A stretch of DNA of 63,740 nucleotides, counting the filler, from Chrysochromulina tobinii (taxonomy: Eukaryota), in NCBI GenBank assembly GCA_001275005.1. It is 6 parts of 6 records of this genome, joined end to end, with 100 filler letters (N's around TTAATTAATTAA, not from the genome) between each part and the next. Parts side by side here need not be neighbours in the genome. Positions count along the whole stretch, not along the records: positions 18,444 to 33,445 come from JWZX01000518.1; positions 33,546 to 44,327 come from JWZX01000520.1; 4 more parts are not named here. One strand, 5' to 3'. Below, one piece after another: positions 1-63,740 of this stretch (within the stretch, counting starts at the first letter, position 1; each line of letters opens with the position of its first letter). The notes beneath the pieces were generated by a model, which was not told the origin of the DNA, did not search any database, and saw only the letters and a program-made list of their open reading frames with translations. The position numbers and the translations under genes are program-made.

Positions 1-190
1 GAGTGGCGAACGCCCCCTCAGCGCCGCCCGTGTCGCTCACCCAGTTGGCGAGCGCCGCCGATCGCGCCGCGGCCGAACGGGACCACGCGACCACCTCGCC
101 CTCGGCGCTTCGCACCCTCACGTCGCCGTCGTCGACGTCGCCGCCGATGACATCGCCGCCGCCGACGTCGCCGTCCCGACGACGCTTCAT
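1..190 (-). CDS. SKP1-like protein, N-terminal part (runs off window)
   Basis: ATG at 190 opens MKRRRDGDV...VRVRSAEGEVVAWSRSAAARSAALANWVSDTGG, which resembles the Skp1 POZ domain (L.S.DGE.F.V....A..S..I.N..EDTG). Not in the ORF track because it is truncated. Confidence 0.55.
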   Translation of the reverse strand, partial: MKRRRDGDVGGGDVIGGDVDDGDVRVRSAEGEVVAWSRSAAARSAALANWVSDTGGAEGAFAT

Positions 191-724
191 GGAGGCAGCA
201 CGACTTCCTGATTTGGCGGCAAGACTTCGGAAAATGAATTTCGCACCCCGGTTGACGGGCAGGGTACATGTAGGCTCGGTCGATCTCAGCAGGCCGTTCG
301 GACTTCCGCTCATCGGTTGGGGACGCCACCGTTCTGCGAGAGGCGGGCAGGGTCGTCAGAGGTGGACGCGCGGCGATCCTATTAAAGCTTTGCACCCCAC
401 GCACAGGCGAGGATGAATGTCAATCGAATCGAATGAATGATTTTCGCATCAGTCCCCGTCGTCATCGCACGACATGGCTCATGCAATGTACAACTTTCAC
501 CGTTTCACGACGCTGCATACAGACGCGACGCGACGCGCGCTACGTGTGTAACACACGGAACTTGGAAGTCGCACGATGCCTCAACAATCAGTGACACACA
601 GCTGTAGTCTGGCGCCGGCGGGGTGGGAGGCGGAGTTCTCTACTCGGTCTCGGACGCGCTCAGCGGAAGGGAGCGCCTCGCAGTCCATGATGAGAGTCGA
701 CACTCGAGTCGCGCGAGCTTGCGC

Positions 725-3700
725 TCAGACCGCGACGGTCTCGTCGTCGCTCTCCTCGACATGGCGCTCGCGGTTTTCGCGCGCCGAGGTGGTCGTGTCG
801 ATGTCGATGTCCTGGCAGTTGGAGATGGCGTATAGGATCTTCTCGTACGTGATGGCCGCCGTCGAGTACGCGGGCAGCTCCATGGAGAAGAAGCACGTGT
901 GTGCCACGGGAAAGGAGGAGTCCGGCGACGAGGTGTGACGAGTGTGAAGCGTGAAGCGCACGTCACCCCACTCGCGCGCCGTCGCGGGCAGGCGCGTGCG
1001 CCCCCATACGAAGCGCAAGAAGAGCGCGCGCCGCTCGGGCGAGAACTTTTTCAGCGTCTGCCAAAAGTAGCGCACGTGGCGCTGTGCGGGCGAGACACCC
1101 ACACCGTACTTGGTCTTGGAGCGCAGCACTTCGATGTCAATGTCCTTGGATCCACATGCTAGCAGCTCGAGCTGGTCCCAGGTGAAGAGAGAAAGGATGC
1201 GCTGCGGCACGAGGCTCGAGAGGCCCTGCAGGATGGCGTCGCACTGCTGGCTCGCCTCGTGCAGCCGCGCCTGCTGCACCAAGTCGCAAAACTCGAGCCG
1301 ACCGTCGTAGGTGACCTCGAGGCCGGCGCCGCCCGGGAGCAATGCCACGTCAGAGCCGTCGGAGAGCTGCGTGACGAAGGTCTCGAAGATCACGTCCGAG
1401 AAGGTGCTCGCGTCGACGCCCTCATCGTCAATGTGGCGCAGCTTGTCGAGCGACTGCAAGCACATCGCGTCGAAGGCCTCCAAGTCGGATGCATCCATGG
1501 GCTGCGCCACAAGCTGCTTCCACACGACCGAAGGGAGCGAAAGAGCGAGCTGCGTCTCCTTTTGACGAAGCGCGAGCCCGAGCAGCTGCCCCACGAAGAA
1601 GAACCAGTCGATCTGCTGAGACGAGACCGCGGACGGGTTGGGAACGTACGCGTCGCGGTGGGCGCCCACCCCGTGCACGCCGTTCGGGCACCGAATGAAG
1701 AGCGGCAGCGCAGGCGATTGCAGCTCGGAACAAATGGACGCGATGGCCTCGCGGTACGGACCACCATGGTCGTCGGCGGCCTCGCCCACAAAGTTGCAAC
1801 GGAATGCCTTATCTTGACGGCAGAGCGCGCGCGGCTTGACGCGCCCGATCTGCGTGTGGAGCTGCACGAAGAGTGTGCCGACGCCCGAGCCCTCCGCATC
1901 CGCCCGCGGGCGTTGCTTCATCGCTTTGAATCTGTTGAGCAGGACGATCATCGCATCCGAGTCCGAGGTGGTGGACGAGAGCGCCTGCTCGAGCGCACCC
2001 GACTTGATCTCCGTAAGCACCGCGGCCCGGAGCTTGCAGATGCGCCCGCCGAGAGTCGAGTCGCCCTTGCGTGCGAGCCCGGTGTGCACGAGCGGCAGGT
2101 GACGAGCCAACAGCTGGTTGAACCGATGAAGCAGGGCCGCGCGGAAGGTGAGCTCGTTGGCCGCGTACGGCTCGAAGGCATTGCCCAGCTCCTTGGCCTG
2201 CTCGCCCACGGTCTGCAGCTGGCCGGGGCGTACGTTGAGCCCGCCGCCGTTGGTGACCTTCTCGATGAGGCCCACGAGCTTCGCGTCCATGGCGACGCCG
2301 CCCCACTCGGCGAAGATCTGCCAGTTGATCGTGGTTTGTTGCGAGGCACGGTACGCGAGGCGCACTGAGACGCGCGGGCACACGTTCCCGATCGGCTCGA
2401 GCAGCCACTTTGTGAGCGCGGACAGCTCGGCCACGTCGCTCATGAACGGCAGCGTCGAGGTCCACGGGGTTGGCGGTGGGACAGCCGGCCTGGGCCCACT
2501 TGCATTCAAGTGGGCATTCAAATCGGCCTCGTGCATGCACTCGCGCACCTGCACGAGGAGGTCGAGCATGCATTGGGACGCACATGGGAGGAGCGCGGCT
2601 CCCTCAAACTGCTGTTGCTTGATCAGCGAGTCATGCCAGGCGATCTGTTGCTCGAGTGCGACGAAGAGCGCATTGTCGAGCGGCGGCTCATCGAGTTGTA
2701 CCAAGGGCAGAGCCTTGAGGAGCAGCAGGCAGGCGCGCTCCTTGTGCGGCGCTCGCCCGTAGAGGAGGTAGCGCAACAGGTGGGCAAGCACCGGCGGCTT
2801 GGCGATGGCTGCGGGTGCATCGTCCACTAGAAGCTGGAGCAGATCCCACCCGAACTCAAAAGGGCTTTCCACCACCGTCACCTCATGCCAGACGCGCCAA
2901 CGGTGCGGCAGCGCGCGCACCTTCCAGCCCCAAGCGTGGTCCCGGTTCTGCGCGCAGTGGTATTTGAGATACACCACGCCCACGGGCACGCAGAGCACTT
3001 CGGTCGCCAGCACGTCCTCCGTGTCGAAGTTGAAGGCCTCCTGCGTCATCGCCACATCGAGGTAGATGGAGAGCGTCGCGCCACGCGAGAGCAACGAGCG
3101 AGCATCAAAGTGGAGCTGCATCATCGAGACGCCTGGGCAGGTGAGGGTGTAGGTGCGATCTCCCACCTCCGACGGGTGGTTGCTCTCGGCTTGCTGAACG
3201 GCTACGGCCGTACGCGCCAGGAAGCGAACGCATTCCTCGGCAAACATGTCGGGCAGCTCTCCAAACTTGGGCGCCGCGCGCAGCAGCACCTGGTCCGTGA
3301 CTAGGCTGGATGCCGCCACGCACGCCATGTTCAGAGCCTCGGAGCACACGTCGTCGTCGCACGGGTCGGCGACGCACGAGAGCTTGAGCAGACGCACGAG
3401 ATCGTGACGGAGGGGCTCGAGGCTCGCCAGCGTGAACGGCGACACGTCATCCGTGTCCGCATGATGGAGCCACTCCGTCTCGCAGAGGATCGTCAGCACT
3501 GCACGCCGGCAGTGCAGTACCGCCAGCGCCTGGTGCTGCGTGCAGGAGAACCGAGCGAGCGCGTCGACGCCACGCGAGCCAAGCGCCGGCACGAGCGCGC
3601 CAATACGACGCGTCGGTGGCTCGAGGGCGCGCTGCGGTAGGCGCGAGCGCAGCACGGCGCCGCTCTCGGTCGCGACCAGCACGTCGAAGGTGCGCGGGTA

Positions 3701-3803
3701 GAGCCCGTCTGAGCGCAGCTTGGAACGGTCTTGCCCCTCGCGCACGATGGTCCCCACGGCGCCATCGAGAGGGTCGGGCGTGTCTTGGGATGAGCCGCCG
3801 GAC

Positions 3804-3850
<47 letters not shown>

Positions 3851-6800
3851 CTCGCGCGGCGTGATGCGCACGCGCTCGCCCACCTGCAGGCGCCACGGCC
3901 GCCCCTCGAGCCCGTCGGCCAGAGCGTTGGAGCCGAGGGCAACGTGGTCGACCACACGCGAGAGCCCAAGGTCACCGGGGAAGAAGTCGGCAGCCGAGGC
4001 AGCCGAGGTGCAACTCGCATTCGACGCGTCGGCGGCGGAGCGGAGCTTTTTGGCGGCGGTGGTCGACGTGGACGAGCGCCACAGCCACTGGCGCCCCGCG
4101 GGGCGCGCGCTGCTTGCCGGTGAGCTGCCGGTGCTGCCGCCCGCGCCGGCGCTGCCGCTCGGTACGGCGCTTCCGCTCGGTACGGCGCTGCCCGTGACGG
4201 CCGCGTCGGAGGCTGCCGCTCTTGGCGCGAGAGGGCCATCAGCAGCGCGCCCCGAAGCGGGTCGCAGGCGCTGCGACGAGCGTGGGATCCACTCGGCCCA
4301 TTCGACCGCCCAGCCGCTCAGGCGCACGTGCACCGCATGCTCGCTCGCCTCGAGCACGCTTGCCTCGTGCCAGAGGGACGGATCTGACTCGTCGTTCAAA
4401 TCGAGCACGCTGCCCACTTGTAGCAGTCCCCCAAACGCCGAGCTTTGGGCGCCCCCGCGGCTACCCGAGGGGCTGGCGGTCGCGGCGGCGTTGGCGTTGG
4501 CGGCGGCGTTGGCGTTGGCGGCGGCGGCGTTGGCGGCGGCGACGGCGGCCTCGGGCATGGTTCCTCCGTCGAGGAGCCAGTCAGCGGCGCGCTGCAGGTC
4601 GTTGCCCTCACGACGCAGGGCGTAGACGCACAGCTCACTGGGGAATCCCATCGCCTCGAGCGAGCCGACGAGCGCCGTCACCTGCTTCTCGGCCTCGGTC
4701 ACTCCCGATGAGGCATCCCCCACACGTAGCAGCCGTCGAGCAGCCGCTAGCACGTCGCCGTCGCACCCGTCGAGTGCCTGCTCCTCCGCCCCAGGGCTGG
4801 GCGGCAGTCCGAGCCCGTAGAGCTCTAGCAGGTAGTCATCGCGGCTCAGGCCAGGAGAGAGGCGAACACCAAGACGTAGCAGCGGCTGCAGCTCGTCCAT
4901 ACGCTCCTCGAGCAGCCCGCGCAGCACCTTGGCCGACGGCAGCGCCTCGAGCAGGGTGGTATCGAGGCGGAGCGCGAGCGTCTCCGCGTGCGCTAACTGA
5001 CTCCGCGGCGCGCCGCTGGGCGGCATGAGCATCGGGATCGTGGTCGTGCCGATCTCGACGAGACGAGGCAGCAGGCCCACACGCAGCAGCGAGTGCGCCA
5101 CGCGAGCCGCGGTGCTACCGGTAAGGAGGGCGTGGATCACTTTGCATGCACGGCTCTGGAGCATCGCGATCACCGGGCAGCGCTCGCACGACTGCGCGCC
5201 GAGCTGGGCGAGCGGCGCGCGAGCCTGCAGCGGGGGCGGCAGCAGCGTACCCAGTGCGCTCATCAGAGGGTCGAGGCGCATGTGCTCCACACTTGGCTCA
5301 ATCTCTGGCACGGGCTGCAGCTCGCTCAACTCGACCGACTGTGCGAAGGTGTGCGGCTGCGAAGGCGAGCCGTCAGGCGGCGTCGCGTCGCTGATCAGCA
5401 CAGCCGTCTGGTCGTCGACGGAGAGCACAGCGGCGGGTGGGCCACGCAGCCGGCAGAGAGCGCGTGCCCCTGGCTGGATCGAGTCGATGTGGCCGCCCGC
5501 CACGCTGAGCGCGCCAAGCACGAGCCAGCAGAGCTCCGCGCTCGGCGGCAGTGCCGGTAAGTTTACCTGCATACCGGCACGCGCCACCGCCTCGCGCGCC
5601 TCGCTCGCTCGGTGTTGGGCCTTCTCCAAGGCCGCCTTGGCACTCGCCGTGGCAGCCGAGTCAAATGTTGCGTCAGACGTCTGAGCCTCGTCGTACGCGG
5701 CCTGCGCGGCCTGCTCGGCGCGCTCCATCTCCTCGAGGGCCCCCTCGTGGCCCCTCACCAAGTCAGCCTCGCTCGCGCGCCGCAGCCTCGGCCCCGTTTC
5801 AGAGCGGAGGGAATGGACGAGTTCCTCGGCGCGTCCTATGGTCGCTTCGAGGGCGCTCCCCACCGAGCGCGCCCACTCGCCCCCTGAGGCCGAGCGTTGG
5901 AGGAGCCGGAGCATCGCGATCATCTCCGTGGCAATAGGGCTGTCTGGCGAGCCCTGTCGTCGCACGAGCATCCGACCCGAAGCCGGCGCGGCGTCACACT
6001 CCTCTCGCGGCGGACTCCCTCCCCCATCTGCACCCTGCGCTTCTCCCCGCGCCGTCTCGAGCGCCAGCGTAGCGTCCGACCGCGTCGTCTCGAGCGCCAG
6101 CGCAGCTTCCTCCCGCGTTGGCATGCCCTCCTGGGCAGCGACCTCCGTATCGCGAATCTGTGAACGTTCACACTCCGCATCGCGAATGAGCGCCATCACC
6201 TGCTCGCGCTGCTCCGAAGACACCCCAGCGGCGCCAGGCGGAGCGGACAGCCCAGCGGAGGAGGACAGCCCAGCGGCGCGAGGCGGAGCGTCTTCCTCTA
6301 CCTCTCCGTCGACAACCTCGAGCTCCACCTCTCCCGCGCTCACGCACAGGGCTACGAGCGGCTCGTCGCCGAGTACTTCGCGCCCAATCGCCTCGAGCAG
6401 CAGCACAATGAGCCGTGGTGCCTCGGGCAACCGAACGTCAACGGCCAGGGTCGCGCTTGCGGCGACGCTCTGCGAGAAGGTGCTCGCCGCGACGCTTTGA
6501 GGGAAGGCCTCACACACCGCTTGCTCGCACAGGGCTCCGTGCGCCGACGGAGTGAGTACGGGCATCACGGCACGCAGCAGGCGCGCGGCACTACACGAGA
6601 GACTCAGATTGCAATCTCGAAGCAATTGGAGTAGCAGTGGTAGCCATGTTTCGCCGAGCGCGCGGCACACAGCTATTGAGGCGGAGATGCTGTGAAGCAT
6701 CGAGAGGACGGATGAGAGCACACGCGCCGTCTTGGAGGATTGGCGCTGTGATGGGCGCTGCTGCTGCCGGTGGGCCACCGACCGCAAGAGTGCCTGCGCC

Positions 6801-9800
6801 GCCGCCGCCGCCCGCTCCTGTTCCTTCTTGAGGAGGGGGTGCGTGATGGCATCGGTGTCGGCGCCGTCATGAGCGGCGCGCAGCCGGTCTGGCTTGGGCT
6901 GGGGCAGCGCGAGCACGGTGGCTACTTCGAGTCGCATGGACTCGAGAAGCCCTTGCTGGAACGGTGTGAGGGGATGATCGACTTTCCGATGGGAGAAGGC
7001 GAAAAGGAGCAGTTGCCGAAAGACGCGTCGACACACGGGGCGCACACGTCCGGTGGCCAATTGCATGTGCGTGAGCATCGGGAGTAGACCAGCCGCATCG
7101 AGCAGTTCGAGGTCGCCGCGCTGGAATCGCAGCAGGAAGACATTGAGCAAGATGAGTACCGTCTCCTCTGCCGCCTGTACCGACGGCGGCGGGAGCAGCG
7201 GCGGGAGCGGCGGCGAGGACGCGTCCACCGCCGACGCGGAGGCGGCAGTCCTGCCATCCAGCCGCATGCCACCCACCGAAGGCGGATGGTCATTCGTGTC
7301 GGCTGGTAGCCGATCCGGATGGTAGCCGAGCTTCCGATAGTAGCCGAGCCCATGCTCGCCTCTCTTGTAGGTGTACCCGTTGCGAGAGCCTGCGAATGCC
7401 TCCGACTTGACAAAGTTCGGGGCGGTGACTGTGACACGCGGCATGGCCACCTGCATGGGCTGCATCGTGCCCGGCTGCACGATTCCCACTTCCGTTGCCG
7501 ACTCGGCGCACGTAGACGCGGCTCGCGCGGCGGCTTGGGTGGCGGCGAGCGCAATGAGCGAGGCAGTGAGCTGGCGGGCAATGAGAGAGAAGAGGCGTGT
7601 AATGCTTTCCCCAAGCTGGTACCACGTGGCCGCCGAGCAGCCGCGGCAGCCGTACAGGAACTGGCAGCGCAGCAGACTCGACTTATCACTCGTCTGCATC
7701 GTGCGAAGCGCTCGCGCAATCATGGGCAGCACGTGCCGCTGCACCGAGGCCGACGGGGCCGCGTCAAGGAGCCGCATGAACCCTTCGAGCGCGGCGGCAC
7801 GGTTGGAAGCGCGCCTCTGGCGCTTCTGCAGCAGCGCGGGGCGCAGCGCGCTCGGCACGCGCGAGCCACGCCACATGGCTGCCGACGCGGTGGCCGCCGC
7901 CTCCGCGTCGGCCTGCGGTGCAGAGGACGAGGAGGCGTCATCCTCGGTGAGCCAAGCGGCGGGCGGGACAGCGGGCGGGGTGGCGGGCGGCTCGGAGAGC
8001 GCTGTCCCGGGCGGTTCGGGGGGCGCTGTCCCGGGCGGTTCGGGGGGCGCTGTCCCGGGCGGTTCGGGGAGCGGCAGCTTTTCGAGCTCGTCCGCGTGCG
8101 CGTGCTCTTCGGGCGACAGAGGCTCGCCCTGTAAGAGGATGGCCGCGTACTTGGCGCCGAGTGAGGCGAGCGCCTTCTGGCAGTCGACGAGGAGAGGGAG
8201 CGTGGGGGAGAGCGAGGGCTCATACGCATGCACACTGATGCGATAGCCCCATCGTGGCCGATTCGGCAGCTTGCGCGACGCAGGGCACCCAACCATTTTG
8301 TACCGGAATGTGATCCGGCCGGCCGGCAGCACGAGCGGGCGCGAGGGCCACTTGCTCGGCGGCCCACTGAACGTGTGCGCCAGCTTCGAGTCGATGAGCA
8401 CGTCGAGCCATGCCTCTGTCTCCACGGTCGAGCATCGCTTGTCGAAGGCGAGCCAGACGCACGGTGCGTGGCTCACATGAGCCCAGCTGCCACAACTGCC
8501 ACCGTCTCGAGAGCAGCTACCGCTGCTGCTGCTCGTCTCGAGCTCGCTCGGGAGCACTTCTTGTGTCGACTCGATCGTCCAGTCGGCCGAGTACGAGGGC
8601 TTGTAAGGATGGTCGCCCGACTCAATCACTTTGAGCAGCGGGCCGAGGTGGTACTCCTCGGTCAGGTCGGCGAGCGGATCATCATGGCTGGGTGCCACCT
8701 CGTACAGACTCGCGAGCAGCGGCGTGATCGAGGGAAGCAGCTTGGCGGCAAAGGCCTTGGAGCATGCATCAGGCCCGAGCAGCATCAGGCCCGAGCAGAG
8801 CATCGGGAGCAACCCAAGCACTGAGTGGCGCAGCTGCGCGTCCGGAGGCAGCAGCGCCACCGGCTCCGAACTCGAGTCCGCACTCGAGCCAATCGTGGAT
8901 GGGCCTGCGGCTTCGGCGTTCGCCAGTGCATCATCCGCCGTGTTGGACGAGCCGGGCGCGTCGGGCGCCGCCGCGGCGGTGCTCTCGGCAGCAGCGCTCA
9001 CGACGGCGGCGCGCGGCGGGACCTTTGCCTGTTGGAGCAGCTGATCGGCCATCTGAAGCAGCAGGGTGACGCATCGGACGAGCGCGCGCGCCGTCGAATC
9101 ATCTGCTTTGGTGCACAGGGGCACCTTGGAGAGCATCTCCCAAAACAGAGCACTCACGAGCCCAAAGAGCGCTGAGCGGCCCCAGCGACGCCGGCCCGTG
9201 AGGAGCGCCCCTGAGGCCGCGGCCATAGCTCCCAAGGCCTCCAGCTCGTTCTCAAGCAGATGTCGTAGCAGCAGCTCGAGCAGCTCGAGACCCCTCGAGA
9301 GCTCCGCGGGCGTGGGGGGCGCGATGAGCTCGTCTACATCAGGCTCCTGCCCGAAGCTCGCCATGAGCACCTCAGTCAGGATCAATTGGGGCAGCGGCGG
9401 CGGCGGCAGCCGCTCGGCCACGGAGCCATCGGTCTCGCCCCCGATCTCGCCCCCGATCTCGTCCGGCGACGCCGTGCCGCTGCCGTCGTCGAGTCTGCTG
9501 CGAAGTGCGTCGCTGCTGAGCATGCCGCTGCCGTCGTCGAGTCCAAAGCTGAGCGGCTCTCGATCTCGATCTCGATCTCGGCCGAAGCTGAGCAGCTCGG
9601 GCAGATCTCGATCTCGATCTCGATCGGCCTGCTCGGTCGGCTCGGTCGGCATCAGCGGCGTCTCCGAAAATTCGAGATGATCGCCCTCGCCAGCGCCCAG
9701 CCCGGCGCGCAGCCCGCCACGACCGCCTGGCTCCGTGGAAGTCGGCCCGCGCGTGAGCAGCTGAAGCAGCAGCTCGCGGCGCCCCTTGGCGCTCGGAAAG

Positions 9801-12800
9801 AAGACGCGCCGCCCGACCTGAAGCACCGCGATCGCCTCGGCCGTCGTGGCCTCGCCTACAGCGGAGTCGTCCGCCGGGTCCGTAAAGTGCAGCCCCGCAG
9901 TCGCGACATGCAGCAGCAGCCGGCGTACGCGGCGCACATAGTCCGCCATCGTGGGCGGCGCGTCCGCGCCCGCCTTGGATGGCGGCGCACTCTGCAGGAA
10001 AGCTTTGCCATCCCAACCCAGATCCAAGGCCTTCTGCCTCTCATTCCGACGCACGTAGTACTGGATCCACTCGAATCGGCGCATCCGATCCTCGGGCGAC
10101 TCGTCCATTGCCTCGTCCATCGCCTCGTTGAGCCCCACAGCAGCGCCCGCGGCGGCGCTCAACGGGCTGTAGCCTTCAGCCTCAGCGTGCGGATCCGCCG
10201 CCGCGGCGGCCGGGCCAGCCTCGTCCGCGTCGACCGCTTCGTTGGTGTCGACCGCTGAGCTGCTGCTGGCCGCAGCGGCCGGGGGCGTCGGCGCGAGCGT
10301 CGGCAGCTGTGCCCGATCGAGCCCGAGGTCCTCAGCGCGCGCGTGCGCGAGCGACGCCGCGAGCGCCGCCTCCAGCTCGCGTCCGCGTCCGTCGGGCGTC
10401 GTCGCGAGCGTGTCGCCGACAGGCGGCGGCGCTGCTGGCGGCGGCGGCGCTTCGAGACTTTGGAGCCCCTCCTCTCCATCGGCCGCCGCCGCTTCCCCGG
10501 CCGCCGCCACCTTGCCGGCCGCCGTCTCGCTGGTCGCCGACGCCCTCTTAGCCGCCGACGCCGCCGCCTTGTCGGCCACCGCCTTCTCAGCCGCAGCGCG
10601 AGCGGCGATTCCAGTTCCAGTTGGCGGCTCGTTGGCGGGCGGCTTGTCAGGGGCCGGCTCGGGCGCATCTCGCGCCTCGAGATCGAGCCCGAGCTCCGGC
10701 AGCGAGAGGCGCATCAAGGAGACATAGTGCAAGTGCACCTTGAGAAGGCGCAGGAGACCGAGCGCTGCGTAGAGCGCTGCGGTGTCGGCGACGCTCTGGA
10801 GGCTGCCGAGGCTGCTGAGCCTGACGATGTGCTCGAGCACGATCACGCACGTCTCGAGCAGCAGCCGGAGCGTCTCGGGCGCCACGTCCAGGCAGAGCGG
10901 CACCGAGAGCTGTAGGTTGGGCAGCGGCTCCGGCTCCTCGGCCACCATGGCGACGGCGCTCGCGATCTCATCAGGAGGTGGCTCGTTCATCAGCGAGGTG
11001 TAGTCGTGCTCCCACGGACCCACTCCCCACACCGTCGAGGCAGCCGCCTGTGCGAGGAGCGCCGTCAGCACGGCCGCGGCCGCAGGCGCCTCCACATAAC
11101 CACTCGAGAGGAGTGCACCGCGCGTCGCGCAGTCGGCGCGCGGGTGAATGCCAAGGGACGGGTGCGTTGTGACTCCGCCGAGGGAGCTCGATGCACAGAG
11201 CACGAGACCCCGCTGAAGCAGCACCTCGTGGCACTGTGTCTCGAGCTCCCGCAACCCGCCGACCAGCTCGCAGACTGCGGGCGGCTCGAGCGGCGCACGG
11301 CGCGCGGCGCTAGACTTGGCGAGTGATCCGGTGCGAGGTGGTGCAACGCTTCCTGCGGCGCCCAGGATGGCGCCGAGCGCCTTCAAGTGGTCGTACAGGG
11401 TGCCACGCACGAGGGCGATCCGCAGCAGCGCGTGAAGTGCCTCCGACGGCACGCTCTCCGTTTGCTGTGGAGCGTCGCTCGCGGGCAGCGTGGTGCCGCC
11501 ATTCGGCGTGCCACCGCCGCCGCCGCCGCCGGACGCCTCGTTGGCAAAGGAGGAGGGCAAGAGCGTTGGTGTAGATGGCGCCGAAGGCTTGGGCAGCGGT
11601 GTCAGGGGTGTGAGCGCGGCCGCGGTGATGCTCGACACAGCGCCCGACATGGCCACCCCAGACTGCTCGGCGGCGCCGATGGGCGTCCTCGGCGGCAGCA
11701 TGGCCGTCGCCGGCGACGGCGGAAGCGCCCGACGTGTGCTGCCGCCGATGCCGCCCGGCACGGCGCTCGGCCACGACACACTACCAACGCCCTGCACGGC
11801 GCTCGTCGCGATCGGCTCGTCGATCGGCTCGTCCGGTGCGGCGGTGGCCAGCTTGATGAGTTTCGTCTGCAGCCGGCACAGCGCGCTCTCGAACCCTACC
11901 GCCGACGGGTGCTCGAGGAGTTGCAGAGGCTTGAGTGTCATCAGCACGACCTTGCATCGTCCGAGGTGGGAGCGCGTGTGGAACCACTTGGTGTAGCTCG
12001 TCGTCAGCCGCGGCTCCGAGTGACGCGCGAGCGAGTCGAGCGCACGCGCCACCGTCTTGCCCGATCGGAAGCCGCGCTTCTTCTCACGATCCGCCCGCTG
12101 CTGCGCGTACACCACCTCGTACGAGCGCGACGGTTCGGCCGCACGCTCGCGCTCTCGTACGAGCGCGAGGTGTACGAGCTGCAGCAGCCGCAGCCGGCGC
12201 TGCTGCAGGAGGCCGTAGCCGCGCCTCACCCCACCGTCGTCGGCCGCCTCGGGCAGCCGAGCCAGGAGCGCTTCACGAGCAGACTCGTGCTGCAGCAGTG
12301 CGCGGCGCGAGAGGCGCTCGGCGCTCGGAAGGAGTAGACCGCTCGAGAGCAGCTGAAGCTCCGAGCGACGCCCTGATGGCGACGGGACGGAGCCGACGAT
12401 GGGCAGCACGCGAGCTGGCACGCCGACCGGCGCGCTTGCGGAACCCGCGCCAGCTGCTGTGCCCACTGCCGTCGTCGCCAGTGCCGAGGCCGGCCCGTGA
12501 TCGTGCGTGGGCCGCTCAACAGCCACGTCTCCTCGGCCGATGTCTAGGCCGAGAGTGGCATTCATCACGGAATCCTCTGCGTCTTCGGCGTCCTCGGCGT
12601 CCTCCTCCTCAAACATGGCTTCCGGCTCGCCCTCCTCCTCATCGGCGTTTACGTCTGCCTCGCGGTCGGCAGCCTGCTCCTTGCGCGGATCTTTCCAGCT
12701 CGTGGTTCGCTCGTTGTGGTTGATGTAGAAGACGCGGCCGGATTTGCCATCGACGCGCTGTTCCCAGCCCATGGGCAACTCGACCGGTGGGCCGCCGTGC

Positions 12801-12937
12801 TCAAAGAGCTCCGGATGGAGCTGCCAAAGACGGGCCGAGTTGGGCGTCGAGCCGCTCAAAGCCAGGCGGAGCAGCTCGCGGTCGGACGCGCGCGTCGAGT
12901 CGCGGTGCAGGTTGCGCGCGCGCGTCGTCGAGAACAT
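725..12937 (-). CDS. Giant HECT E3 ubiquitin ligase (WW, CUB-like x2, UBA, MBT/Tudor-like, HECT), intronless, 4070 aa
   Basis: WW LPMGWEQRVDGKSGRVFYINHNERTTSWKDP (~12685-12780); UBA LEAMGFPSELCVYALRREGNDLQRAADWL (~4575-4665); MBT-like LQVGSVLD...WHEASV...VRLSGW...EWI; HECT FVGEAADDHGGPYRE...FLRFVWGRTRLP...FPVAHTCFFSMELPAY with catalytic Cys. Confidence 0.93.
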
Positions 12938-13253
12938 CCTGAGGGGGAGCGCGACGGCCTCTGTTGGCGGACTGCTAATCTCGGACGGTACCGGTAAACT
13001 TGTCGCTTGAGTGCTGTTGGCGGCCGTGTGAGGGCTGACCCCTCTCGATCATAAGCATGCACACCCGCTGCCCCGGAGAGTGTTCGGATTCGGGTTGGCC
13101 TGGTGCGTTGATTCCCGTTTCGAGAGCATCGGTGTCGTTTCTGCGATTCTGCCAACCTCGATTTCCAACTGTAGGACTGTAGAACAGTGAAGCGCGAGAG
13201 AGGCAGGTATGAATTGGGGTGCATGATGTCCCTTTCACACGGATTCGTCTCGT

Positions 13254-14852
13254 GTGAATGCAATGAAGCATGCGACACTCGCCCAAGCCTCGCTCGGCAC
13301 CATCGCGCTGCTCATTCTCTACGCGGACGCGGTGCTGCGAGTGATCAATGGACTGTTTGGCGACGGGTTTGGCCCACTGCTCGAGGGCCCCGTGCACACG
13401 TTCCGTGGCAGCCGGTGGCTGCCGCCGCCGCCCTTGCCGTCTTCTTCTTCTTCTGCACCACGGCCGTCACCGCCAGCCTCCGCCACCGTCGTCAACAGTC
13501 GACTGCCGCCGATGTACCGTCGCACCGCCAACTGGACCGACGTCGACGAAGGCATCGAAAAGTGCGCCAAGCACGAGCTGCTCCTCGGCAATTTGTATGC
13601 CGACTTTGCGCCATGGGTGGACCTCGGCCTCCGCATTGAGGAGCGGCAGATGGCGGCAGCGATCAACTTTGCGGAGAAGCGACGCGGCAAGTGGAACTCG
13701 TGGGTGACAGACTCGTTCACGCCCATCCTGATCAAGGACGGCCGCATATACCTCACGCTCGGCCCGCCGCTCAAAGACCCGACTAACTATTTCTGGACGG
13801 TGCTGTCGGACCTGCAGCTGCTCTCGAGGACGACGCGGCTACCCGACGCGGAGCTGCTGCTCAACTTTGCGGACACGCCCATAGTCTACGCCGCCGACTC
13901 GGGCGCGCCCACCGAGCCGGGCCTGCCCATCTTCTCGTACTGCAAGCGCGAGCGCTTTTTGGACGTCCTCGTGCCTGGATACTACACACCCGACCGCGTG
14001 TGCAAAGCGTACCGCGAGCCGGCGGGAAAGGGCGCGAACGCGGCGTACCCGTGGCATGCCAAGCGGCGCGTCGCCTTTGCGCGCTACACGCACTTTTGCA
14101 AGCCGCAGAAGCAGCACGACGAGTACGGCAGGCCTTTACCGCCGTGCGCTCGCTCGTGGTTTGCAAGGCTCGCGCGATCGCCTCAAGGCGCGGCACGCCT
14201 CGATGTGAAGCCCCTCAACGTGGTCAACGACACGAGCGACCCCTCACTCGCCTATGGGCAGCAGCTGCTCGAGGCGGGCTCTTCGTTGCCCCTGGCTGAG
14301 CATGGTCAGTACGCCTACCTGCTCGACACAGACGGCTTCACCTCGGCGTACAAGCTGCAGCAACTCCTTGCGATGAACTCTTTGGTGTTGCACCACCGCT
14401 CGCCGTGGCGCTCGTACTACCACCCGAGCCTCGCCCCCTTTGTACACTACGTGCCCGTGTGGCGCTCCTCGCGTGACGATGTGCTCCGCCTTCTCGACTG
14501 GCTTGATCACCACGATGCGCTCGCGCGTCGCATCGCGCGCAACGGACAGCACTTTGCGTGTGAGCACCTGACACAGCCCGGCCGCCTGTGCTACTGGCAG
14601 CGTGCCATCGAGCTGTACGCGAGCCTGCAGGCGTACACTCCCTCCCTCGCTCGCCGGCCGCGTGCCTTCCCGCTCGACGCGCTCAACATCATGTGCCGCA
14701 TCCGAGATCAGCCCATCGTATGCTACTACAACGTGCGCCTGCCGACCGAGGGTGCCCCGCCCGGCTACGAGTGCGCCAAGCCCATTCCAAATGAGCGGCC
14801 TGGGCGCTTCGAGGAGTGCTGGTACAAGGGAGCACAGCCGCCGGCATTGTAG
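13254..14852 (+). CDS. Glycosyltransferase family 90 (CAP10/POGLUT/KDELC-like), type II membrane protein
   Basis: N-terminal hydrophobic anchor; LPDAELLLNFADTP, PIFSYCK, YPWHAKRRVAFAR, YAYLLDTDGFTSAYKLQQLLAMNSLVL, YYHPSLAPFVHYVPV and ARRIARNGQHFA are GT90 motifs. Confidence 0.85.
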   Translation: MNAMKHATLAQASLGTIALLILYADAVLRVINGLFGDGFGPLLEGPVHTFRGSRWLPPPPLPSSSSSAPRPSPPASATVVNSRLPPMYRRTANWTDVDEGIEKCAKHELLLGNLYADFAPWVDLGLRIEERQMAAAINFAEKRRGKWNSWVTDSFTPILIKDGRIYLTLGPPLKDPTNYFWTVLSDLQLLSRTTRLPDAELLLNFADTPIVYAADSGAPTEPGLPIFSYCKRERFLDVLVPGYYTPDRVCKAYREPAGKGANAAYPWHAKRRVAFARYTHFCKPQKQHDEYGRPLPPCARSWFARLARSPQGAARLDVKPLNVVNDTSDPSLAYGQQLLEAGSSLPLAEHGQYAYLLDTDGFTSAYKLQQLLAMNSLVLHHRSPWRSYYHPSLAPFVHYVPVWRSSRDDVLRLLDWLDHHDALARRIARNGQHFACEHLTQPGRLCYWQRAIELYASLQAYTPSLARRPRAFPLDALNIMCRIRDQPIVCYYNVRLPTEGAPPGYECAKPIPNERPGRFEECWYKGAQPPAL

Positions 14853-15407
14853 GCGTCGAGTCCCAAATTCGTCCGAGGTTCCTCCAATTCGCGCGGTTGC
14901 TCATCGCCGTAAACATCGCCCGCCAAAGCCGAAAACGGCCACGCTCCTTCTCCTGCTGCGTGACCCCATCTATAATCGCGGCATCGCAAAGGCGCGCAAA
15001 TGGCAGCGACCTCCCTATGGAATGGATTCACATGTGGCAGCACTCGGAGGCCATGCTGGATCAATTCACATTCACCGCACAGACCTGGAGCCGATGAATT
15101 AGCCAATTGACAGAGTTCACGGGCGAGACTTCTACGTTCCATCTTCTATTGTAAACATGCGCAGGTATTCCGTGATAGTTGTGATACGAACCACGTGATT
15201 GGAATACTGTATTTTGTATAGGAATGTACGATTGTATTAAACGCATTACTCCTATAAAAATGCGAACCACGTGCACGCCCGACCGGACTCTAGGACTCAG
15301 ATCTTTCAGTCGTTCAGGACGTGTACAGTGTTTTGGCCTGACGTGAGTGTGCGCTCGCAGCAGGCGGCGAGGATGACGACGCATATGTCGACCCGACCTC
15401 CAATAGA

Positions 15408-18182
15408 TCACAGACCAGGCAAGCGCGGCGGCAGGTTCCACGCCTCACGCTGCTTCTCGAGCTTCTCCTCGGTTACCGGGTACGCCGCTCGGCCGGCCTG
15501 GTTCTGCATCCAGATACAGAGCGTCGCCGTCTCACCCTGCACGAAGCGGGTGCGCGCACTGCTCGCTTGGTGCTGGAAGCCCTCAACGTACCGGTGAGCT
15601 TCCTTATCGAGCACGAGCACGCGCGACAGGTGCGGGCTCGCCTGCACCGCGCGCCAGAAGCGACTTGGGGGGGACGTCCTCCAGTCGGGCACCACGAGCA
15701 CGAAAGAGCCCGCGTGCGCCGACCCTTCGGCCTCGCGCCGCGACAACTCGTGAGAGAGCACCTCAACGGCCATCTCCATGAGCTCGTCATCGTACGGTGG
15801 GCCGCACTCCGCGGACTGCCAGCCGGCGAGCACGCCGCGGCGCGCGGCGCCAAAAAAGTTGCCCGAAGACCCGAATGCCACGTCAGTGTCCGAAAAGGCT
15901 GAGCAGAAGCGGGGCTGCCGCCGATTCATCGGGGAGGCGAAGCACTCAGCGTGGACGCCAAAGTCGGTGGTGAGCGCATCCATGGCGGGCGGCGGTGTCG
16001 CGAGCTGCCAGCCGCGGCCCTCGCCGCCGTTGGGGCCAAAGAGTGCCGCGTACCGGTGCAGTAACAGGAATAGTCGTGTCTCAAAGTGGGCAGGGCTGCC
16101 TCGAAAGGCCTGCCGTAGCTTCCTCACGCACACCGCGTTCACGCGGTGCTCGCTGCGCTGGCGGGGCGGCGGAGGATCGAGCCACACGCGGAAGCCGCCA
16201 TCGGGCAGCTCGGCGCCGAACACGGCAGGCGCCGACGCGGCGGCCTCGTCGGGCGAGCGTCTGAACGCCGCCGCCGCCTCAAGCACCTTCTCGCGCTCGC
16301 GCAGCCACGCCTGGCGCAGCCATGCATCGAGTTGGACAGCGTGCTCCAACGCAGGCTCTCGATCAGCATCAACGGGCTGTTCGGCACGTTCGCGCGCACG
16401 CTCGACGTACTTGATGAGCGGCCAAGAGTCACCGTGCGCTGTGGCCGAGGGCGCCGCGAGCGGTACGAAGAGGTGCTCGCCAATCAGCCACTCCCCCGAG
16501 ATATTCTTTGAGTGGCTGCGTGCGAGCTGCACGAAGATGAAGGCATTCATCGCCTCGTTGGAGGGCGGGCGGCCGGTCACCCTAACCACCTCCCGCTCAA
16601 AGGCCTTTCGCAGCCGCAGCATACATTCGGTGCGCACCACCTCCACGAGCACGTCAATCGGCCTAGGCGCCAGCAGCTCGCGCTCTATGATTGTGAGACA
16701 CGTGGCGGTGCTGGTGACCCCCGAAGCGAGCTCATCGCTCAGCTTGTCCCACTGTGACTCGCTGTACACTCCTCGTGCCAAGGCGAGCGCAGCCGCCTCA
16801 TCGAGCCGAGCCTCAATACACGCGACGTCGAGTAACGCGACCTCATAGTCCACTGCAGCCTCGGAACTGAGCAATGGGCCATATCCTTCATCAAACTCTG
16901 GCTCGTCCTCCGCCGCCTGTGGAAACAGAGCACTGTGGGCAGAGCCATTTTCCCACAGCTCGTCCTCCGCCGCCTGTGGAAACAGAGCACTGTGGGCAGA
17001 GCCATTTTCCCACAGCTCGTCCTCCGCCGTCTCTGCGTCCGCGTCCGCGTCCGCATCCCCGTCCGCGTCCGAGCCCGCCGCCTCCACCGCCTCCGCCGCC
17101 ACCTCCGCCGCCTCCGACGCCACCTCTGCCGCCTCCGCCGCCACCTCCGCCGCCTCCGCCGCCACCTCCGCCGCCGCCACCTCCGCTACCTCCTCCTCCA
17201 CCGCCGCCGCCGCCACCACCTCGTCGTGCCGACCCTGCATAGCGACTTCAAGCTCCTCTCTGCGATCGGATACCGCCGCCACCGCCGACGAGCCGGAGAA
17301 GAGCTTGAGCACCGCCTTCCGGCGTGCCGGTGGCTCGAGCTGGACGCAGAGCATGTAAGCCTTATGAGCGATCGCGTGCGCCGGTCGAGCGCCATGCCGA
17401 GCGCCTCCGTTCGCCGGCGGCTGCAGCGCGTACATGACGACGCGAATGGCATTATCACGGCCTACTACCTTGCCCACGTCGACGTCGCCCACAGGCGTCC
17501 CCTTCACCTTCCACGCGAAAAGGTCGATGCACGTCGAGAAGGTGCAAATCGTGTACGTGCAGTCGAGCCGAATCCTCATCGGCCTGCCGCCCTTCGGGTG
17601 TGTTCTGCCGCCGGTGATGTCGGTGCCCAGCGTGGGGAGCGCCTCACCATCGGGCGTCTCCACGACAATGTCGCACCCCTTAAATAGCGGCGCGACGAGG
17701 TGTGGCAACTCGAAGTCAACGCCGACCTTGTCCTTCGAGCCGAAGGAAACATCGATGTCTGGTTCGTAAGAGCGCACGAAGCTGAAGAGCGTGTTCGAGA
17801 TGCCGCGCGCCATCATGCTCAACCGGAGCACCTCGGAGAGCTCCATGCCGATAAAGAAGCGCTCGGGCGCCTGCTTGAAGCGGCCTTGCAGCTGAATCTC
17901 AAAGTAGCGCCTGTAGAAGGTACCCGGAGTGAGAACGGGCACCGTGGGGTCGCGCACGAAGATTAGGCATGTGCCCTCGAAGTAATCGTTGCTTATGCGC
18001 GTCAGCGTGCCCGCCCGCACGCAGACGGGTTGCGATGCGGACACGTCCGCTGCATCGAACACGCCGAGGTGGTCGAGTGGGAGCCGTGTCCCTGCACCGT
18101 CGCAACTTGTACTCCGCATCCCAGGCCTGCAGGGCCAGATGCAAATGTGAACGCTGCCGACGCGCACACGTTGCGCGGACAT
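15408..18182 (-). CDS. DUF1769-like domain fused to PCIF1/CAPAM-like (cap m6Am) methyltransferase domain
   Basis: N-terminal ISNDYFEG...RRYFEIQLQGRFK...FFIGMEL (DUF1769-like); acidic Ala/Glu linker; C-terminal LLLHRY...Q.A.P...FGVHAECFASPMN...FCSAFSDTDVAFGSSGNFF...SFVLVVPDW...HRYVEGFQH (PCIF1). True start may be the ATG at 18119. Confidence 0.8.
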   Translation of the reverse strand: MSAQRVRVGSVHICIWPCRPGMRSTSCDGAGTRLPLDHLGVFDAADVSASQPVCVRAGTLTRISNDYFEGTCLIFVRDPTVPVLTPGTFYRRYFEIQLQGRFKQAPERFFIGMELSEVLRLSMMARGISNTLFSFVRSYEPDIDVSFGSKDKVGVDFELPHLVAPLFKGCDIVVETPDGEALPTLGTDITGGRTHPKGGRPMRIRLDCTYTICTFSTCIDLFAWKVKGTPVGDVDVGKVVGRDNAIRVVMYALQPPANGGARHGARPAHAIAHKAYMLCVQLEPPARRKAVLKLFSGSSAVAAVSDRREELEVAMQGRHDEVVAAAAVEEEVAEVAAAEVAAEAAEVAAEAAEVASEAAEVAAEAVEAAGSDADGDADADADAETAEDELWENGSAHSALFPQAAEDELWENGSAHSALFPQAAEDEPEFDEGYGPLLSSEAAVDYEVALLDVACIEARLDEAAALALARGVYSESQWDKLSDELASGVTSTATCLTIIERELLAPRPIDVLVEVVRTECMLRLRKAFEREVVRVTGRPPSNEAMNAFIFVQLARSHSKNISGEWLIGEHLFVPLAAPSATAHGDSWPLIKYVERARERAEQPVDADREPALEHAVQLDAWLRQAWLREREKVLEAAAAFRRSPDEAAASAPAVFGAELPDGGFRVWLDPPPPRQRSEHRVNAVCVRKLRQAFRGSPAHFETRLFLLLHRYAALFGPNGGEGRGWQLATPPPAMDALTTDFGVHAECFASPMNRRQPRFCSAFSDTDVAFGSSGNFFGAARRGVLAGWQSAECGPPYDDELMEMAVEVLSHELSRREAEGSAHAGSFVLVVPDWRTSPPSRFWRAVQASPHLSRVLVLDKEAHRYVEGFQHQASSARTRFVQGETATLCIWMQNQAGRAAYPVTEEKLEKQREAWNLPPRLPGL
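16901..17029. repeat. 57-bp coding tandem duplication (AEDELWENGSAHSALFPQA x2)
   Basis: Two exact adjacent copies visible in both DNA and protein. Confidence 0.95.
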
Positions 18183-18224
18183 CCTCTCTAAAATTAGTCT
18201 TACCGGTTCAAAATATTAGTCTCA

Positions 18225-18343
18225 CCGGTAAAAAGACACCGGGGGGAGCCGGGACTCCGGTAAAAAGACACCGGGGGGAGCCGGGACACACACGGGACAC
18301 ACGGGACACGCGGACGCACAAAGGCACACAGACCAATCTCACA
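18225..18343. repeat. 31-bp direct repeat (period 32) plus CACACGGGA repeats at contig end; probable end of an interspersed repeat
   Basis: ccggtaaaaagacaccggggggagccgggac at 18225-18255 and 18257-18287. Confidence 0.75.
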
Positions 18344-18443
18344 NNNNNNNNNNNNNNNNNNNNNNNNNNNNNNNNNNNNNNNNNNNNTTAATTAATTAAN
18401 NNNNNNNNNNNNNNNNNNNNNNNNNNNNNNNNNNNNNNNNNNN
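18344..18443. other. Artificial contig-joining spacer
   Basis: 44 N + TTAATTAATTAA (stops in all frames) + 44 N. Confidence 0.99.
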
Positions 18444-20854
18444 AGACGGCGCGCCCCTCCTCCGCGCACCCGTCCGCGCCCCCCGCCGCGCCGAGCGCCG
18501 TCCCGAGCGGCGCCTGCCCGTGCCCGAGCGCCGTCTCGAGCGCCTCGTGGAGCGTGCGCTGCACCTCGCAAAGGCGCCGTGTCGAGCGCTCGCTCGAGGT
18601 CGACGCTCGTTCGAGCCGTGCCGAGAGGCTGCGCACGCGCGCCCGCTCGCGCGCCGTCTCGGCGACGGCCTCCGCCAGCTGCGCGGCACTGGCTGCGAGG
18701 GCTGCCGCGCACGTCGAGCGCAGCTCGCGTGCCGCGTCGTCGCGAGCGGCCAGGGCAGCCTGGGCCACCTCGAGCTGCGTGCGCGCCGTGTTGAGCGCCG
18801 CCTCCGCGTCCGCCTTCCCCTGCCGCGCCGTCGCGAGCGCGTCGGCCAGCTCGGCGGCGAGCCCCGCGACGGTGGCGCTCAATACGGCGCTCTCGCACTC
18901 GCGCTCGGCACGGGCGACCTGCAGGTCGGCGAGGAGGGCTTGGCGACCCAGCGCCGCCGCCGCCGCCTCCGCCTCCACCTCGGCGCACGCCGCCTGCAGC
19001 AGGGCCAGCGACAGCGCATTCGCGCTCGCGTCGTCGTGGGCGCCCACGTCGTCGTGGGCGTACGCGTCGTCGTGGGCGCTCGCGTCGTCGACGCCGTCCT
19101 CGTGCGCGCCGTCGTGAGCGCTCTGGAGGGCGGCGAGCGCGGTGCGCAGCGCCTCAACGCCGCTCCGCGTGGCCGTGGCCGCCACCCACTGGGCGCCCCG
19201 GGAGCCTCTCACGACAGCGAGCGTCTCGCGTTCCGCCTCCTCCCTCGCCGCCCTCGCCGCCGCCTCCGCCGCCTCCGCCGCCTCGGCCTGCTCGGTGGCC
19301 GCGTGCGCGGTCGCCTCCGCCGCCGCCTGCGCCTCCACCGCCCGCGCCCGGCGCACTTCAGCCTGCCGGGCGAGCTCCTCCACGTGACGCAGGCGCTTCT
19401 CGAAGATCCCTGCTCGCCCCTCCGCCTCCTCTCTGAGCGCCTCCGCCCTGGTCGCCCGCGCCTCTGCCTCCGCCGTGCGCTGCTCGAAGCTGCGGCGCTC
19501 GTCGACCAGGGAATTGAGGAGGACATCCTCGGCGGCCCGTGTGCGCCGATGCTGCCCGGAGAGGTGCAGAAGCTCCTCGAGCTGCACGCGCTCGGCCTGC
19601 TCGACACGGCGCGCACGCAGGGAGGGCAATGAGGGAGGCAATGAGGGAGGCAATTAGGGGAGGCAATTAAGGAGGCAATTAGGGAGGCAATGAGGGAGGG
19701 TCATCAGAGGCAATCAGAGGCAATCAGAGGCCATCAGAGGCCATCAGAGGCCATCAGAGGTCATCAGAGGCACTAACCTGCTCGGCACGGCGCGTCGCCT
19801 GCAGCTCGAGTAACTGCGCGCGCGTGGCGCTCAGCTCGGCGCTCAGCTCGGACGCCGTCCCGGGCGCCGTCTCGGGCGCCGTCTCGGTGGCCGTCGTGGT
19901 CACCGCCACCCCAGCCGATGCCTGCGACCCGTCAGGAGGCGATGCCTGCGACCCGTCGGAGGGCGATGCCGAGCTTGCGGGCGTTGTGGCGGTCCTCGGC
20001 GAAGGCGCGTCAGCGGCCAGCGCCGTGTCGAGCACCGAACATTCCTCGGCCGATGGCGCGAGTGCATCGGGAGGAGGCGCCACCTGGTGCTCGACACGGC
20101 GCTTGGCGATGGGGGCCGTCACCGCGGCCCAGCTCCGGGTGGCCGTGGGTGCGGCGGTGGCTGTGGGTGCGGCGGTGGCTGTGGGTGCGGCGGTGGCTGT
20201 GGGCGCGGCGGTGGTTGTGGGTGCGGCGGTGGCTGTGGGCGCGGCGGTGGTTGTGGGTGCGGCGGTGGTTGTGGGTGCGGCGGTGGTTGTGGGCACAGCC
20301 GGTGCCGAGGCCTTCTGCCGCTGAGTGGGCTTGAGCGGCGCGGAGGAGAGCGGCCGCTCGCCTGCGACGGTGGCGCCACTTGCAGTGCCACCTGCAGTGC
20401 CTTGTCCGAACACCTGCAGTGGCTCCCGGCCACCTGCAGTGGCGGGTGCCTTGCCCGACGTCCGATTCGGTGCTGCGAGGAGGAGCTGGGTAGGCGACGC
20501 CGAGCGCTGGTGCTTGCCTCCTCCGTTGCTCCCTCGGCCTCCCTTGCCTCCCCTGCTGGCGCGCTGAGCTTGGAAGCTCGCGTCGCTGCTACTGCTGCCA
20601 CCCTGGCCGTCCAGCAGGTGCTCGATCGCTGCAGTACGCGATTCAAGAGCGTGGGCTTGCGTGAGGGAGAGCAATCGCACAGCAGAGATTCAGAGGCTCG
20701 AGACGCTTTGGGACTGCGGGCTCGTACCGAGCTCCACGCCACCCTTCTGCTTGAGTGCACTCTCGATTGCGGACCGCTCCGCGCCCGGAAAGCACTCCTC
20801 TATCGTCCTCACGGCCGCCTCGAACTTGTCCTCGTGCTCTTCCTCGCGCAGCAT
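18444..20854 (-). CDS. CUE/UBA-like domain, Thr/Ala-repeat and coiled-coil protein (3' end truncated by contig end)
   Basis: Exons 20854-20728, 20628-19778 and 19596-18444. Splicing GT-AG intron 20629-20727 restores the CUE motif FPGAERSAIESALKQKGGVEL|AIEHLL. Intron 19597-19777 joins RRAEQ|AERVQ. Exon 3 is an Ala/Glu/Arg coiled coil. Confidence 0.7.
19597..19777 (-). other. Decamer-array intron (GT-AG) with 18-nt flanking direct repeat
   Basis: Sense array of CTGATGRCCT/CTGATTGCCT, then CCCTCATTGCCT variants; 19596-19613 matches 19777-19794 at 17/18. Confidence 0.88.
20145..20294. repeat. 18-bp coding tandem repeat (PTTTAA/PTATAA, about 8 copies)
   Basis: gtgggtgcggcggtgg(c/t)t units. Confidence 0.92.
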
Positions 20855-21116
20855 CCCGTCGGCGCCGCGCACTTTGGCCTTCGTGAGGGACGATAGGCCG
20901 ACATCTTCGCGCCCTGCTCGACAAGTTCCGGGCGAAGACGTGCCGGTTCACAGCCCGAGCCGTCCGCCCCTCTTATGCAAATTAGAGTTGGGAGGAGTTG
21001 AATGGCGTGAATTGAGTTGAGTGTCGTCAAACCGCGCAATTCATTCACGCCTCTAAAACGAGCAGGTTCCTGATGTTTTTTTTTGGCACCGGTTGCCCTC
21101 CTCGTCCACTCTGTCG

Positions 21117-24100
21117 ATGGAGGCGGAGGCGGCGACCAAGGTTCAGGCTGCGCAACGCGGCAAGGCCGCACGCAAGGCTCTGGGGGAGCAAGCCGCGGCA
21201 GCGCCTCCAGCTGAGCCTCCAGCAGCGGCGGTCGTCGCAGCAGCTTCCGACGCCGGCATCGAAGCAGCGGCTGCCAGCGACCCAGCTCCAGCTCCAGTCG
21301 CTTCGGGGGCACCAGTGGCGTCGGTAGCTGCGCCAAACCCTCCACTGTCACCGGCGGTGGCGAAGGCGATCAACGATGCTGAAGCCGCGGCAGACGCTGC
21401 CGTAGCCGCCGGCGAGTCTGCGGCCCAATCAGGCACCGGAGCGGGCGTGGCAGCACCGGTCGCAGGCACCGGAGCGGCAGCAGCACCGGTCGCAGGCGCC
21501 GGAGCAGCAGCGGCGGACAGCGCAGAGCCCCCCGGGACAGCAGCGGCTGCCACCAGCAGCAACGTACCGGTAAATCCTCCGTCATCTCGCCGCCGCCCGG
21601 CGACCGCCGGCAGCACTGCGAAGCCCCTGAGTAAATCGCTTCCTTCCAAGGCGATGCTCGGCACGGCGCTCCCATCCAAGGCGGCGCTCGGCAACAGCGC
21701 TCGGCAACAACAGCAGCTAGCGAAGACGAGCTCTGCCACCAAAGCCGTCCACCTGACCGATGGCGCTGGGCCCGGCTCGTACGACCCCGTCTGGCAGATT
21801 GATTCGGTGAAGAGCCCCGCGTACTCCTTCGGACGACCAAAGGACGCCCCGCCGAGTGCGCGGCAGCGCAAGCAGAGCGCCACCACGGCGCCCTTCATCG
21901 AGGCGGGCGCCGTGGCGGGCGCCGTGGTTGGCGCCGTGGCGGGCGCGCGGCTCGCCGCATCGCTCAACGAGCTCGATCGCGTCAAGCGCGTGCTCGAGGC
22001 CAAGGCTGCGGAGCCAGGCCCCGGTTCGCATGACCCCAAGTTCCTCAAGCAGCAGAACGCGCCCGCCTTTTCGTTTGGCTCGGCGCGCCAGCACGGACCC
22101 GTGAGCGTCTCGACGACGCCCGGGCCAGGCCGGTACGACCACTAATGACCACTAATTGCCATTAATTGCCACTGATTGCCACTGATTGCCACTGGCCCTC
22201 GCCACGGCAGGTACGACCCGACGGACATCAAGCTGACGCGCCAGCCTGCATTCAAATGGGGCGGCGGCATGGACAACTCGCCGCCAAAGTTCCGTCCAAG
22301 CATCAACGTGCCCAGCCCAGGCCCTGGTGAGTCCTGAGATGAGAAGCTCATCAGTGCCCTCTGAGTGCCATCTGATGACCGCTGATTGCTTCGCTCATCA
22401 GGTGAGTCCTGGCCCGAGAAGCTCACGATCGTCGTCGGAGCGGAGAGGAAGAAGAAGGGCGGCGGTTGGGAGCCCGTGCCGGTAGACCCGACTCCGCGGC
22501 CTCGTCCGGCATCGGCATCGGCATCGGCGGGGGCAAGCACGGCCCTCGCCACGACAGGTACGGGCTGCGAGCGTGGGTGGGGAAGCGCCGAGCGCCACTA
22601 ATTGCCACTGATGGCCACTAATGGCCACTGAGTGCCCTTAATGGCTCTCTCCCCTTGCGCAGCTGCGAGCCTCGATTGGGAAGGGCTGAGCGCCACTGAT
22701 TACCACTTATTGCCACTAATTGCCACTAATTGCCACTGCGCAGCTGCGAGCCTCGATTGGGAAGGGCTGAGCGCCACTGATTACCACTAATTGCCACTAA
22801 TTGCCACTAATTGCCACTAATTGCCACTAATTGCCACTGCGCAGCTGCGAGCCTCGATTGGGAAGGGCTGAGCGCCAAGCTACCGACCGGCAAGGACGCG
22901 GCCTCGTCCAAGACGCGCAAGGAGCTTTGGCATCGCTCCGACCCGAATCAAAACGGCTTCCTCTCCCTCGCCGAGATTGACGAGATGATCGGCGCGCATC
23001 TACGCGCCGTGGTGGGCACGTACAAGTTCGCCGCCCCGTGGTGGCATCGGCAGCTCGCCCGAAACGGCGCGCCGCCCAAGAAGCCGGACTTGCGCCTGGC
23101 CTTGGCTGCGACCCTCCGTTGTGGCGACGCCCAGGCCCAGCCGAGCGTGCCGACTGCAGAGCTTGTGCTCATGAGTCCGTTGGAGCTGCGGGTCGAGCGC
23201 AGCCAGTTCCGCACGCTGCTGATCGCGCTGCGTGAGTCCATCAAGAAGGCACTCGACATCAGCGAGGATGCTCTGGTCGACGCCGTCAAGAAGGCTCTCG
23301 AGGATGAGGCAAAGCCCCCCGAACCCCCACAGCTCCTCTCGCCACGTACCCAGGTGCCTCTAATGACCTCTGATTGCCTCTGATGACCTCTAATGTCCTC
23401 TGATGGCCTCTGATGACCTCTGACGTCTTCTGATGGCCTCTGAGGGCCTCTAATGACCTCTGATGGCCTTTGATGACCTCTGATGGCCTCTGATGGCCTC
23501 TAATGACCTCTGATGGCCTCTAATGACCTCTGATGGCCTCGAATGACCTCTGATGGCCTCTCGCCACGTGCTCAGGGAGCTCTCGCCGTGGGCGAATTCC
23601 TCATCTCCAAAGGGGGCGCCGCCGAGATAACCGCCGAGACGTCGCCGACCAAGCACGCGCCTAGTTTGGGAGGGCTCTATTTCCCGCCCGACGCTCCGCT
23701 GCCGAAACTGTGCTACAGCTACAAGGGGGCCGTCGTGCCCATCCAGACGACTTCCAAATTTGATCCGACTGACGTGACGTGCAAGTCCGTCAACCGGATG
23801 CACCGCACACACGAGATGCCGCCGGAGCATGCAGTGGGCGCCCCAGTCCTCGGCGGCGTGCCAGCTCGGAATCTCAAAAACTCCAAGTTCACACCGCACC
23901 ATCCGATCCCACCGATGGGCGCCCCTTACGGCCTCCCCTTTGCCCTCGGCCAGGTGCTTCTGAGGACCTCTAATGACCTCTGATGGCCTCTGATGACCTA
24001 CGGCCTCCCCTTTGCCCTCGGCCAGGTGCTTCTGATGACCTCTGATGGACTCTAGTGACCTCTGAAAGCCTCTGATGACCTCTGATTGCCCTCTCGGCCA

Positions 24101-24353
24101 GATTCTTCTCGAGGCCGCCAAAAAGGACTTCGAGGAGCGCTACGGCAAGGCCGACGTACCCAAACGGAGCGCGGCTGCTGGGCTGCTCACCGGCGCGGCC
24201 AAGGGCGCCGTCTCGGGCGCGCCGAAGCCGCCGGACCAAAAGGAGGGCGACTGGCAGGACGTCGATGCTGCTGCTGCTGCTGCTTCTGGCGTGCAGCCCG
24301 CCGCCGCCGCCGCCGCGCCCGATGGCGGCGCCGCACCGGCCGCGCCCACGTAA
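21117..24353 (+). CDS. Flagellar-type protein: IQ motif + SHIPPO/ODF3 PGPG repeats + calflagin-like EF-hand; 6 exons
   Basis: Exons 21117-22132, 22211-22326, 22402-22557, 22845-23353, 23576-23953 and 24102-24353 splice in frame. IQ: ATKVQAAQRGKAARK. SHIPPO: AGPGSYDP...PAYSFG, EPGPGSHDP...PAFSFG, TPGPGRYDP...PAFKWG. Calflagin-like: WEGLSAKLPTGKD...RKELWHRSDPNQNGFLSLAEID...VERSQFRTLL. Confidence 0.8.
22133..22210 (+). other. Decamer-array intron 1 (GT-AG)
   Basis: (A)CTRATTGCC array; 22128-22140 matches 22206-22218 at 12/13; removal gives PGPGR|YDPTD. Confidence 0.88.
22327..22401 (+). other. Decamer-array intron 2 (GT-AG)
   Basis: Degenerate decamers, ends CTCATCAG; 22326-22350 matches 22401-22425 at 21/25. 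Confidence 0.85.
22558..22844 (+). other. Decamer-array intron 3 (GT-AG) containing repeated copies of the acceptor plus exon start
   Basis: TTGCCACTAA arrays; a 40-nt block at 22656-22695, 22737-22776 and 22838-22877, of which only the last copy continues into coding sequence. Confidence 0.85.
23354..23575 (+). other. Decamer-array intron 4 (GT-AG)
   Basis: About 20 units of CTGATGRCCT/CTAATGACCT; 23335-23354 matches 23557-23576 at 18/20. Confidence 0.92.
23954..24101 (+). other. Decamer-array intron 5 (GT-AG) with internal copy of the exon end plus donor
   Basis: 37-nt exact copy of 23927-23963 at 23999-24035; acceptor ctcggccag (24093-24101) equals 23945-23953. Confidence 0.9.
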
Positions 24354-24904
24354 ATCTCCCAAATCTCCCGCGGGAGCGCAGAGCAGTCGGCGCAGAGCCT
24401 GGCACACTGGGCGCCATGCTGGGCGCGGACGGAGCTCGGAGGCGGGTGACGTGGCGCATGGCGGCCCAAAATCGTCCACGTGTCAGCTCAGCTCTCCGAG
24501 GTGTCAGCTCACTGCTCAGCCTGTTGTCACATGTCAGTCTGGCTGTGGGACCGAAACGAATCTCGCCCCCAGGACATGAAGCGCTCGGGCCCGCGCTTGA
24601 GTGAGAACAAGTTCAAGTGAGGAACGAGATGAATCTGAGACGCGACGGGGGACTCGTCGGCCCGCGCGAACTTTCGTTTGGTTTTTGTTTCATCTGAAAA
24701 TAGTACACAGCGGCGCGCGGTACACGTCCTCGGCGGCACGCGGCATGTGGCGCCGAGTTAGTGCCGAGCTCGACCCGCGACCGGACGGGACCTTCGCGAC
24801 GAACCGCAACCCCCGGCGGGAGCCTCGAGGGGAGCCGCGGGGCCACAACCCGGGTCGTCGCTTCCGAATCCGATCTCCGATGGGATCTCCGAATCCGTGT
24901 TTCG

Positions 24905-27267
24905 TCACACCGGGCAGAGCGCGGGCAGCGGCTCGGGTGGCTCAAAGTGCGCGCACCAGAACTCTTCGCCCCCCTCCTTCCTCCAGCCGCGCCGGATGGT
25001 GTCGGCATCGAGCCATCCTTTGAGCTCGCTCAGGCACGGCTGGTAGCACTTGGCGCACCACGACGGCGGCTTGAGCAGCGCGGGGATCAGCTGCGCCAGC
25101 CGGCGCGCGCCATCAGCCTCGAACGTCTCCGCGCCACCGAGACCACACAGCAGCGCGCGTGTGTGCTCGAGGCGCAACACGCGCGCGCTCGCGTACGGCG
25201 CCAGCGCGCGGCGCACGGCGACCGCCGATTGACCGAGTGGCAGGCGCAGCGCAGCACGGCCGGACGGCTGGCCGCCGCCCTCGGTCGCGGCCGGAGCGTC
25301 GTCCTGAGCGCCGCCCTCGGTCGCGCCGCCCTTGGTCGCGCCGCCGCCGTCGGCGCCCACAGCAATCTCGCCAGCAATCTCGGCCACAGCAATCTCGACG
25401 ATCTCGCCAGTGCCCTCGAGTGGCTTCAGGAAGAGGTGGTCCTTGTATGGGAAGCGCTTCTCGTTCCACTCGAACGGCGAGAGGACGTGGTCCATCGGGC
25501 AGACAAAGGGCACGTACTGGCCGTCCTGGGCGCCAGGGTACATGCAGCCAAAGTGGAAGATGTCATCGGAGCCCGACCAGAGACGATCACAGTAGCATGC
25601 CCAACGCGGCAGCACGAGCGTCCTATTGAGCACGAGAGCGAGCGCCAGGGCGTCGCGCAGCTCGGCGACGTACGCGCGCAGGGCAAGCACGTGGACGCCG
25701 ATGTTGGCGGCACTCTGCCCCTTGGCCTCAAAACCAGCCACTGCTGCCCGCACCGCCGGTGGCAGTTGATGATGGGCGCCGCCGCCCTTGCCGCCGCCGC
25801 CGCTGCTGCTGCTGCTGCTGCTGCCGGCTGGTAGTCCGACAGCGAGGTACCTTGCATCGGCAGGCTCAGGTGGGTCAGATCTCCACAGGCCCGCCTCGCG
25901 AAACCGTTGAGCCTTGGCGAGCTCGTCGTGGTGGTCGAGGCTGTAGGTGGCATGCACGGCAAAGGGCGCGGGCAGCGCCGCCGCACGAGGCGCGAGGGCG
26001 GCAGACTGCGCCATCGGGGGAGCCACCGGAGCAAGCATTCACAGTCACAGGCACATTCACAGACTGCGCCATCGGCGGAGCCACCGGCGGCTCTCTCAGT
26101 GGCACTCGATGGCACTTGTGGAGGCACTCAGGTACGGGCACTCCCGCCGGCACAGCTGAGGCGCACCTGCACAAAGTATCCATGGCCGTGGAGGAACAAT
26201 GCAAGTGGGAGAGCTCCTAGCGTCACGTTAGCTTTGGGCGAGTACACCGTGCGCCCGCCGCCATGTGGCACCTTCAGCCCGGGATAGAACTTCTCATCAC
26301 GCACCATCCGGTTGAACACCTGCTGGTCCGACGTACAGCAACGGCCAGGGTTGCAGTCGCCCGGCCTTCCAGCAGGGCATGCACGCTCCACTACGCTCGC
26401 GTGCCACGCACGCGCAAAGCGCTTGCCCGCGGCGGTCGCGCGGATGAGCAGCAGCCCCGTGTTGAAGGTGCCGCCCGCCGTGTATCCCACCCCATTCGCA
26501 GCCTCCTCGCGAGGCGACATGTTGTCGGTGGAGACGGCCACGTCGGCGGCTTTGAGGGACGCGCACGAGAAGGCGCCACGGGGCCAGCGAGAGGTGGCGG
26601 CGGCGGAGGAGGTGGTGGTCGTCGTGGCGCCCGCGTCCGCGTCCGCGTCCTCGTGCGCGCATGCCAGATACGGCATCGGGCTGCGCAGCCATGCCACATC
26701 CACGTCCGTGTGGAGCACGTCGAAGCCCAGAGCCACCACCCGCGCCACCTCACCCGAACGCATCTGCGCAAAGCTCATCCAACTGCCCGAGGCGTGCGCA
26801 TTCGAGCCGTCGAGCGCGTAGCCAGCCTGCTTGGACAGCGGCGTCTCGTACACCGCCACGCTCTGCCTCGCGAGAAGGGTGAACACGGCGCGATCCACAG
26901 CGCCAACCACAAACGGGATGTCGGCAGCACGCGCGTGCGCCACGAAGTTGATCAGCATCTGGCGAACGCCCGAGTTGCCAAACGTCAGCATCACAAGCCC
27001 GCGGCCCGCGGGCACTGCGAGCGCCAGCGCGTCGCTCAGTTCCCCTGAGAGGAGAGGTTGTGGCGGCGGCGGCGGCGGCACGAGCACCTCGGGCTCGACT
27101 GCGCCTCGTGCCCCTGTGACGGCGATGGGCTGCCGGCGCTGCCCCGCTGGCTGCAGTGCTGAGGACAGCTCCAGCACCGGTGCATGCAGCAGCAGTGCGC
27201 GGCGAAGAGCTGTGACCATCAAGACGGCGATGCCGAACATAGCCACGTGCGTGATGCCGCACTTCAT
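24905..27267 (-). CDS. GT77 nucleotide-diphospho-sugar transferase, XEG113/RRA arabinosyltransferase-like; 2 exons
   Basis: TM anchor; LGFDVLHTDVDVAWLRSP (DxD), FNTGLLLIR, DQQVFN, HGHGYFVQ|...PFAVHATY...KAQRFREAGLW, LRDALALALVLNRTLVLP...CYCDRLW...PFVCPMDHV. Intron 26006-26166 (GT-AG). Confidence 0.85.
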
Positions 27268-27728
27268 ACGAACCACGGCCCGCACAAAGTGTGAATTTGC
27301 TGTTAACACTCGGATTCCCCCGCCCCGAACCGTGTTAAGAACATATGCGAAATGAACAGTGGGACGCCTGTTGTGTCCCTGGTGGTGGATGAAAGGCCTT
27401 CTCGCTTCTCTGTAGGCTCCGGATCGCACCCGACCGGGCACACCGATCACTCATCACTGACCGATCACACGACCGTCGGGGAGGCGCACGCATGCATGTG
27501 ACAGCATCGATCATGCTCTGTTCCTTTTACTATTCATAAGGGGCTTGCGTGCCAACCGGGACTCGGTCCGTTGAAAGCCGTACACACTGGGGCCGCACAT
27601 AGGCCGCACATCTACAGTCCACGTACGCCGGGCGGCACGGCCGCGCAACTACAGTCAGTACGGGATGCCGCCGGCACAAAGATAACTATGGTAGAACTAT
27701 TCGTAGAAACCGGCGCGCCAACCTGTGC

Positions 27729-27768
27729 TTACCTCGAGCGCATGCCCGGGCGCTGCGACTCGCGTGCA

Positions 27769-27812
<44 letters not shown>

Positions 27813-28535
27813 GTCGGGCGAGCCCTGTGCCGCCGCCGTCTTTTGCTGCTTGGGCTGCTTCGGGCCGCCGGCGGCCTTGGCCTTGCTGCCCGCATCGGCC
27901 TTGCGCTTCATCGGCTTGGACTTGGGCTCGGGCGGTTCGGGCTTGGGCTGGAACTCCTCGACGAAGAACTGCATCGCCTCGGGGCGATGGTGCTGCCGCA
28001 TCGACGTGACCACGTCTTGGAATTGGAGCGTCTTGCGCCCGGAGCGTGCGGTGACGCGCGCCGACTCCCACACGCAACGCTCGAGGAAGAACTCGACGGC
28101 CTTGGTGATGGCGAAGACGGACTCGCGGCTGTACAGATGACTGTTTTTGCTCTCCTGGCCGAGAGAGATGATCCTCTTGATTCTAGACAGGGGCAGCTGC
28201 GCCTTGTCCGGCTTGCTCTCGTCGTTGCCCTCCTCGTCCTTGCCCTCGCCGTCCTCATTGTCATCGTCGTTCTCGTCCTCGCCCTCCTCCTCATCGCCGC
28301 CCTCGGCCAGCCGTTGCACCTCGCGCTGATTGCACTCCTCCAGGTAGGCCGAGCAGGCTTGCGCAGCCTTCTCCTCGTACGGCTTGCGGTCGGCCTCGGA
28401 GAGGTTGCGCCAGTACTCGATGATCTCATTGGTGCTCACGCGCTGCCGGCCCAGCTCGCGCAGCTCGGCAGTCTTGGCGTCGCTGAAGATGTAGAAGGGG
28501 GTGAGCCGCCCACTCGGCGGCACGCTGCATGACAT
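27729..28535 (-). CDS. HMG-box fused to NF-YC/DPB3(POLE4)/CHRAC-type histone-fold domain
   Basis: HMG: LTPFYIFS...IIEYWRNLSEADRKPYEEKA. Acidic linker. Histone fold: QLPLSRIKRII...SRESVFAITKAVEFFLE...RKTLQFQDV...FF. Confidence 0.82.
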
Positions 28536-28737
28536 TGCCAATCCGCCGCGTACGTCAGACGCTGACGTGAAGAGCGCGGGAGCGGCAAGTTGTAAACACT
28601 CATCACGTGAACGAGGGTGCCTCGGCCGCGCGTTAGCTTTTGTGCGTGCGTAGTCTGTTTGCCGAGCGCTGTCGTGGCAGCTCGATCGCAGCGCGCAGCC
28701 TGCCTGCCGACTTTTCTTGTGCCTCTTGTATCACCAC

Positions 28738-30222
28738 ATGAGTGACACGAAGCGCACCCTGGACAAGGCCGGGGAGGCGGAGCCGGAGTCGAAACGCCCG
28801 GCGCTCGAAGGCGAGGCCATGCCCGCCTCCGCCGCAGGCACTTTGGCGCCAGCTGCTACGCCAGCAGCCGCGCCCGCCCCTGCCGCCTGCTCGTGGGGCG
28901 GGGCATCAGCTGCTTGCTCAAGCTCGTGCTCGTCGACGGGCGGCTTCGGCAGTGTCAGCGGTGGCAGCTTCGGCAGTGCCAGCAGCGGTGGCTTCGGTAG
29001 TGTGACCGGGAGCGGCTTTGGCAGCTTTGGCGCCGGAGGCGCAGGCGGCTTTGGCGCAGTGGCCGCCGCCGCCGCCGCCTCGACGTCCGGCTTTGGCGCC
29101 GCATCATCAGCGCCGAGTGCGGCGGCAGGCACGAGCGGCAGCGGCGGCAGCAGCTTCGGCTCCTTCGGCGGCCCGCGCGAGCCGGCGCCGAGGACCACGT
29201 TCGCCGCCGCGAGCCCGCATGGCGCACGCAGTGGCGGCGGAGGCGCCTCGTCCGCGTCGAATCGGCTCACCGAGACGCCAACGGAGGCGCCGGTGCTGGT
29301 GCCGGAGCCGGTGACGACGGGCGAGGAGGACGAGATCTGCGTCTACCGCGTGCGAGCCAAGCTCTTCAGGCTCGAGCTTCGTCTGGAACCGGCGCCAAAG
29401 AACTGTCCGGCGTCCGCCCTTCGAGCTGCCGCTGATCTCGACCCGGCCGACGAGTCCGCTGGCAGTCCGGCCAACGCCCCCTCGCCGGCTGCCGAGGGCG
29501 CCGCGCCCGCACCGAGCGCTCAGTACGGCGCGAACGGGAGCGCTGGCACGGCTGCGGACGCGGGTGCGGGTGCGGCGCCCGTGACGGCGCCCTTGGCTCC
29601 GGACGGGGCGGCGGTGGGGGCTCCCGTGACGGCGCTGCCGGTGAGCAGCAGCAGCAGCACTCTCAACCCGCACGCGGCGCCCTTTGTGCCCTCCGCCGCC
29701 GGAGCAACCTCAGCGGCGATCGTCAAGGGCACGATGAGCGCGGGGGCGGCCGGTAGAGGTGATGACGAGGGCAATCACGACGACGACGACGAAGACGACG
29801 ACGACGATGATGATGATGATGACGCAGCGGGCGGCGGCGACGACGGCGCGTCGGCGACGACGAAGGCGACCGAGGCCAACGAAGGCCCACTCGTCGAGGT
29901 GGCTCGATGGGCCGAGAGAGGAGTGGGCAGCTTGCGGCTGCTCAAGCACAAGCCACTTCCGAGGGGGGATGAACGGCAACTCCCCTACCCGCGCCTGGTG
30001 ATGCGTGTCGAGCAAACCATGCGACTCATCCTCAACGAGCATCTGCTGCCCTTGATGGCGCCGGCCGAGCGTGTTTCCGACTGCTCCATCCGCCTCGTGC
30101 TCCTCTCCGCCGCCACGGGCCCCCAGAGCTATCTGTTGCGAGTCAAGAGCGCCTCCGAGGCGACCGAGCTGCTGACCAAGGTCAACGCGACGATCCCGAA
30201 ACCGCCCGACGCGACCGCCTGA
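28738..30222 (+). CDS. FG-repeat plus Ran-binding domain protein (Nup50/Nup2-like nucleoporin)
   Basis: Multiple GGFGS/SFGS repeats; RanBD motifs TTGEEDE...RAKLFRL, WAERGVGSLRLLK, RLVMRVEQTMRLILN and YLLRVKS. Confidence 0.8.
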   Translation: MSDTKRTLDKAGEAEPESKRPALEGEAMPASAAGTLAPAATPAAAPAPAACSWGGASAACSSSCSSTGGFGSVSGGSFGSASSGGFGSVTGSGFGSFGAGGAGGFGAVAAAAAASTSGFGAASSAPSAAAGTSGSGGSSFGSFGGPREPAPRTTFAAASPHGARSGGGGASSASNRLTETPTEAPVLVPEPVTTGEEDEICVYRVRAKLFRLELRLEPAPKNCPASALRAAADLDPADESAGSPANAPSPAAEGAAPAPSAQYGANGSAGTAADAGAGAAPVTAPLAPDGAAVGAPVTALPVSSSSSTLNPHAAPFVPSAAGATSAAIVKGTMSAGAAGRGDDEGNHDDDDEDDDDDDDDDDAAGGGDDGASATTKATEANEGPLVEVARWAERGVGSLRLLKHKPLPRGDERQLPYPRLVMRVEQTMRLILNEHLLPLMAPAERVSDCSIRLVLLSAATGPQSYLLRVKSASEATELLTKVNATIPKPPDATA

Positions 30223-30987
30223 GCCGCCCGACGCGACGCGGCTACCGCCTGTGGGGCCGCCCGACACGACGCGGCGTCCGCCCTATCCGCCCGACACGAC
30301 GCGTTCACGCCTGCGGAGCCGGAGGAAGCGGATCGGGTGGCAGGGCGGCAGCAAGGGGGCAGCAAAGGCTGCGCGCCACGAGGCGGCGCGAGGGCGGCGG
30401 CGGCGGGCCACGAGCCTCGAAGCGCCGCCGGTAGTGGCGGCGGCGCTGGTGGGGCGACGGCCAGAACGGCGGCAGGTGACTCTCGTCCTTCTCGTCGATG
30501 CGAGCATGTTTGGTGGCAGGCGGGGTGTCGGGCGAAGAGTGTGGCGAGTGCGAGATGAGCGCGCCTACGCGGTGCAATCTTGTGAGACCCGGGGATCATG
30601 CGCCCCGCAATATGCTGAAGTGTGACCGTGCCCACATCGGGCCGTGCGGGGGCGGGCGCGCTCTCGCCTCCCGTAGCAGTTTGGGATGTGCGCGCTGTAA
30701 GACTCGGCGTACGTGCATGTTGGTGCGCATAATGGGGGTTTGAGTACCCGGACCAGCAAGAAACTATTTGAGTCCGACTCGGCGGCGACATGCATGTGAG
30801 CCATGTGTCTCAAAAGGTGAGCCACAGTCCGTCTCGCACGCAGCAAACACGAGCGTACACAGATCCCGCGCGCGGGTGGGCATAGAAAACACGAGCTCAC
30901 GCAGAAACGCCGTCACGCGCGTGTGGGCATAGACCTCCTACCTCCTCGCCTATTAAGCATGCCCCTGGGTTGTGACTAGCCACGCGT

Positions 30988-31197
30988 TCACTTGGGCATC
31001 GCAGTTGTCGGGTTGCTCTTCCTAAAGTTCTCGGCCTGCTGCTCCATGGCCTCGAGCCTCTCGAGGGACACCGACTTGATGGGCATGATCTTGGGCTTGC
31101 ACAGCACCTCGCTCAGGTTGCCCTTCTCCGAGTACACGAGCCCTGCCTTGGGCAACACCTCCAGCAGCGTCGGCCTGTCGTCGGTCGCGCCGCTCAT
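30988..31197 (-). CDS. BBIP1: BBSome-interacting protein 1 (BBIP10/BBS18)
   Basis: EVLPKAGLVYSEKGNLSEVLCKPKIMPIKSVSLERLEAMEQQA matches the BBIP1 signature EVLPK.G....E.....VLCKPK..P.KS..LE.LE.M. Confidence 0.9.
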   Translation of the reverse strand: MSGATDDRPTLLEVLPKAGLVYSEKGNLSEVLCKPKIMPIKSVSLERLEAMEQQAENFRKSNPTTAMPK

Positions 31198-31942
31198 TGG
31201 GAACAACGCTCGCAACGGCGCTTCGGATAAGAAAAGCGCATCATATGGCGCATCTACTTTGTCTGGCCCAGCGTATTCCGTATATCTAACTATGCTCGAT
31301 CTTGCTCTCGGCCACTCTCGGTTTCGTATTCGATGATTGTTACTTCAAACGGGAAACGCGACAAAACGCGACAAAACGCGATCCGCATACGTTACCGCAC
31401 CTGGACTAACCTGGACCGGCACCTCCGACGGTCCGACCGCATCCTAGCTTCAAGCTTGGTGCTTGCCGGGGGAGCTTGTGCTCGTGCCCGACCGAACGGT
31501 CAACGGACATCGTCGATCGTGGCTCCCGTCCGTCGGGGTCGGCCGCGCGGCGCCCGACTTGCATATAGAAGCCCAACACTGCAATGTGCGCTCACCGCAT
31601 ACAACGCGACCGTGGACGACCGCGCCACCGCCAGCACGTCACGCGCATCGCCCAACATGGCCTCACACACATACACACCTCCGGCTAGACTCTGCTCTCC
31701 CCGTCCCCCCGATGCCGTCTTGGCGTCGGTGGAGGATGCCCGAAAAATGCCGACCCGCGCCAACCGCAAAGCGCGATTCTCGCCCACAAGGCCCAATCCG
31801 CACTTCCGCCCATGCAGCCTCTCGCCCTCAATCACTCTGCAGACCGGAGATGGTGCCCAGTACTCAGTACAGTTTGCACGGCTCGTTGCGACGCACAGCG
31901 GGGTCACCGCTCCCCTGATGCCTTCATGCGTCACGTCGCCGC

Positions 31943-32149
31943 CATGCGCCCTCCACAGGGCAAATCGATTGCATGCGCCCTCCACAGGGCAAACCGATTG
32001 CATGCGCCCTCCACAGGGCAATCCGATTGCATGCGCCCTCCACAGGGCAATCCGATTGCATGCGCCCTCCACAGGGCAAACCGATTGCATGCGCCCTCCA
32101 CAGGGCAGACCGATTGCATGCGCCTCTCCACAGGGCAAACACCGATTGT
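31943..32149. repeat. 29-bp minisatellite, about 7 copies
   Basis: catgcgccctccacagggcaaaccgattg units at 31943, 31972, 32001, 32030, 32059, 32088 and a degenerate unit at 32117. Confidence 0.95.
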
Positions 32150-32235
32150 GCACGCCATGCCATGCCACGCCATGCACCACGCCCACCGCGCCGCCCGCGC
32201 GCCCGCAGAAAATGCGCCCCGCTCTCTCAAGCCCT

Positions 32236-33445
32236 TCACGGGCGCGCACGCAGCCTCGCCAGCCTCGACTTGAGCGCCGCCACGTTGAGCGACGGGCTTG
32301 TCGTCCCCGCCACCCCTGCGGCCGGTGCCCCCTCGGCGACAGAAGCGCCCATCCCAGCGCCCATCCCTGCTTCAGCACTGCCCATCCCTGCTTCAGCACC
32401 GACCGGGGCGACGGCCGCTGTCGCAACGGCACCGGCGGCAGGGGCGGTGGCGGCGGCGGCGGCGCGAGCAGCGAGAGATCGTGCAGCTGCGCGAGCACGG
32501 AGGGCAGGCTGATGGTGCCGAGCTTGTCGACCTCTCGCGGCATGGCGAGCGCCTTGAGCAACTTGTGCATGCACTTGAGCAGCAGCCGCGCGAGCTGCCG
32601 ATCCGCCGGGCGGCGCGCCTGATGAGGGAGGCAATTGGAGGTCATCCGGCGCAATCACACTGATGAGGGAGGCCATTGGAGGTCATCCGGTGCGATCAGA
32701 GGCGATCAGAGGCGATCAGAGGCGATCCGAGGCCTTCCGAGGCCTTCCGAGGCCATCCGAGGCCATCCGAGGCCATCCGAGGCCATCCGAGGCCATCAGA
32801 GGCCATCAGTGGCCATCAGTGGCGCGCCTTGTCGAGCAGGCAGCACAGCAGCGCGGTCAGCGTGGCGGCGCGCGGTGTGAACTCAAGGAGCTTGAGCATC
32901 ATCAGGTTGATCGACTTGAGCAGCAAGTTGGTCTTCATCTCCTCGCCAAAGTCGTTGAGCCGCCGGTCGACGAGCCGATCGAGGAGCTGGAGCACGAGGA
33001 ATCGGATCTGGGGCTCATGCAGCTCGCGCATGAGGGGCTTGCACACGAAGAGGTGCATGACCATCAGGTTCGCGAGCCGCCGGATGACGGTGTTGTCGCT
33101 CGTGTCATTCAGGAGCCAATTCAGCCGCGTGCAGACCGCTGCGAAGAGGGCGGTCGCGTGGTTGTGCGGCTGGAGCAGCACCGTCGGGTCTGCCTCCACC
33201 TGCGCCTGCAGCGTCGCGATCGCCCCACGGACGGTTTCGCTCTCCGCGTCCGCATCCTCCAGCGCGCTGATCGCCTCAAGCACAGGCGCATCCGCACGCC
33301 CAAGCGCGCGCGCGAGGGCCACCGTCTTCTTGGGCACGGGGCTCGGGGTGAGCGACGCCCCCGCCGCTGCCGCCGCCGCCTGCGCGTCCTCGAGCAAGTC
33401 CATCGGGCGCTTGGTTGCGGACGAGCTCGTCGTCGTCGTCGACGC
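32236..33445 (-). CDS. XMAP215/ch-TOG/MOR1 microtubule polymerase, C-terminal part (5' truncated)
   Basis: LLDRLVDRRL...LLKSINLMMLKLLE...LTALL, then LARLLLKCMHKLLKAL...SVLAQLHD, and terminal NVAALKSRLARLR. GC-AG intron 32619-32827. Apparent frame break near 32450-32470. Confidence 0.7.
32619..32827 (-). other. Decamer-array intron with GC donor
   Basis: AAG|GCGCGCC...(GATGGCCTCK)n...CTCCCTCATCAG|GCGCGCC; 9-nt exact repeat at 32612-32620 and 32821-32829; joins LDK|ARRP in frame. Confidence 0.85.
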
Positions 33446-33545
33446 NNNNNNNNNNNNNNNNNNNNNNNNNNNNNNNNNNNNNNNNNNNNTTAATTAATTA
33501 ANNNNNNNNNNNNNNNNNNNNNNNNNNNNNNNNNNNNNNNNNNNN
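33446..33545. other. Artificial contig-joining spacer
   Basis: N44-TTAATTAATTAA-N44. Confidence 0.99.
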
Positions 33546-33868
33546 CGGCCGCCGGCAGCCCGGCACGCGGGCCGGCGGCCGGGCCCGGGGGCGCGCGGGC
33601 GCCTCCGCAGACGATTTGAATATCGAATATGGTGTACCCGTCGTCGGCGGGCTGCATAATATTTCAATTTAGTTAGGCTCGCCGTATTTCAGTCCCGAGT
33701 CCCATCGAATTGGGGGGGTGGGGTAAGTTGCACTCACATGTCACATGATACCTGAACGTAGAGCCGCGTGCGATCTACACGGGGACTCGCACGCAGTAAG
33801 ACGGGCGCGGCCCGGCTATGTCCTGTGGGAAAACATCTACACGCGGACGATGAAAAGCCTCGCCTCGT

Positions 33869-34527
<659 letters not shown>

Positions 34528-34839
34528 GGTTCACTGCGGATCACGAAATCGGAAGCGGCGAGCGTCAGGCGGCGAACAAGCGGCTGAGGGACGCGATCAG
34601 GCATGGCCAGACGACCCGGCTGGCCTGCAGCGGCACGGGAAGAGGGGCAGGACGCGGCAGGAAGCATTACACGCGAGGGACGAGGACAGAGAGGAGACGA
34701 GGTTGTGGGGAAACAATCAGCTTTCTCATTTTGATGAGAAAATGTAAAATGGAATGTTGAAGACGAAGAGGCGACCGGCGTGGTCGTGAGCCCGTGACTT
34801 GCATCGAACTTGTCGCGCACGTGATAGTTGATTTTTGCC

Positions 34840-35747
34840 ATGAAGCGCTCTCTCGAGGCCGTGTCCTCTGCTTCGGCCTCAGTTCCACCTGCACCCGAGG
34901 CTTCATCAGTACCTCCCGACGACCTGTCCGATTTGCCTGCTTCGTGGGCGTGCGTGTGCCTTGGCGTTTCGGGAAGCGTCGCTGCCGTCAAGGCCCCCAG
35001 AGCTCGCGCTTGCATTCCTGCGCCACGGCGTCAGTGTCGACCTCGTCGTCACCGGAGGCGGCGCACTCGCTGCTGCTATCGTCCTATCGCGGCGAACAGC
35101 CGTGGGCAAGGCTTGAGGCAATTGCGGCGGCGACTGCCCTGCACGGAGGCGTTGACGCGAACGACCAAGGCTGCGGCGGCAACGGCGGTGGCTCGGGTGC
35201 CACGCCTGCGGCGGCAGCCACAGCATCGCCGCCGTCGCTCCGTATCTTCCGCGACGCCGACGAGTGGCGCACCTTTTCGATCGTCGGCCAAGACCCCGTC
35301 GTGCACATCGAACTCGCCAAGCGCAACCAACTGCTGCTGATCGCACCACTGTGCGCCAACACTCTCGCGGCCGCGGCGCTCGGCCTGTGCGGCAACCTGC
35401 TCGGCTCGGTACTGCGCGCGTGGTACTACGATCTGGACGCCGCCTTTGCGACGCCGCTCGCGGAGCGTTACGGCGCGCACGCCGTTGACAAGCCCGTGCT
35501 CGTGGCACCCGCCATGAACACCTTCATGTGGCACCAGCGCGTCACGGGCTCGCACCTGGCGGTACTCGAGGCGCGAGGCGTGCGTGTGGTGCCGCCAGTT
35601 GCCAAAAAGCTCGCGTGCGGCGACACGGGCGTCGGCGCGATGGCCGAGGTCCCGCAGGTGGTCCAGGCCGCCGTTGAGGCGCTCCGGAAGCACACGCAGG
35701 CGCAGGAGCAGGCCGTCCGCGAAGGTAGGCCGCCGTTTGTCCCGTGA
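34840..35747 (+). CDS. PPCDC: Phosphopantothenoylcysteine decarboxylase (HAL3/CoaC flavoprotein); two apparent +1 indels
   Basis: LGVSGSVAAVKAP, DADEW, PVVHIEL, LLIAPLCANTLA...GLCGNLL, APAMNTFMW, KKLACGDTGVGAM. The frame is restored by removing one C at 34994-34998 and one G at 35054-35055. Confidence 0.88.
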
Positions 35748-35859
35748 GGTTACTGGCGCGCACGGGCGCACGGAGACACCGGCCGCGTTTTGAACTTTGT
35801 AAATTGAGTATCCCTCTTATACATGTAATTCACATGTATTGAATTGTCTCATGTCATGT

Positions 35860-36006
35860 TCAAGTCAAGTCTCGTTACATGTACACAACAAATTGTAGTA
35901 TTGTGGGACGGACAAGATTATGGTTGCACTGGCTAACGGAGCACAATGTGGACAGGTACACGATAGAAGATGGACTTGACTTGACTTGGCTTGATTTGAG
36001 ACTTGA
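35860..36006. repeat. Short AT-rich element bounded by inverted (CAAGT)n / (ACTTG)n repeats
   Basis: tcaagtcaagtctc at 35860 versus gacttgacttgacttg...gagacttga at 35973-36006. Confidence 0.6.
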
Positions 36007-36062
36007 TTCACGCCACGCAGCCGAGACGTCCTGTGGCTCTGGCTTCTGGATCTTATTTTCAC

Positions 36063-37250
36063 ATGACGGACGCAGCGGCGAGGGCGGAGGCGGCAAAGAC
36101 CGCTGGCAACGCGGCCTTCACTGCGAAGAATTACGACGAAGCTATCAAATTCTTCACAGAGGCCATCGAGGCCGATCCCACAAACCACGTCTTGTACTCC
36201 AACCGCTCGGGCGCCTACTGCGCCAAGGCAGACTTCAAGGCGGCGCTGTTGGACGCCAACGAGTGCATCAAACTGAACGAGCAGTTTGCCAAAGGGCACT
36301 CGCGGCGCGGCGCGGCCTACTTCGGGCTAAAGAATTGGCCGCAGTCGCAGGCGGCCTATGAGCGCGGCCTGGAGCTCGACCCGAACTCGGCCGCAATGAA
36401 AGCAGAGCTAGAGAAGGTGAAGCTGCAACGTGACCCGAAGGCACGCGCGGCGGCAGAGGCGGCGGCGGCGGGCGCGGGTGCCACTGGCGGTGGCGGCTAC
36501 CAGCGCTTCCCGGGCGACCGGGGCGGCTTCCCGTCCTCCGGCTCTTGTGGTCCGCCCACAAACCCGACTGCCAAGTCAGCATCGACAGCACTCGGCGGTT
36601 TCGCGCTGGTGAGCGGCTTCCTGTACATGCTGCCCCTCTTCCCGCGCTACGCGATACCCATGTACAGGGGCTGCGTGATCTGCCTGTTGCTCCTTAGCAT
36701 GCTGCACCTCGTCTCGGCCTTCGAGCTGAAATTCTCGACGCTTGTTGAGCCCAAGTTTAAGGCCGCTCAGGAGTCGCAAGGGTTGATGCTGCTCTTCATG
36801 CTGCTGATCCTGCCGCCCGTGCCGTTCGCGCTCATGCCCTTCCTCGCCCTCGCCCTGCTGCACTCGGTCCACGCCGTCAAGGAGCCGGCACAGAAGCTGC
36901 CCGGCCCACTCTCCACCTTCGTCGGCTCTCGCGTCGCCCAGCTCTGCACTCCTGAGGGACAGTTCCAAATCGCCTCTTTTGGCGCCGTCTCCGAGGTCAT
37001 CTTGGCGGTGATGACCCCGGTGCTTTGCCTGGTCCAGGGCTTCCGCGCAGCCCTCCTTGGCTTCTTCTTCTTCCAGTATGTCGTGCGCCGCTCCCGTTCG
37101 AATGAGATGACCATGAAAGCGCTCGAGCTGCTCACCGAGCGCTCCGATAGCGTCTTCCGTCATCGGTACGTGCCCGCGCCGCTGCAGATCGTGTACTCGA
37201 ATGCCAAGAAATTCATCGGACGCGCCTCGACGTCGACGTTCTTCCAGTGA
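36063..37250 (+). CDS. STI1/HOP-type TPR domain fused to TMEM33/Pom33-like membrane domain
   Basis: KTAGNAAF...YDEAIKFFTEAI..DPTNHVLYSNRSGAY...KGHSRRGAAY (TPR x3); multi-TM C-terminus ending FQYVVRRS.SNEMT...DSVFRHRYVPAPLQIVY..AKKFI, similar to TMEM33. Confidence 0.75.
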   Translation: MTDAAARAEAAKTAGNAAFTAKNYDEAIKFFTEAIEADPTNHVLYSNRSGAYCAKADFKAALLDANECIKLNEQFAKGHSRRGAAYFGLKNWPQSQAAYERGLELDPNSAAMKAELEKVKLQRDPKARAAAEAAAAGAGATGGGGYQRFPGDRGGFPSSGSCGPPTNPTAKSASTALGGFALVSGFLYMLPLFPRYAIPMYRGCVICLLLLSMLHLVSAFELKFSTLVEPKFKAAQESQGLMLLFMLLILPPVPFALMPFLALALLHSVHAVKEPAQKLPGPLSTFVGSRVAQLCTPEGQFQIASFGAVSEVILAVMTPVLCLVQGFRAALLGFFFFQYVVRRSRSNEMTMKALELLTERSDSVFRHRYVPAPLQIVYSNAKKFIGRASTSTFFQ

Positions 37251-37923
37251 GCTGGGCGCGCGGGGACGGCGGGGCGGCAATCGGCGGGCGGGCGGGTCGC
37301 AAAAGATTTCTCGGGTCATGGCCTGCGCGGCCCGGGAGCTACAGAATCGACGCCCTCTCTGCCGGTGTGTGAATCTCCCTCGCTCGCAAACAGAGGCGTT
37401 GTGTTCTCACAAAGTCAAAGCTGGAAAGCAGGGACACCTGTGACCTGACGACCCGTTTCACCTTAAATTATAAATCGCACCTTTTCTTTTCGACCGGCCC
37501 CGAACGGCGACGCGGCCCGGCGCGACCGAAAAGCATGCACGTTGTAATCGCTCGACGGCATTTAGTATATCCACGGCGCTTGGCGATTCGGATCGCCCGT
37601 CGATAACCATAAGAGCGGCGTCCTTTTTTGAAATTTGAATGCGACCAAGTGCCAACAAAAGATTAGTCTCCAAGATAAAACTCAAATCCTCAAATGTATT
37701 TATGTGGAGTACATTGACCTAAAATGGTACATGTAGTCCCTGTTGTGTCTCTGTAGTGCCGTTCATGTAACCGACAAAAACACGTTTTCGTAGTGAACAA
37801 CACACCGCGAAGGACGGGAGCTTGCACAGCTTCGTCGACGTTCGGCTTCGGAACAAAGCCGCACGCAGCCGTGCTTGACCCGGACCTCAGGACTCGAGGG
37901 ACACAGGTAGCCGACACAGTCAG

Positions 37924-39627
37924 ATGCAGCAGGTGATGCAGCATGTCGCTGAAGAGTCAGTAGTCAGCCCGGACCTTTTTGCCGACTATTTATCGTCGAC
38001 ACCAAGAGTCGACGACAGCCCGGAATTTCAGTACCAGCGGCTCATCCTCGAGCTTCAGCTGCTTGAAGACCTACCACCAGAGAATCCTCCTGCACATGAT
38101 GAGGCTGATGACAAAGCTTTCGCAATAGTGCATGAACAACTTCAAGCACTACGATGTGGTGGTCGGGCGGCAAAGTCAGAGGCGCCAATGCGTCTGCGGC
38201 GGCCAGAGCCGACGGCGCGAGTGCAAACAGCTCCGGAGCCGGCAGTGGCCAAGTCGGCAGCGCTACCAGTGCGGGCGGTTCGAGCGCCCGTAGTGGCACC
38301 GACCCTAGCAGCAGAACCGAACGTGAATGTAGATGAGATCCTGTCCAGCCTCAGCCAACTTGCGCAAGCCGTTCAGCAAATGCGCGAGCTCATTCCACGT
38401 GCGGCGGCCTCCGACGGACGCAGTGTCGCGCAACAAGTCCGCGACACTTTCTTGCCGGGGGGCATGTGCATCACTCCCGACCGTATGCGCAAGGGCCTGC
38501 ACTACATTCAGGGCAACCGCGGCAGCCAGGAGCGCCGGGGCAGCAGCAGCAGTTCTTCCATCCGGGCAGCAGCGCACGAGGCGTCGACCCCGAGCGTGCT
38601 CGTCGAAAGCAATCCGAGCGCGGCTACCCATTCGTCGGCGTCGACCAGCCGCCCCAAACTTGGGATGGCCTCTTTCTCGCCTGTGGGCATCTCGCCCCAC
38701 CGCCTGCGAGCAGCGCCCATGTCCCCCGGCGCGTTTGCGGGATCGGACCCTTTGCGCCTGCCGGCGACGCCATCGCCAGCTCCGCCGTTGCCGGTGATGA
38801 ACATACCGCCGCCAGTGCCGCCACCGATGAGATACATGCAACAAGCATCGTGGCCGACGTCATCGATGGCGATGCCGCCGCCGCCGCAACGGCAGATGCC
38901 GCAGATGCCGCAGATGGCACAGCTGCTGCCTTCGCCCATTCAAAACTCAGCAGCGCAGCCGCCACCGCCACCGGTGTGCGGATGGGCAGCCACTTCAGCG
39001 TTGCCGCCACACTGCAGCTATGCCTACGTCCCCAGCCTGCCGTGTTCCTTCCCGGGCCAGCGTAGTGTGTCAGATGTGACCTTGAGCGTGCAGTCGAACG
39101 CGGCCAATCGCAACGAACTGCTGAGGCGGCTCGAGCAGCTCGAGAACATCCCTAAGCCCTTCAAGGATCAGCAGCAGTGCCTTATGGAAGTCGAGCGTCT
39201 CGCCGGGCTTGCCAAGCGCATGCGACACGAGGCGACCATGCAGCGAGCTCCACCGACCCTGGCCATGGCTGGACCGCCCACCGTTTCCATGCCGGCTTCG
39301 GTATCGGCCTCGAAACCACTGCCCCATCCGCCCGTCGTGGCGCAGCATCTGGCCGACGGCTCGCCACGTGTGGCGAGCCTGCTCTGCCCTTCCTCTGTCC
39401 CACGACAAGCTCGCATCAACATACGAGAACAACACAAGGACGTCGCATCATACAAGAACCTCGTGAACCTCGAGGATGTACTAGGGGAGGAGCCTGTGAA
39501 CCTCGTGAAGCGTGCATGCCAAATGTCCAAGGAGTTGACGGACGAGATTGCCAGGTTGAGGCAAGTCGTATCGCCGTATCAAGCTTCCGCATCAAGCTCA
39601 ACCGCATCGGCATCGGCAGCTAACTAA
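37924..39627 (+). CDS. Hypothetical Pro/Ser-rich protein with short coiled coils (567 aa)
   Basis: Long ATG-initiated ORF flanked by AT-richer intergenic DNA; no recognisable domain. Confidence 0.65.
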   Translation: MQQVMQHVAEESVVSPDLFADYLSSTPRVDDSPEFQYQRLILELQLLEDLPPENPPAHDEADDKAFAIVHEQLQALRCGGRAAKSEAPMRLRRPEPTARVQTAPEPAVAKSAALPVRAVRAPVVAPTLAAEPNVNVDEILSSLSQLAQAVQQMRELIPRAAASDGRSVAQQVRDTFLPGGMCITPDRMRKGLHYIQGNRGSQERRGSSSSSSIRAAAHEASTPSVLVESNPSAATHSSASTSRPKLGMASFSPVGISPHRLRAAPMSPGAFAGSDPLRLPATPSPAPPLPVMNIPPPVPPPMRYMQQASWPTSSMAMPPPPQRQMPQMPQMAQLLPSPIQNSAAQPPPPPVCGWAATSALPPHCSYAYVPSLPCSFPGQRSVSDVTLSVQSNAANRNELLRRLEQLENIPKPFKDQQQCLMEVERLAGLAKRMRHEATMQRAPPTLAMAGPPTVSMPASVSASKPLPHPPVVAQHLADGSPRVASLLCPSSVPRQARINIREQHKDVASYKNLVNLEDVLGEEPVNLVKRACQMSKELTDEIARLRQVVSPYQASASSSTASASAAN

Positions 39628-39928
39628 CCTCGGCCTCCGTGCCAACCACACTGTGCAACAACAACATTTCAGCCGCCCCACGCCACAGCCCACACCCTAT
39701 CTTCTTCAGTGATACCAGCTGAGTGCGGACGGACGTAGTACTACGCACTACGGCGTGGTTGTGGGTAGAGCTCTACAGCTGTACCTGGGAGTAAGTCTAC
39801 AGCTGTACCTGGGAGGCTGGGAGATCGAGATGCCACGTGGAGCGCGGCGGTGCAGGGAAACATAGGAGAACGTGACTCGCAGGACTCGGCGGGCGAGCCG
39901 AACGGCGCTGAGTCGGGCCCTCGAGCGG

Positions 39929-39971
39929 ATGGTTTCGTAATGGTTTCGTAATGGTTTCGTAATGGTTTCGT
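39929..39971. repeat. 11-bp tandem repeat ATGGTTTCGTA, about 4 copies
   Basis: Directly visible. A second short duplication, ctacagctgtacctggga, lies nearby at ~39773-39813. Confidence 0.9.
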
Positions 39972-40474
39972 TGCACGTGTCGACGCTCCGCGGTCGGGGC
40001 TCGAGGGCGGGGGCGGGCGGGGGTCTCCGCCCGCATGGTCGTGTCACATCTCGACGTGTGCTCGGAGCTCGTAGCGCTAGCGGTTCGGTGCGGAGCGGGT
40101 CCGGACGCGGACCGTCCGGTCGCCGGGCCGCGGCGCCGCACGCGGCCGCACGGGCGCGCGGCGCGGGATTGTATCCGGGATTGCGCGATTCGGATTCGAA
40201 AGACGAAACGGAGTGGAAATGTGTTCAGGCGTGCGCGGCCGCTAGGTGTAAACTAACCATGCATCCAACTCACAACCCATGGTTATGATATTCGATCACC
40301 GGACCGGCGTATAATGATCTTATCGGCGGCATATAGCTTATACGTTATAGGGCGCGTCGCCGGTCGCGGATTCGGGATTGACGGTTGCTTCTCTCGATTC
40401 AGGCGAGTGATCATATCCCTGCCACCTCTCGGACGCCGATACTGACGTCATCGGTGATGCCAGAGCCTTCACCG

Positions 40475-42031
40475 TTAGGTTTCACCTTGAGGCTTCGCAC
40501 CGTCGTAATTCTCCGCACACAGAAGCTCCTTAGATCGCAGATGCTGCCGCCTCTCGGCACGCTCCCTCGCCGAGAGAGGTCGCGTCGCCATCACCACCCC
40601 ACGGAAGACGGTGCGCGGCGGCGGCAAGATGAGCGAGTACGGGTAGGGCACCGAGCGCGCCGAGAAGGCGCTCCGGAGGCCGAGCTTGGCCGTGGCCACA
40701 AAGGGATACAGCCGCAGTCTCCGCTCGTACCGCTGCGCCGCTGCGAGGTTGATGGATCCCCAATGCTCCGTGAGCGAGCGACGGCGTCGGTCGTCAGCGT
40801 TGAGCCGGACGACGGGTGCGCCGGCGGAGGGCGCGACCGCCGGCGAGAGGAAGGCAGGCAGCGACGCAGAGGGCGCGGAGGGCGCGGCGGCGGCGGACGC
40901 ATGCTCGTGGGCACGCCTCCGAATGAAAAAGCACATGTGGGTGTGCAGCGCAAGCACCCTGTGGAACATGAACTCATCGGGCGGCGCTCCGATGACGCAA
41001 GGGGCGAGAAGCGGCGCGCCGAAGCGCGTGGGCACGTCCGCATACGCCGTAGTAAAGGCGAGGTTCCACGAGACGTAAAGGTCCGTCCACTCCTTTTCGT
41101 GCGGCAGGTGCATGCGGACCGCCCTGCGCCCATCAGTCGAGAGACTCGCGCCGCGGCCGGGCCGGTCGGCGGACGGCTGGCCTGGGCGCGCGACGCATAG
41201 CGCCAGGCCGGCCGCCGCATTGGACGTGAAGCCGAGCTTGAGGTCCTGTAGCACTGCCTCAAGGATGTTGAACGGCAGCCCAAGATGCCCAAAATTGGAA
41301 GGTAGGTTCGCAAAGCGCCGGTGCTCGACGAAGCGTTCGAGGGTCATCTCGACGGTGCAGAGCTTGGCGAGCTCAAAGAGTCCGAGTGGCCGCCACCAGC
41401 CCGCTGTGCTACGCACCGCCTCGCGCAGCCGCGCGTACACGGCCGCGGCGAGCTCCGCGTCCGCGGCGAGCGCACGCGTCACCGCGTCGAGCAGCAGGAT
41501 GTAGTGCGCGAGCTCGTACATCTCGACGTCCTTGACGGGTTCGAGCTCATCAGAGGATGTTGAGAGCTTGTGCGCGAGTTGGCACAGCAGCGGATTCGTG
41601 GCAGCGACGTTGGAGATGCTGCGCACAAAGACACGCAAGTCGGGAGCATCCTCACTCTGCGCTGCCCGGCCAATCGCGCTGACCATACTAGGAGGCAACG
41701 CTGAGAGAAGCGGCTCGTATGTGTCGAGATCAAGCTCGGAGAGGAGAGATTTCATCACATTCGGGTCGGCTGGCACTGCGTGCCTTGAAGCCGCACGCAT
41801 GCGCTGTCGCCGGGCGTGCCGCAGTAAGGAGCCCTCGACAGAGCGCGTCAGACCTTGCAGAGCGCGATTGCCGTCAACTGGCGTCACGAACGGTGCCGTC
41901 GAGGGCAAGGTGACTGTTAGAGGCACGCGCATAGTCACAAGACGGCGGAAGGACAATGACGTCGGAAGGGGCGGCCCCAATGAAACTTTTGCACCGGAGC
42001 AAGCAAGAAGCCTGCATCTTTCCCGGTTCAT
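40475..42031 (-). CDS. DUF5692-like membrane protein with N-terminal extension
   Basis: FELAKL, NILEAVLQD...NAAAGL, WTDLYVSWNLAF, LLAP and HRVLAL recall DUF5692 motifs (NILEAV..D, W...Y..WN.A, R...L). Start codon uncertain (possibly the ATG at 41932). Confidence 0.5.
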   Translation of the reverse strand: MNRERCRLLACSGAKVSLGPPLPTSLSFRRLVTMRVPLTVTLPSTAPFVTPVDGNRALQGLTRSVEGSLLRHARRQRMRAASRHAVPADPNVMKSLLSELDLDTYEPLLSALPPSMVSAIGRAAQSEDAPDLRVFVRSISNVAATNPLLCQLAHKLSTSSDELEPVKDVEMYELAHYILLLDAVTRALAADAELAAAVYARLREAVRSTAGWWRPLGLFELAKLCTVEMTLERFVEHRRFANLPSNFGHLGLPFNILEAVLQDLKLGFTSNAAAGLALCVARPGQPSADRPGRGASLSTDGRRAVRMHLPHEKEWTDLYVSWNLAFTTAYADVPTRFGAPLLAPCVIGAPPDEFMFHRVLALHTHMCFFIRRRAHEHASAAAAPSAPSASLPAFLSPAVAPSAGAPVVRLNADDRRRRSLTEHWGSINLAAAQRYERRLRLYPFVATAKLGLRSAFSARSVPYPYSLILPPPRTVFRGVVMATRPLSARERAERRQHLRSKELLCAENYDGAKPQGET

Positions 42032-42620
42032 TAGGTCATGTAATCATGACTACATAGATCATCAATGACATCAATGGTTCCTGACAGCGTTCCTGAAGGG
42101 TGTACAATGTACTGAGCGTGCCCGGTGTGTCGGCCCACCGCCACCGCGTGCCACGTCCGCACATACCACATGAGAGGAGAACAACACCGGTCTCCGCTCT
42201 TTGCAACATGGGCTCTTACCGGGCTCCGCTGCGCGTACACACGCGGCTCGCGGGAGGGTCGACTGTCCTCTTTGTACTGTGTACGAGCTACGACGTACAT
42301 GAAACCGGCGACGGGTTTTCTCGTAGGTTCCTCGTTCGCGGCTGCCGCCCGGTCCCGCCGCCTACTCAAAGGTCTGCTGACTCCGGTTGTGCGCCTGCAC
42401 GCGCACCACCAAAAGCACAACAGCCCTTCAACATCATCATGCCAAGCCGGCCTGGCTCTCGCTCGTCGACCTACATCTGCAGCCGGCCAGCGCCCCCACG
42501 CCTGCCGCCATGCTCTCTCGCGCACACGGGGCGGCGCGCGAGCAGCTGTCGAGAAATAGCGTGCTGTGGGGAAGGAGAGGTGTTTGACTCTCGCATGGGT
42601 GAGCAGCATGCTGCATGCGC

Positions 42621-44327
42621 TCATTTGTTGTACACCTTGCGATAGAAGGTTGAGTAGTCGAAGCTGCCCTCAACCTCTGCGAGGCTCTCCCGCAGGAACG
42701 CCGCATGGGCTGGGTTGAAGTACTTGTCGAGCTCCTCGGCGGGCAGCACGTCCTTGCCGTTGCTGAGCGTGCGGAAGGCGCCATTGAGGGCGTCGGGCGT
42801 GTCGTCCACCTTGTAGATCTTTTGCATCAATCGGATGAAGGCATCGAACGAGATCGTGCCCTCCGTAGCCCCTGTGTCCGGGTTGCGCCCGGTGCCGTCC
42901 GCAAACTTGTCGAACTCTTCGTCGAGGTCGTTCTCATGGTCCAACGACTTGATGGCGGCACCGAACTTGAACTTGTTGAGGTTCCCCGACTTGTCGCGGT
43001 CAAAGTGAGTAAACGCCTTCTCCAGCTCCGCCATCTGCTCGGGCGTGATGTCCATGGTCGCACGCGCGAGCTGTCCGCAGACCAGGGAGAGCTTGTCGCG
43101 CACGAGCTGCTCGAGCTGCTCGAAGGCCGATTTGAGCGACGCCATCGACTGGCGCGTGTACGGGTTGTCCATCTCGGCCATGGCGAAGAGCGCATCTGCG
43201 AGCTCCTGCGCGGGCGCAAGCTGCTCGGCGCGCTCAGCCGCCCTGGTCGCATATTCCTCGAGCTGCGTCTTGCGTGCATGGCCTGCGGCAATCGAGTCCG
43301 CATCGTCCGAAGAGATGAGTAGCGTCGGCGTGCTCGCCTCAAGCTTCGCCTTCTCCGCGGCCAGGAAGGTGAGCGCCGTGCTCGCGCACTCGGCGAAGCG
43401 GCGCTTCTGCTGGTCCGCCTCCGAAATCTTGACGCGCTCCAAAGCGAGCATTGAAGTGCGATCGTCCGCTGCGGCGACAGCGCCGTCGAGCGCGCTCCGC
43501 AGGTCCGCGGCCACGAAGCGCGTGTACGGATTGGGCCCGCTGCTCGCGAGCGTCGCCTCGAGCGCCGCGAGCGCCTCGCACTCGGCGCGGCGCGTGCGCT
43601 CCTCCGCGCGGAACGTTTTGAGCGCCTCGTCGATCCCATCGGCCTCACGCACCGTCTCGATCTGCATCACTTCGGACATGGCGTCCGTCGTCTCCTCGAG
43701 CCATCGATTGAGCATCTCGGCGCGCTTGGCCACGGCGAGGCGGCCCTCCTCGATCTTCGTCTGCTGCGCGAGGACTTCCTCGAGATCGGCACGGTACGCG
43801 CCGGCCGCTTCGACGAGTGCCGCGAAGGAGGAATCGATCTGCTCCTTGCGCTTGGAGAGAAGGTCCTGTCGCGGGCTTCCCATCGCCGTGAGCTCATCGT
43901 AGAGCGCGCCGAGTGCACGGCGCGACTCGTCGCGGCTCGCCTGATGAGGGAGACCATCAGAGGTCATCAGAGGTCATCAGAGGTCATCAGAGGTCATCAG
44001 AGGTCATCAGAGGTCATCAGAGGTCATCAGAGGCAATCAGAGGCAATCAGGACTCGTCGCGGCTCGCCTGCTCCTCTTCGTACGCCTTGAGCAGGTTGAG
44101 GCGCGCCATCGCCGCAGAGATCGAGTCAAGCGACGCTTCGCGAGCAAAGCGCATCTTGCGCTGCGCCATAGCGGCGCTGAACACGTCGTACGCTTTGCGC
44201 GTGCGCAGGACGGCGGCCGTGGCGGCGGTGGCGGCGGCGGCGGGCTCGGCCTCGCCTGGCGATCTGATTCCGAAGTTCTCCTTGAGCGCGTCGAAGAGGC
44301 TGTCGAGCAGCGATTTGCTCCTGGGCG
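42621..44327 (-). CDS. Alpha-actinin-like protein (spectrin-like repeats + EF hands), 5' truncated
   Basis: NPYT motifs; ITPEQMAELEKAFTHFDRDKSGNL...ISFDAFIRLM...DTPDALNGAFRTLSNGKD...FDYSTF; GC-AG intron 43941-44067 joins YEEEQ|ASRDES. Confidence 0.88.
43941..44067 (-). other. Decamer-array intron with GC donor and exact 20-nt flanking duplication
   Basis: 43924-43943 is identical to 44051-44070 (sense CAG|GCGAGCCGCGACGAGTC); near-perfect CTGATGACCT array; ends CTCCCTCATCAG. Confidence 0.92.
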
Positions 44328-44427
44328 NNNNNNNNNNNNNNNNNNNNNNNNNNNNNNNNNNNNNNNNNNNNTTAATTAATTAANNNNNNNNNNNNNNNNN
44401 NNNNNNNNNNNNNNNNNNNNNNNNNNN
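44328..44427. other. Artificial contig-joining spacer
   Basis: N44-TTAATTAATTAA-N44. Confidence 0.99.
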
Positions 44428-44869
44428 CACGCGAGAGCATGGAAAAAAAGTGGCTTGGCGACAAAACAGCACCAGAATCCGACAGTGTGTGAGCCTGTGG
44501 TACCGCACTTAAATAGAGAGAGCTTTGTAACTTACCAAGCTACCTACACATTGGCAGGACCCCCTGAATTGCGGTGGGGGAATTTGAAGGGGATGTCGGC
44601 GTGGGAGTAGGGCGGCATGCGACATGGGAACATGGAATAGAATGGTGACACGACTGGACCCGGGCATGGAAACCTGCTTGTGCTCCTCGTTGCTTGTGTT
44701 CCCCGTTGCTTGTCGTGTGCTCTAAGCTCGTCGTCGGTCCTTACTGACGGGGCTTGAACCTCTCCGGTCTCTTGTTGTCTGTTTCATACCGTCGTTCACA
44801 GTTCTCGCCTCGACCTGGAGCGGTCTCTGACGCTTTCGGCTTTTCATGGACGTGTTGTCTCGCGCGCAC

Positions 44870-47340
44870 TCAAGGCGGCCGCCGTGTACACTCTGTTCGT
44901 TCTCGTCTCCGGCCCGTGACGCTCCCCGGGCCTTTGGCGTTGTGGCCCACTCCGTCCTCCAGCCACCACCATAGCCGGATTCCTTCTTTAACGCCCTCCA
45001 TCGCCGTTTGCGCTCTTCCCCGCCTCCTTCCTTCCGCCTGTCTTTGCCTCCCTTCCACGTCTGCCGTCGTGCCATTTCCTCCTGCCTTGTCACTCCCCTC
45101 CGTCGTTTCGACTTCTGCCGTCAGCCCCCGTCCTTTCCCATTGACATACCATATCGCTGTCGTGCCTCTCACCAGTCTCGCCCATGTCGCTAGTGCCCTA
45201 ATCCTCTGTCCCAACCTCGCCCACCACACCTCAGTGCTCATCCGTCTGATCCGTCTCGTTGCTCCTCGGCCTTCTGCAACGGTCATCATCGCTCTCCTCT
45301 TTGTCCTGGTACTTTCTGCCTTGGCCTGCGCTTCTCCCGCAGCGAGTTTGTCCAACCGGTGCCTTTGTGCTTGCCCTGTTGCGGCGTCCCGCCACGCTCT
45401 GATTACCAGCTTACTCCATCCCCTGTGCTCCTCTCGTTCCCTCTTCCATGTCTCCGCCTTCCGTCCCGTCTCAATCGCTGTGTGTTTCAGGTCCAGCGCC
45501 AGGTGTACGAGCTCTCTTCGGCGCCCGTCTATTTCCTTCTCGAGCTTCGTGGACGCCTCCGGTATGTTCGGCAGCTGCGCTGACAGAACCTGTGCATACG
45601 CTCGCCATTCCATGTCCGTGACTCTGTCTCCCTGGACCGCTCTGTTCGATGCCGCCATGGCCCTGGCGCACACCGCTTTCACCTCCTTTGCTCCCTCACC
45701 TTTCAATCCTTTTACCGCTTTGAAGATGTCCTTCATACCTTCTGCGACCTCCTTTCTGATTGCCACACTCGTTCCTGCGCACCTCCCCGTCAGCCAGTGG
45801 CGCATCGTGGCCAGTGGTGCCGTCTCTTCAGGTACCTGTCCGCCACCTGCTGTTATTTCCCGCCTTGCTCTGAGGCACGCCGCGCATCCCCATTCCCCAC
45901 ATCGCGTCGCCGCGCCTCCCTCCGCTCCCTCTGACCGCTTCCGCCGTTCCCAGGTCTGTTCGTGCGTCGCGCCAATCGTGTCCCCGTTCCTGAGGCCCAT
46001 GATGACTCCCACGTACTGATTGTGTGTTTGCACGTCTTCCCAGGTCGGCTTTGTGATCGTGCTCTTCTCCGACACTTGCACTTTCGTCATGTGCAGTGCT
46101 CGGGCTCCCAACTCCTTCCAGATGGCCCCTTCCTGCCCCGCTGTGATCCTGCCCTTCTCTACTCCCTCTTCCATGTGCGCCCTGGTGTGCTCCGCCGCCC
46201 TCTTTCTCGTGCCGCTGTATGTGGCGAGGTCTGACATCACCCATCCCTCGCTCGTCCACCATTCACAGATCCGCGGCCGCGTCTCATTCCACTTTGCCAC
46301 TCGGCTCGTGGCGTCCTCGAGTTCGGCATCCAGGTGTGCTTTCGCGCTCGCGTCTGCGTACTCATTTGGGGAGCATCCGGTGTGCGCGGGTACATACATG
46401 ATGACCACGATCCCCAGGTGCGCTCGGATTCTACAGATGGCCTCGAGCAGCGCTCGGCGGTCTCCTTTGGTCTCGTGCCGCACCTCCCCTTCCCTCCATG
46501 CTCTCTCTATCTCCTTGATGGCGCTCTGGCAGTCGGACAGGATCAGGATCCTTTTCGCACTCACGGCCTCCGCGCCCTCCGCGCTTCTCGTTTCCAGGTA
46601 CACTCGCAGCAGCGCTCTGAACACCGCGTACATCTCCGCGTCCATGACCTCCCACGTAGCAGGTAGCCGACCCCCTTCCATTCCCCGTCCCGTAGCGCGC
46701 TCTTCCATTCCCGGCTCGGCTTGCAGCATTCTGAGCCCCTCCTCCTCGTGCGCCCCTTGTTCCCGCAGCCGGGCTCCCGACCAGATGCCGAACGCCGTTC
46801 TCCCGTCTCGATGCTTTGAGCCGTCCGTGGCGAACGCGTGCGTGAACCATACCGCCGCGTGCAGGTCCATCGCCACCCTCATCGCCTCCCCACTTTCCTT
46901 CCTTGACCGTTCCCCGCTGCCTCTCAGTGCCTCCCTCCCCCCCTTGTCGAGTTTCACCCCCCTTCCGCTCATGGTGTGCACCTTCCCACCCCCCTCGAAG
47001 CTTTGGCATCTGCCAAACAGTCGTGCGACCGGGTCCGCTTCTACTTCTCTTTCTGCAATGTATTCGAACCCCGCCCCTGTCCCTGTGCACCCCTCGAACG
47101 TGCCCTCGCCGTCCAGGTCCATTGCGTGCAGCGGGAACGTCGCCGGGAGCACTGAGTCATACTCCCCCCTTTGATTCCGTCGTGCCTCCTCTCTGCGTTC
47201 CTTTTCGATCTCCACCCTTCGCTTTGCTTCGCCCGGCTGTACCTGCACTCCCGCTTCCTCGCACTTCAGTCCCGCCCCCGCCCCTTCCTTTGTGATCGTT
47301 TCGCCCTGTTCGTTGATTCCCTCTATCTGACGCCGTACTC
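44870..47340 (-). mobile_element. 5'-truncated non-LTR retrotransposon (LINE) ORF2 fragment: RNase H plus C-terminal Zn-knuckle-like motif
   Basis: RNase H: FATDGSK, DAEMYAV, ILILSDCQSA, MYVPAHTG..PNEYADASAK. Then CAAC...TMRHWLTGRC. Strong purine skew on the coding strand. No RT YxDD motif. The frame is open upstream of the GTG at 47248, with no ATG, up to a stop at 47372-47374. Confidence 0.82.
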
Positions 47341-48908
47341 CGGGGTCAGGGCACAGGGGGCTGTAGGAGCGTTAGTTAAAGAACGTAGGGAGCGCGCGAT
47401 CCATGAGTGACCGAATCACGGCGAACGCCGTTTTGCACCCACGTCCCGACCTCACGTGCCACGTGCCACGAGCGTCTCGCCTCCGTTACTCTATCTCTAA
47501 AAAGTGTAACGAGGTCCCCGAACGGTCGACGGCGGGACCCGCACGCGCAGTCCGCGAACCATAGGGTGGGGATAGGGTAAAAGTGAGGGCATTTTGGCGT
47601 AAGACGGTAAAAGTGTCCAGCTGGACAAGAATTGCGTAAAACGGTAAAAGTCCTCGAGCCTCCGTATCCAGGGTAAAAGCAGGGTAAACGAGCCACGGTT
47701 ATTCCTGAAAACACCAGTTTACTCAATGGGTAGGCACCACTAGTCGCGGACCGACGGGGGGCGCGTTCCCTCGTGGGGCAACTTGATTACGAACTAAACA
47801 GCACCTAAACAGTCAAATAATGCACATAATGCAAGGGTACAAATCGACAGATCTCGGAACGTAGGCCCCCGATCCTCAATAATCCTTTCTGAATTATATG
47901 TAAGAAACCCAGTAACCAACGCTCGCAAACAGCACTTCCAAATTTCCTTGCCAAATTTGTGGGGAGTCGAGGGAGTCGACCTTCATCCAGCGTGAAGAGG
48001 GCTGTGGGGAAAACCTTGGGTATGCGCGACTGCTCGCGTCTCGCCACCATCGTTCTATGGTGGACTGGCGCAGAAAAACCTTTTTAGGGTTTTTCATGTC
48101 AGAGACCCGCCTCACTTTTCTGCCTATCCAGACCCCGACGACCGATGACACGAGACGCCAGGTGCGCGCGCGACCCCGAAAACACGCAGCGCTCACCACC
48201 CTCTACCCGCGCAGCCCTTACGCACGACAACACGACGCGATCCGGGATGCGCTACTGCTGCCACGCTCATGTGCCACGCTATACTGCTTGCCGCTGCTGC
48301 CACACCACTGCTGCGCCACTCTGCCACTAACCGCACTGCTTCGCACCGCCACGGCGTGCTGCGTACACGCCGATGACGTCAAACTGCTGCTGCCTCGCTG
48401 CTGCTACCTTGCTATCCTCGCCTCCAATACTCCAACTAAAGCAAAACAAAGCAAACAACCAAGCCGTATACCCTACCTCAAGTCGCTCGGAGTCAAAATC
48501 ACCGAAGTCGACTGAGACAACCGTGTTCATGTGTGAATAGTGGTGGGTGTCTGTAACCGATCATCGTATGGTCGAGGTTGTCCAGTTGCCTTTCCGGGCA
48601 AGTATCCGGGCAGAGCCAGTCCCCGACTCTGTTCCGTGACTGGACGACAGCGACCTCGACGGTGGTCCTTGTCTTTGTGCGTGTGCGCAGTGGCGCCAGT
48701 GCACAGCTCAGTGGAGCATACAACAGTGGAAACCAGTACGCCTTAGTATAACAGCATGTCATCTACTGGCTCTCCAATCGACCTTGACGAAGACGAGAGC
48801 GACGAGGACGAGAACGATGAGGAACAAACGGGCGTCGACGACCAAGCAGAAGAAGCGGTCGAGGAGGACGAGGACAACGAACTCTGACTCGAGCCTTCGG
48901 CTCACAAC

Positions 48909-49261
48909 GTGTACCTGCTGCGAAGCGCGCATACGCGCCGGACGTACATAGGCTACTCACCGGATCCATATCGTCGTCTATGGCAGCATAATGGGGAGAT
49001 CGCAGGTGGAAGTTCGACAGAAGTGCCCCTACCGCAGGACGGCCGTGGGAACTTGTGCTCTTCGTGCGCGGTTTTCGTTCCAAGCACAGTGCGCTCGCTT
49101 TCGAATACGCGTGGCAAAAGCCGCATTCGAGCCGGCACACGGCACACGCATGTGGAGCTTCTCGGGATGAGCAAGTGTTCGGTTCGTACGAGTGTCAGCG
49201 TGCGTCGTTAGTGCGTCGTCGTACGCTCTCATTGCTACTCGAGCACATTGTGTTACTCTAG
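48909..49261 (+). pseudogene. SLX1-like GIY-YIG endonuclease relic (frameshifted)
   Basis: VYLLRS...[24 protein letters not shown], then in another frame [29 protein letters not shown]. Frame break near 49015-49030; no ATG start; the upstream acidic stretch ends in a stop. Confidence 0.8.
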
Positions 49262-50085
49262 GGTATGTGAGCCGCTCTCGGTGTGTGAGGTCGCGTAAAA
49301 GTTTTTAGGGTGGAAGTCGCAAGGCCCGCGTTTAGCGGTTCACATCAGACCGTAATCCAGGCGACCTGGTCTTGAAGCGCTTAAGAAGCGCTCCCGTCTC
49401 CTGAACTGAGACAAGACTGAGCTAGCCAGCCGGACTGGGACTCGTCGTCGTGTGGTAAGCGACTACCGGTACTAGGAGTATACGATGTTCGATGAGCGCA
49501 TTGTAGTATGGCGCAGAATCCAGAAAAGAGTACGTCGCGATGCAACCCTGCATTCGCAGTGGCTGCATTCGCAATCCTGCACACTCGACAGCCGCCACAC
49601 GCGCGCGCAGCACACAGCACATGAGATGGCGCCTGCCGCCATCGGTATCGCCCCCGGCCGCCCGTCAAGTCTACGCCCCCAGGTCACGCATAGCGACCTC
49701 TCTGAGACGAATGCCAACGAGACTCGAACACCAGCATGTATCCCCCCATAACCCCCCCCCCCCCGCACGCGCCCGAGTCGCACCTGCCCCCTCGCAAAGA
49801 CGAGCGCCTCTCCCCGGGCACCTGTTCAGCACCAGTTAAGCACCAGTAGCGCCGTGCTGAGCAGCGGCACGCCTCTCGCGCACACACGTGCCCAGGGCGG
49901 CGCATGCCCAGGGCGGCGCATGCCCAGGGCGGCACGCGGCACCGCCGCCTGCGACCCTCTCTCTCACTTCTTCTTGCCGCCTTTGGCTGCGACTGCCTCG
50001 TACTTGAGGACCGCAAACATTGGACCAAACGTCTGGCCGTCAGCAGAGAGCTGCACGGCGGCTGCGAAGGATCGTATAGTGGTGA

Positions 50086-50874
50086 TCATCGCGAGCGGGC
50101 CCGTGCACGTCGAGCAATAGCATTATTGTCCAAATCGTGCAAGCTCGACGAAACATTTAGTCTGTCCTGCACAAAGAAGCCCTGGCCAAAGGTGCCTGGG
50201 ATCGTGAAAGGTGGCGGATGAATACAATTCCAACTGCTTCGCCTGTCCATGCATCTTTGATGCATCGCTTGGTCAATACCCGTGCCAAAAGGATAGCAAT
50301 TTTTGGTCTGATCGAGGAGCCATAGAGCAGTATGAGGTAAGACAAAGATGGCGTGCGTGGTATAGAAATTGTGCCACTCTCCTAAGTACGCTAGGTCACA
50401 TCTTCGCTTGGACTGCAAGCACGATGTCACGACAAAGTTTGCCACTGAGTGCCCACCACCCGCATATGCAACATCATCTTCAAAAATGGCCATGGCCACA
50501 CCTGTGCTCGCGATCAAAGTCCAAGCGTTCCTCATCGCATGACGCAGCCCATTTGCACCGCCTCCACACAACGTGTAATTGGTCTCATTGAGGAAGACAG
50601 CAGGTATCCAAACGGTTGACCGAATGTCAGACTTTCTGATTTCGCTCGCAGCTCGTTCAAATCGTTGAACGGATGGTGCAAGCACGAGCGCCGTAATGTT
50701 GACGCGAGCAACACGCACATGCGTATTCATGCCATGTAGATTGTCATCGAGGCGTCCAGGAATTCCAGCAGGAGCCCAAGGCAGATCGCGATTACTGGGC
50801 TTACTGGAAACTGCTGGGACCAATGGGTCGTTTACTACCAGGCACGGCAACAAACAAAGAAGCGAAGACGCCAT
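50086..50874 (-). CDS. Glycosyltransferase family 25-like protein with signal peptide
   Basis: MASSLLCLLPCLVV; RFER; GL.HAMRNAW..I......AIFEDDV; DLAYLG; TTHAIFV; GIDQ. Confidence 0.6.
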   Translation of the reverse strand: MASSLLCLLPCLVVNDPLVPAVSSKPSNRDLPWAPAGIPGRLDDNLHGMNTHVRVARVNITALVLAPSVQRFERAASEIRKSDIRSTVWIPAVFLNETNYTLCGGGANGLRHAMRNAWTLIASTGVAMAIFEDDVAYAGGGHSVANFVVTSCLQSKRRCDLAYLGEWHNFYTTHAIFVLPHTALWLLDQTKNCYPFGTGIDQAMHQRCMDRRSSWNCIHPPPFTIPGTFGQGFFVQDRLNVSSSLHDLDNNAIARRARARSR

Positions 50875-51496
50875 GATCGTCGCGCAAGGAATCCTACGTT
50901 CCACACAAATTCCGCTTACTAGGAAATCCCATGTGGATCCTCCAACCGGCGTCGGGACTGCGCATGCAATGCATTCTTTAAAGCGCGCAGGTGAGGAAAA
51001 AGGAATCTCGTCCTTCTCGACTCCGAATTGCAAATTCCCGAATGGGCTGCGCGCGCGCGCGGCGTCGTGAGCAGCCAGCCCTGCTGCTGCTCGAGCGGGT
51101 CGACGGCTCCCGCGTCCCGGCAGCCGGCCCGGCCGCTACCCTCGCTGATGTTTTTATTATTACTAGTAACGCCCTCATTCACGTGGGACGTGTGTGATTT
51201 CACGAGAGTCGCCACACGAGAGTCGCCACGCGCGCAGCGGCGCGGCGCAGGGCCCGTCGCGGAGCAGCCTCCAGTACATGACGCATGCGCCGACGCGATG
51301 TGACCGCGCTCAAGGCTGTACTCATGAAGGCACCGATACATCCGACCAAAGAGCTCAGATGGACCGGAGCTGGCATTGTCGAAGCCGCCCAGGTCCACAC
51401 ACAGACACACAACAAAATGGCGGATGGAACTTTGATCTTTGCAAACGGCGATGCATCGCGGAGCACCGCCCATGAACCTGGCATGCTCAAAGCTGT

Positions 51497-51828
51497 TCAT
51501 CTCTTTCGCGCGTTCGCCTGGGCCTGGGCCTGCTCGATCGCGTCTCCTCGCAACCATGTGTTGTACGCCACGTACCCACCCGCCGCCCGTACGCCCGGCG
51601 GCATCTGCTGCGGCAGCGGCGGCCCCCCACGGCCAGCAAGGCCAGGCGAGCCGTAATACTGCGGCGGCGGTGGCACCCCGTAGCCCGGCGGGTAGCCGGG
51701 CGGTGGACCGTAGTTCGGAGCATACGCCGGCTGCTGGGGTGGCGGCGGCTGTCGCTGTGGTGGGGGGGCACCATAGCCGGGAGGCAGGCCATACCCGGGA
51801 GGCGGGCCATACCCGGGCGGGAATGGCG

Positions 51829-51865
<37 letters not shown>

Positions 51866-52396
51866 AAATTGCTGTTGCTGCTGCTGTTGCTGCTGCTGCA
51901 TCTGCTGCTGCTGCGCAAGCAAAAATGTACTGCTGCTGCTGCTGTGGCGGCAGCGACGCAAAGTAAGCCTGCTGAGCCATAAATTGCTGGTAGGCGGCGT
52001 CGTTCGCCGGCGGCGCTTGCAGCGGGGCCGCCGCAGCGGCGGCCTTGGGGACCCTCTTTGGCGCCCGACTCGGCGCGGGGGGCACCTGCTGCTGCGGCTG
52101 CTGCTGTGCAGCCTGCTGAGCCAGAAACTGCTGGTAGGCGGCGTCGTTCGCCGGCAGCGCTTGCAGCGGGGCCGCCGCAGCGGCGGCCTTGGGGACCTTC
52201 TTTGGCGCCCGACTCGGCGCGGGGGGCACCTGCTGCGGCGGCGGCGGTGGCGACAACTGCTGCGCCGGAGCATACTGACCTGAGGGGTCGGCAAAGGCCA
52301 CGCCCCCTGGGGCAACGTTGATGACGCCCCCGGCGAGGCCCTTGGCCTTGCGCGCAGCGCCGCCCGTGAGTCGCACGCCGCCCTTGGTGACGTTCG
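51497..52396 (-). CDS. C-terminal Gln/Pro/Tyr-rich tail of an unidentified gene (5' truncated), with one apparent homopolymer indel
   Basis: The frame ...PANDAAYQQF...QQQQQYI joins LLAQQQQ...PPGYGPPPGY...NARKR* if one base is removed from the A5 run near 51921-51925. Confidence 0.6.
51966..52236. repeat. 144-bp coding tandem duplication
   Basis: QQVPPAPSRAPK.VPKAAAAAAPLQA.PANDAAYQQF.AQQA occurs twice with period 144 nt; a poly-CAG tract is adjacent at ~51830-51945. Confidence 0.9.
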
Positions 52397-52496
52397 NNNN
52401 NNNNNNNNNNNNNNNNNNNNNNNNNNNNNNNNNNNNNNNNTTAATTAATTAANNNNNNNNNNNNNNNNNNNNNNNNNNNNNNNNNNNNNNNNNNNN
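52397..52496. other. Artificial contig-joining spacer
   Basis: N44-TTAATTAATTAA-N44. Confidence 0.99.
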
Positions 52497-53458
52497 ATTA
52501 ACGCGTATTAACGATGGTAATCAAGTTGCCCCGCTGACGCGAGAGCACCCCCGTCGCCGTTACACCCCCGTCGACTACCCTTGCTCTACAATAGTATGAC
52601 ACATCTGGGGGTGTTGCCGAAACTTCGTTTCGCGCACTGAGACAAAAGTTTCTTCTGACGACAACCGATAATGGCATGCATTACTGATACTCCAGAGTGC
52701 GCGAACGTTACTCAATGACGTTACTGGTCCATATTGTAAGTCCACACTCCACAGTTTCGTCCGAGATAAGGCCCCGCGGCGAGGTCGGTCGGACGTTTGG
52801 GTATCGTTTCCCGGAGGTCGACTTTTCGTCGAAAACGGTGTGTGGATTTCCAAATCCACACTGAGCGTCCACTGGTCGCCCAACCCAACCCCGACCCCGA
52901 CCCCGACTAGCGACCTCGGCCTCGCCGCCGCCCGGACCGCCACGTGCTCAAGGGTCGAAATCTCGACATGACGACTTCTTCGGGCAATCCATTTTGCTGC
53001 GAGCAAGCAGAGGGAAGCCACTTCGTGGATCACTTCGTGCCTCGCAAAGAAACCGAGCGAGGTTGTCAAGTAGGTTCCTAACGAGAGTTACCGCATCCAA
53101 GCTTTGAATGTTTGAAACGGCCGAACGTTTCGTCTGTTCGTGGGTTTTCATGTTGCACAACTAATGCACTTTCCATTTCGCATTTGGTTGAGTGCATGAG
53201 AAGATAACACTTTCATATTATTCGTCGTTGTCCGTCAGAAAATCACGCAATCAACGGTTAGCAACCATCGTCTCGAAGTTAACGAAGAAACATCTGATCG
53301 TTTGTGTCGGCACCCCGGCGGCGCGGCGGGTGGGACCGTATAATTATCATCTGATTTTGTATCGTCACATTACGAAGAGACAGCGTTACATTTACGTACA
53401 CCGCGGCATCTCGGTCGGTCGGTCCTGGCGTCCTGCGAAGTCCTGCGGGTCCGCCCCA

Positions 53459-56400
53459 TCAATTGAACTGCATTTCGGTTCCGGCAAACATGAATGCTTG
53501 CTGCACTCCGTCAACCTTCTTGACGGCTTCGACGCTCAAGGCAATGCACTCGCGGGTCGGGCCTCCCAGGTGGAACTCCATCGTGGCAAGTCCGTTGCGG
53601 TGCGACTGCGTGCGCACTCCGAGGATGGACAAGTCACCCGCGTCCGAGATGGCCTCAGACACATCCACGAGGAGCCGGCGCCGGTCGCGGCAGACGACCA
53701 GAATGCGCCCTTCAGCCAGCTCGTCCTTTGGCGTAGCCTCGTGCCGCTCGTCATGATCGCCATGTGCGCCCTGAGCGCCCTCGTGAGCGCCCTCGAACGT
53801 GGCGGCAGGCAGCAGAGGCATGGGCGGCGGCAGTCGCGCCGCGTCGCACTGGCTCTCAGCCGCCTCCGATAGAGGCATCCAAGTGGGTGAGAGATGCACT
53901 GCTATTGAGGCCGAGGAGAGCGCCGGGATGGTAGGCGAGTAAGGCCAAGCTGCGAGCAAAGGCGAGGGCGGTGGCAGCGTCGCTGCCTCCGCCGCATCGA
54001 GCCGGCTGCGCAGCATCTCGTTAGAGGACGCGAGCTTCGCGCGCTGTGCCTCGCCTAGCTGCTCGCGCGCGCTCAGAGCCTCGAGCGCCGCACGAAGCTC
54101 GCGGGCCTCGTCGGGCATCTCGGCTATCTCCTCCTTGGAGACTACCCTGGTGAGGCTGCGCAAAGCGTTATTGGGCGACTTTGGGCTTTTGGGGGCGCCG
54201 TCCTGGGCACCGTGCCGTCCGGGGCTTTTGGGGGCGCCGTCCTGGGCACTGTGCCGTCCGGGGCTTTTGGGGCCGTCCTGGGCGCCGTCCTGGGCACCGT
54301 GCCGTCCGGGGCTCTTGGGATTCGTAGCGGCGGGCTGTAGGGGTGGCGGGAAGGGCAGCGGCGGGCTCCGCGCTTTCGGCGAGGGCGAGTCCGGCGGCAC
54401 GTGCGGCTGCGTGGGTGGCGCATCCCGCGAGATGGATAAGTGGAAGAGGAAGGAGCTATCCGCGCCGCTCAGCTCGTCGTGTGCGGGTCCGTAACTGCTA
54501 TCGAGGCTCAAGCTGCCCAACTCCCCGAGCAGCCCGAGCGCGGTCATGTTCGCGAGACGCGACGCGATGGGTCGTACGATCTCGGGGATCACGGAGGCCG
54601 GAGCCGCGTGGAGCCGAGCGCTGATCGGGGATCCGGGTATGTTTTCAGGAGGCGAGTGCGCCATCGCGCCGGCGGCAGGCGGCGGCGGCGCATGGTCACC
54701 AGCTAGGGCCTCCGCAGCGCCGCCCCCCGGCGGCCCTTGCCCCATGAGGACCGCAACCTGGCGTGCCGAGGGAGGCTCGAAGTGACGAGCGGAGGCTCCG
54801 AGCGCCGAGCCGAGCGCCACGGGCTCGTCCCGAGCGCCGTCGCGGGCGCACCGCGAGCCTGGCAGACCCGTCAGGGCCGCGGGCAAGATGAGAAGGCGGC
54901 GTGGTGGGCTGCGACGGCCCTCGCCACTACCGTCGTCGTAGCCATCATTGGAGTCGTTCGACAGGCGCGGGCGCCTTGATAAGTAACTTAGGGCAGACCG
55001 TAGGCTTTCGCTGAGCTGTGAATCGACGCGCGGGGGACTCGCTGCCACGTCAGCACGGGTGCCGCCGCCGCCGAGCACACTGCCGCCTAACAGGGTGCCG
55101 TCGCCGCACGATCTGCCGCCAGCCGGGCGCTCGTCGCTGTGGAGACCGGGCGTGAAGCCAAATTTGGACGTGCCAGGGGGGGCTCGCGCCTCCCAGGGCA
55201 CCTCCGACGGGGCGAGAATCGGTGCAGAGGCGATGCGCTTCGCGCGGGGCGGCTGCTCGCGCTGGTTGTTCACGGGCTGCGGCTGGTTGATCGCGGTCAC
55301 GGCCGGGCTGGCCTGGCTGGCAGGGCCGGCATGGCTGCTGCCCAAATCGCTGCCAGGCCTGGCATGGCTGCCCAGCTCGGTTCCAGTCCGAGCTTGCCAG
55401 GGCTCAGAACCAGGGCGCATCGCCGATCCGCCACCCGGCAGGTCACCCTCCCTCGATTCCCGTCGAGAGGGCCCCCGCGAGCCCGACGGCTGGCTGCCCG
55501 TGGCTTTCTGCGAGCCGTCGTTTGAGAGCGGCCTCTGCGGCGACCGTTTCCCAGGGCTGCTTGTCGCCGAGCCTCCACGGGTATTGCTGATGCTGCTGCT
55601 GCTGCAGCAGCACGCGGCCTCAATTGCGGGGGAGCGCAAGGCAGCGAGCAGCCCTGCAAGCGTGAGTCGGAGCTCCGGCTGCGGGTGAAGGAGAGCCGAG
55701 CTCTCGGCGAGTGCCGTGAGCGCGCGCGGGTGCGGCGCCTTCGCGAGCGCCTCCGGCTCGTCCACCTCGCCTAGCGCGATGCGCTGCGAGAGTACAAGTA
55801 GACTTGAGCCCGCCTCAAACGGCCGCCGGAGGGTGAGCAGCTCGTACAGGATCACACCAACGCCCCACACGTCGGCGGGCGCGCCGTACGGCTTGCCGCA
55901 GGCCATCTCGGGCGAGATGTACAGCGGCGTGCCGCAGTACGAGGTGGCCAAGTCGATGCCCGGCGAGAGCCGCGTCGCCAAGCCGAAATCGCCCAACTTG
56001 ATCTCGTCCGAGGCAGAGAGGAAGACGTTGCGGGACTTGACGTCGCGGTGGAGCACAGCGCGCGCGTGCACGTGCTCGAGCGCCGAGGCGAGCTGCGTCG
56101 TCCAGCGCACCACGCGACCGCTCGCGAAGGCCGCGCCTGCGTGTTGCCCGCGGCTGCCCGCCTGCATGCTGATCTTGCGCGCGAGCGTGTCGCCCGCGGC
56201 ATGCTCCGTGATGATGTTCAGTGTGTCGCCCACCTGGAAGGAGCCCAGGTACGAGATGATGTTGGGATGCGACATCTGGTGCAGCACGCAGACCTCGCGC
56301 TCGAGCTGCTGCAGCTTCGCCGAACTGCGACAGTCTACGCGCACGCGCTTGCACACGACGCACTGCCCAGTCCACGGGTCGCGGAGCAGCACCGCGCTGC

Positions 56401-56674
56401 CTTGGTGACCGTCGCCGATTTGCCGGATCTCCTCGAACGCCGAGTAAGCATTGTATGACTTGAGCCCGGCGATCACGCTCGGAGGCCTGGATTCTCCTTG
56501 ATCGCTAGCAGGCCTGGATCCGCCGGTTGCCACCAACTTGGGCGCCCCTTTGCGTCGCTGGGCGGCTTGCAACCTCGCTTCCTGAGCAAAGAATAGGCCA
56601 TCGTGGACGCTCCAGCGCTCATCAGATTGAGGCGGTGACTGGTCCGATGCCGAGTGTCGTGTGTCCGCCTGCAT
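53459..56674 (-). CDS. NIMA-related (NEK) Ser/Thr kinase with C-terminal ACT domain
   Basis: IGDGHQG, VCKRV, HPNIISY, HRDVKSRNVFL, IKLGDFG, GTPLYISPE, DVWGVGVILYEL (NEK-like); disordered middle with PKSPGRH.AQDG repeats; short coiled coil; ACT-like ILVVCRDRRRLLVDVSEAIS...VKKVDGV. Confidence 0.88.
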   Translation of the reverse strand: MQADTRHSASDQSPPQSDERWSVHDGLFFAQEARLQAAQRRKGAPKLVATGGSRPASDQGESRPPSVIAGLKSYNAYSAFEEIRQIGDGHQGSAVLLRDPWTGQCVVCKRVRVDCRSSAKLQQLEREVCVLHQMSHPNIISYLGSFQVGDTLNIITEHAAGDTLARKISMQAGSRGQHAGAAFASGRVVRWTTQLASALEHVHARAVLHRDVKSRNVFLSASDEIKLGDFGLATRLSPGIDLATSYCGTPLYISPEMACGKPYGAPADVWGVGVILYELLTLRRPFEAGSSLLVLSQRIALGEVDEPEALAKAPHPRALTALAESSALLHPQPELRLTLAGLLAALRSPAIEAACCCSSSSISNTRGGSATSSPGKRSPQRPLSNDGSQKATGSQPSGSRGPSRRESREGDLPGGGSAMRPGSEPWQARTGTELGSHARPGSDLGSSHAGPASQASPAVTAINQPQPVNNQREQPPRAKRIASAPILAPSEVPWEARAPPGTSKFGFTPGLHSDERPAGGRSCGDGTLLGGSVLGGGGTRADVAASPPRVDSQLSESLRSALSYLSRRPRLSNDSNDGYDDGSGEGRRSPPRRLLILPAALTGLPGSRCARDGARDEPVALGSALGASARHFEPPSARQVAVLMGQGPPGGGAAEALAGDHAPPPPAAGAMAHSPPENIPGSPISARLHAAPASVIPEIVRPIASRLANMTALGLLGELGSLSLDSSYGPAHDELSGADSSFLFHLSISRDAPPTQPHVPPDSPSPKARSPPLPFPPPLQPAATNPKSPGRHGAQDGAQDGPKSPGRHSAQDGAPKSPGRHGAQDGAPKSPKSPNNALRSLTRVVSKEEIAEMPDEARELRAALEALSAREQLGEAQRAKLASSNEMLRSRLDAAEAATLPPPSPLLAAWPYSPTIPALSSASIAVHLSPTWMPLSEAAESQCDAARLPPPMPLLPAATFEGAHEGAQGAHGDHDERHEATPKDELAEGRILVVCRDRRRLLVDVSEAISDAGDLSILGVRTQSHRNGLATMEFHLGGPTRECIALSVEAVKKVDGVQQAFMFAGTEMQFN

Positions 56675-56895
56675 TGGGATGGAGCAGCCGCAGGTCTTGG
56701 GACCTTTTGATGTCAAGTGTCTCCGGCGTTCGTCAACCTATTGAGATTATGAGATCATGCATTGAGATCACATGTTTGTGGAGTAAAAAGACTTCGGACA
56801 CTCAGATCGGAGAGATTATATCAGATGAGTAATGCTGAAGATTGCGTACTGCCAAAAGGTCATCAACGAGATTCGGCCGTCTCTGGTACGTGTAG

Positions 56896-56993
56896 AAGTC
56901 AAGTCAAGTCAAGTCAACTGCTAGCGAAGGGGCTACAATGTACCCCGTGTAGGTTGTCTGTTATTTATGGAATAACTTGACTAGGACTTGACT
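56896..56993. repeat. Second element bounded by inverted (AAGTC)n / (GACTT)n repeats
   Basis: aagtcaagtcaagtcaagtcaa ... acttgactaggacttgact. Confidence 0.55.
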
Positions 56994-57142
56994 GGTGTAG
57001 AGACTCTCCTTCTTTTGGAGAGTTAATTTGAGAGGGGACCCCTCCGCCGCAAAGTCGCCCCCCGCAAAGTACACCTCTTTTAATCCTCATGCATCCTTGA
57101 GTAGCTGTCACCTGTCTCGAAGAGCAGATATGCTGCATGTGT

Positions 57143-58732
57143 CTATCTAGCGAAAAAGTGCGTGAGCGCCAAGAGTGTCACCACGCCCGCAACCAAATTG
57201 GTGGCCACGTCCCAAGGCTGCGGCCGGTGGCTCTGGAGCTCGCGCATCCGCTCGACGAGGACCGACTGCTCCTCGCGCGCCTCCGCGTTGAGAGCATCGT
57301 ACCGCAGGCATCCATTGTAGCTCTCAATGGCCTCTTGCAGCCTGCCCGGGATCGGCCGAAGCAGCCGCCCGAGCCGCAGGTATGTCGCCGAGTCCTTCGG
57401 CGCGAGCTTGACCGCGTGCTTGCATGCTGTGATGGCTTTCTCGCGCTGCTTCTTGCGCTTCCGCTCCTCCGTGGCCTCGAACAGCCGCTCCTGGCGGCTC
57501 AGACCGGACCACAAGCCCCAGGAAGCCTCGCCGGCGGCGTCGCTGTCGCTGCCGCTGCCGCCGCCGCCGCCGCCGCCGCTGCCGCCGCTGCCGCCGCTGA
57601 CGCCGCCACCGCCGCCGCCACCGCTGCTGCTTCTGCCGCTGCTCCGGCCGCCGCGGCTTCCATACATCTCAAAGAGCGCCCTGGCGAGCTGTGCGTATCC
57701 ACGGGCGGCGTCAGGGCGAATTCCAACGGCCGCCTGCGCCAGCGCGGCCGCCTCGTCGTAGCGCCGCTGCTCGCCTCGCGCCTGCGCCATGAGTGCGATG
57801 GCAGTCGCGACCCCTTCGGCCGAGGGCAAGGCGGCATACGGCGCGAGCGCCTGCAGGCGCGCATTCCGTCCAGTGACCATGGAGGCGGCGATGAGCTCGG
57901 TCACCGTGGGAGCGTCGGGGAGCATCTCGAGAGCTTGCTTCGCCACGTCGAACGCTTGCGCATGCTTCTCGCGCAGCAGCCGCAGCTCGGCGAGCGACTG
58001 GTATGCTGCGATGAAATTGGGCTTGAGCGCGATCGCTCGCCGAAAGTGCTCATTCGCCTGCCCATAGTAGCGCAGCTCGACGAGCACCTCGCCGAGCTCG
58101 CGATGGAGCTCGGGGTGCGACGGCAGCAGCGAGAGGGCTCGCCGGTAAATCCCGGGCGTGCCGCCCTTTGGCAGCATCCGCGCGAGGGTCAGGTACACCG
58201 TCGGCCGCGTCGGGTCGAGCCGAAGCGCGCGCACGGCCGCGTCGCACGATCGGTTGCGATACAGGTTGGCGAGGAGCGTGAGTCCATACGTGTCGGAGCT
58301 ATCCGATTCGGTACGGCGCACAAAGTCATCCTCGGCAATGTGCAGCTGCTGGTCCGTGTAGTGCTGGACCTCGAAGCACTTCGGCTGCTGGAACCGCCAG
58401 CACGGATCCTCGTCGTGCGGGAAGCGCTTCTCCTGCTGCTTTTGAGGCGGACTCTTGTGATGGCGCTGTGCGTCGACCGACAATGCGGCGCGCCGCAGCG
58501 TGTGCGCGAGCTCGTCGTACTGCACTGCACTCTTTGGCGCGAGCGCGACCGCCTTGCGCGCGTAGCCGAGCGCGCCACGCGGATCGCCGGACATGTCGAG
58601 CATGCGACCGACGCTGGAGTAGGCCTGGACACTGCGCGGCTGGAGCGAGATGGCCCGCAGCAGGTCCTCGAGCTTAGACTGCTGCTCCGGCGTGAGCCGC
58701 GCCCTGGCCTCATCCGACAGCTCGGCAGCCAT
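57143..58732 (-). CDS. TPR-repeat protein with C-terminal transmembrane anchor
   Basis: Repeated A..Y.RKAVALAP, YRRALSLLPSH.E, EHFRRAIALKPNFIAAY and AVKLAPKDSATYLRLG motifs; hydrophobic terminus NLVAGVVTLLALTHFFAR. Confidence 0.82.
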   Translation of the reverse strand: MAAELSDEARARLTPEQQSKLEDLLRAISLQPRSVQAYSSVGRMLDMSGDPRGALGYARKAVALAPKSAVQYDELAHTLRRAALSVDAQRHHKSPPQKQQEKRFPHDEDPCWRFQQPKCFEVQHYTDQQLHIAEDDFVRRTESDSSDTYGLTLLANLYRNRSCDAAVRALRLDPTRPTVYLTLARMLPKGGTPGIYRRALSLLPSHPELHRELGEVLVELRYYGQANEHFRRAIALKPNFIAAYQSLAELRLLREKHAQAFDVAKQALEMLPDAPTVTELIAASMVTGRNARLQALAPYAALPSAEGVATAIALMAQARGEQRRYDEAAALAQAAVGIRPDAARGYAQLARALFEMYGSRGGRSSGRSSSGGGGGGGVSGGSGGSGGGGGGGSGSDSDAAGEASWGLWSGLSRQERLFEATEERKRKKQREKAITACKHAVKLAPKDSATYLRLGRLLRPIPGRLQEAIESYNGCLRYDALNAEAREEQSVLVERMRELQSHRPQPWDVATNLVAGVVTLLALTHFFAR

Positions 58733-58967
58733 TTGGCGCTCGATGCGGCCGTCGTCGTCGGAGCTTCTGACACAGACGCGGGAATGAATTCGTTTGTCCT
58801 TTGCATCGATGGGCTCCAGATATATGAATCTTAAGCTTAAACTTAGCACATCGCGTCGCGTGCAACTCTTTCATCAGTGCCGTTTCGTCACTTCTCCTAC
58901 ATGGTCCCCAAGGAGAAGGCGGCGGCGAAGGCGAGGGCGGCGGCGGCGAAGGCTCGGGTGGCAAAAA

Positions 58968-61112
58968 ATGGCCACCTCGTTTTCCCTTCGCGGCCGGATC
59001 GCGCTCATTCGCATCACTCGGCCGCCCGTCAATAGTCTCGGGCTCGCGGTGCGCAAGGGCATTGCCGATGGCCTCGATCAGGCCGAGGCTGCCAAAGCAA
59101 CGGCTGTCGTGATCTCGGGTGATGGCTCCACGTTTCCGGCAGGAGCAGACATCGCTGAGTTTGCTTCTGGCAACGCGCTCGCCGAGCCATCGTTGCCACA
59201 GTTAGTGCGACGGCTCACCGGCCTCAAGATGCACACAGTGGCTGCCATCCACGGCACGGCTCTGGGCGGCGGCATGGAGGTGACGCTCGCGTGCCAATAT
59301 CGTCTTATGCACGCAGGCGCAAAGGTCGGGCTACCTGAGGTGCATCTGGGTATACTGCCCGGCGCAGGTGGCACTCAGCTTCTTCCTCGCATCGTCGGCG
59401 CAGAGATGGCCATCTCGCTCATGACCACTGGCCGCATGATCGACGCCAAGGCGGCGCTCGCCGCCAAGCTGGTCGATGAGATTATCCCAGCCGGTGAGGG
59501 CAGCTTGGCGGATGCAGTGGCTGAGCGCGGCTACGCCTTCGCCAAGGCGCTCGGTGACGTCGCCGTCGACGAGCGTCGCGTGCTCCCCAATCGGCACGTG
59601 ACGATGCCCGACGGCACCGACGTGGCCGCATTCTTCGCGGGGGCACGCGAGCAGGTGGCCAAGTCAAGCAAGGGGGAGGTGGCACCGCTGGCCATTGTCG
59701 GATGCGTCGAGGCCGCCGTGAGCGCCGGCAGCTTCGAGAAGGGGATGGAGCACGAGGCGACAGCGTTTATCAAGCTGGCGAGTGGGCCGCAAGCGCCCGC
59801 TATGCAGCACGTCTTTGCAGCCGAGCGCATGATTGGCAAGATTCGCGCACTGCAGGGCGTCGCGCCCGCGCCGGTACGCAAGGCGGCCGTTGTCGGAGCG
59901 GGGACCATGGGTGGCGGCATCGCGATGTGCTTCGCGCAGGGCGGCATCGACGTGACGATCATCGACCGGAGCGAAGAGGCACTCGCCAACGGGCTGGCCA
60001 TCGTGCGTGCGAATTGGGAAGCGTCGGCCCGGAAAGGGAAGCTGAGCGAGAAGAGGGTGGCCGAGTACATGGGGCGGTTACGCACGACGACCGCGTACAC
60101 GGACGAGGGCGTCACGGATGCCGACGTGGTCGTCGAGGCCGCCTTCGAGCGCATGGCGATCAAGAAGGAGATTTTTGGCGCCCTCGACACGCACTGCAAG
60201 CCAGGGGCTCTCCTCGCCACGAACACGTCGACGCTCGACATTGACGAGATCGCGAGCTCGACACGGCGCCCTGAGGCGGTGGTTGGCATGCACTTCTTCA
60301 GCCCGGCGAACGTGATGCCGCTACTCGAGAACGTGGCAGGCGCCGCCTCGTCTCCACAAGCGCTCGCGACCGCCATGGCGCTCGGCAAGCAGTTGCGCAA
60401 GAAGACGGTGCTCGCGCGAAACTGCTTCGGCTTCATCGGCAACCGGATGCTCGAGCCGTACGTAAGGGAAGCGCTCTACATGCTCGAGGAGGGCGCGACG
60501 CCCGCGCAGGTGGACGCGCCCCTACGCGAGTTTGGGCTCGCGATGGGCCCGTTCCAAATGAGCGACCTCGCGGGCAATGATATTGGGTACAATATCCGTC
60601 GCGATAACGGGTGGACGGCCGCGACCGTCAATGGCCGTTACTGGGCAGGACTCGCGGACCAGCTGGTGGAGATGGGGCGACTCGGGCAGAAGACCAAGCG
60701 CGGCTGGTATGACTATTCGGAGGGGCGCACGCCCGTGAACGACCCTGAGGTCGAGGCGATGATCGTGGCCCACTCGGCGAAGCTCGGTCGCGCACGGCGT
60801 GTCCTCGAGCCGTGCGAGATCGCCGACCGAGCTCTCCTCTCGATGGCCAATGAAGGATTCAAGATCGTCGAGGAGGGCATCGCGCAGCGTGAGAGTGACG
60901 TGGACATCGTCTACATCTACGGGTATGGCTACCCTCGCCGGCAGGGCGGCCCCCTATACTGGGCACGCCATGGGCGCGAGGGCGGGCTCGCGAAGATGGT
61001 CGAGGACCTGCGCAAGTACGCGGCGGCGCACCCAGACGTGCCGCACTGGAAGCCGTCGGCGCTGCTGCTTCGGGAGGCGGGGTTCGACGATGCGCCGGCC
61101 GCGAAGCTCTGA
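58968..61112 (+). CDS. Peroxisomal bifunctional enoyl-CoA hydratase / 3-hydroxyacyl-CoA dehydrogenase
   Basis: PPVNSL, FPAGADI, ALGGGMEV, GLPEV..GILPGAGGTQ, VVGAGTMGGGIA, ATNTSTL, GMHFFSPANVM, GFIGNRM; C-terminal PTS1 -AKL. Confidence 0.95.
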   Translation: MATSFSLRGRIALIRITRPPVNSLGLAVRKGIADGLDQAEAAKATAVVISGDGSTFPAGADIAEFASGNALAEPSLPQLVRRLTGLKMHTVAAIHGTALGGGMEVTLACQYRLMHAGAKVGLPEVHLGILPGAGGTQLLPRIVGAEMAISLMTTGRMIDAKAALAAKLVDEIIPAGEGSLADAVAERGYAFAKALGDVAVDERRVLPNRHVTMPDGTDVAAFFAGAREQVAKSSKGEVAPLAIVGCVEAAVSAGSFEKGMEHEATAFIKLASGPQAPAMQHVFAAERMIGKIRALQGVAPAPVRKAAVVGAGTMGGGIAMCFAQGGIDVTIIDRSEEALANGLAIVRANWEASARKGKLSEKRVAEYMGRLRTTTAYTDEGVTDADVVVEAAFERMAIKKEIFGALDTHCKPGALLATNTSTLDIDEIASSTRRPEAVVGMHFFSPANVMPLLENVAGAASSPQALATAMALGKQLRKKTVLARNCFGFIGNRMLEPYVREALYMLEEGATPAQVDAPLREFGLAMGPFQMSDLAGNDIGYNIRRDNGWTAATVNGRYWAGLADQLVEMGRLGQKTKRGWYDYSEGRTPVNDPEVEAMIVAHSAKLGRARRVLEPCEIADRALLSMANEGFKIVEEGIAQRESDVDIVYIYGYGYPRRQGGPLYWARHGREGGLAKMVEDLRKYAAAHPDVPHWKPSALLLREAGFDDAPAAKL

Positions 61113-61186
61113 GTGCAGCACCCCCTCAAACGGGGAGCAGTCAAAGCAGACGAAACCCGGCACGCGCCCGGCGCTACCGGACGTAC

Positions 61187-61263
61187 AATAGTAACAAAGT
61201 AACAAAAAAGGCGCAAACCGGAGTAATAGTAACAAAGTAACAAAAAAGGCGCAAACCGGAGTA
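61187..61263. repeat. 38-bp direct tandem repeat in intergenic region / 3'UTR
   Basis: aatagtaacaaagtaacaaaaaaggcgcaaaccggagt x2. Confidence 0.92.
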
Positions 61264-61469
61264 CTCCAGTGTAGCCAGCGCTTGCTTGCGTGCTTGCCTC
61301 TGTTCAAGTTCAAGTTACTACACAAGGCACACACGCGCTTCAAAACTCACTTGTTCAAGAATTAACACAGTGAATCCAATCTCCGATCGCGAGATTCGCC
61401 TCTCGCGTGACTCCACACCGCACCTCGGGACGTCGGCCGCTTAGGTTCCTGCGCTCTCCACGCCGCATC

Positions 61470-62496
61470 ATGGCACGTCAAATGATGGTGGTGATGCTTC
61501 TGATCGACCAGGCTAACGCGCTCGTGGCTGGGGTTCACGATGGCATGATGCGCCGCGGCCGCTCAGATGCTCACGCGTTGAGGCGAGGCAACGTTGCGAT
61601 GGCGGCGCCGAACGGGCGGCGCGTCGTTGTTACTGGCATGGGCATTGTCTCATGCCTTGGCAACACGCTCGACGACGTCGCGAAGTCGCTGAAGGATTGC
61701 AAATCCGGCATCACGTTCAGCGAGAAGTACAAGGAGCTCGGCATGAAGTCGAACGTGTGCGGCCGCCCGAACATCGATGCGGATGAGCTCATTGATCGCA
61801 AGCAGCTTCGCTTCATGGGCACGAACTGCAAGTATGCGTACCTTGCCATGGAGGCGGCGGTGAAGGACTCGGGCCTGGCGCCGGAGACGATTGCATCGCC
61901 CCGGGTTGCCGGCATTCTGGGCCAGGGTGGCACCTCGATCCCTGACATCGCTGAGACGCTCGACGCCGTGGGCGAGCAGAAGCTGCGCCGCGTCGGCCCG
62001 TACCGCGTCACCCGCTCGATGGGCTCGACGGTCTCCGCCGTCCTCTCGACGGCCTTCAAGCTGCAGGGCCCCTCCTTTTCGATCTCCTCCGCGTGCTCGA
62101 CCGGTGCGCACTGCATCGGCGTCGGCATGGAGCAGATCCAACTCAACAAGGCGGACATCGCCTTCTGCGGCGCGGGCGAGGCCGAGGACTGGGGCTTCTC
62201 CGTCATGTTCGACTCGATGGGCGCGCTGTCCACCAAGTACAATGATGCACCCGAGACGGCGTCGCGAGCCTTTGACCAGTCGCGCGACGGCTTCGTCATC
62301 GCTGGCGGCGGCGGCATCGTCGTGCTCGAGGAGCTCGAGCATGCCAAAAAGCGCGGAGCCAAGATCTACTGCGAGCTCGTTGGGTACGGCGCGAACTCGG
62401 ACGGGTACGACATGGTCGCGCCGTCGGGCGAGGGCGGGCAGCGCTGCATGAAGATGGCCATGGCGATGGCCGACGATATCGGCGGGGTCAAGAATG
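61470..62496 (+). CDS. fabB: Beta-ketoacyl-ACP synthase I (FabB-type), probably plastid-targeted; 3' truncated
   Basis: Hydrophobic signal plus basic transit-like leader, then [45 protein letters not shown] (catalytic Cys), [11 protein letters not shown] and [13 protein letters not shown]. Confidence 0.92.
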
Positions 62497-62596
62497 NNNN
62501 NNNNNNNNNNNNNNNNNNNNNNNNNNNNNNNNNNNNNNNNTTAATTAATTAANNNNNNNNNNNNNNNNNNNNNNNNNNNNNNNNNNNNNNNNNNNN
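62497..62596. other. Artificial contig-joining spacer
   Basis: N44-TTAATTAATTAA-N44. Confidence 0.99.
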
Positions 62597-63107
62597 CCGC
62601 GGCGGCAGCACCGGCAGCTGCCCTCGCCGCCCGAGCCATGTTCACGCCGCCCCTTCGTCCGGCGCCACCCTCGCCGTTCACCCCGGCGCCCCCCCTGCTG
62701 CTTTGCCGCCCGGACCGCCGCCGCGCAGACCACCGCCTCCCACCCCGCCTACGCCCTCCCGCCACAGCCGCCACCGCCACCGCCACCGCTGTTGCCGTCG
62801 GGGCCGTCACCGCCGCCCCATACAGCGCGCCGTCTCGGGCCGTGGCAGCGGTGGCCTCCACGTGCACTACCACGCCGCCGCCGCGCCGCCGCCCCCCCCT
62901 GCTGCCGCGCCGCCCGGACCGGACGAGCGAGCAGAAGTGCGTGAACTGCATGAGTGCCGGGTGGGGGAGCGGAGAGCAGTGATGAGAGCAGCGATGAAGA
63001 GTACCGTGAGATACAGTCCATACCGTATGGGTACTACTGGCGCGAGTCCGCCCTGTGGATAATTCACATGAGGTCACGAAATAATAACTAACAGTTAACA
63101 TCCGTTC

Positions 63108-63430
63108 CTACAAAGCTGAAGGCGGTGGCCAACGCGGGGGACCGGGGCTCCGGGGGTGTCGACGGTCGCGCGCGGCATGCGTTGGCATGCGCGGGCCGCA
63201 GTCGGAGCCGTAGGGGCAATCAGCCTGTTGGAACTCCGAGCCGGGGCCGCCGTCTTCGCAATCGGCGTTGGAGGCGTGCGAGGCTATTCCGATGCAGTCC
63301 TTGCCCTCGGGGGCGGCGGCCACGGCACGCTCGGGCCACAGTCCGCGCAGTCGGAGCCGTTGGTGCAGTCGGCGTACTCGGCGCCTGGCCGCCGTCGTCG
63401 CAGATGGCGTCGGAGGTGTAGAGACGCGCC
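63108..63430 (-). pseudogene. Disrupted fragment with two Cys-rich CDDGGPG..Y..C..GSDC.DCGP repeats (extracellular-type)
   Basis: First repeat ICDDGG/PGAEYADCTNGSDCADCGP needs a frameshift near 63390; the second, CEDGGPGSEFQQADCPYGSDCGPR, lacks one DC unit. Confidence 0.5.
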
Positions 63431-63740
63431 CGATGGCGCGCCCCCCCGAAGGGAACGCAAATGAAGTCATTCGACGCCGCCGTCGCGTGACGACAGCGGC
63501 GTCGAGTGACGACAGTGTCGTGGCACACAGCAGCGGCTCAGCGCGGTGTCGGCGACCACACTATCAAGCACGAAGATGACGCGTAGCGAGCTGTACGTCT
63601 CGGACCGAATTGGGCGCGTCCTGGAAGTACCCACCCCACCGGGTCGTGCGTTCGTCGGGCAGGCCAAACACACGCATTGGGTCATCCTATGGCCCTGTGC
63701 ACCACAGACAGCGTACGGTGAGGATGGCACACGCCGCCGT

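Follow-up and report, generated by a model that had tools for sequence, protein, structure and literature searches.

Introns built of a decamer array in Chrysochromulina tobinii are bracketed by duplicates of host exon sequence and may have been copied from existing introns into DNA breaks

The window, that is, the whole stretch of 63,740 nt of Chrysochromulina tobinii DNA (GCA_001275005.1) that was analysed, carries array introns on two contigs, JWZX01000518.1 and JWZX01000520.1, and array character was present to some degree in 10 of its 11 introns. An earlier note had described eight introns made mostly of a tandem decamer, seven of them flanked by direct repeats of the host junction spaced by one intron length, and a recount reproduced the coordinates, boundaries and counts of all seven duplications. 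Three of these introns are of type A (template donor, host acceptor). The intron at 19597-19777 (minus strand) has its own donor, and its final 17 nt duplicate 19778-19794, where the upstream exon ends (flank copy 17/18 nt, lag 181); that at 23354-23575 (plus strand) carries a 17/19 copy of the upstream exon end at 23335-23353 (18/20, lag 222); and that at 23954-24101 (plus strand) has a junction duplicate of 9/9 at lag 148, and a 72-nt stretch inside it repeats exon end, donor and array.

Four others are of type B (host donor, template acceptor). At 22133-22210 (plus strand; 12/13, lag 78) the intron opens with an 8-nt copy of the start of the downstream exon, and its 3' end finds a further match at 22541-22562, an exon end with its donor (cross-match score 19); at 22327-22401 (plus strand; 21/25, lag 75) a decayed-array intron holds a 20/24 copy of the downstream exon start; at 32619-32827 (minus strand; 9/9, lag 209) the duplicate supplies a GC donor and the CTCCCTCATCAG end occurs twice; and at 43941-44067 (minus strand; 20/20, lag 127), in an alpha-actinin-like gene, a GC donor comes from a perfect 20-nt duplicate whose exon copy is 43924-43940. 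Near the 5' end of the eighth array intron, 22558-22844 (plus strand), exon sequence recurs in decayed form, shifted by ~7 nt (28/34 in the window and 30/34 in L005); its acceptor together with the exon start is also repeated exactly at two places inside the intron (81- and 101-nt units).

The description of all eight as decamer introns mostly held, the exception being 22327-22401, which has no row among the tandem repeats and a lag-10 identity of 0.28 and so falls short of a clean array. The 3' end said to be shared by several of them, CTCATCAG, was found on 3/8, 22327-22401 included. As for the introns that had been set apart as ordinary, the RPS23 intron (34137-34357, minus strand), used as a control, does differ, with no array, no duplication (score 0) and no similarity to arrays; the intron at 20629-20727 (minus strand), in the same gene as 19597, lacks a junction duplication (score 1) and resembles a decayed array (P 0.003-0.01 for similarity to the array introns against shuffles). 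Absent from the earlier note was a degenerate array intron of a nucleotide-sugar transferase gene (26006-26166, minus strand; boundaries inferred from reading frames), without a long duplication (score 4) and with an internal copy of its own acceptor junction.

Removal of the introns yielded open frames of 807, 725, 312 and 525 aa in the four genes, the unspliced frames being broken, and each of the three introns of length 3n contains in-frame stops; these frames, along with homolog colinearity, indirectly support splicing at the junctions given here. The six introns at 19597-24101 were identical in four other assemblies, and intron 32619 in 3/3 independent assemblies. Assembly artefact, named earlier as a possible source of the duplications, was thereby ruled out, since each of the six or seven introns covered by independent assemblies recurs in them.

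Junction scores of the seven duplicated introns were 9-20, against a mean of 3.8 and a single outlier of 19 among the 208 non-cognate donor/acceptor pairs used as null. The summed score of all eight introns was 95 vs a null mean of 30, and 0 of 100,000 draws were as high, so that donor and acceptor flanks match far over chance; the null was unchanged when L004 and L011 were left out (mean 3.7, 156 pairs). A direct repeat of the adjacent exon stands at the opposite intron end in 7/8 array introns, and the duplicate is 9-25 nt long, not fixed. Duplication does not depend on the decamer, for it also flanks an intron of L007 that is no array (17381-17460; 21/23). The suggestion of a mechanism specific to pure repeat cargo is not supported, as this intron and the insertion in relative B described below carry the same duplication.

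The introns have common ends, a GTGCCTCTGAT-like donor and the acceptor CTCCCTCATCAG. CTRAY, which the repeat unit contains, occurs 67 times in sense and 6 times in antisense in the eight introns; judged from their sequence, the decamers form a succession of branch-point-like motifs that is fixed in strand. Units and ends common to four genes, and to L004 and L011, place similar introns at unrelated sites, in both 5'- and 3'-truncated forms. Unit variants are shared between neighbours (22133 with 22558; 23354 with 23954); this proximity signal is weak because unrelated genes carry the same variants too (cosine 0.65-0.70 among 19597, 23354, 23954 and 43941). Microhomology at array joins totalled 16 vs 5.8 expected (P 0.006, n = 8), with 0-2 nt at 5/8 joins and at least 3 nt at 3/8. 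Local copying is directly visible in 23954, 22558, 32619, 26006 and L005.

At least two of the introns, 23354 and 43941, appear on protein gene calls to be missing from close relatives. At site 23354, 13/13 spanning gene calls of relative B are contiguous; the ends of this relative's calls run on into peptide encoded by array introns (14/15 at the C terminus), so that the calls derive from unspliced DNA. Outgroups do not align at this site, and the absence may be a loss in the relatives. At site 43941, 6/6 spanning calls of a 96%-identical sister lineage run through, all of them starting ~200 residues upstream on contigs of up to 6.8 kb and not representing the ~1,060-aa protein; six more distant homologs, some of which may be transcripts, are colinear there. 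The reciprocal case is seen at 23834-23854 (plus strand), seven codons that in relative B are duplicated around a 24-residue in-frame insertion, putatively a 72-nt intron (14/15 listed members), the site being empty in the window and in L005-L011. This insert is known as a peptide only and does not read as array; its likeness to the non-array intron of L007 (P 0.03, best of four segments) is suggestive only. Together, the protein gene calls point to three sites in two genes at which lineages differ in the presence or absence of an intron. Moreover, a host 21-mer at 23572-23592 (plus strand), single in the window, is duplicated in allele L011 around an extra 74-nt array insertion, whose acceptor end is unlike the local one and recurs at 32619 and 43941; L011 is known from one metagenome contig, and assembly can go wrong at arrays. 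The contiguity of P0060 (98.6% identity) may reflect either an empty allele or a transcript. A metagenome scan with the relative-B protein gave seven loci, all alleles of the window's own species. Introns 22558 and 23954 are common to relative B (2/8), and therefore not all of the array introns are recent.

The claim that introns are being generated is supported by the two putatively empty sites, the reciprocal insertion and the putatively polymorphic L011 insertion. Given decamer introns bracketed by gene duplicates, and at least two apparently missing from relatives, new introns were likely copied from existing ones into DNA breaks. We give an even chance to the full reading, that at least two introns are recent gains in which, during repair of a staggered break, the gap received a copied stretch of an existing intron and the overhang was filled in; among the options raised in the earlier note, break repair seeded by a repeat donor fits best. 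A broken end would pair over 1-5 bases with an array intron in the vicinity or at another place, copy 50-200 nt and return at a shared AG or G, so that the template would supply one splice site and the duplicate the other (background on templated insertions is given in the available part of PMC7407515). Selection would retain only inserts that splice without protein change, hence types A and B. The same event beside an existing intron would leave internal exon-edge copies and no new intron. Slippage could later enlarge the array, with array and duplicate decaying with age. The decamer, compact, poor in AG and rich in branch points, would act as the template and is one of at least two cargoes.

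A different route to the same anatomy, possible though doubtful in our judgement, is that excised intron RNA, or a derived SINE-like RNA, was inserted by target-primed reverse transcription with the enzymes of non-LTR retrotransposons, type B arising by 3' CAG priming with 5' truncation and type A when priming is internal and synthesis runs off to the 5' GT. Duplications at LINE insertions are ~7-20 nt long, and the 9-25 nt found here lie near that range. The type B inserts agree at the 3' end and vary at the 5' end (22327, 32619, 43941, L011), a combination that, with the duplicates, suits target-primed reverse transcription equally well; the inserts also stop exactly at intron termini, and an RNase H-like retroelement fragment lies within the window (44873-47371). 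Yet the internal copies that include exon sequence and a local donor variant (23954, 22558, L005) need local copying at the DNA level, which already accounts for the anatomy. The pattern is reversed in three type A inserts, where internal priming would be needed; the retroelement fragment was without a noticed array or common end, Rfam had no match in the window, and clustering is not predicted, whereas 5/11 window introns fall in one 2.4-kb gene (rough P 0.0008, gene lengths being estimated). We regard as equally tentative the wider proposal that spliceosomal introns reproduce themselves without transposon ends, excised RNA being target-primed into exonic sites; the 10-base unit would then be a self-contained splicing cassette (donor variant, branch point, no AG), and the process, still running and polymorphic within populations, would account for most of the lineage's introns and would have been filtered from introner surveys as low complexity.

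It is unlikely that the introns are old, with unstable arrays secondarily copying exon edges and relatives losing some introns precisely. The available text on the amphioxus 'mirage' minisatellites (PMC3087553) describes boundary copies inside introns, as in 22558, 23954, 26006 and L005, and proposes mirages as a route to new introns; tandem units cross the exon-intron boundary in this way in 4/11 window introns, two array introns are shared with relative B, and nearly all window introns are array-like to some degree. However, mirages are local tandem units as described there, whereas here a single duplicate brackets the whole intron and the array family is separate and apparently genome-wide; the mirage pattern is found in the internal copies of 22558, 23954, 26006 and L005 only, not in the bracketing duplicates. 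A duplicate that supplies the donor one intron length away would need duplication and exact loss of the old boundary every time, each of the three presence/absence differences would have to be explained by loss, now in one lineage and now in the other, the six distant homologs are colinear at 43941, and the perfect 20/20 identity there implies a recent event. A non-autonomous DNA transposon, or classic introner, with ends hidden by repeat expansion is more improbable still. Introner sources (10.1101/2022.06.06.494994, PMC12130899, 10.1101/2020.10.14.339549) describe, in their available parts, repeated intron families that carry one splice site, co-opt the other from a target duplication and are spliced seamlessly, as here, and a TIR-less Chrysochromulina family with 4-bp target-site duplications (TSDs) is among them (10.1101/2022.06.06.494994, Fig. 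2 legend). The TSD in those parts is nevertheless fixed per class at 3-8 nt, while the present duplicates vary, either end may be absent, and the body is a variable tandem array (length 75-287, units varying). No TIRs were found at the ends of the eight introns, and no inverted arm pair at both intron ends among the matches listed; the end extension of 0-4 nt ruled out a TIR-bearing element. As the earlier note had noticed, TIRs are lacking and duplication length is not fixed, and these are therefore not classic introners. Its telomerase-like option, in which a short RNA would template reiterative de novo synthesis of decamers at breaks, could produce the near-pure runs of one unit at 43941 (7/9 units) and in L004; it is nonetheless highly improbable, because unit variants differ within and between introns, conserved non-repeat ends travel with the cargo, and these ends and the non-array cargo bear the same footprint, and no template was found within the window.

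Intron gain during break repair has a close precedent in the neointrons of Daphnia pulex, for which the available part of PMC4202315 describes direct repeats of the adjacent exon end, attributed to staggered double-strand-break repair, and internal repeats common in young introns. The repeats there are of 4-12 bp (33 cases) vs 9-25 nt here, and that part names no common donor family, whereas here the filler is a common sequence that derives from introns and brings its splice signals with it. Tandem genomic duplication of AGGT, in the portion of PMC3443670 available, likewise duplicates AG/GY so that one copy serves as donor and the other as acceptor; in the present case only 9-25 nt are duplicated, with foreign cargo between, and the body is not duplicated exon.

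The origin of new intron sequence is a long-standing question. Among clear cases, Table 1 of a 2012 review, in its available text, counts 14 of copying of an intron to a new site and five of break-repair gain (PMC3443670). The three differences between close lineages each have a long duplicate, with recognisable intron-derived filler where DNA was seen; donor and recipient could therefore be traced genome-wide, DNA and RNA templating could be separated, and a route of intron birth could be tested in living populations. The same process would supply an origin for the short-period repeats of haptophyte introns. Emiliania huxleyi introns reportedly have strand-biased, short-period tandem repeats of 10-11 bp and GC donors, by the account of Read et al. 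in 2013, which is not known to link the repeats to junction duplication or intron gain. The 2022 introner survey, according to its available text, removed low-complexity families (10.1101/2022.06.06.494994), so that array introns would have been excluded from it and, as a class, may be overlooked. Gene prediction is also affected, by GC donors and decoy splice sites.

None of the papers listed by the literature search dealt with duplicated junctions at the array introns of haptophytes, and the available parts of PMC4580454, PMC12480563 and PMC2784329 do not discuss them; supplements of introner surveys may list related Chrysochromulina families. In viral contigs the decamer patterns gave 0, 2 and 0 matches, the two being one unrelated phage locus in two samples, and the exon adjoining 32619 had no relative there. 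The retroelement fragment, called with high confidence, has an ORF without Pfam or PDB match, and one isolated motif was seen with it. In prokaryote genomes the decamer patterns gave two matches, L003, rejected as a chance short array in a bacterium, and L004, on a likely contaminant contig, with no other array contig in that genome. By eye, the downstream part of L004 does not continue the upstream gene, which rejected it as a complete intron; it looks chimeric across the array and was therefore used only for its ends.

In the eight array introns of Chrysochromulina tobinii (19597-19777, 22133-22210, 22327-22401, 22558-22844, 23354-23575, 23954-24101, 32619-32827 and 43941-44067, cited by start), all donors are GT or GC and all acceptors AG, and their predicted removal yields open frames of 807, 725, 312 and 525 aa, which are broken when the introns are left in; the three introns of 3n length hold stops. 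Junction duplication is a real feature of these introns. On recount, the seven duplications reported in the earlier note were exact to the nucleotide, and along the diagonal offset by one intron length they score 9-20, against a mean of 3.8 in 208 non-cognate pairs used as null, with a summed score for the eight of 95 vs 30 expected (0 of 100,000 draws). The description of all eight as decamer-array introns holds overall, save for 22327, a decayed array; the intron at 20629, which had been called ordinary, resembles a decayed array, and an extra degenerate array intron was found at 26006-26166. The null's sole outlier (score 19) pairs the 3' end of 22133 with the 22558 donor and the exon end before it. 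This match makes that donor less certain, and its source may be a nearby template or another intron end held in common. The exon after the 22327 intron starts with CAG/GTGAGT (22402-22410), a consensus donor directly at an acceptor that might serve recursive or alternative splicing.

Two mirror-image arrangements occur among the duplicated introns. Type A (19597, 23354 and 23954) has a shared donor at the start and an end that copies the upstream exon end, giving AG, and in type B (22133, 22327, 32619 and 43941) the start copies the downstream exon, giving GT or GC, with a shared CTCATCAG closing three of the four. All eight arrays have the same orientation relative to their gene, and CTRAY, a branch-point-like motif, occurs in the array units 67 times in sense vs 6 in antisense across the eight introns. 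Unit variants differ inside one intron and from intron to intron; AT-rich and GC-rich halves alternate every 5 bases, and CpG is absent from the main variants. Nucleosome-positioning sequences show a similar alternation and CpG-poor units, and such a composition might explain the 10-base period. Short-period repeats are present in Emiliania introns. The same arrays occur in a 1.4-kb contig placed in a bacterial genome bin (L004, 977-1097 and 1411-1440), which probably derives from eukaryotic contamination and may be chimeric over its array, and short non-coding decamer runs in a phage contig (L001, 757-783) and a bacterial chromosome (L003, 5001-5028) are probably chance or convergent.

Four further assemblies from what is essentially the same strain carry the six introns from 19597 to 24101 with identical sequence, the 32619 intron is identical in three of three, and nine gene calls made on other assemblies open with the translation of the 43941 intron's 3' end. 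Assembly artefact is excluded as their source. The window assembly is itself collapsed at a GCG repeat at 32460, where 738 bases of the assemblies L007-L009 are absent, including an exon and a short intron.

Relative B, a related lineage known through protein gene calls (a cluster of 40, figures from the 15 listed), shows 83% identity over exon 4 of the five-intron gene and, gaps aside, 100% over exon 5. In 14 of the 15 listed calls the C-terminal peptide translates the first part of the 23954 intron, and many open with a translation of where the 22558 intron ends, which indicates that the calls were made on unspliced DNA and that both introns are common to relative B. At the 23354 site, all 13 spanning calls among those listed are contiguous. 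Furthermore, a 24-residue insertion in 14 of the 15, with no counterpart in the window or in L005-L011, starts by repeating the seven residues following it; we read it as a putative intron of 72 nt whose junction is duplicated over about 20 nt. In the chimeric gene call P0045, an unrelated dehydrogenase-like protein (labeled by eye) is fused to this insert and exon, which suggests misassembly at a repeat of that genome. The homologs with alignments listed are colinear across 23954, where relative B has an intron, and therefore colinearity of distant proteins alone cannot prove intron absence.

At 43941 the comparison covered 22 proteins drawn from two clusters (15 of 74; 7 of 7). The translated intron end opens nine of them and another six stop short of the site; a 96%-identical lineage supplies six that read across it without a break, as does P0060 (98.6% identity), which could be either a transcript or an allele lacking the intron. 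The six from that lineage begin at nearly the same position upstream, their contigs reaching 6.8 kb, which points to an upstream intron and hence to DNA origin. The site is colinear in six homologs at 45-79% identity, some of which may be transcripts. Thus four of the eight sites were compared, two of them apparently empty in relatives and two shared. The introns probably mark recent, recurrent intron gain, in a small sample of 13 introns with flanks and two inserts, where splicing and empty sites are deduced from sequence.

In the allele contig L011, 74 extra bases lie at the 23575 acceptor, with a perfect 21-nt duplicate flanking an array. The inserted array ends in CTCCCTCATCAG, an end that occurs at 32619 and 43941 and is missing from the local intron, which suggests, from this one contig, copying from a template elsewhere. 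Local copying within introns is direct: the exon end, the local donor and array sequence recur as a 72-nt copy in the 23954 intron, the 22558 intron has two copies of acceptor and exon start, and the 23354 intron of the own-species allele L005 a copy of the exon end. The earlier note had linked the mechanism to a pure repeat cargo, which is not supported: a non-array intron of 80 nt in L007, within the stretch absent from the window assembly, has a 21/23 duplicate, and the inserted peptide of relative B is not array-like on reading. The duplication accordingly belongs to the insertion process, not to the repeat.

Microhomology at the array joins totals 16 vs 5.8 expected (P 0.006), reaching at least 3 nt in only three of eight. 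We give an even chance to a single process in which copying primed by microhomology at a staggered break would produce new introns and, likewise, extend old ones and leave internal copies, selection setting the position of the insert ends. Target-primed reverse transcription of intron RNA, about half as probable in our judgment, fits type B well; an RNase H-like retroelement fragment is present in the window, but nothing connects it with the arrays. This candidate, an 833-codon open frame at 44873-47371 (-) whose atlas neighbours are RNase H clusters, gave no match in Pfam or PDB and is likely part of a retrotransposon. Old introns combined with mirages and loss fit more poorly and seem doubtful, and a masked DNA transposon is still less probable; a search of the introns found no TIRs, in agreement with the earlier note. 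Telomerase-like synthesis, another poorer fit, is the least credible.

Intron gain of this kind would be a variant of already known routes. The break-repair neointrons of Daphnia work alike, with repeats of 4-12 bp, in the available portion of that study (PMC4202315). Splice-site recruitment resembles that of introners, in the accessible parts of those reports (10.1101/2022.06.06.494994; 10.1101/2020.10.14.339549; PMC12130899), whereas the array introns have neither fixed duplications nor TIRs. As far as its accessible text goes, the 2022 introner survey removed low-complexity families (10.1101/2022.06.06.494994), and our literature search, supplements and subscription papers aside, turned up no paper describing the pattern in haptophytes.

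Among the host genes, Pfam identifies a SHIPPO/EF-hand gene with five introns and, together with the names of cluster members, an alpha-actinin-like host of 43941; the scanned exons of the remaining two gave no Pfam match. One host carries the CUE label of the earlier note, and one is presumably ch-TOG. The window, six contigs with N spacers between, has a GC content near 65% and few introns, which, with an atlas entry, points to a likely Chrysochromulina-type haptophyte; for comparison, the available text of PMC4580454 gives a GC content of 63.4% and roughly one intron for each gene. A HECT E3 ligase frame (WW, UBA, HECT) at 725-13048 (-) runs intronless for 4,107 codons, in contrast to a nearby 2.4-kb gene with five introns. 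The gene at 18444-20900 has a further intron past the window contig (L007, 2045-2181, -), whose decamer belongs to another variant and whose junctions match only weakly (score 6). Downstream of the gene that holds the 32619 intron, a 29-nt minisatellite (31943-32140) varies in copy number among assemblies.
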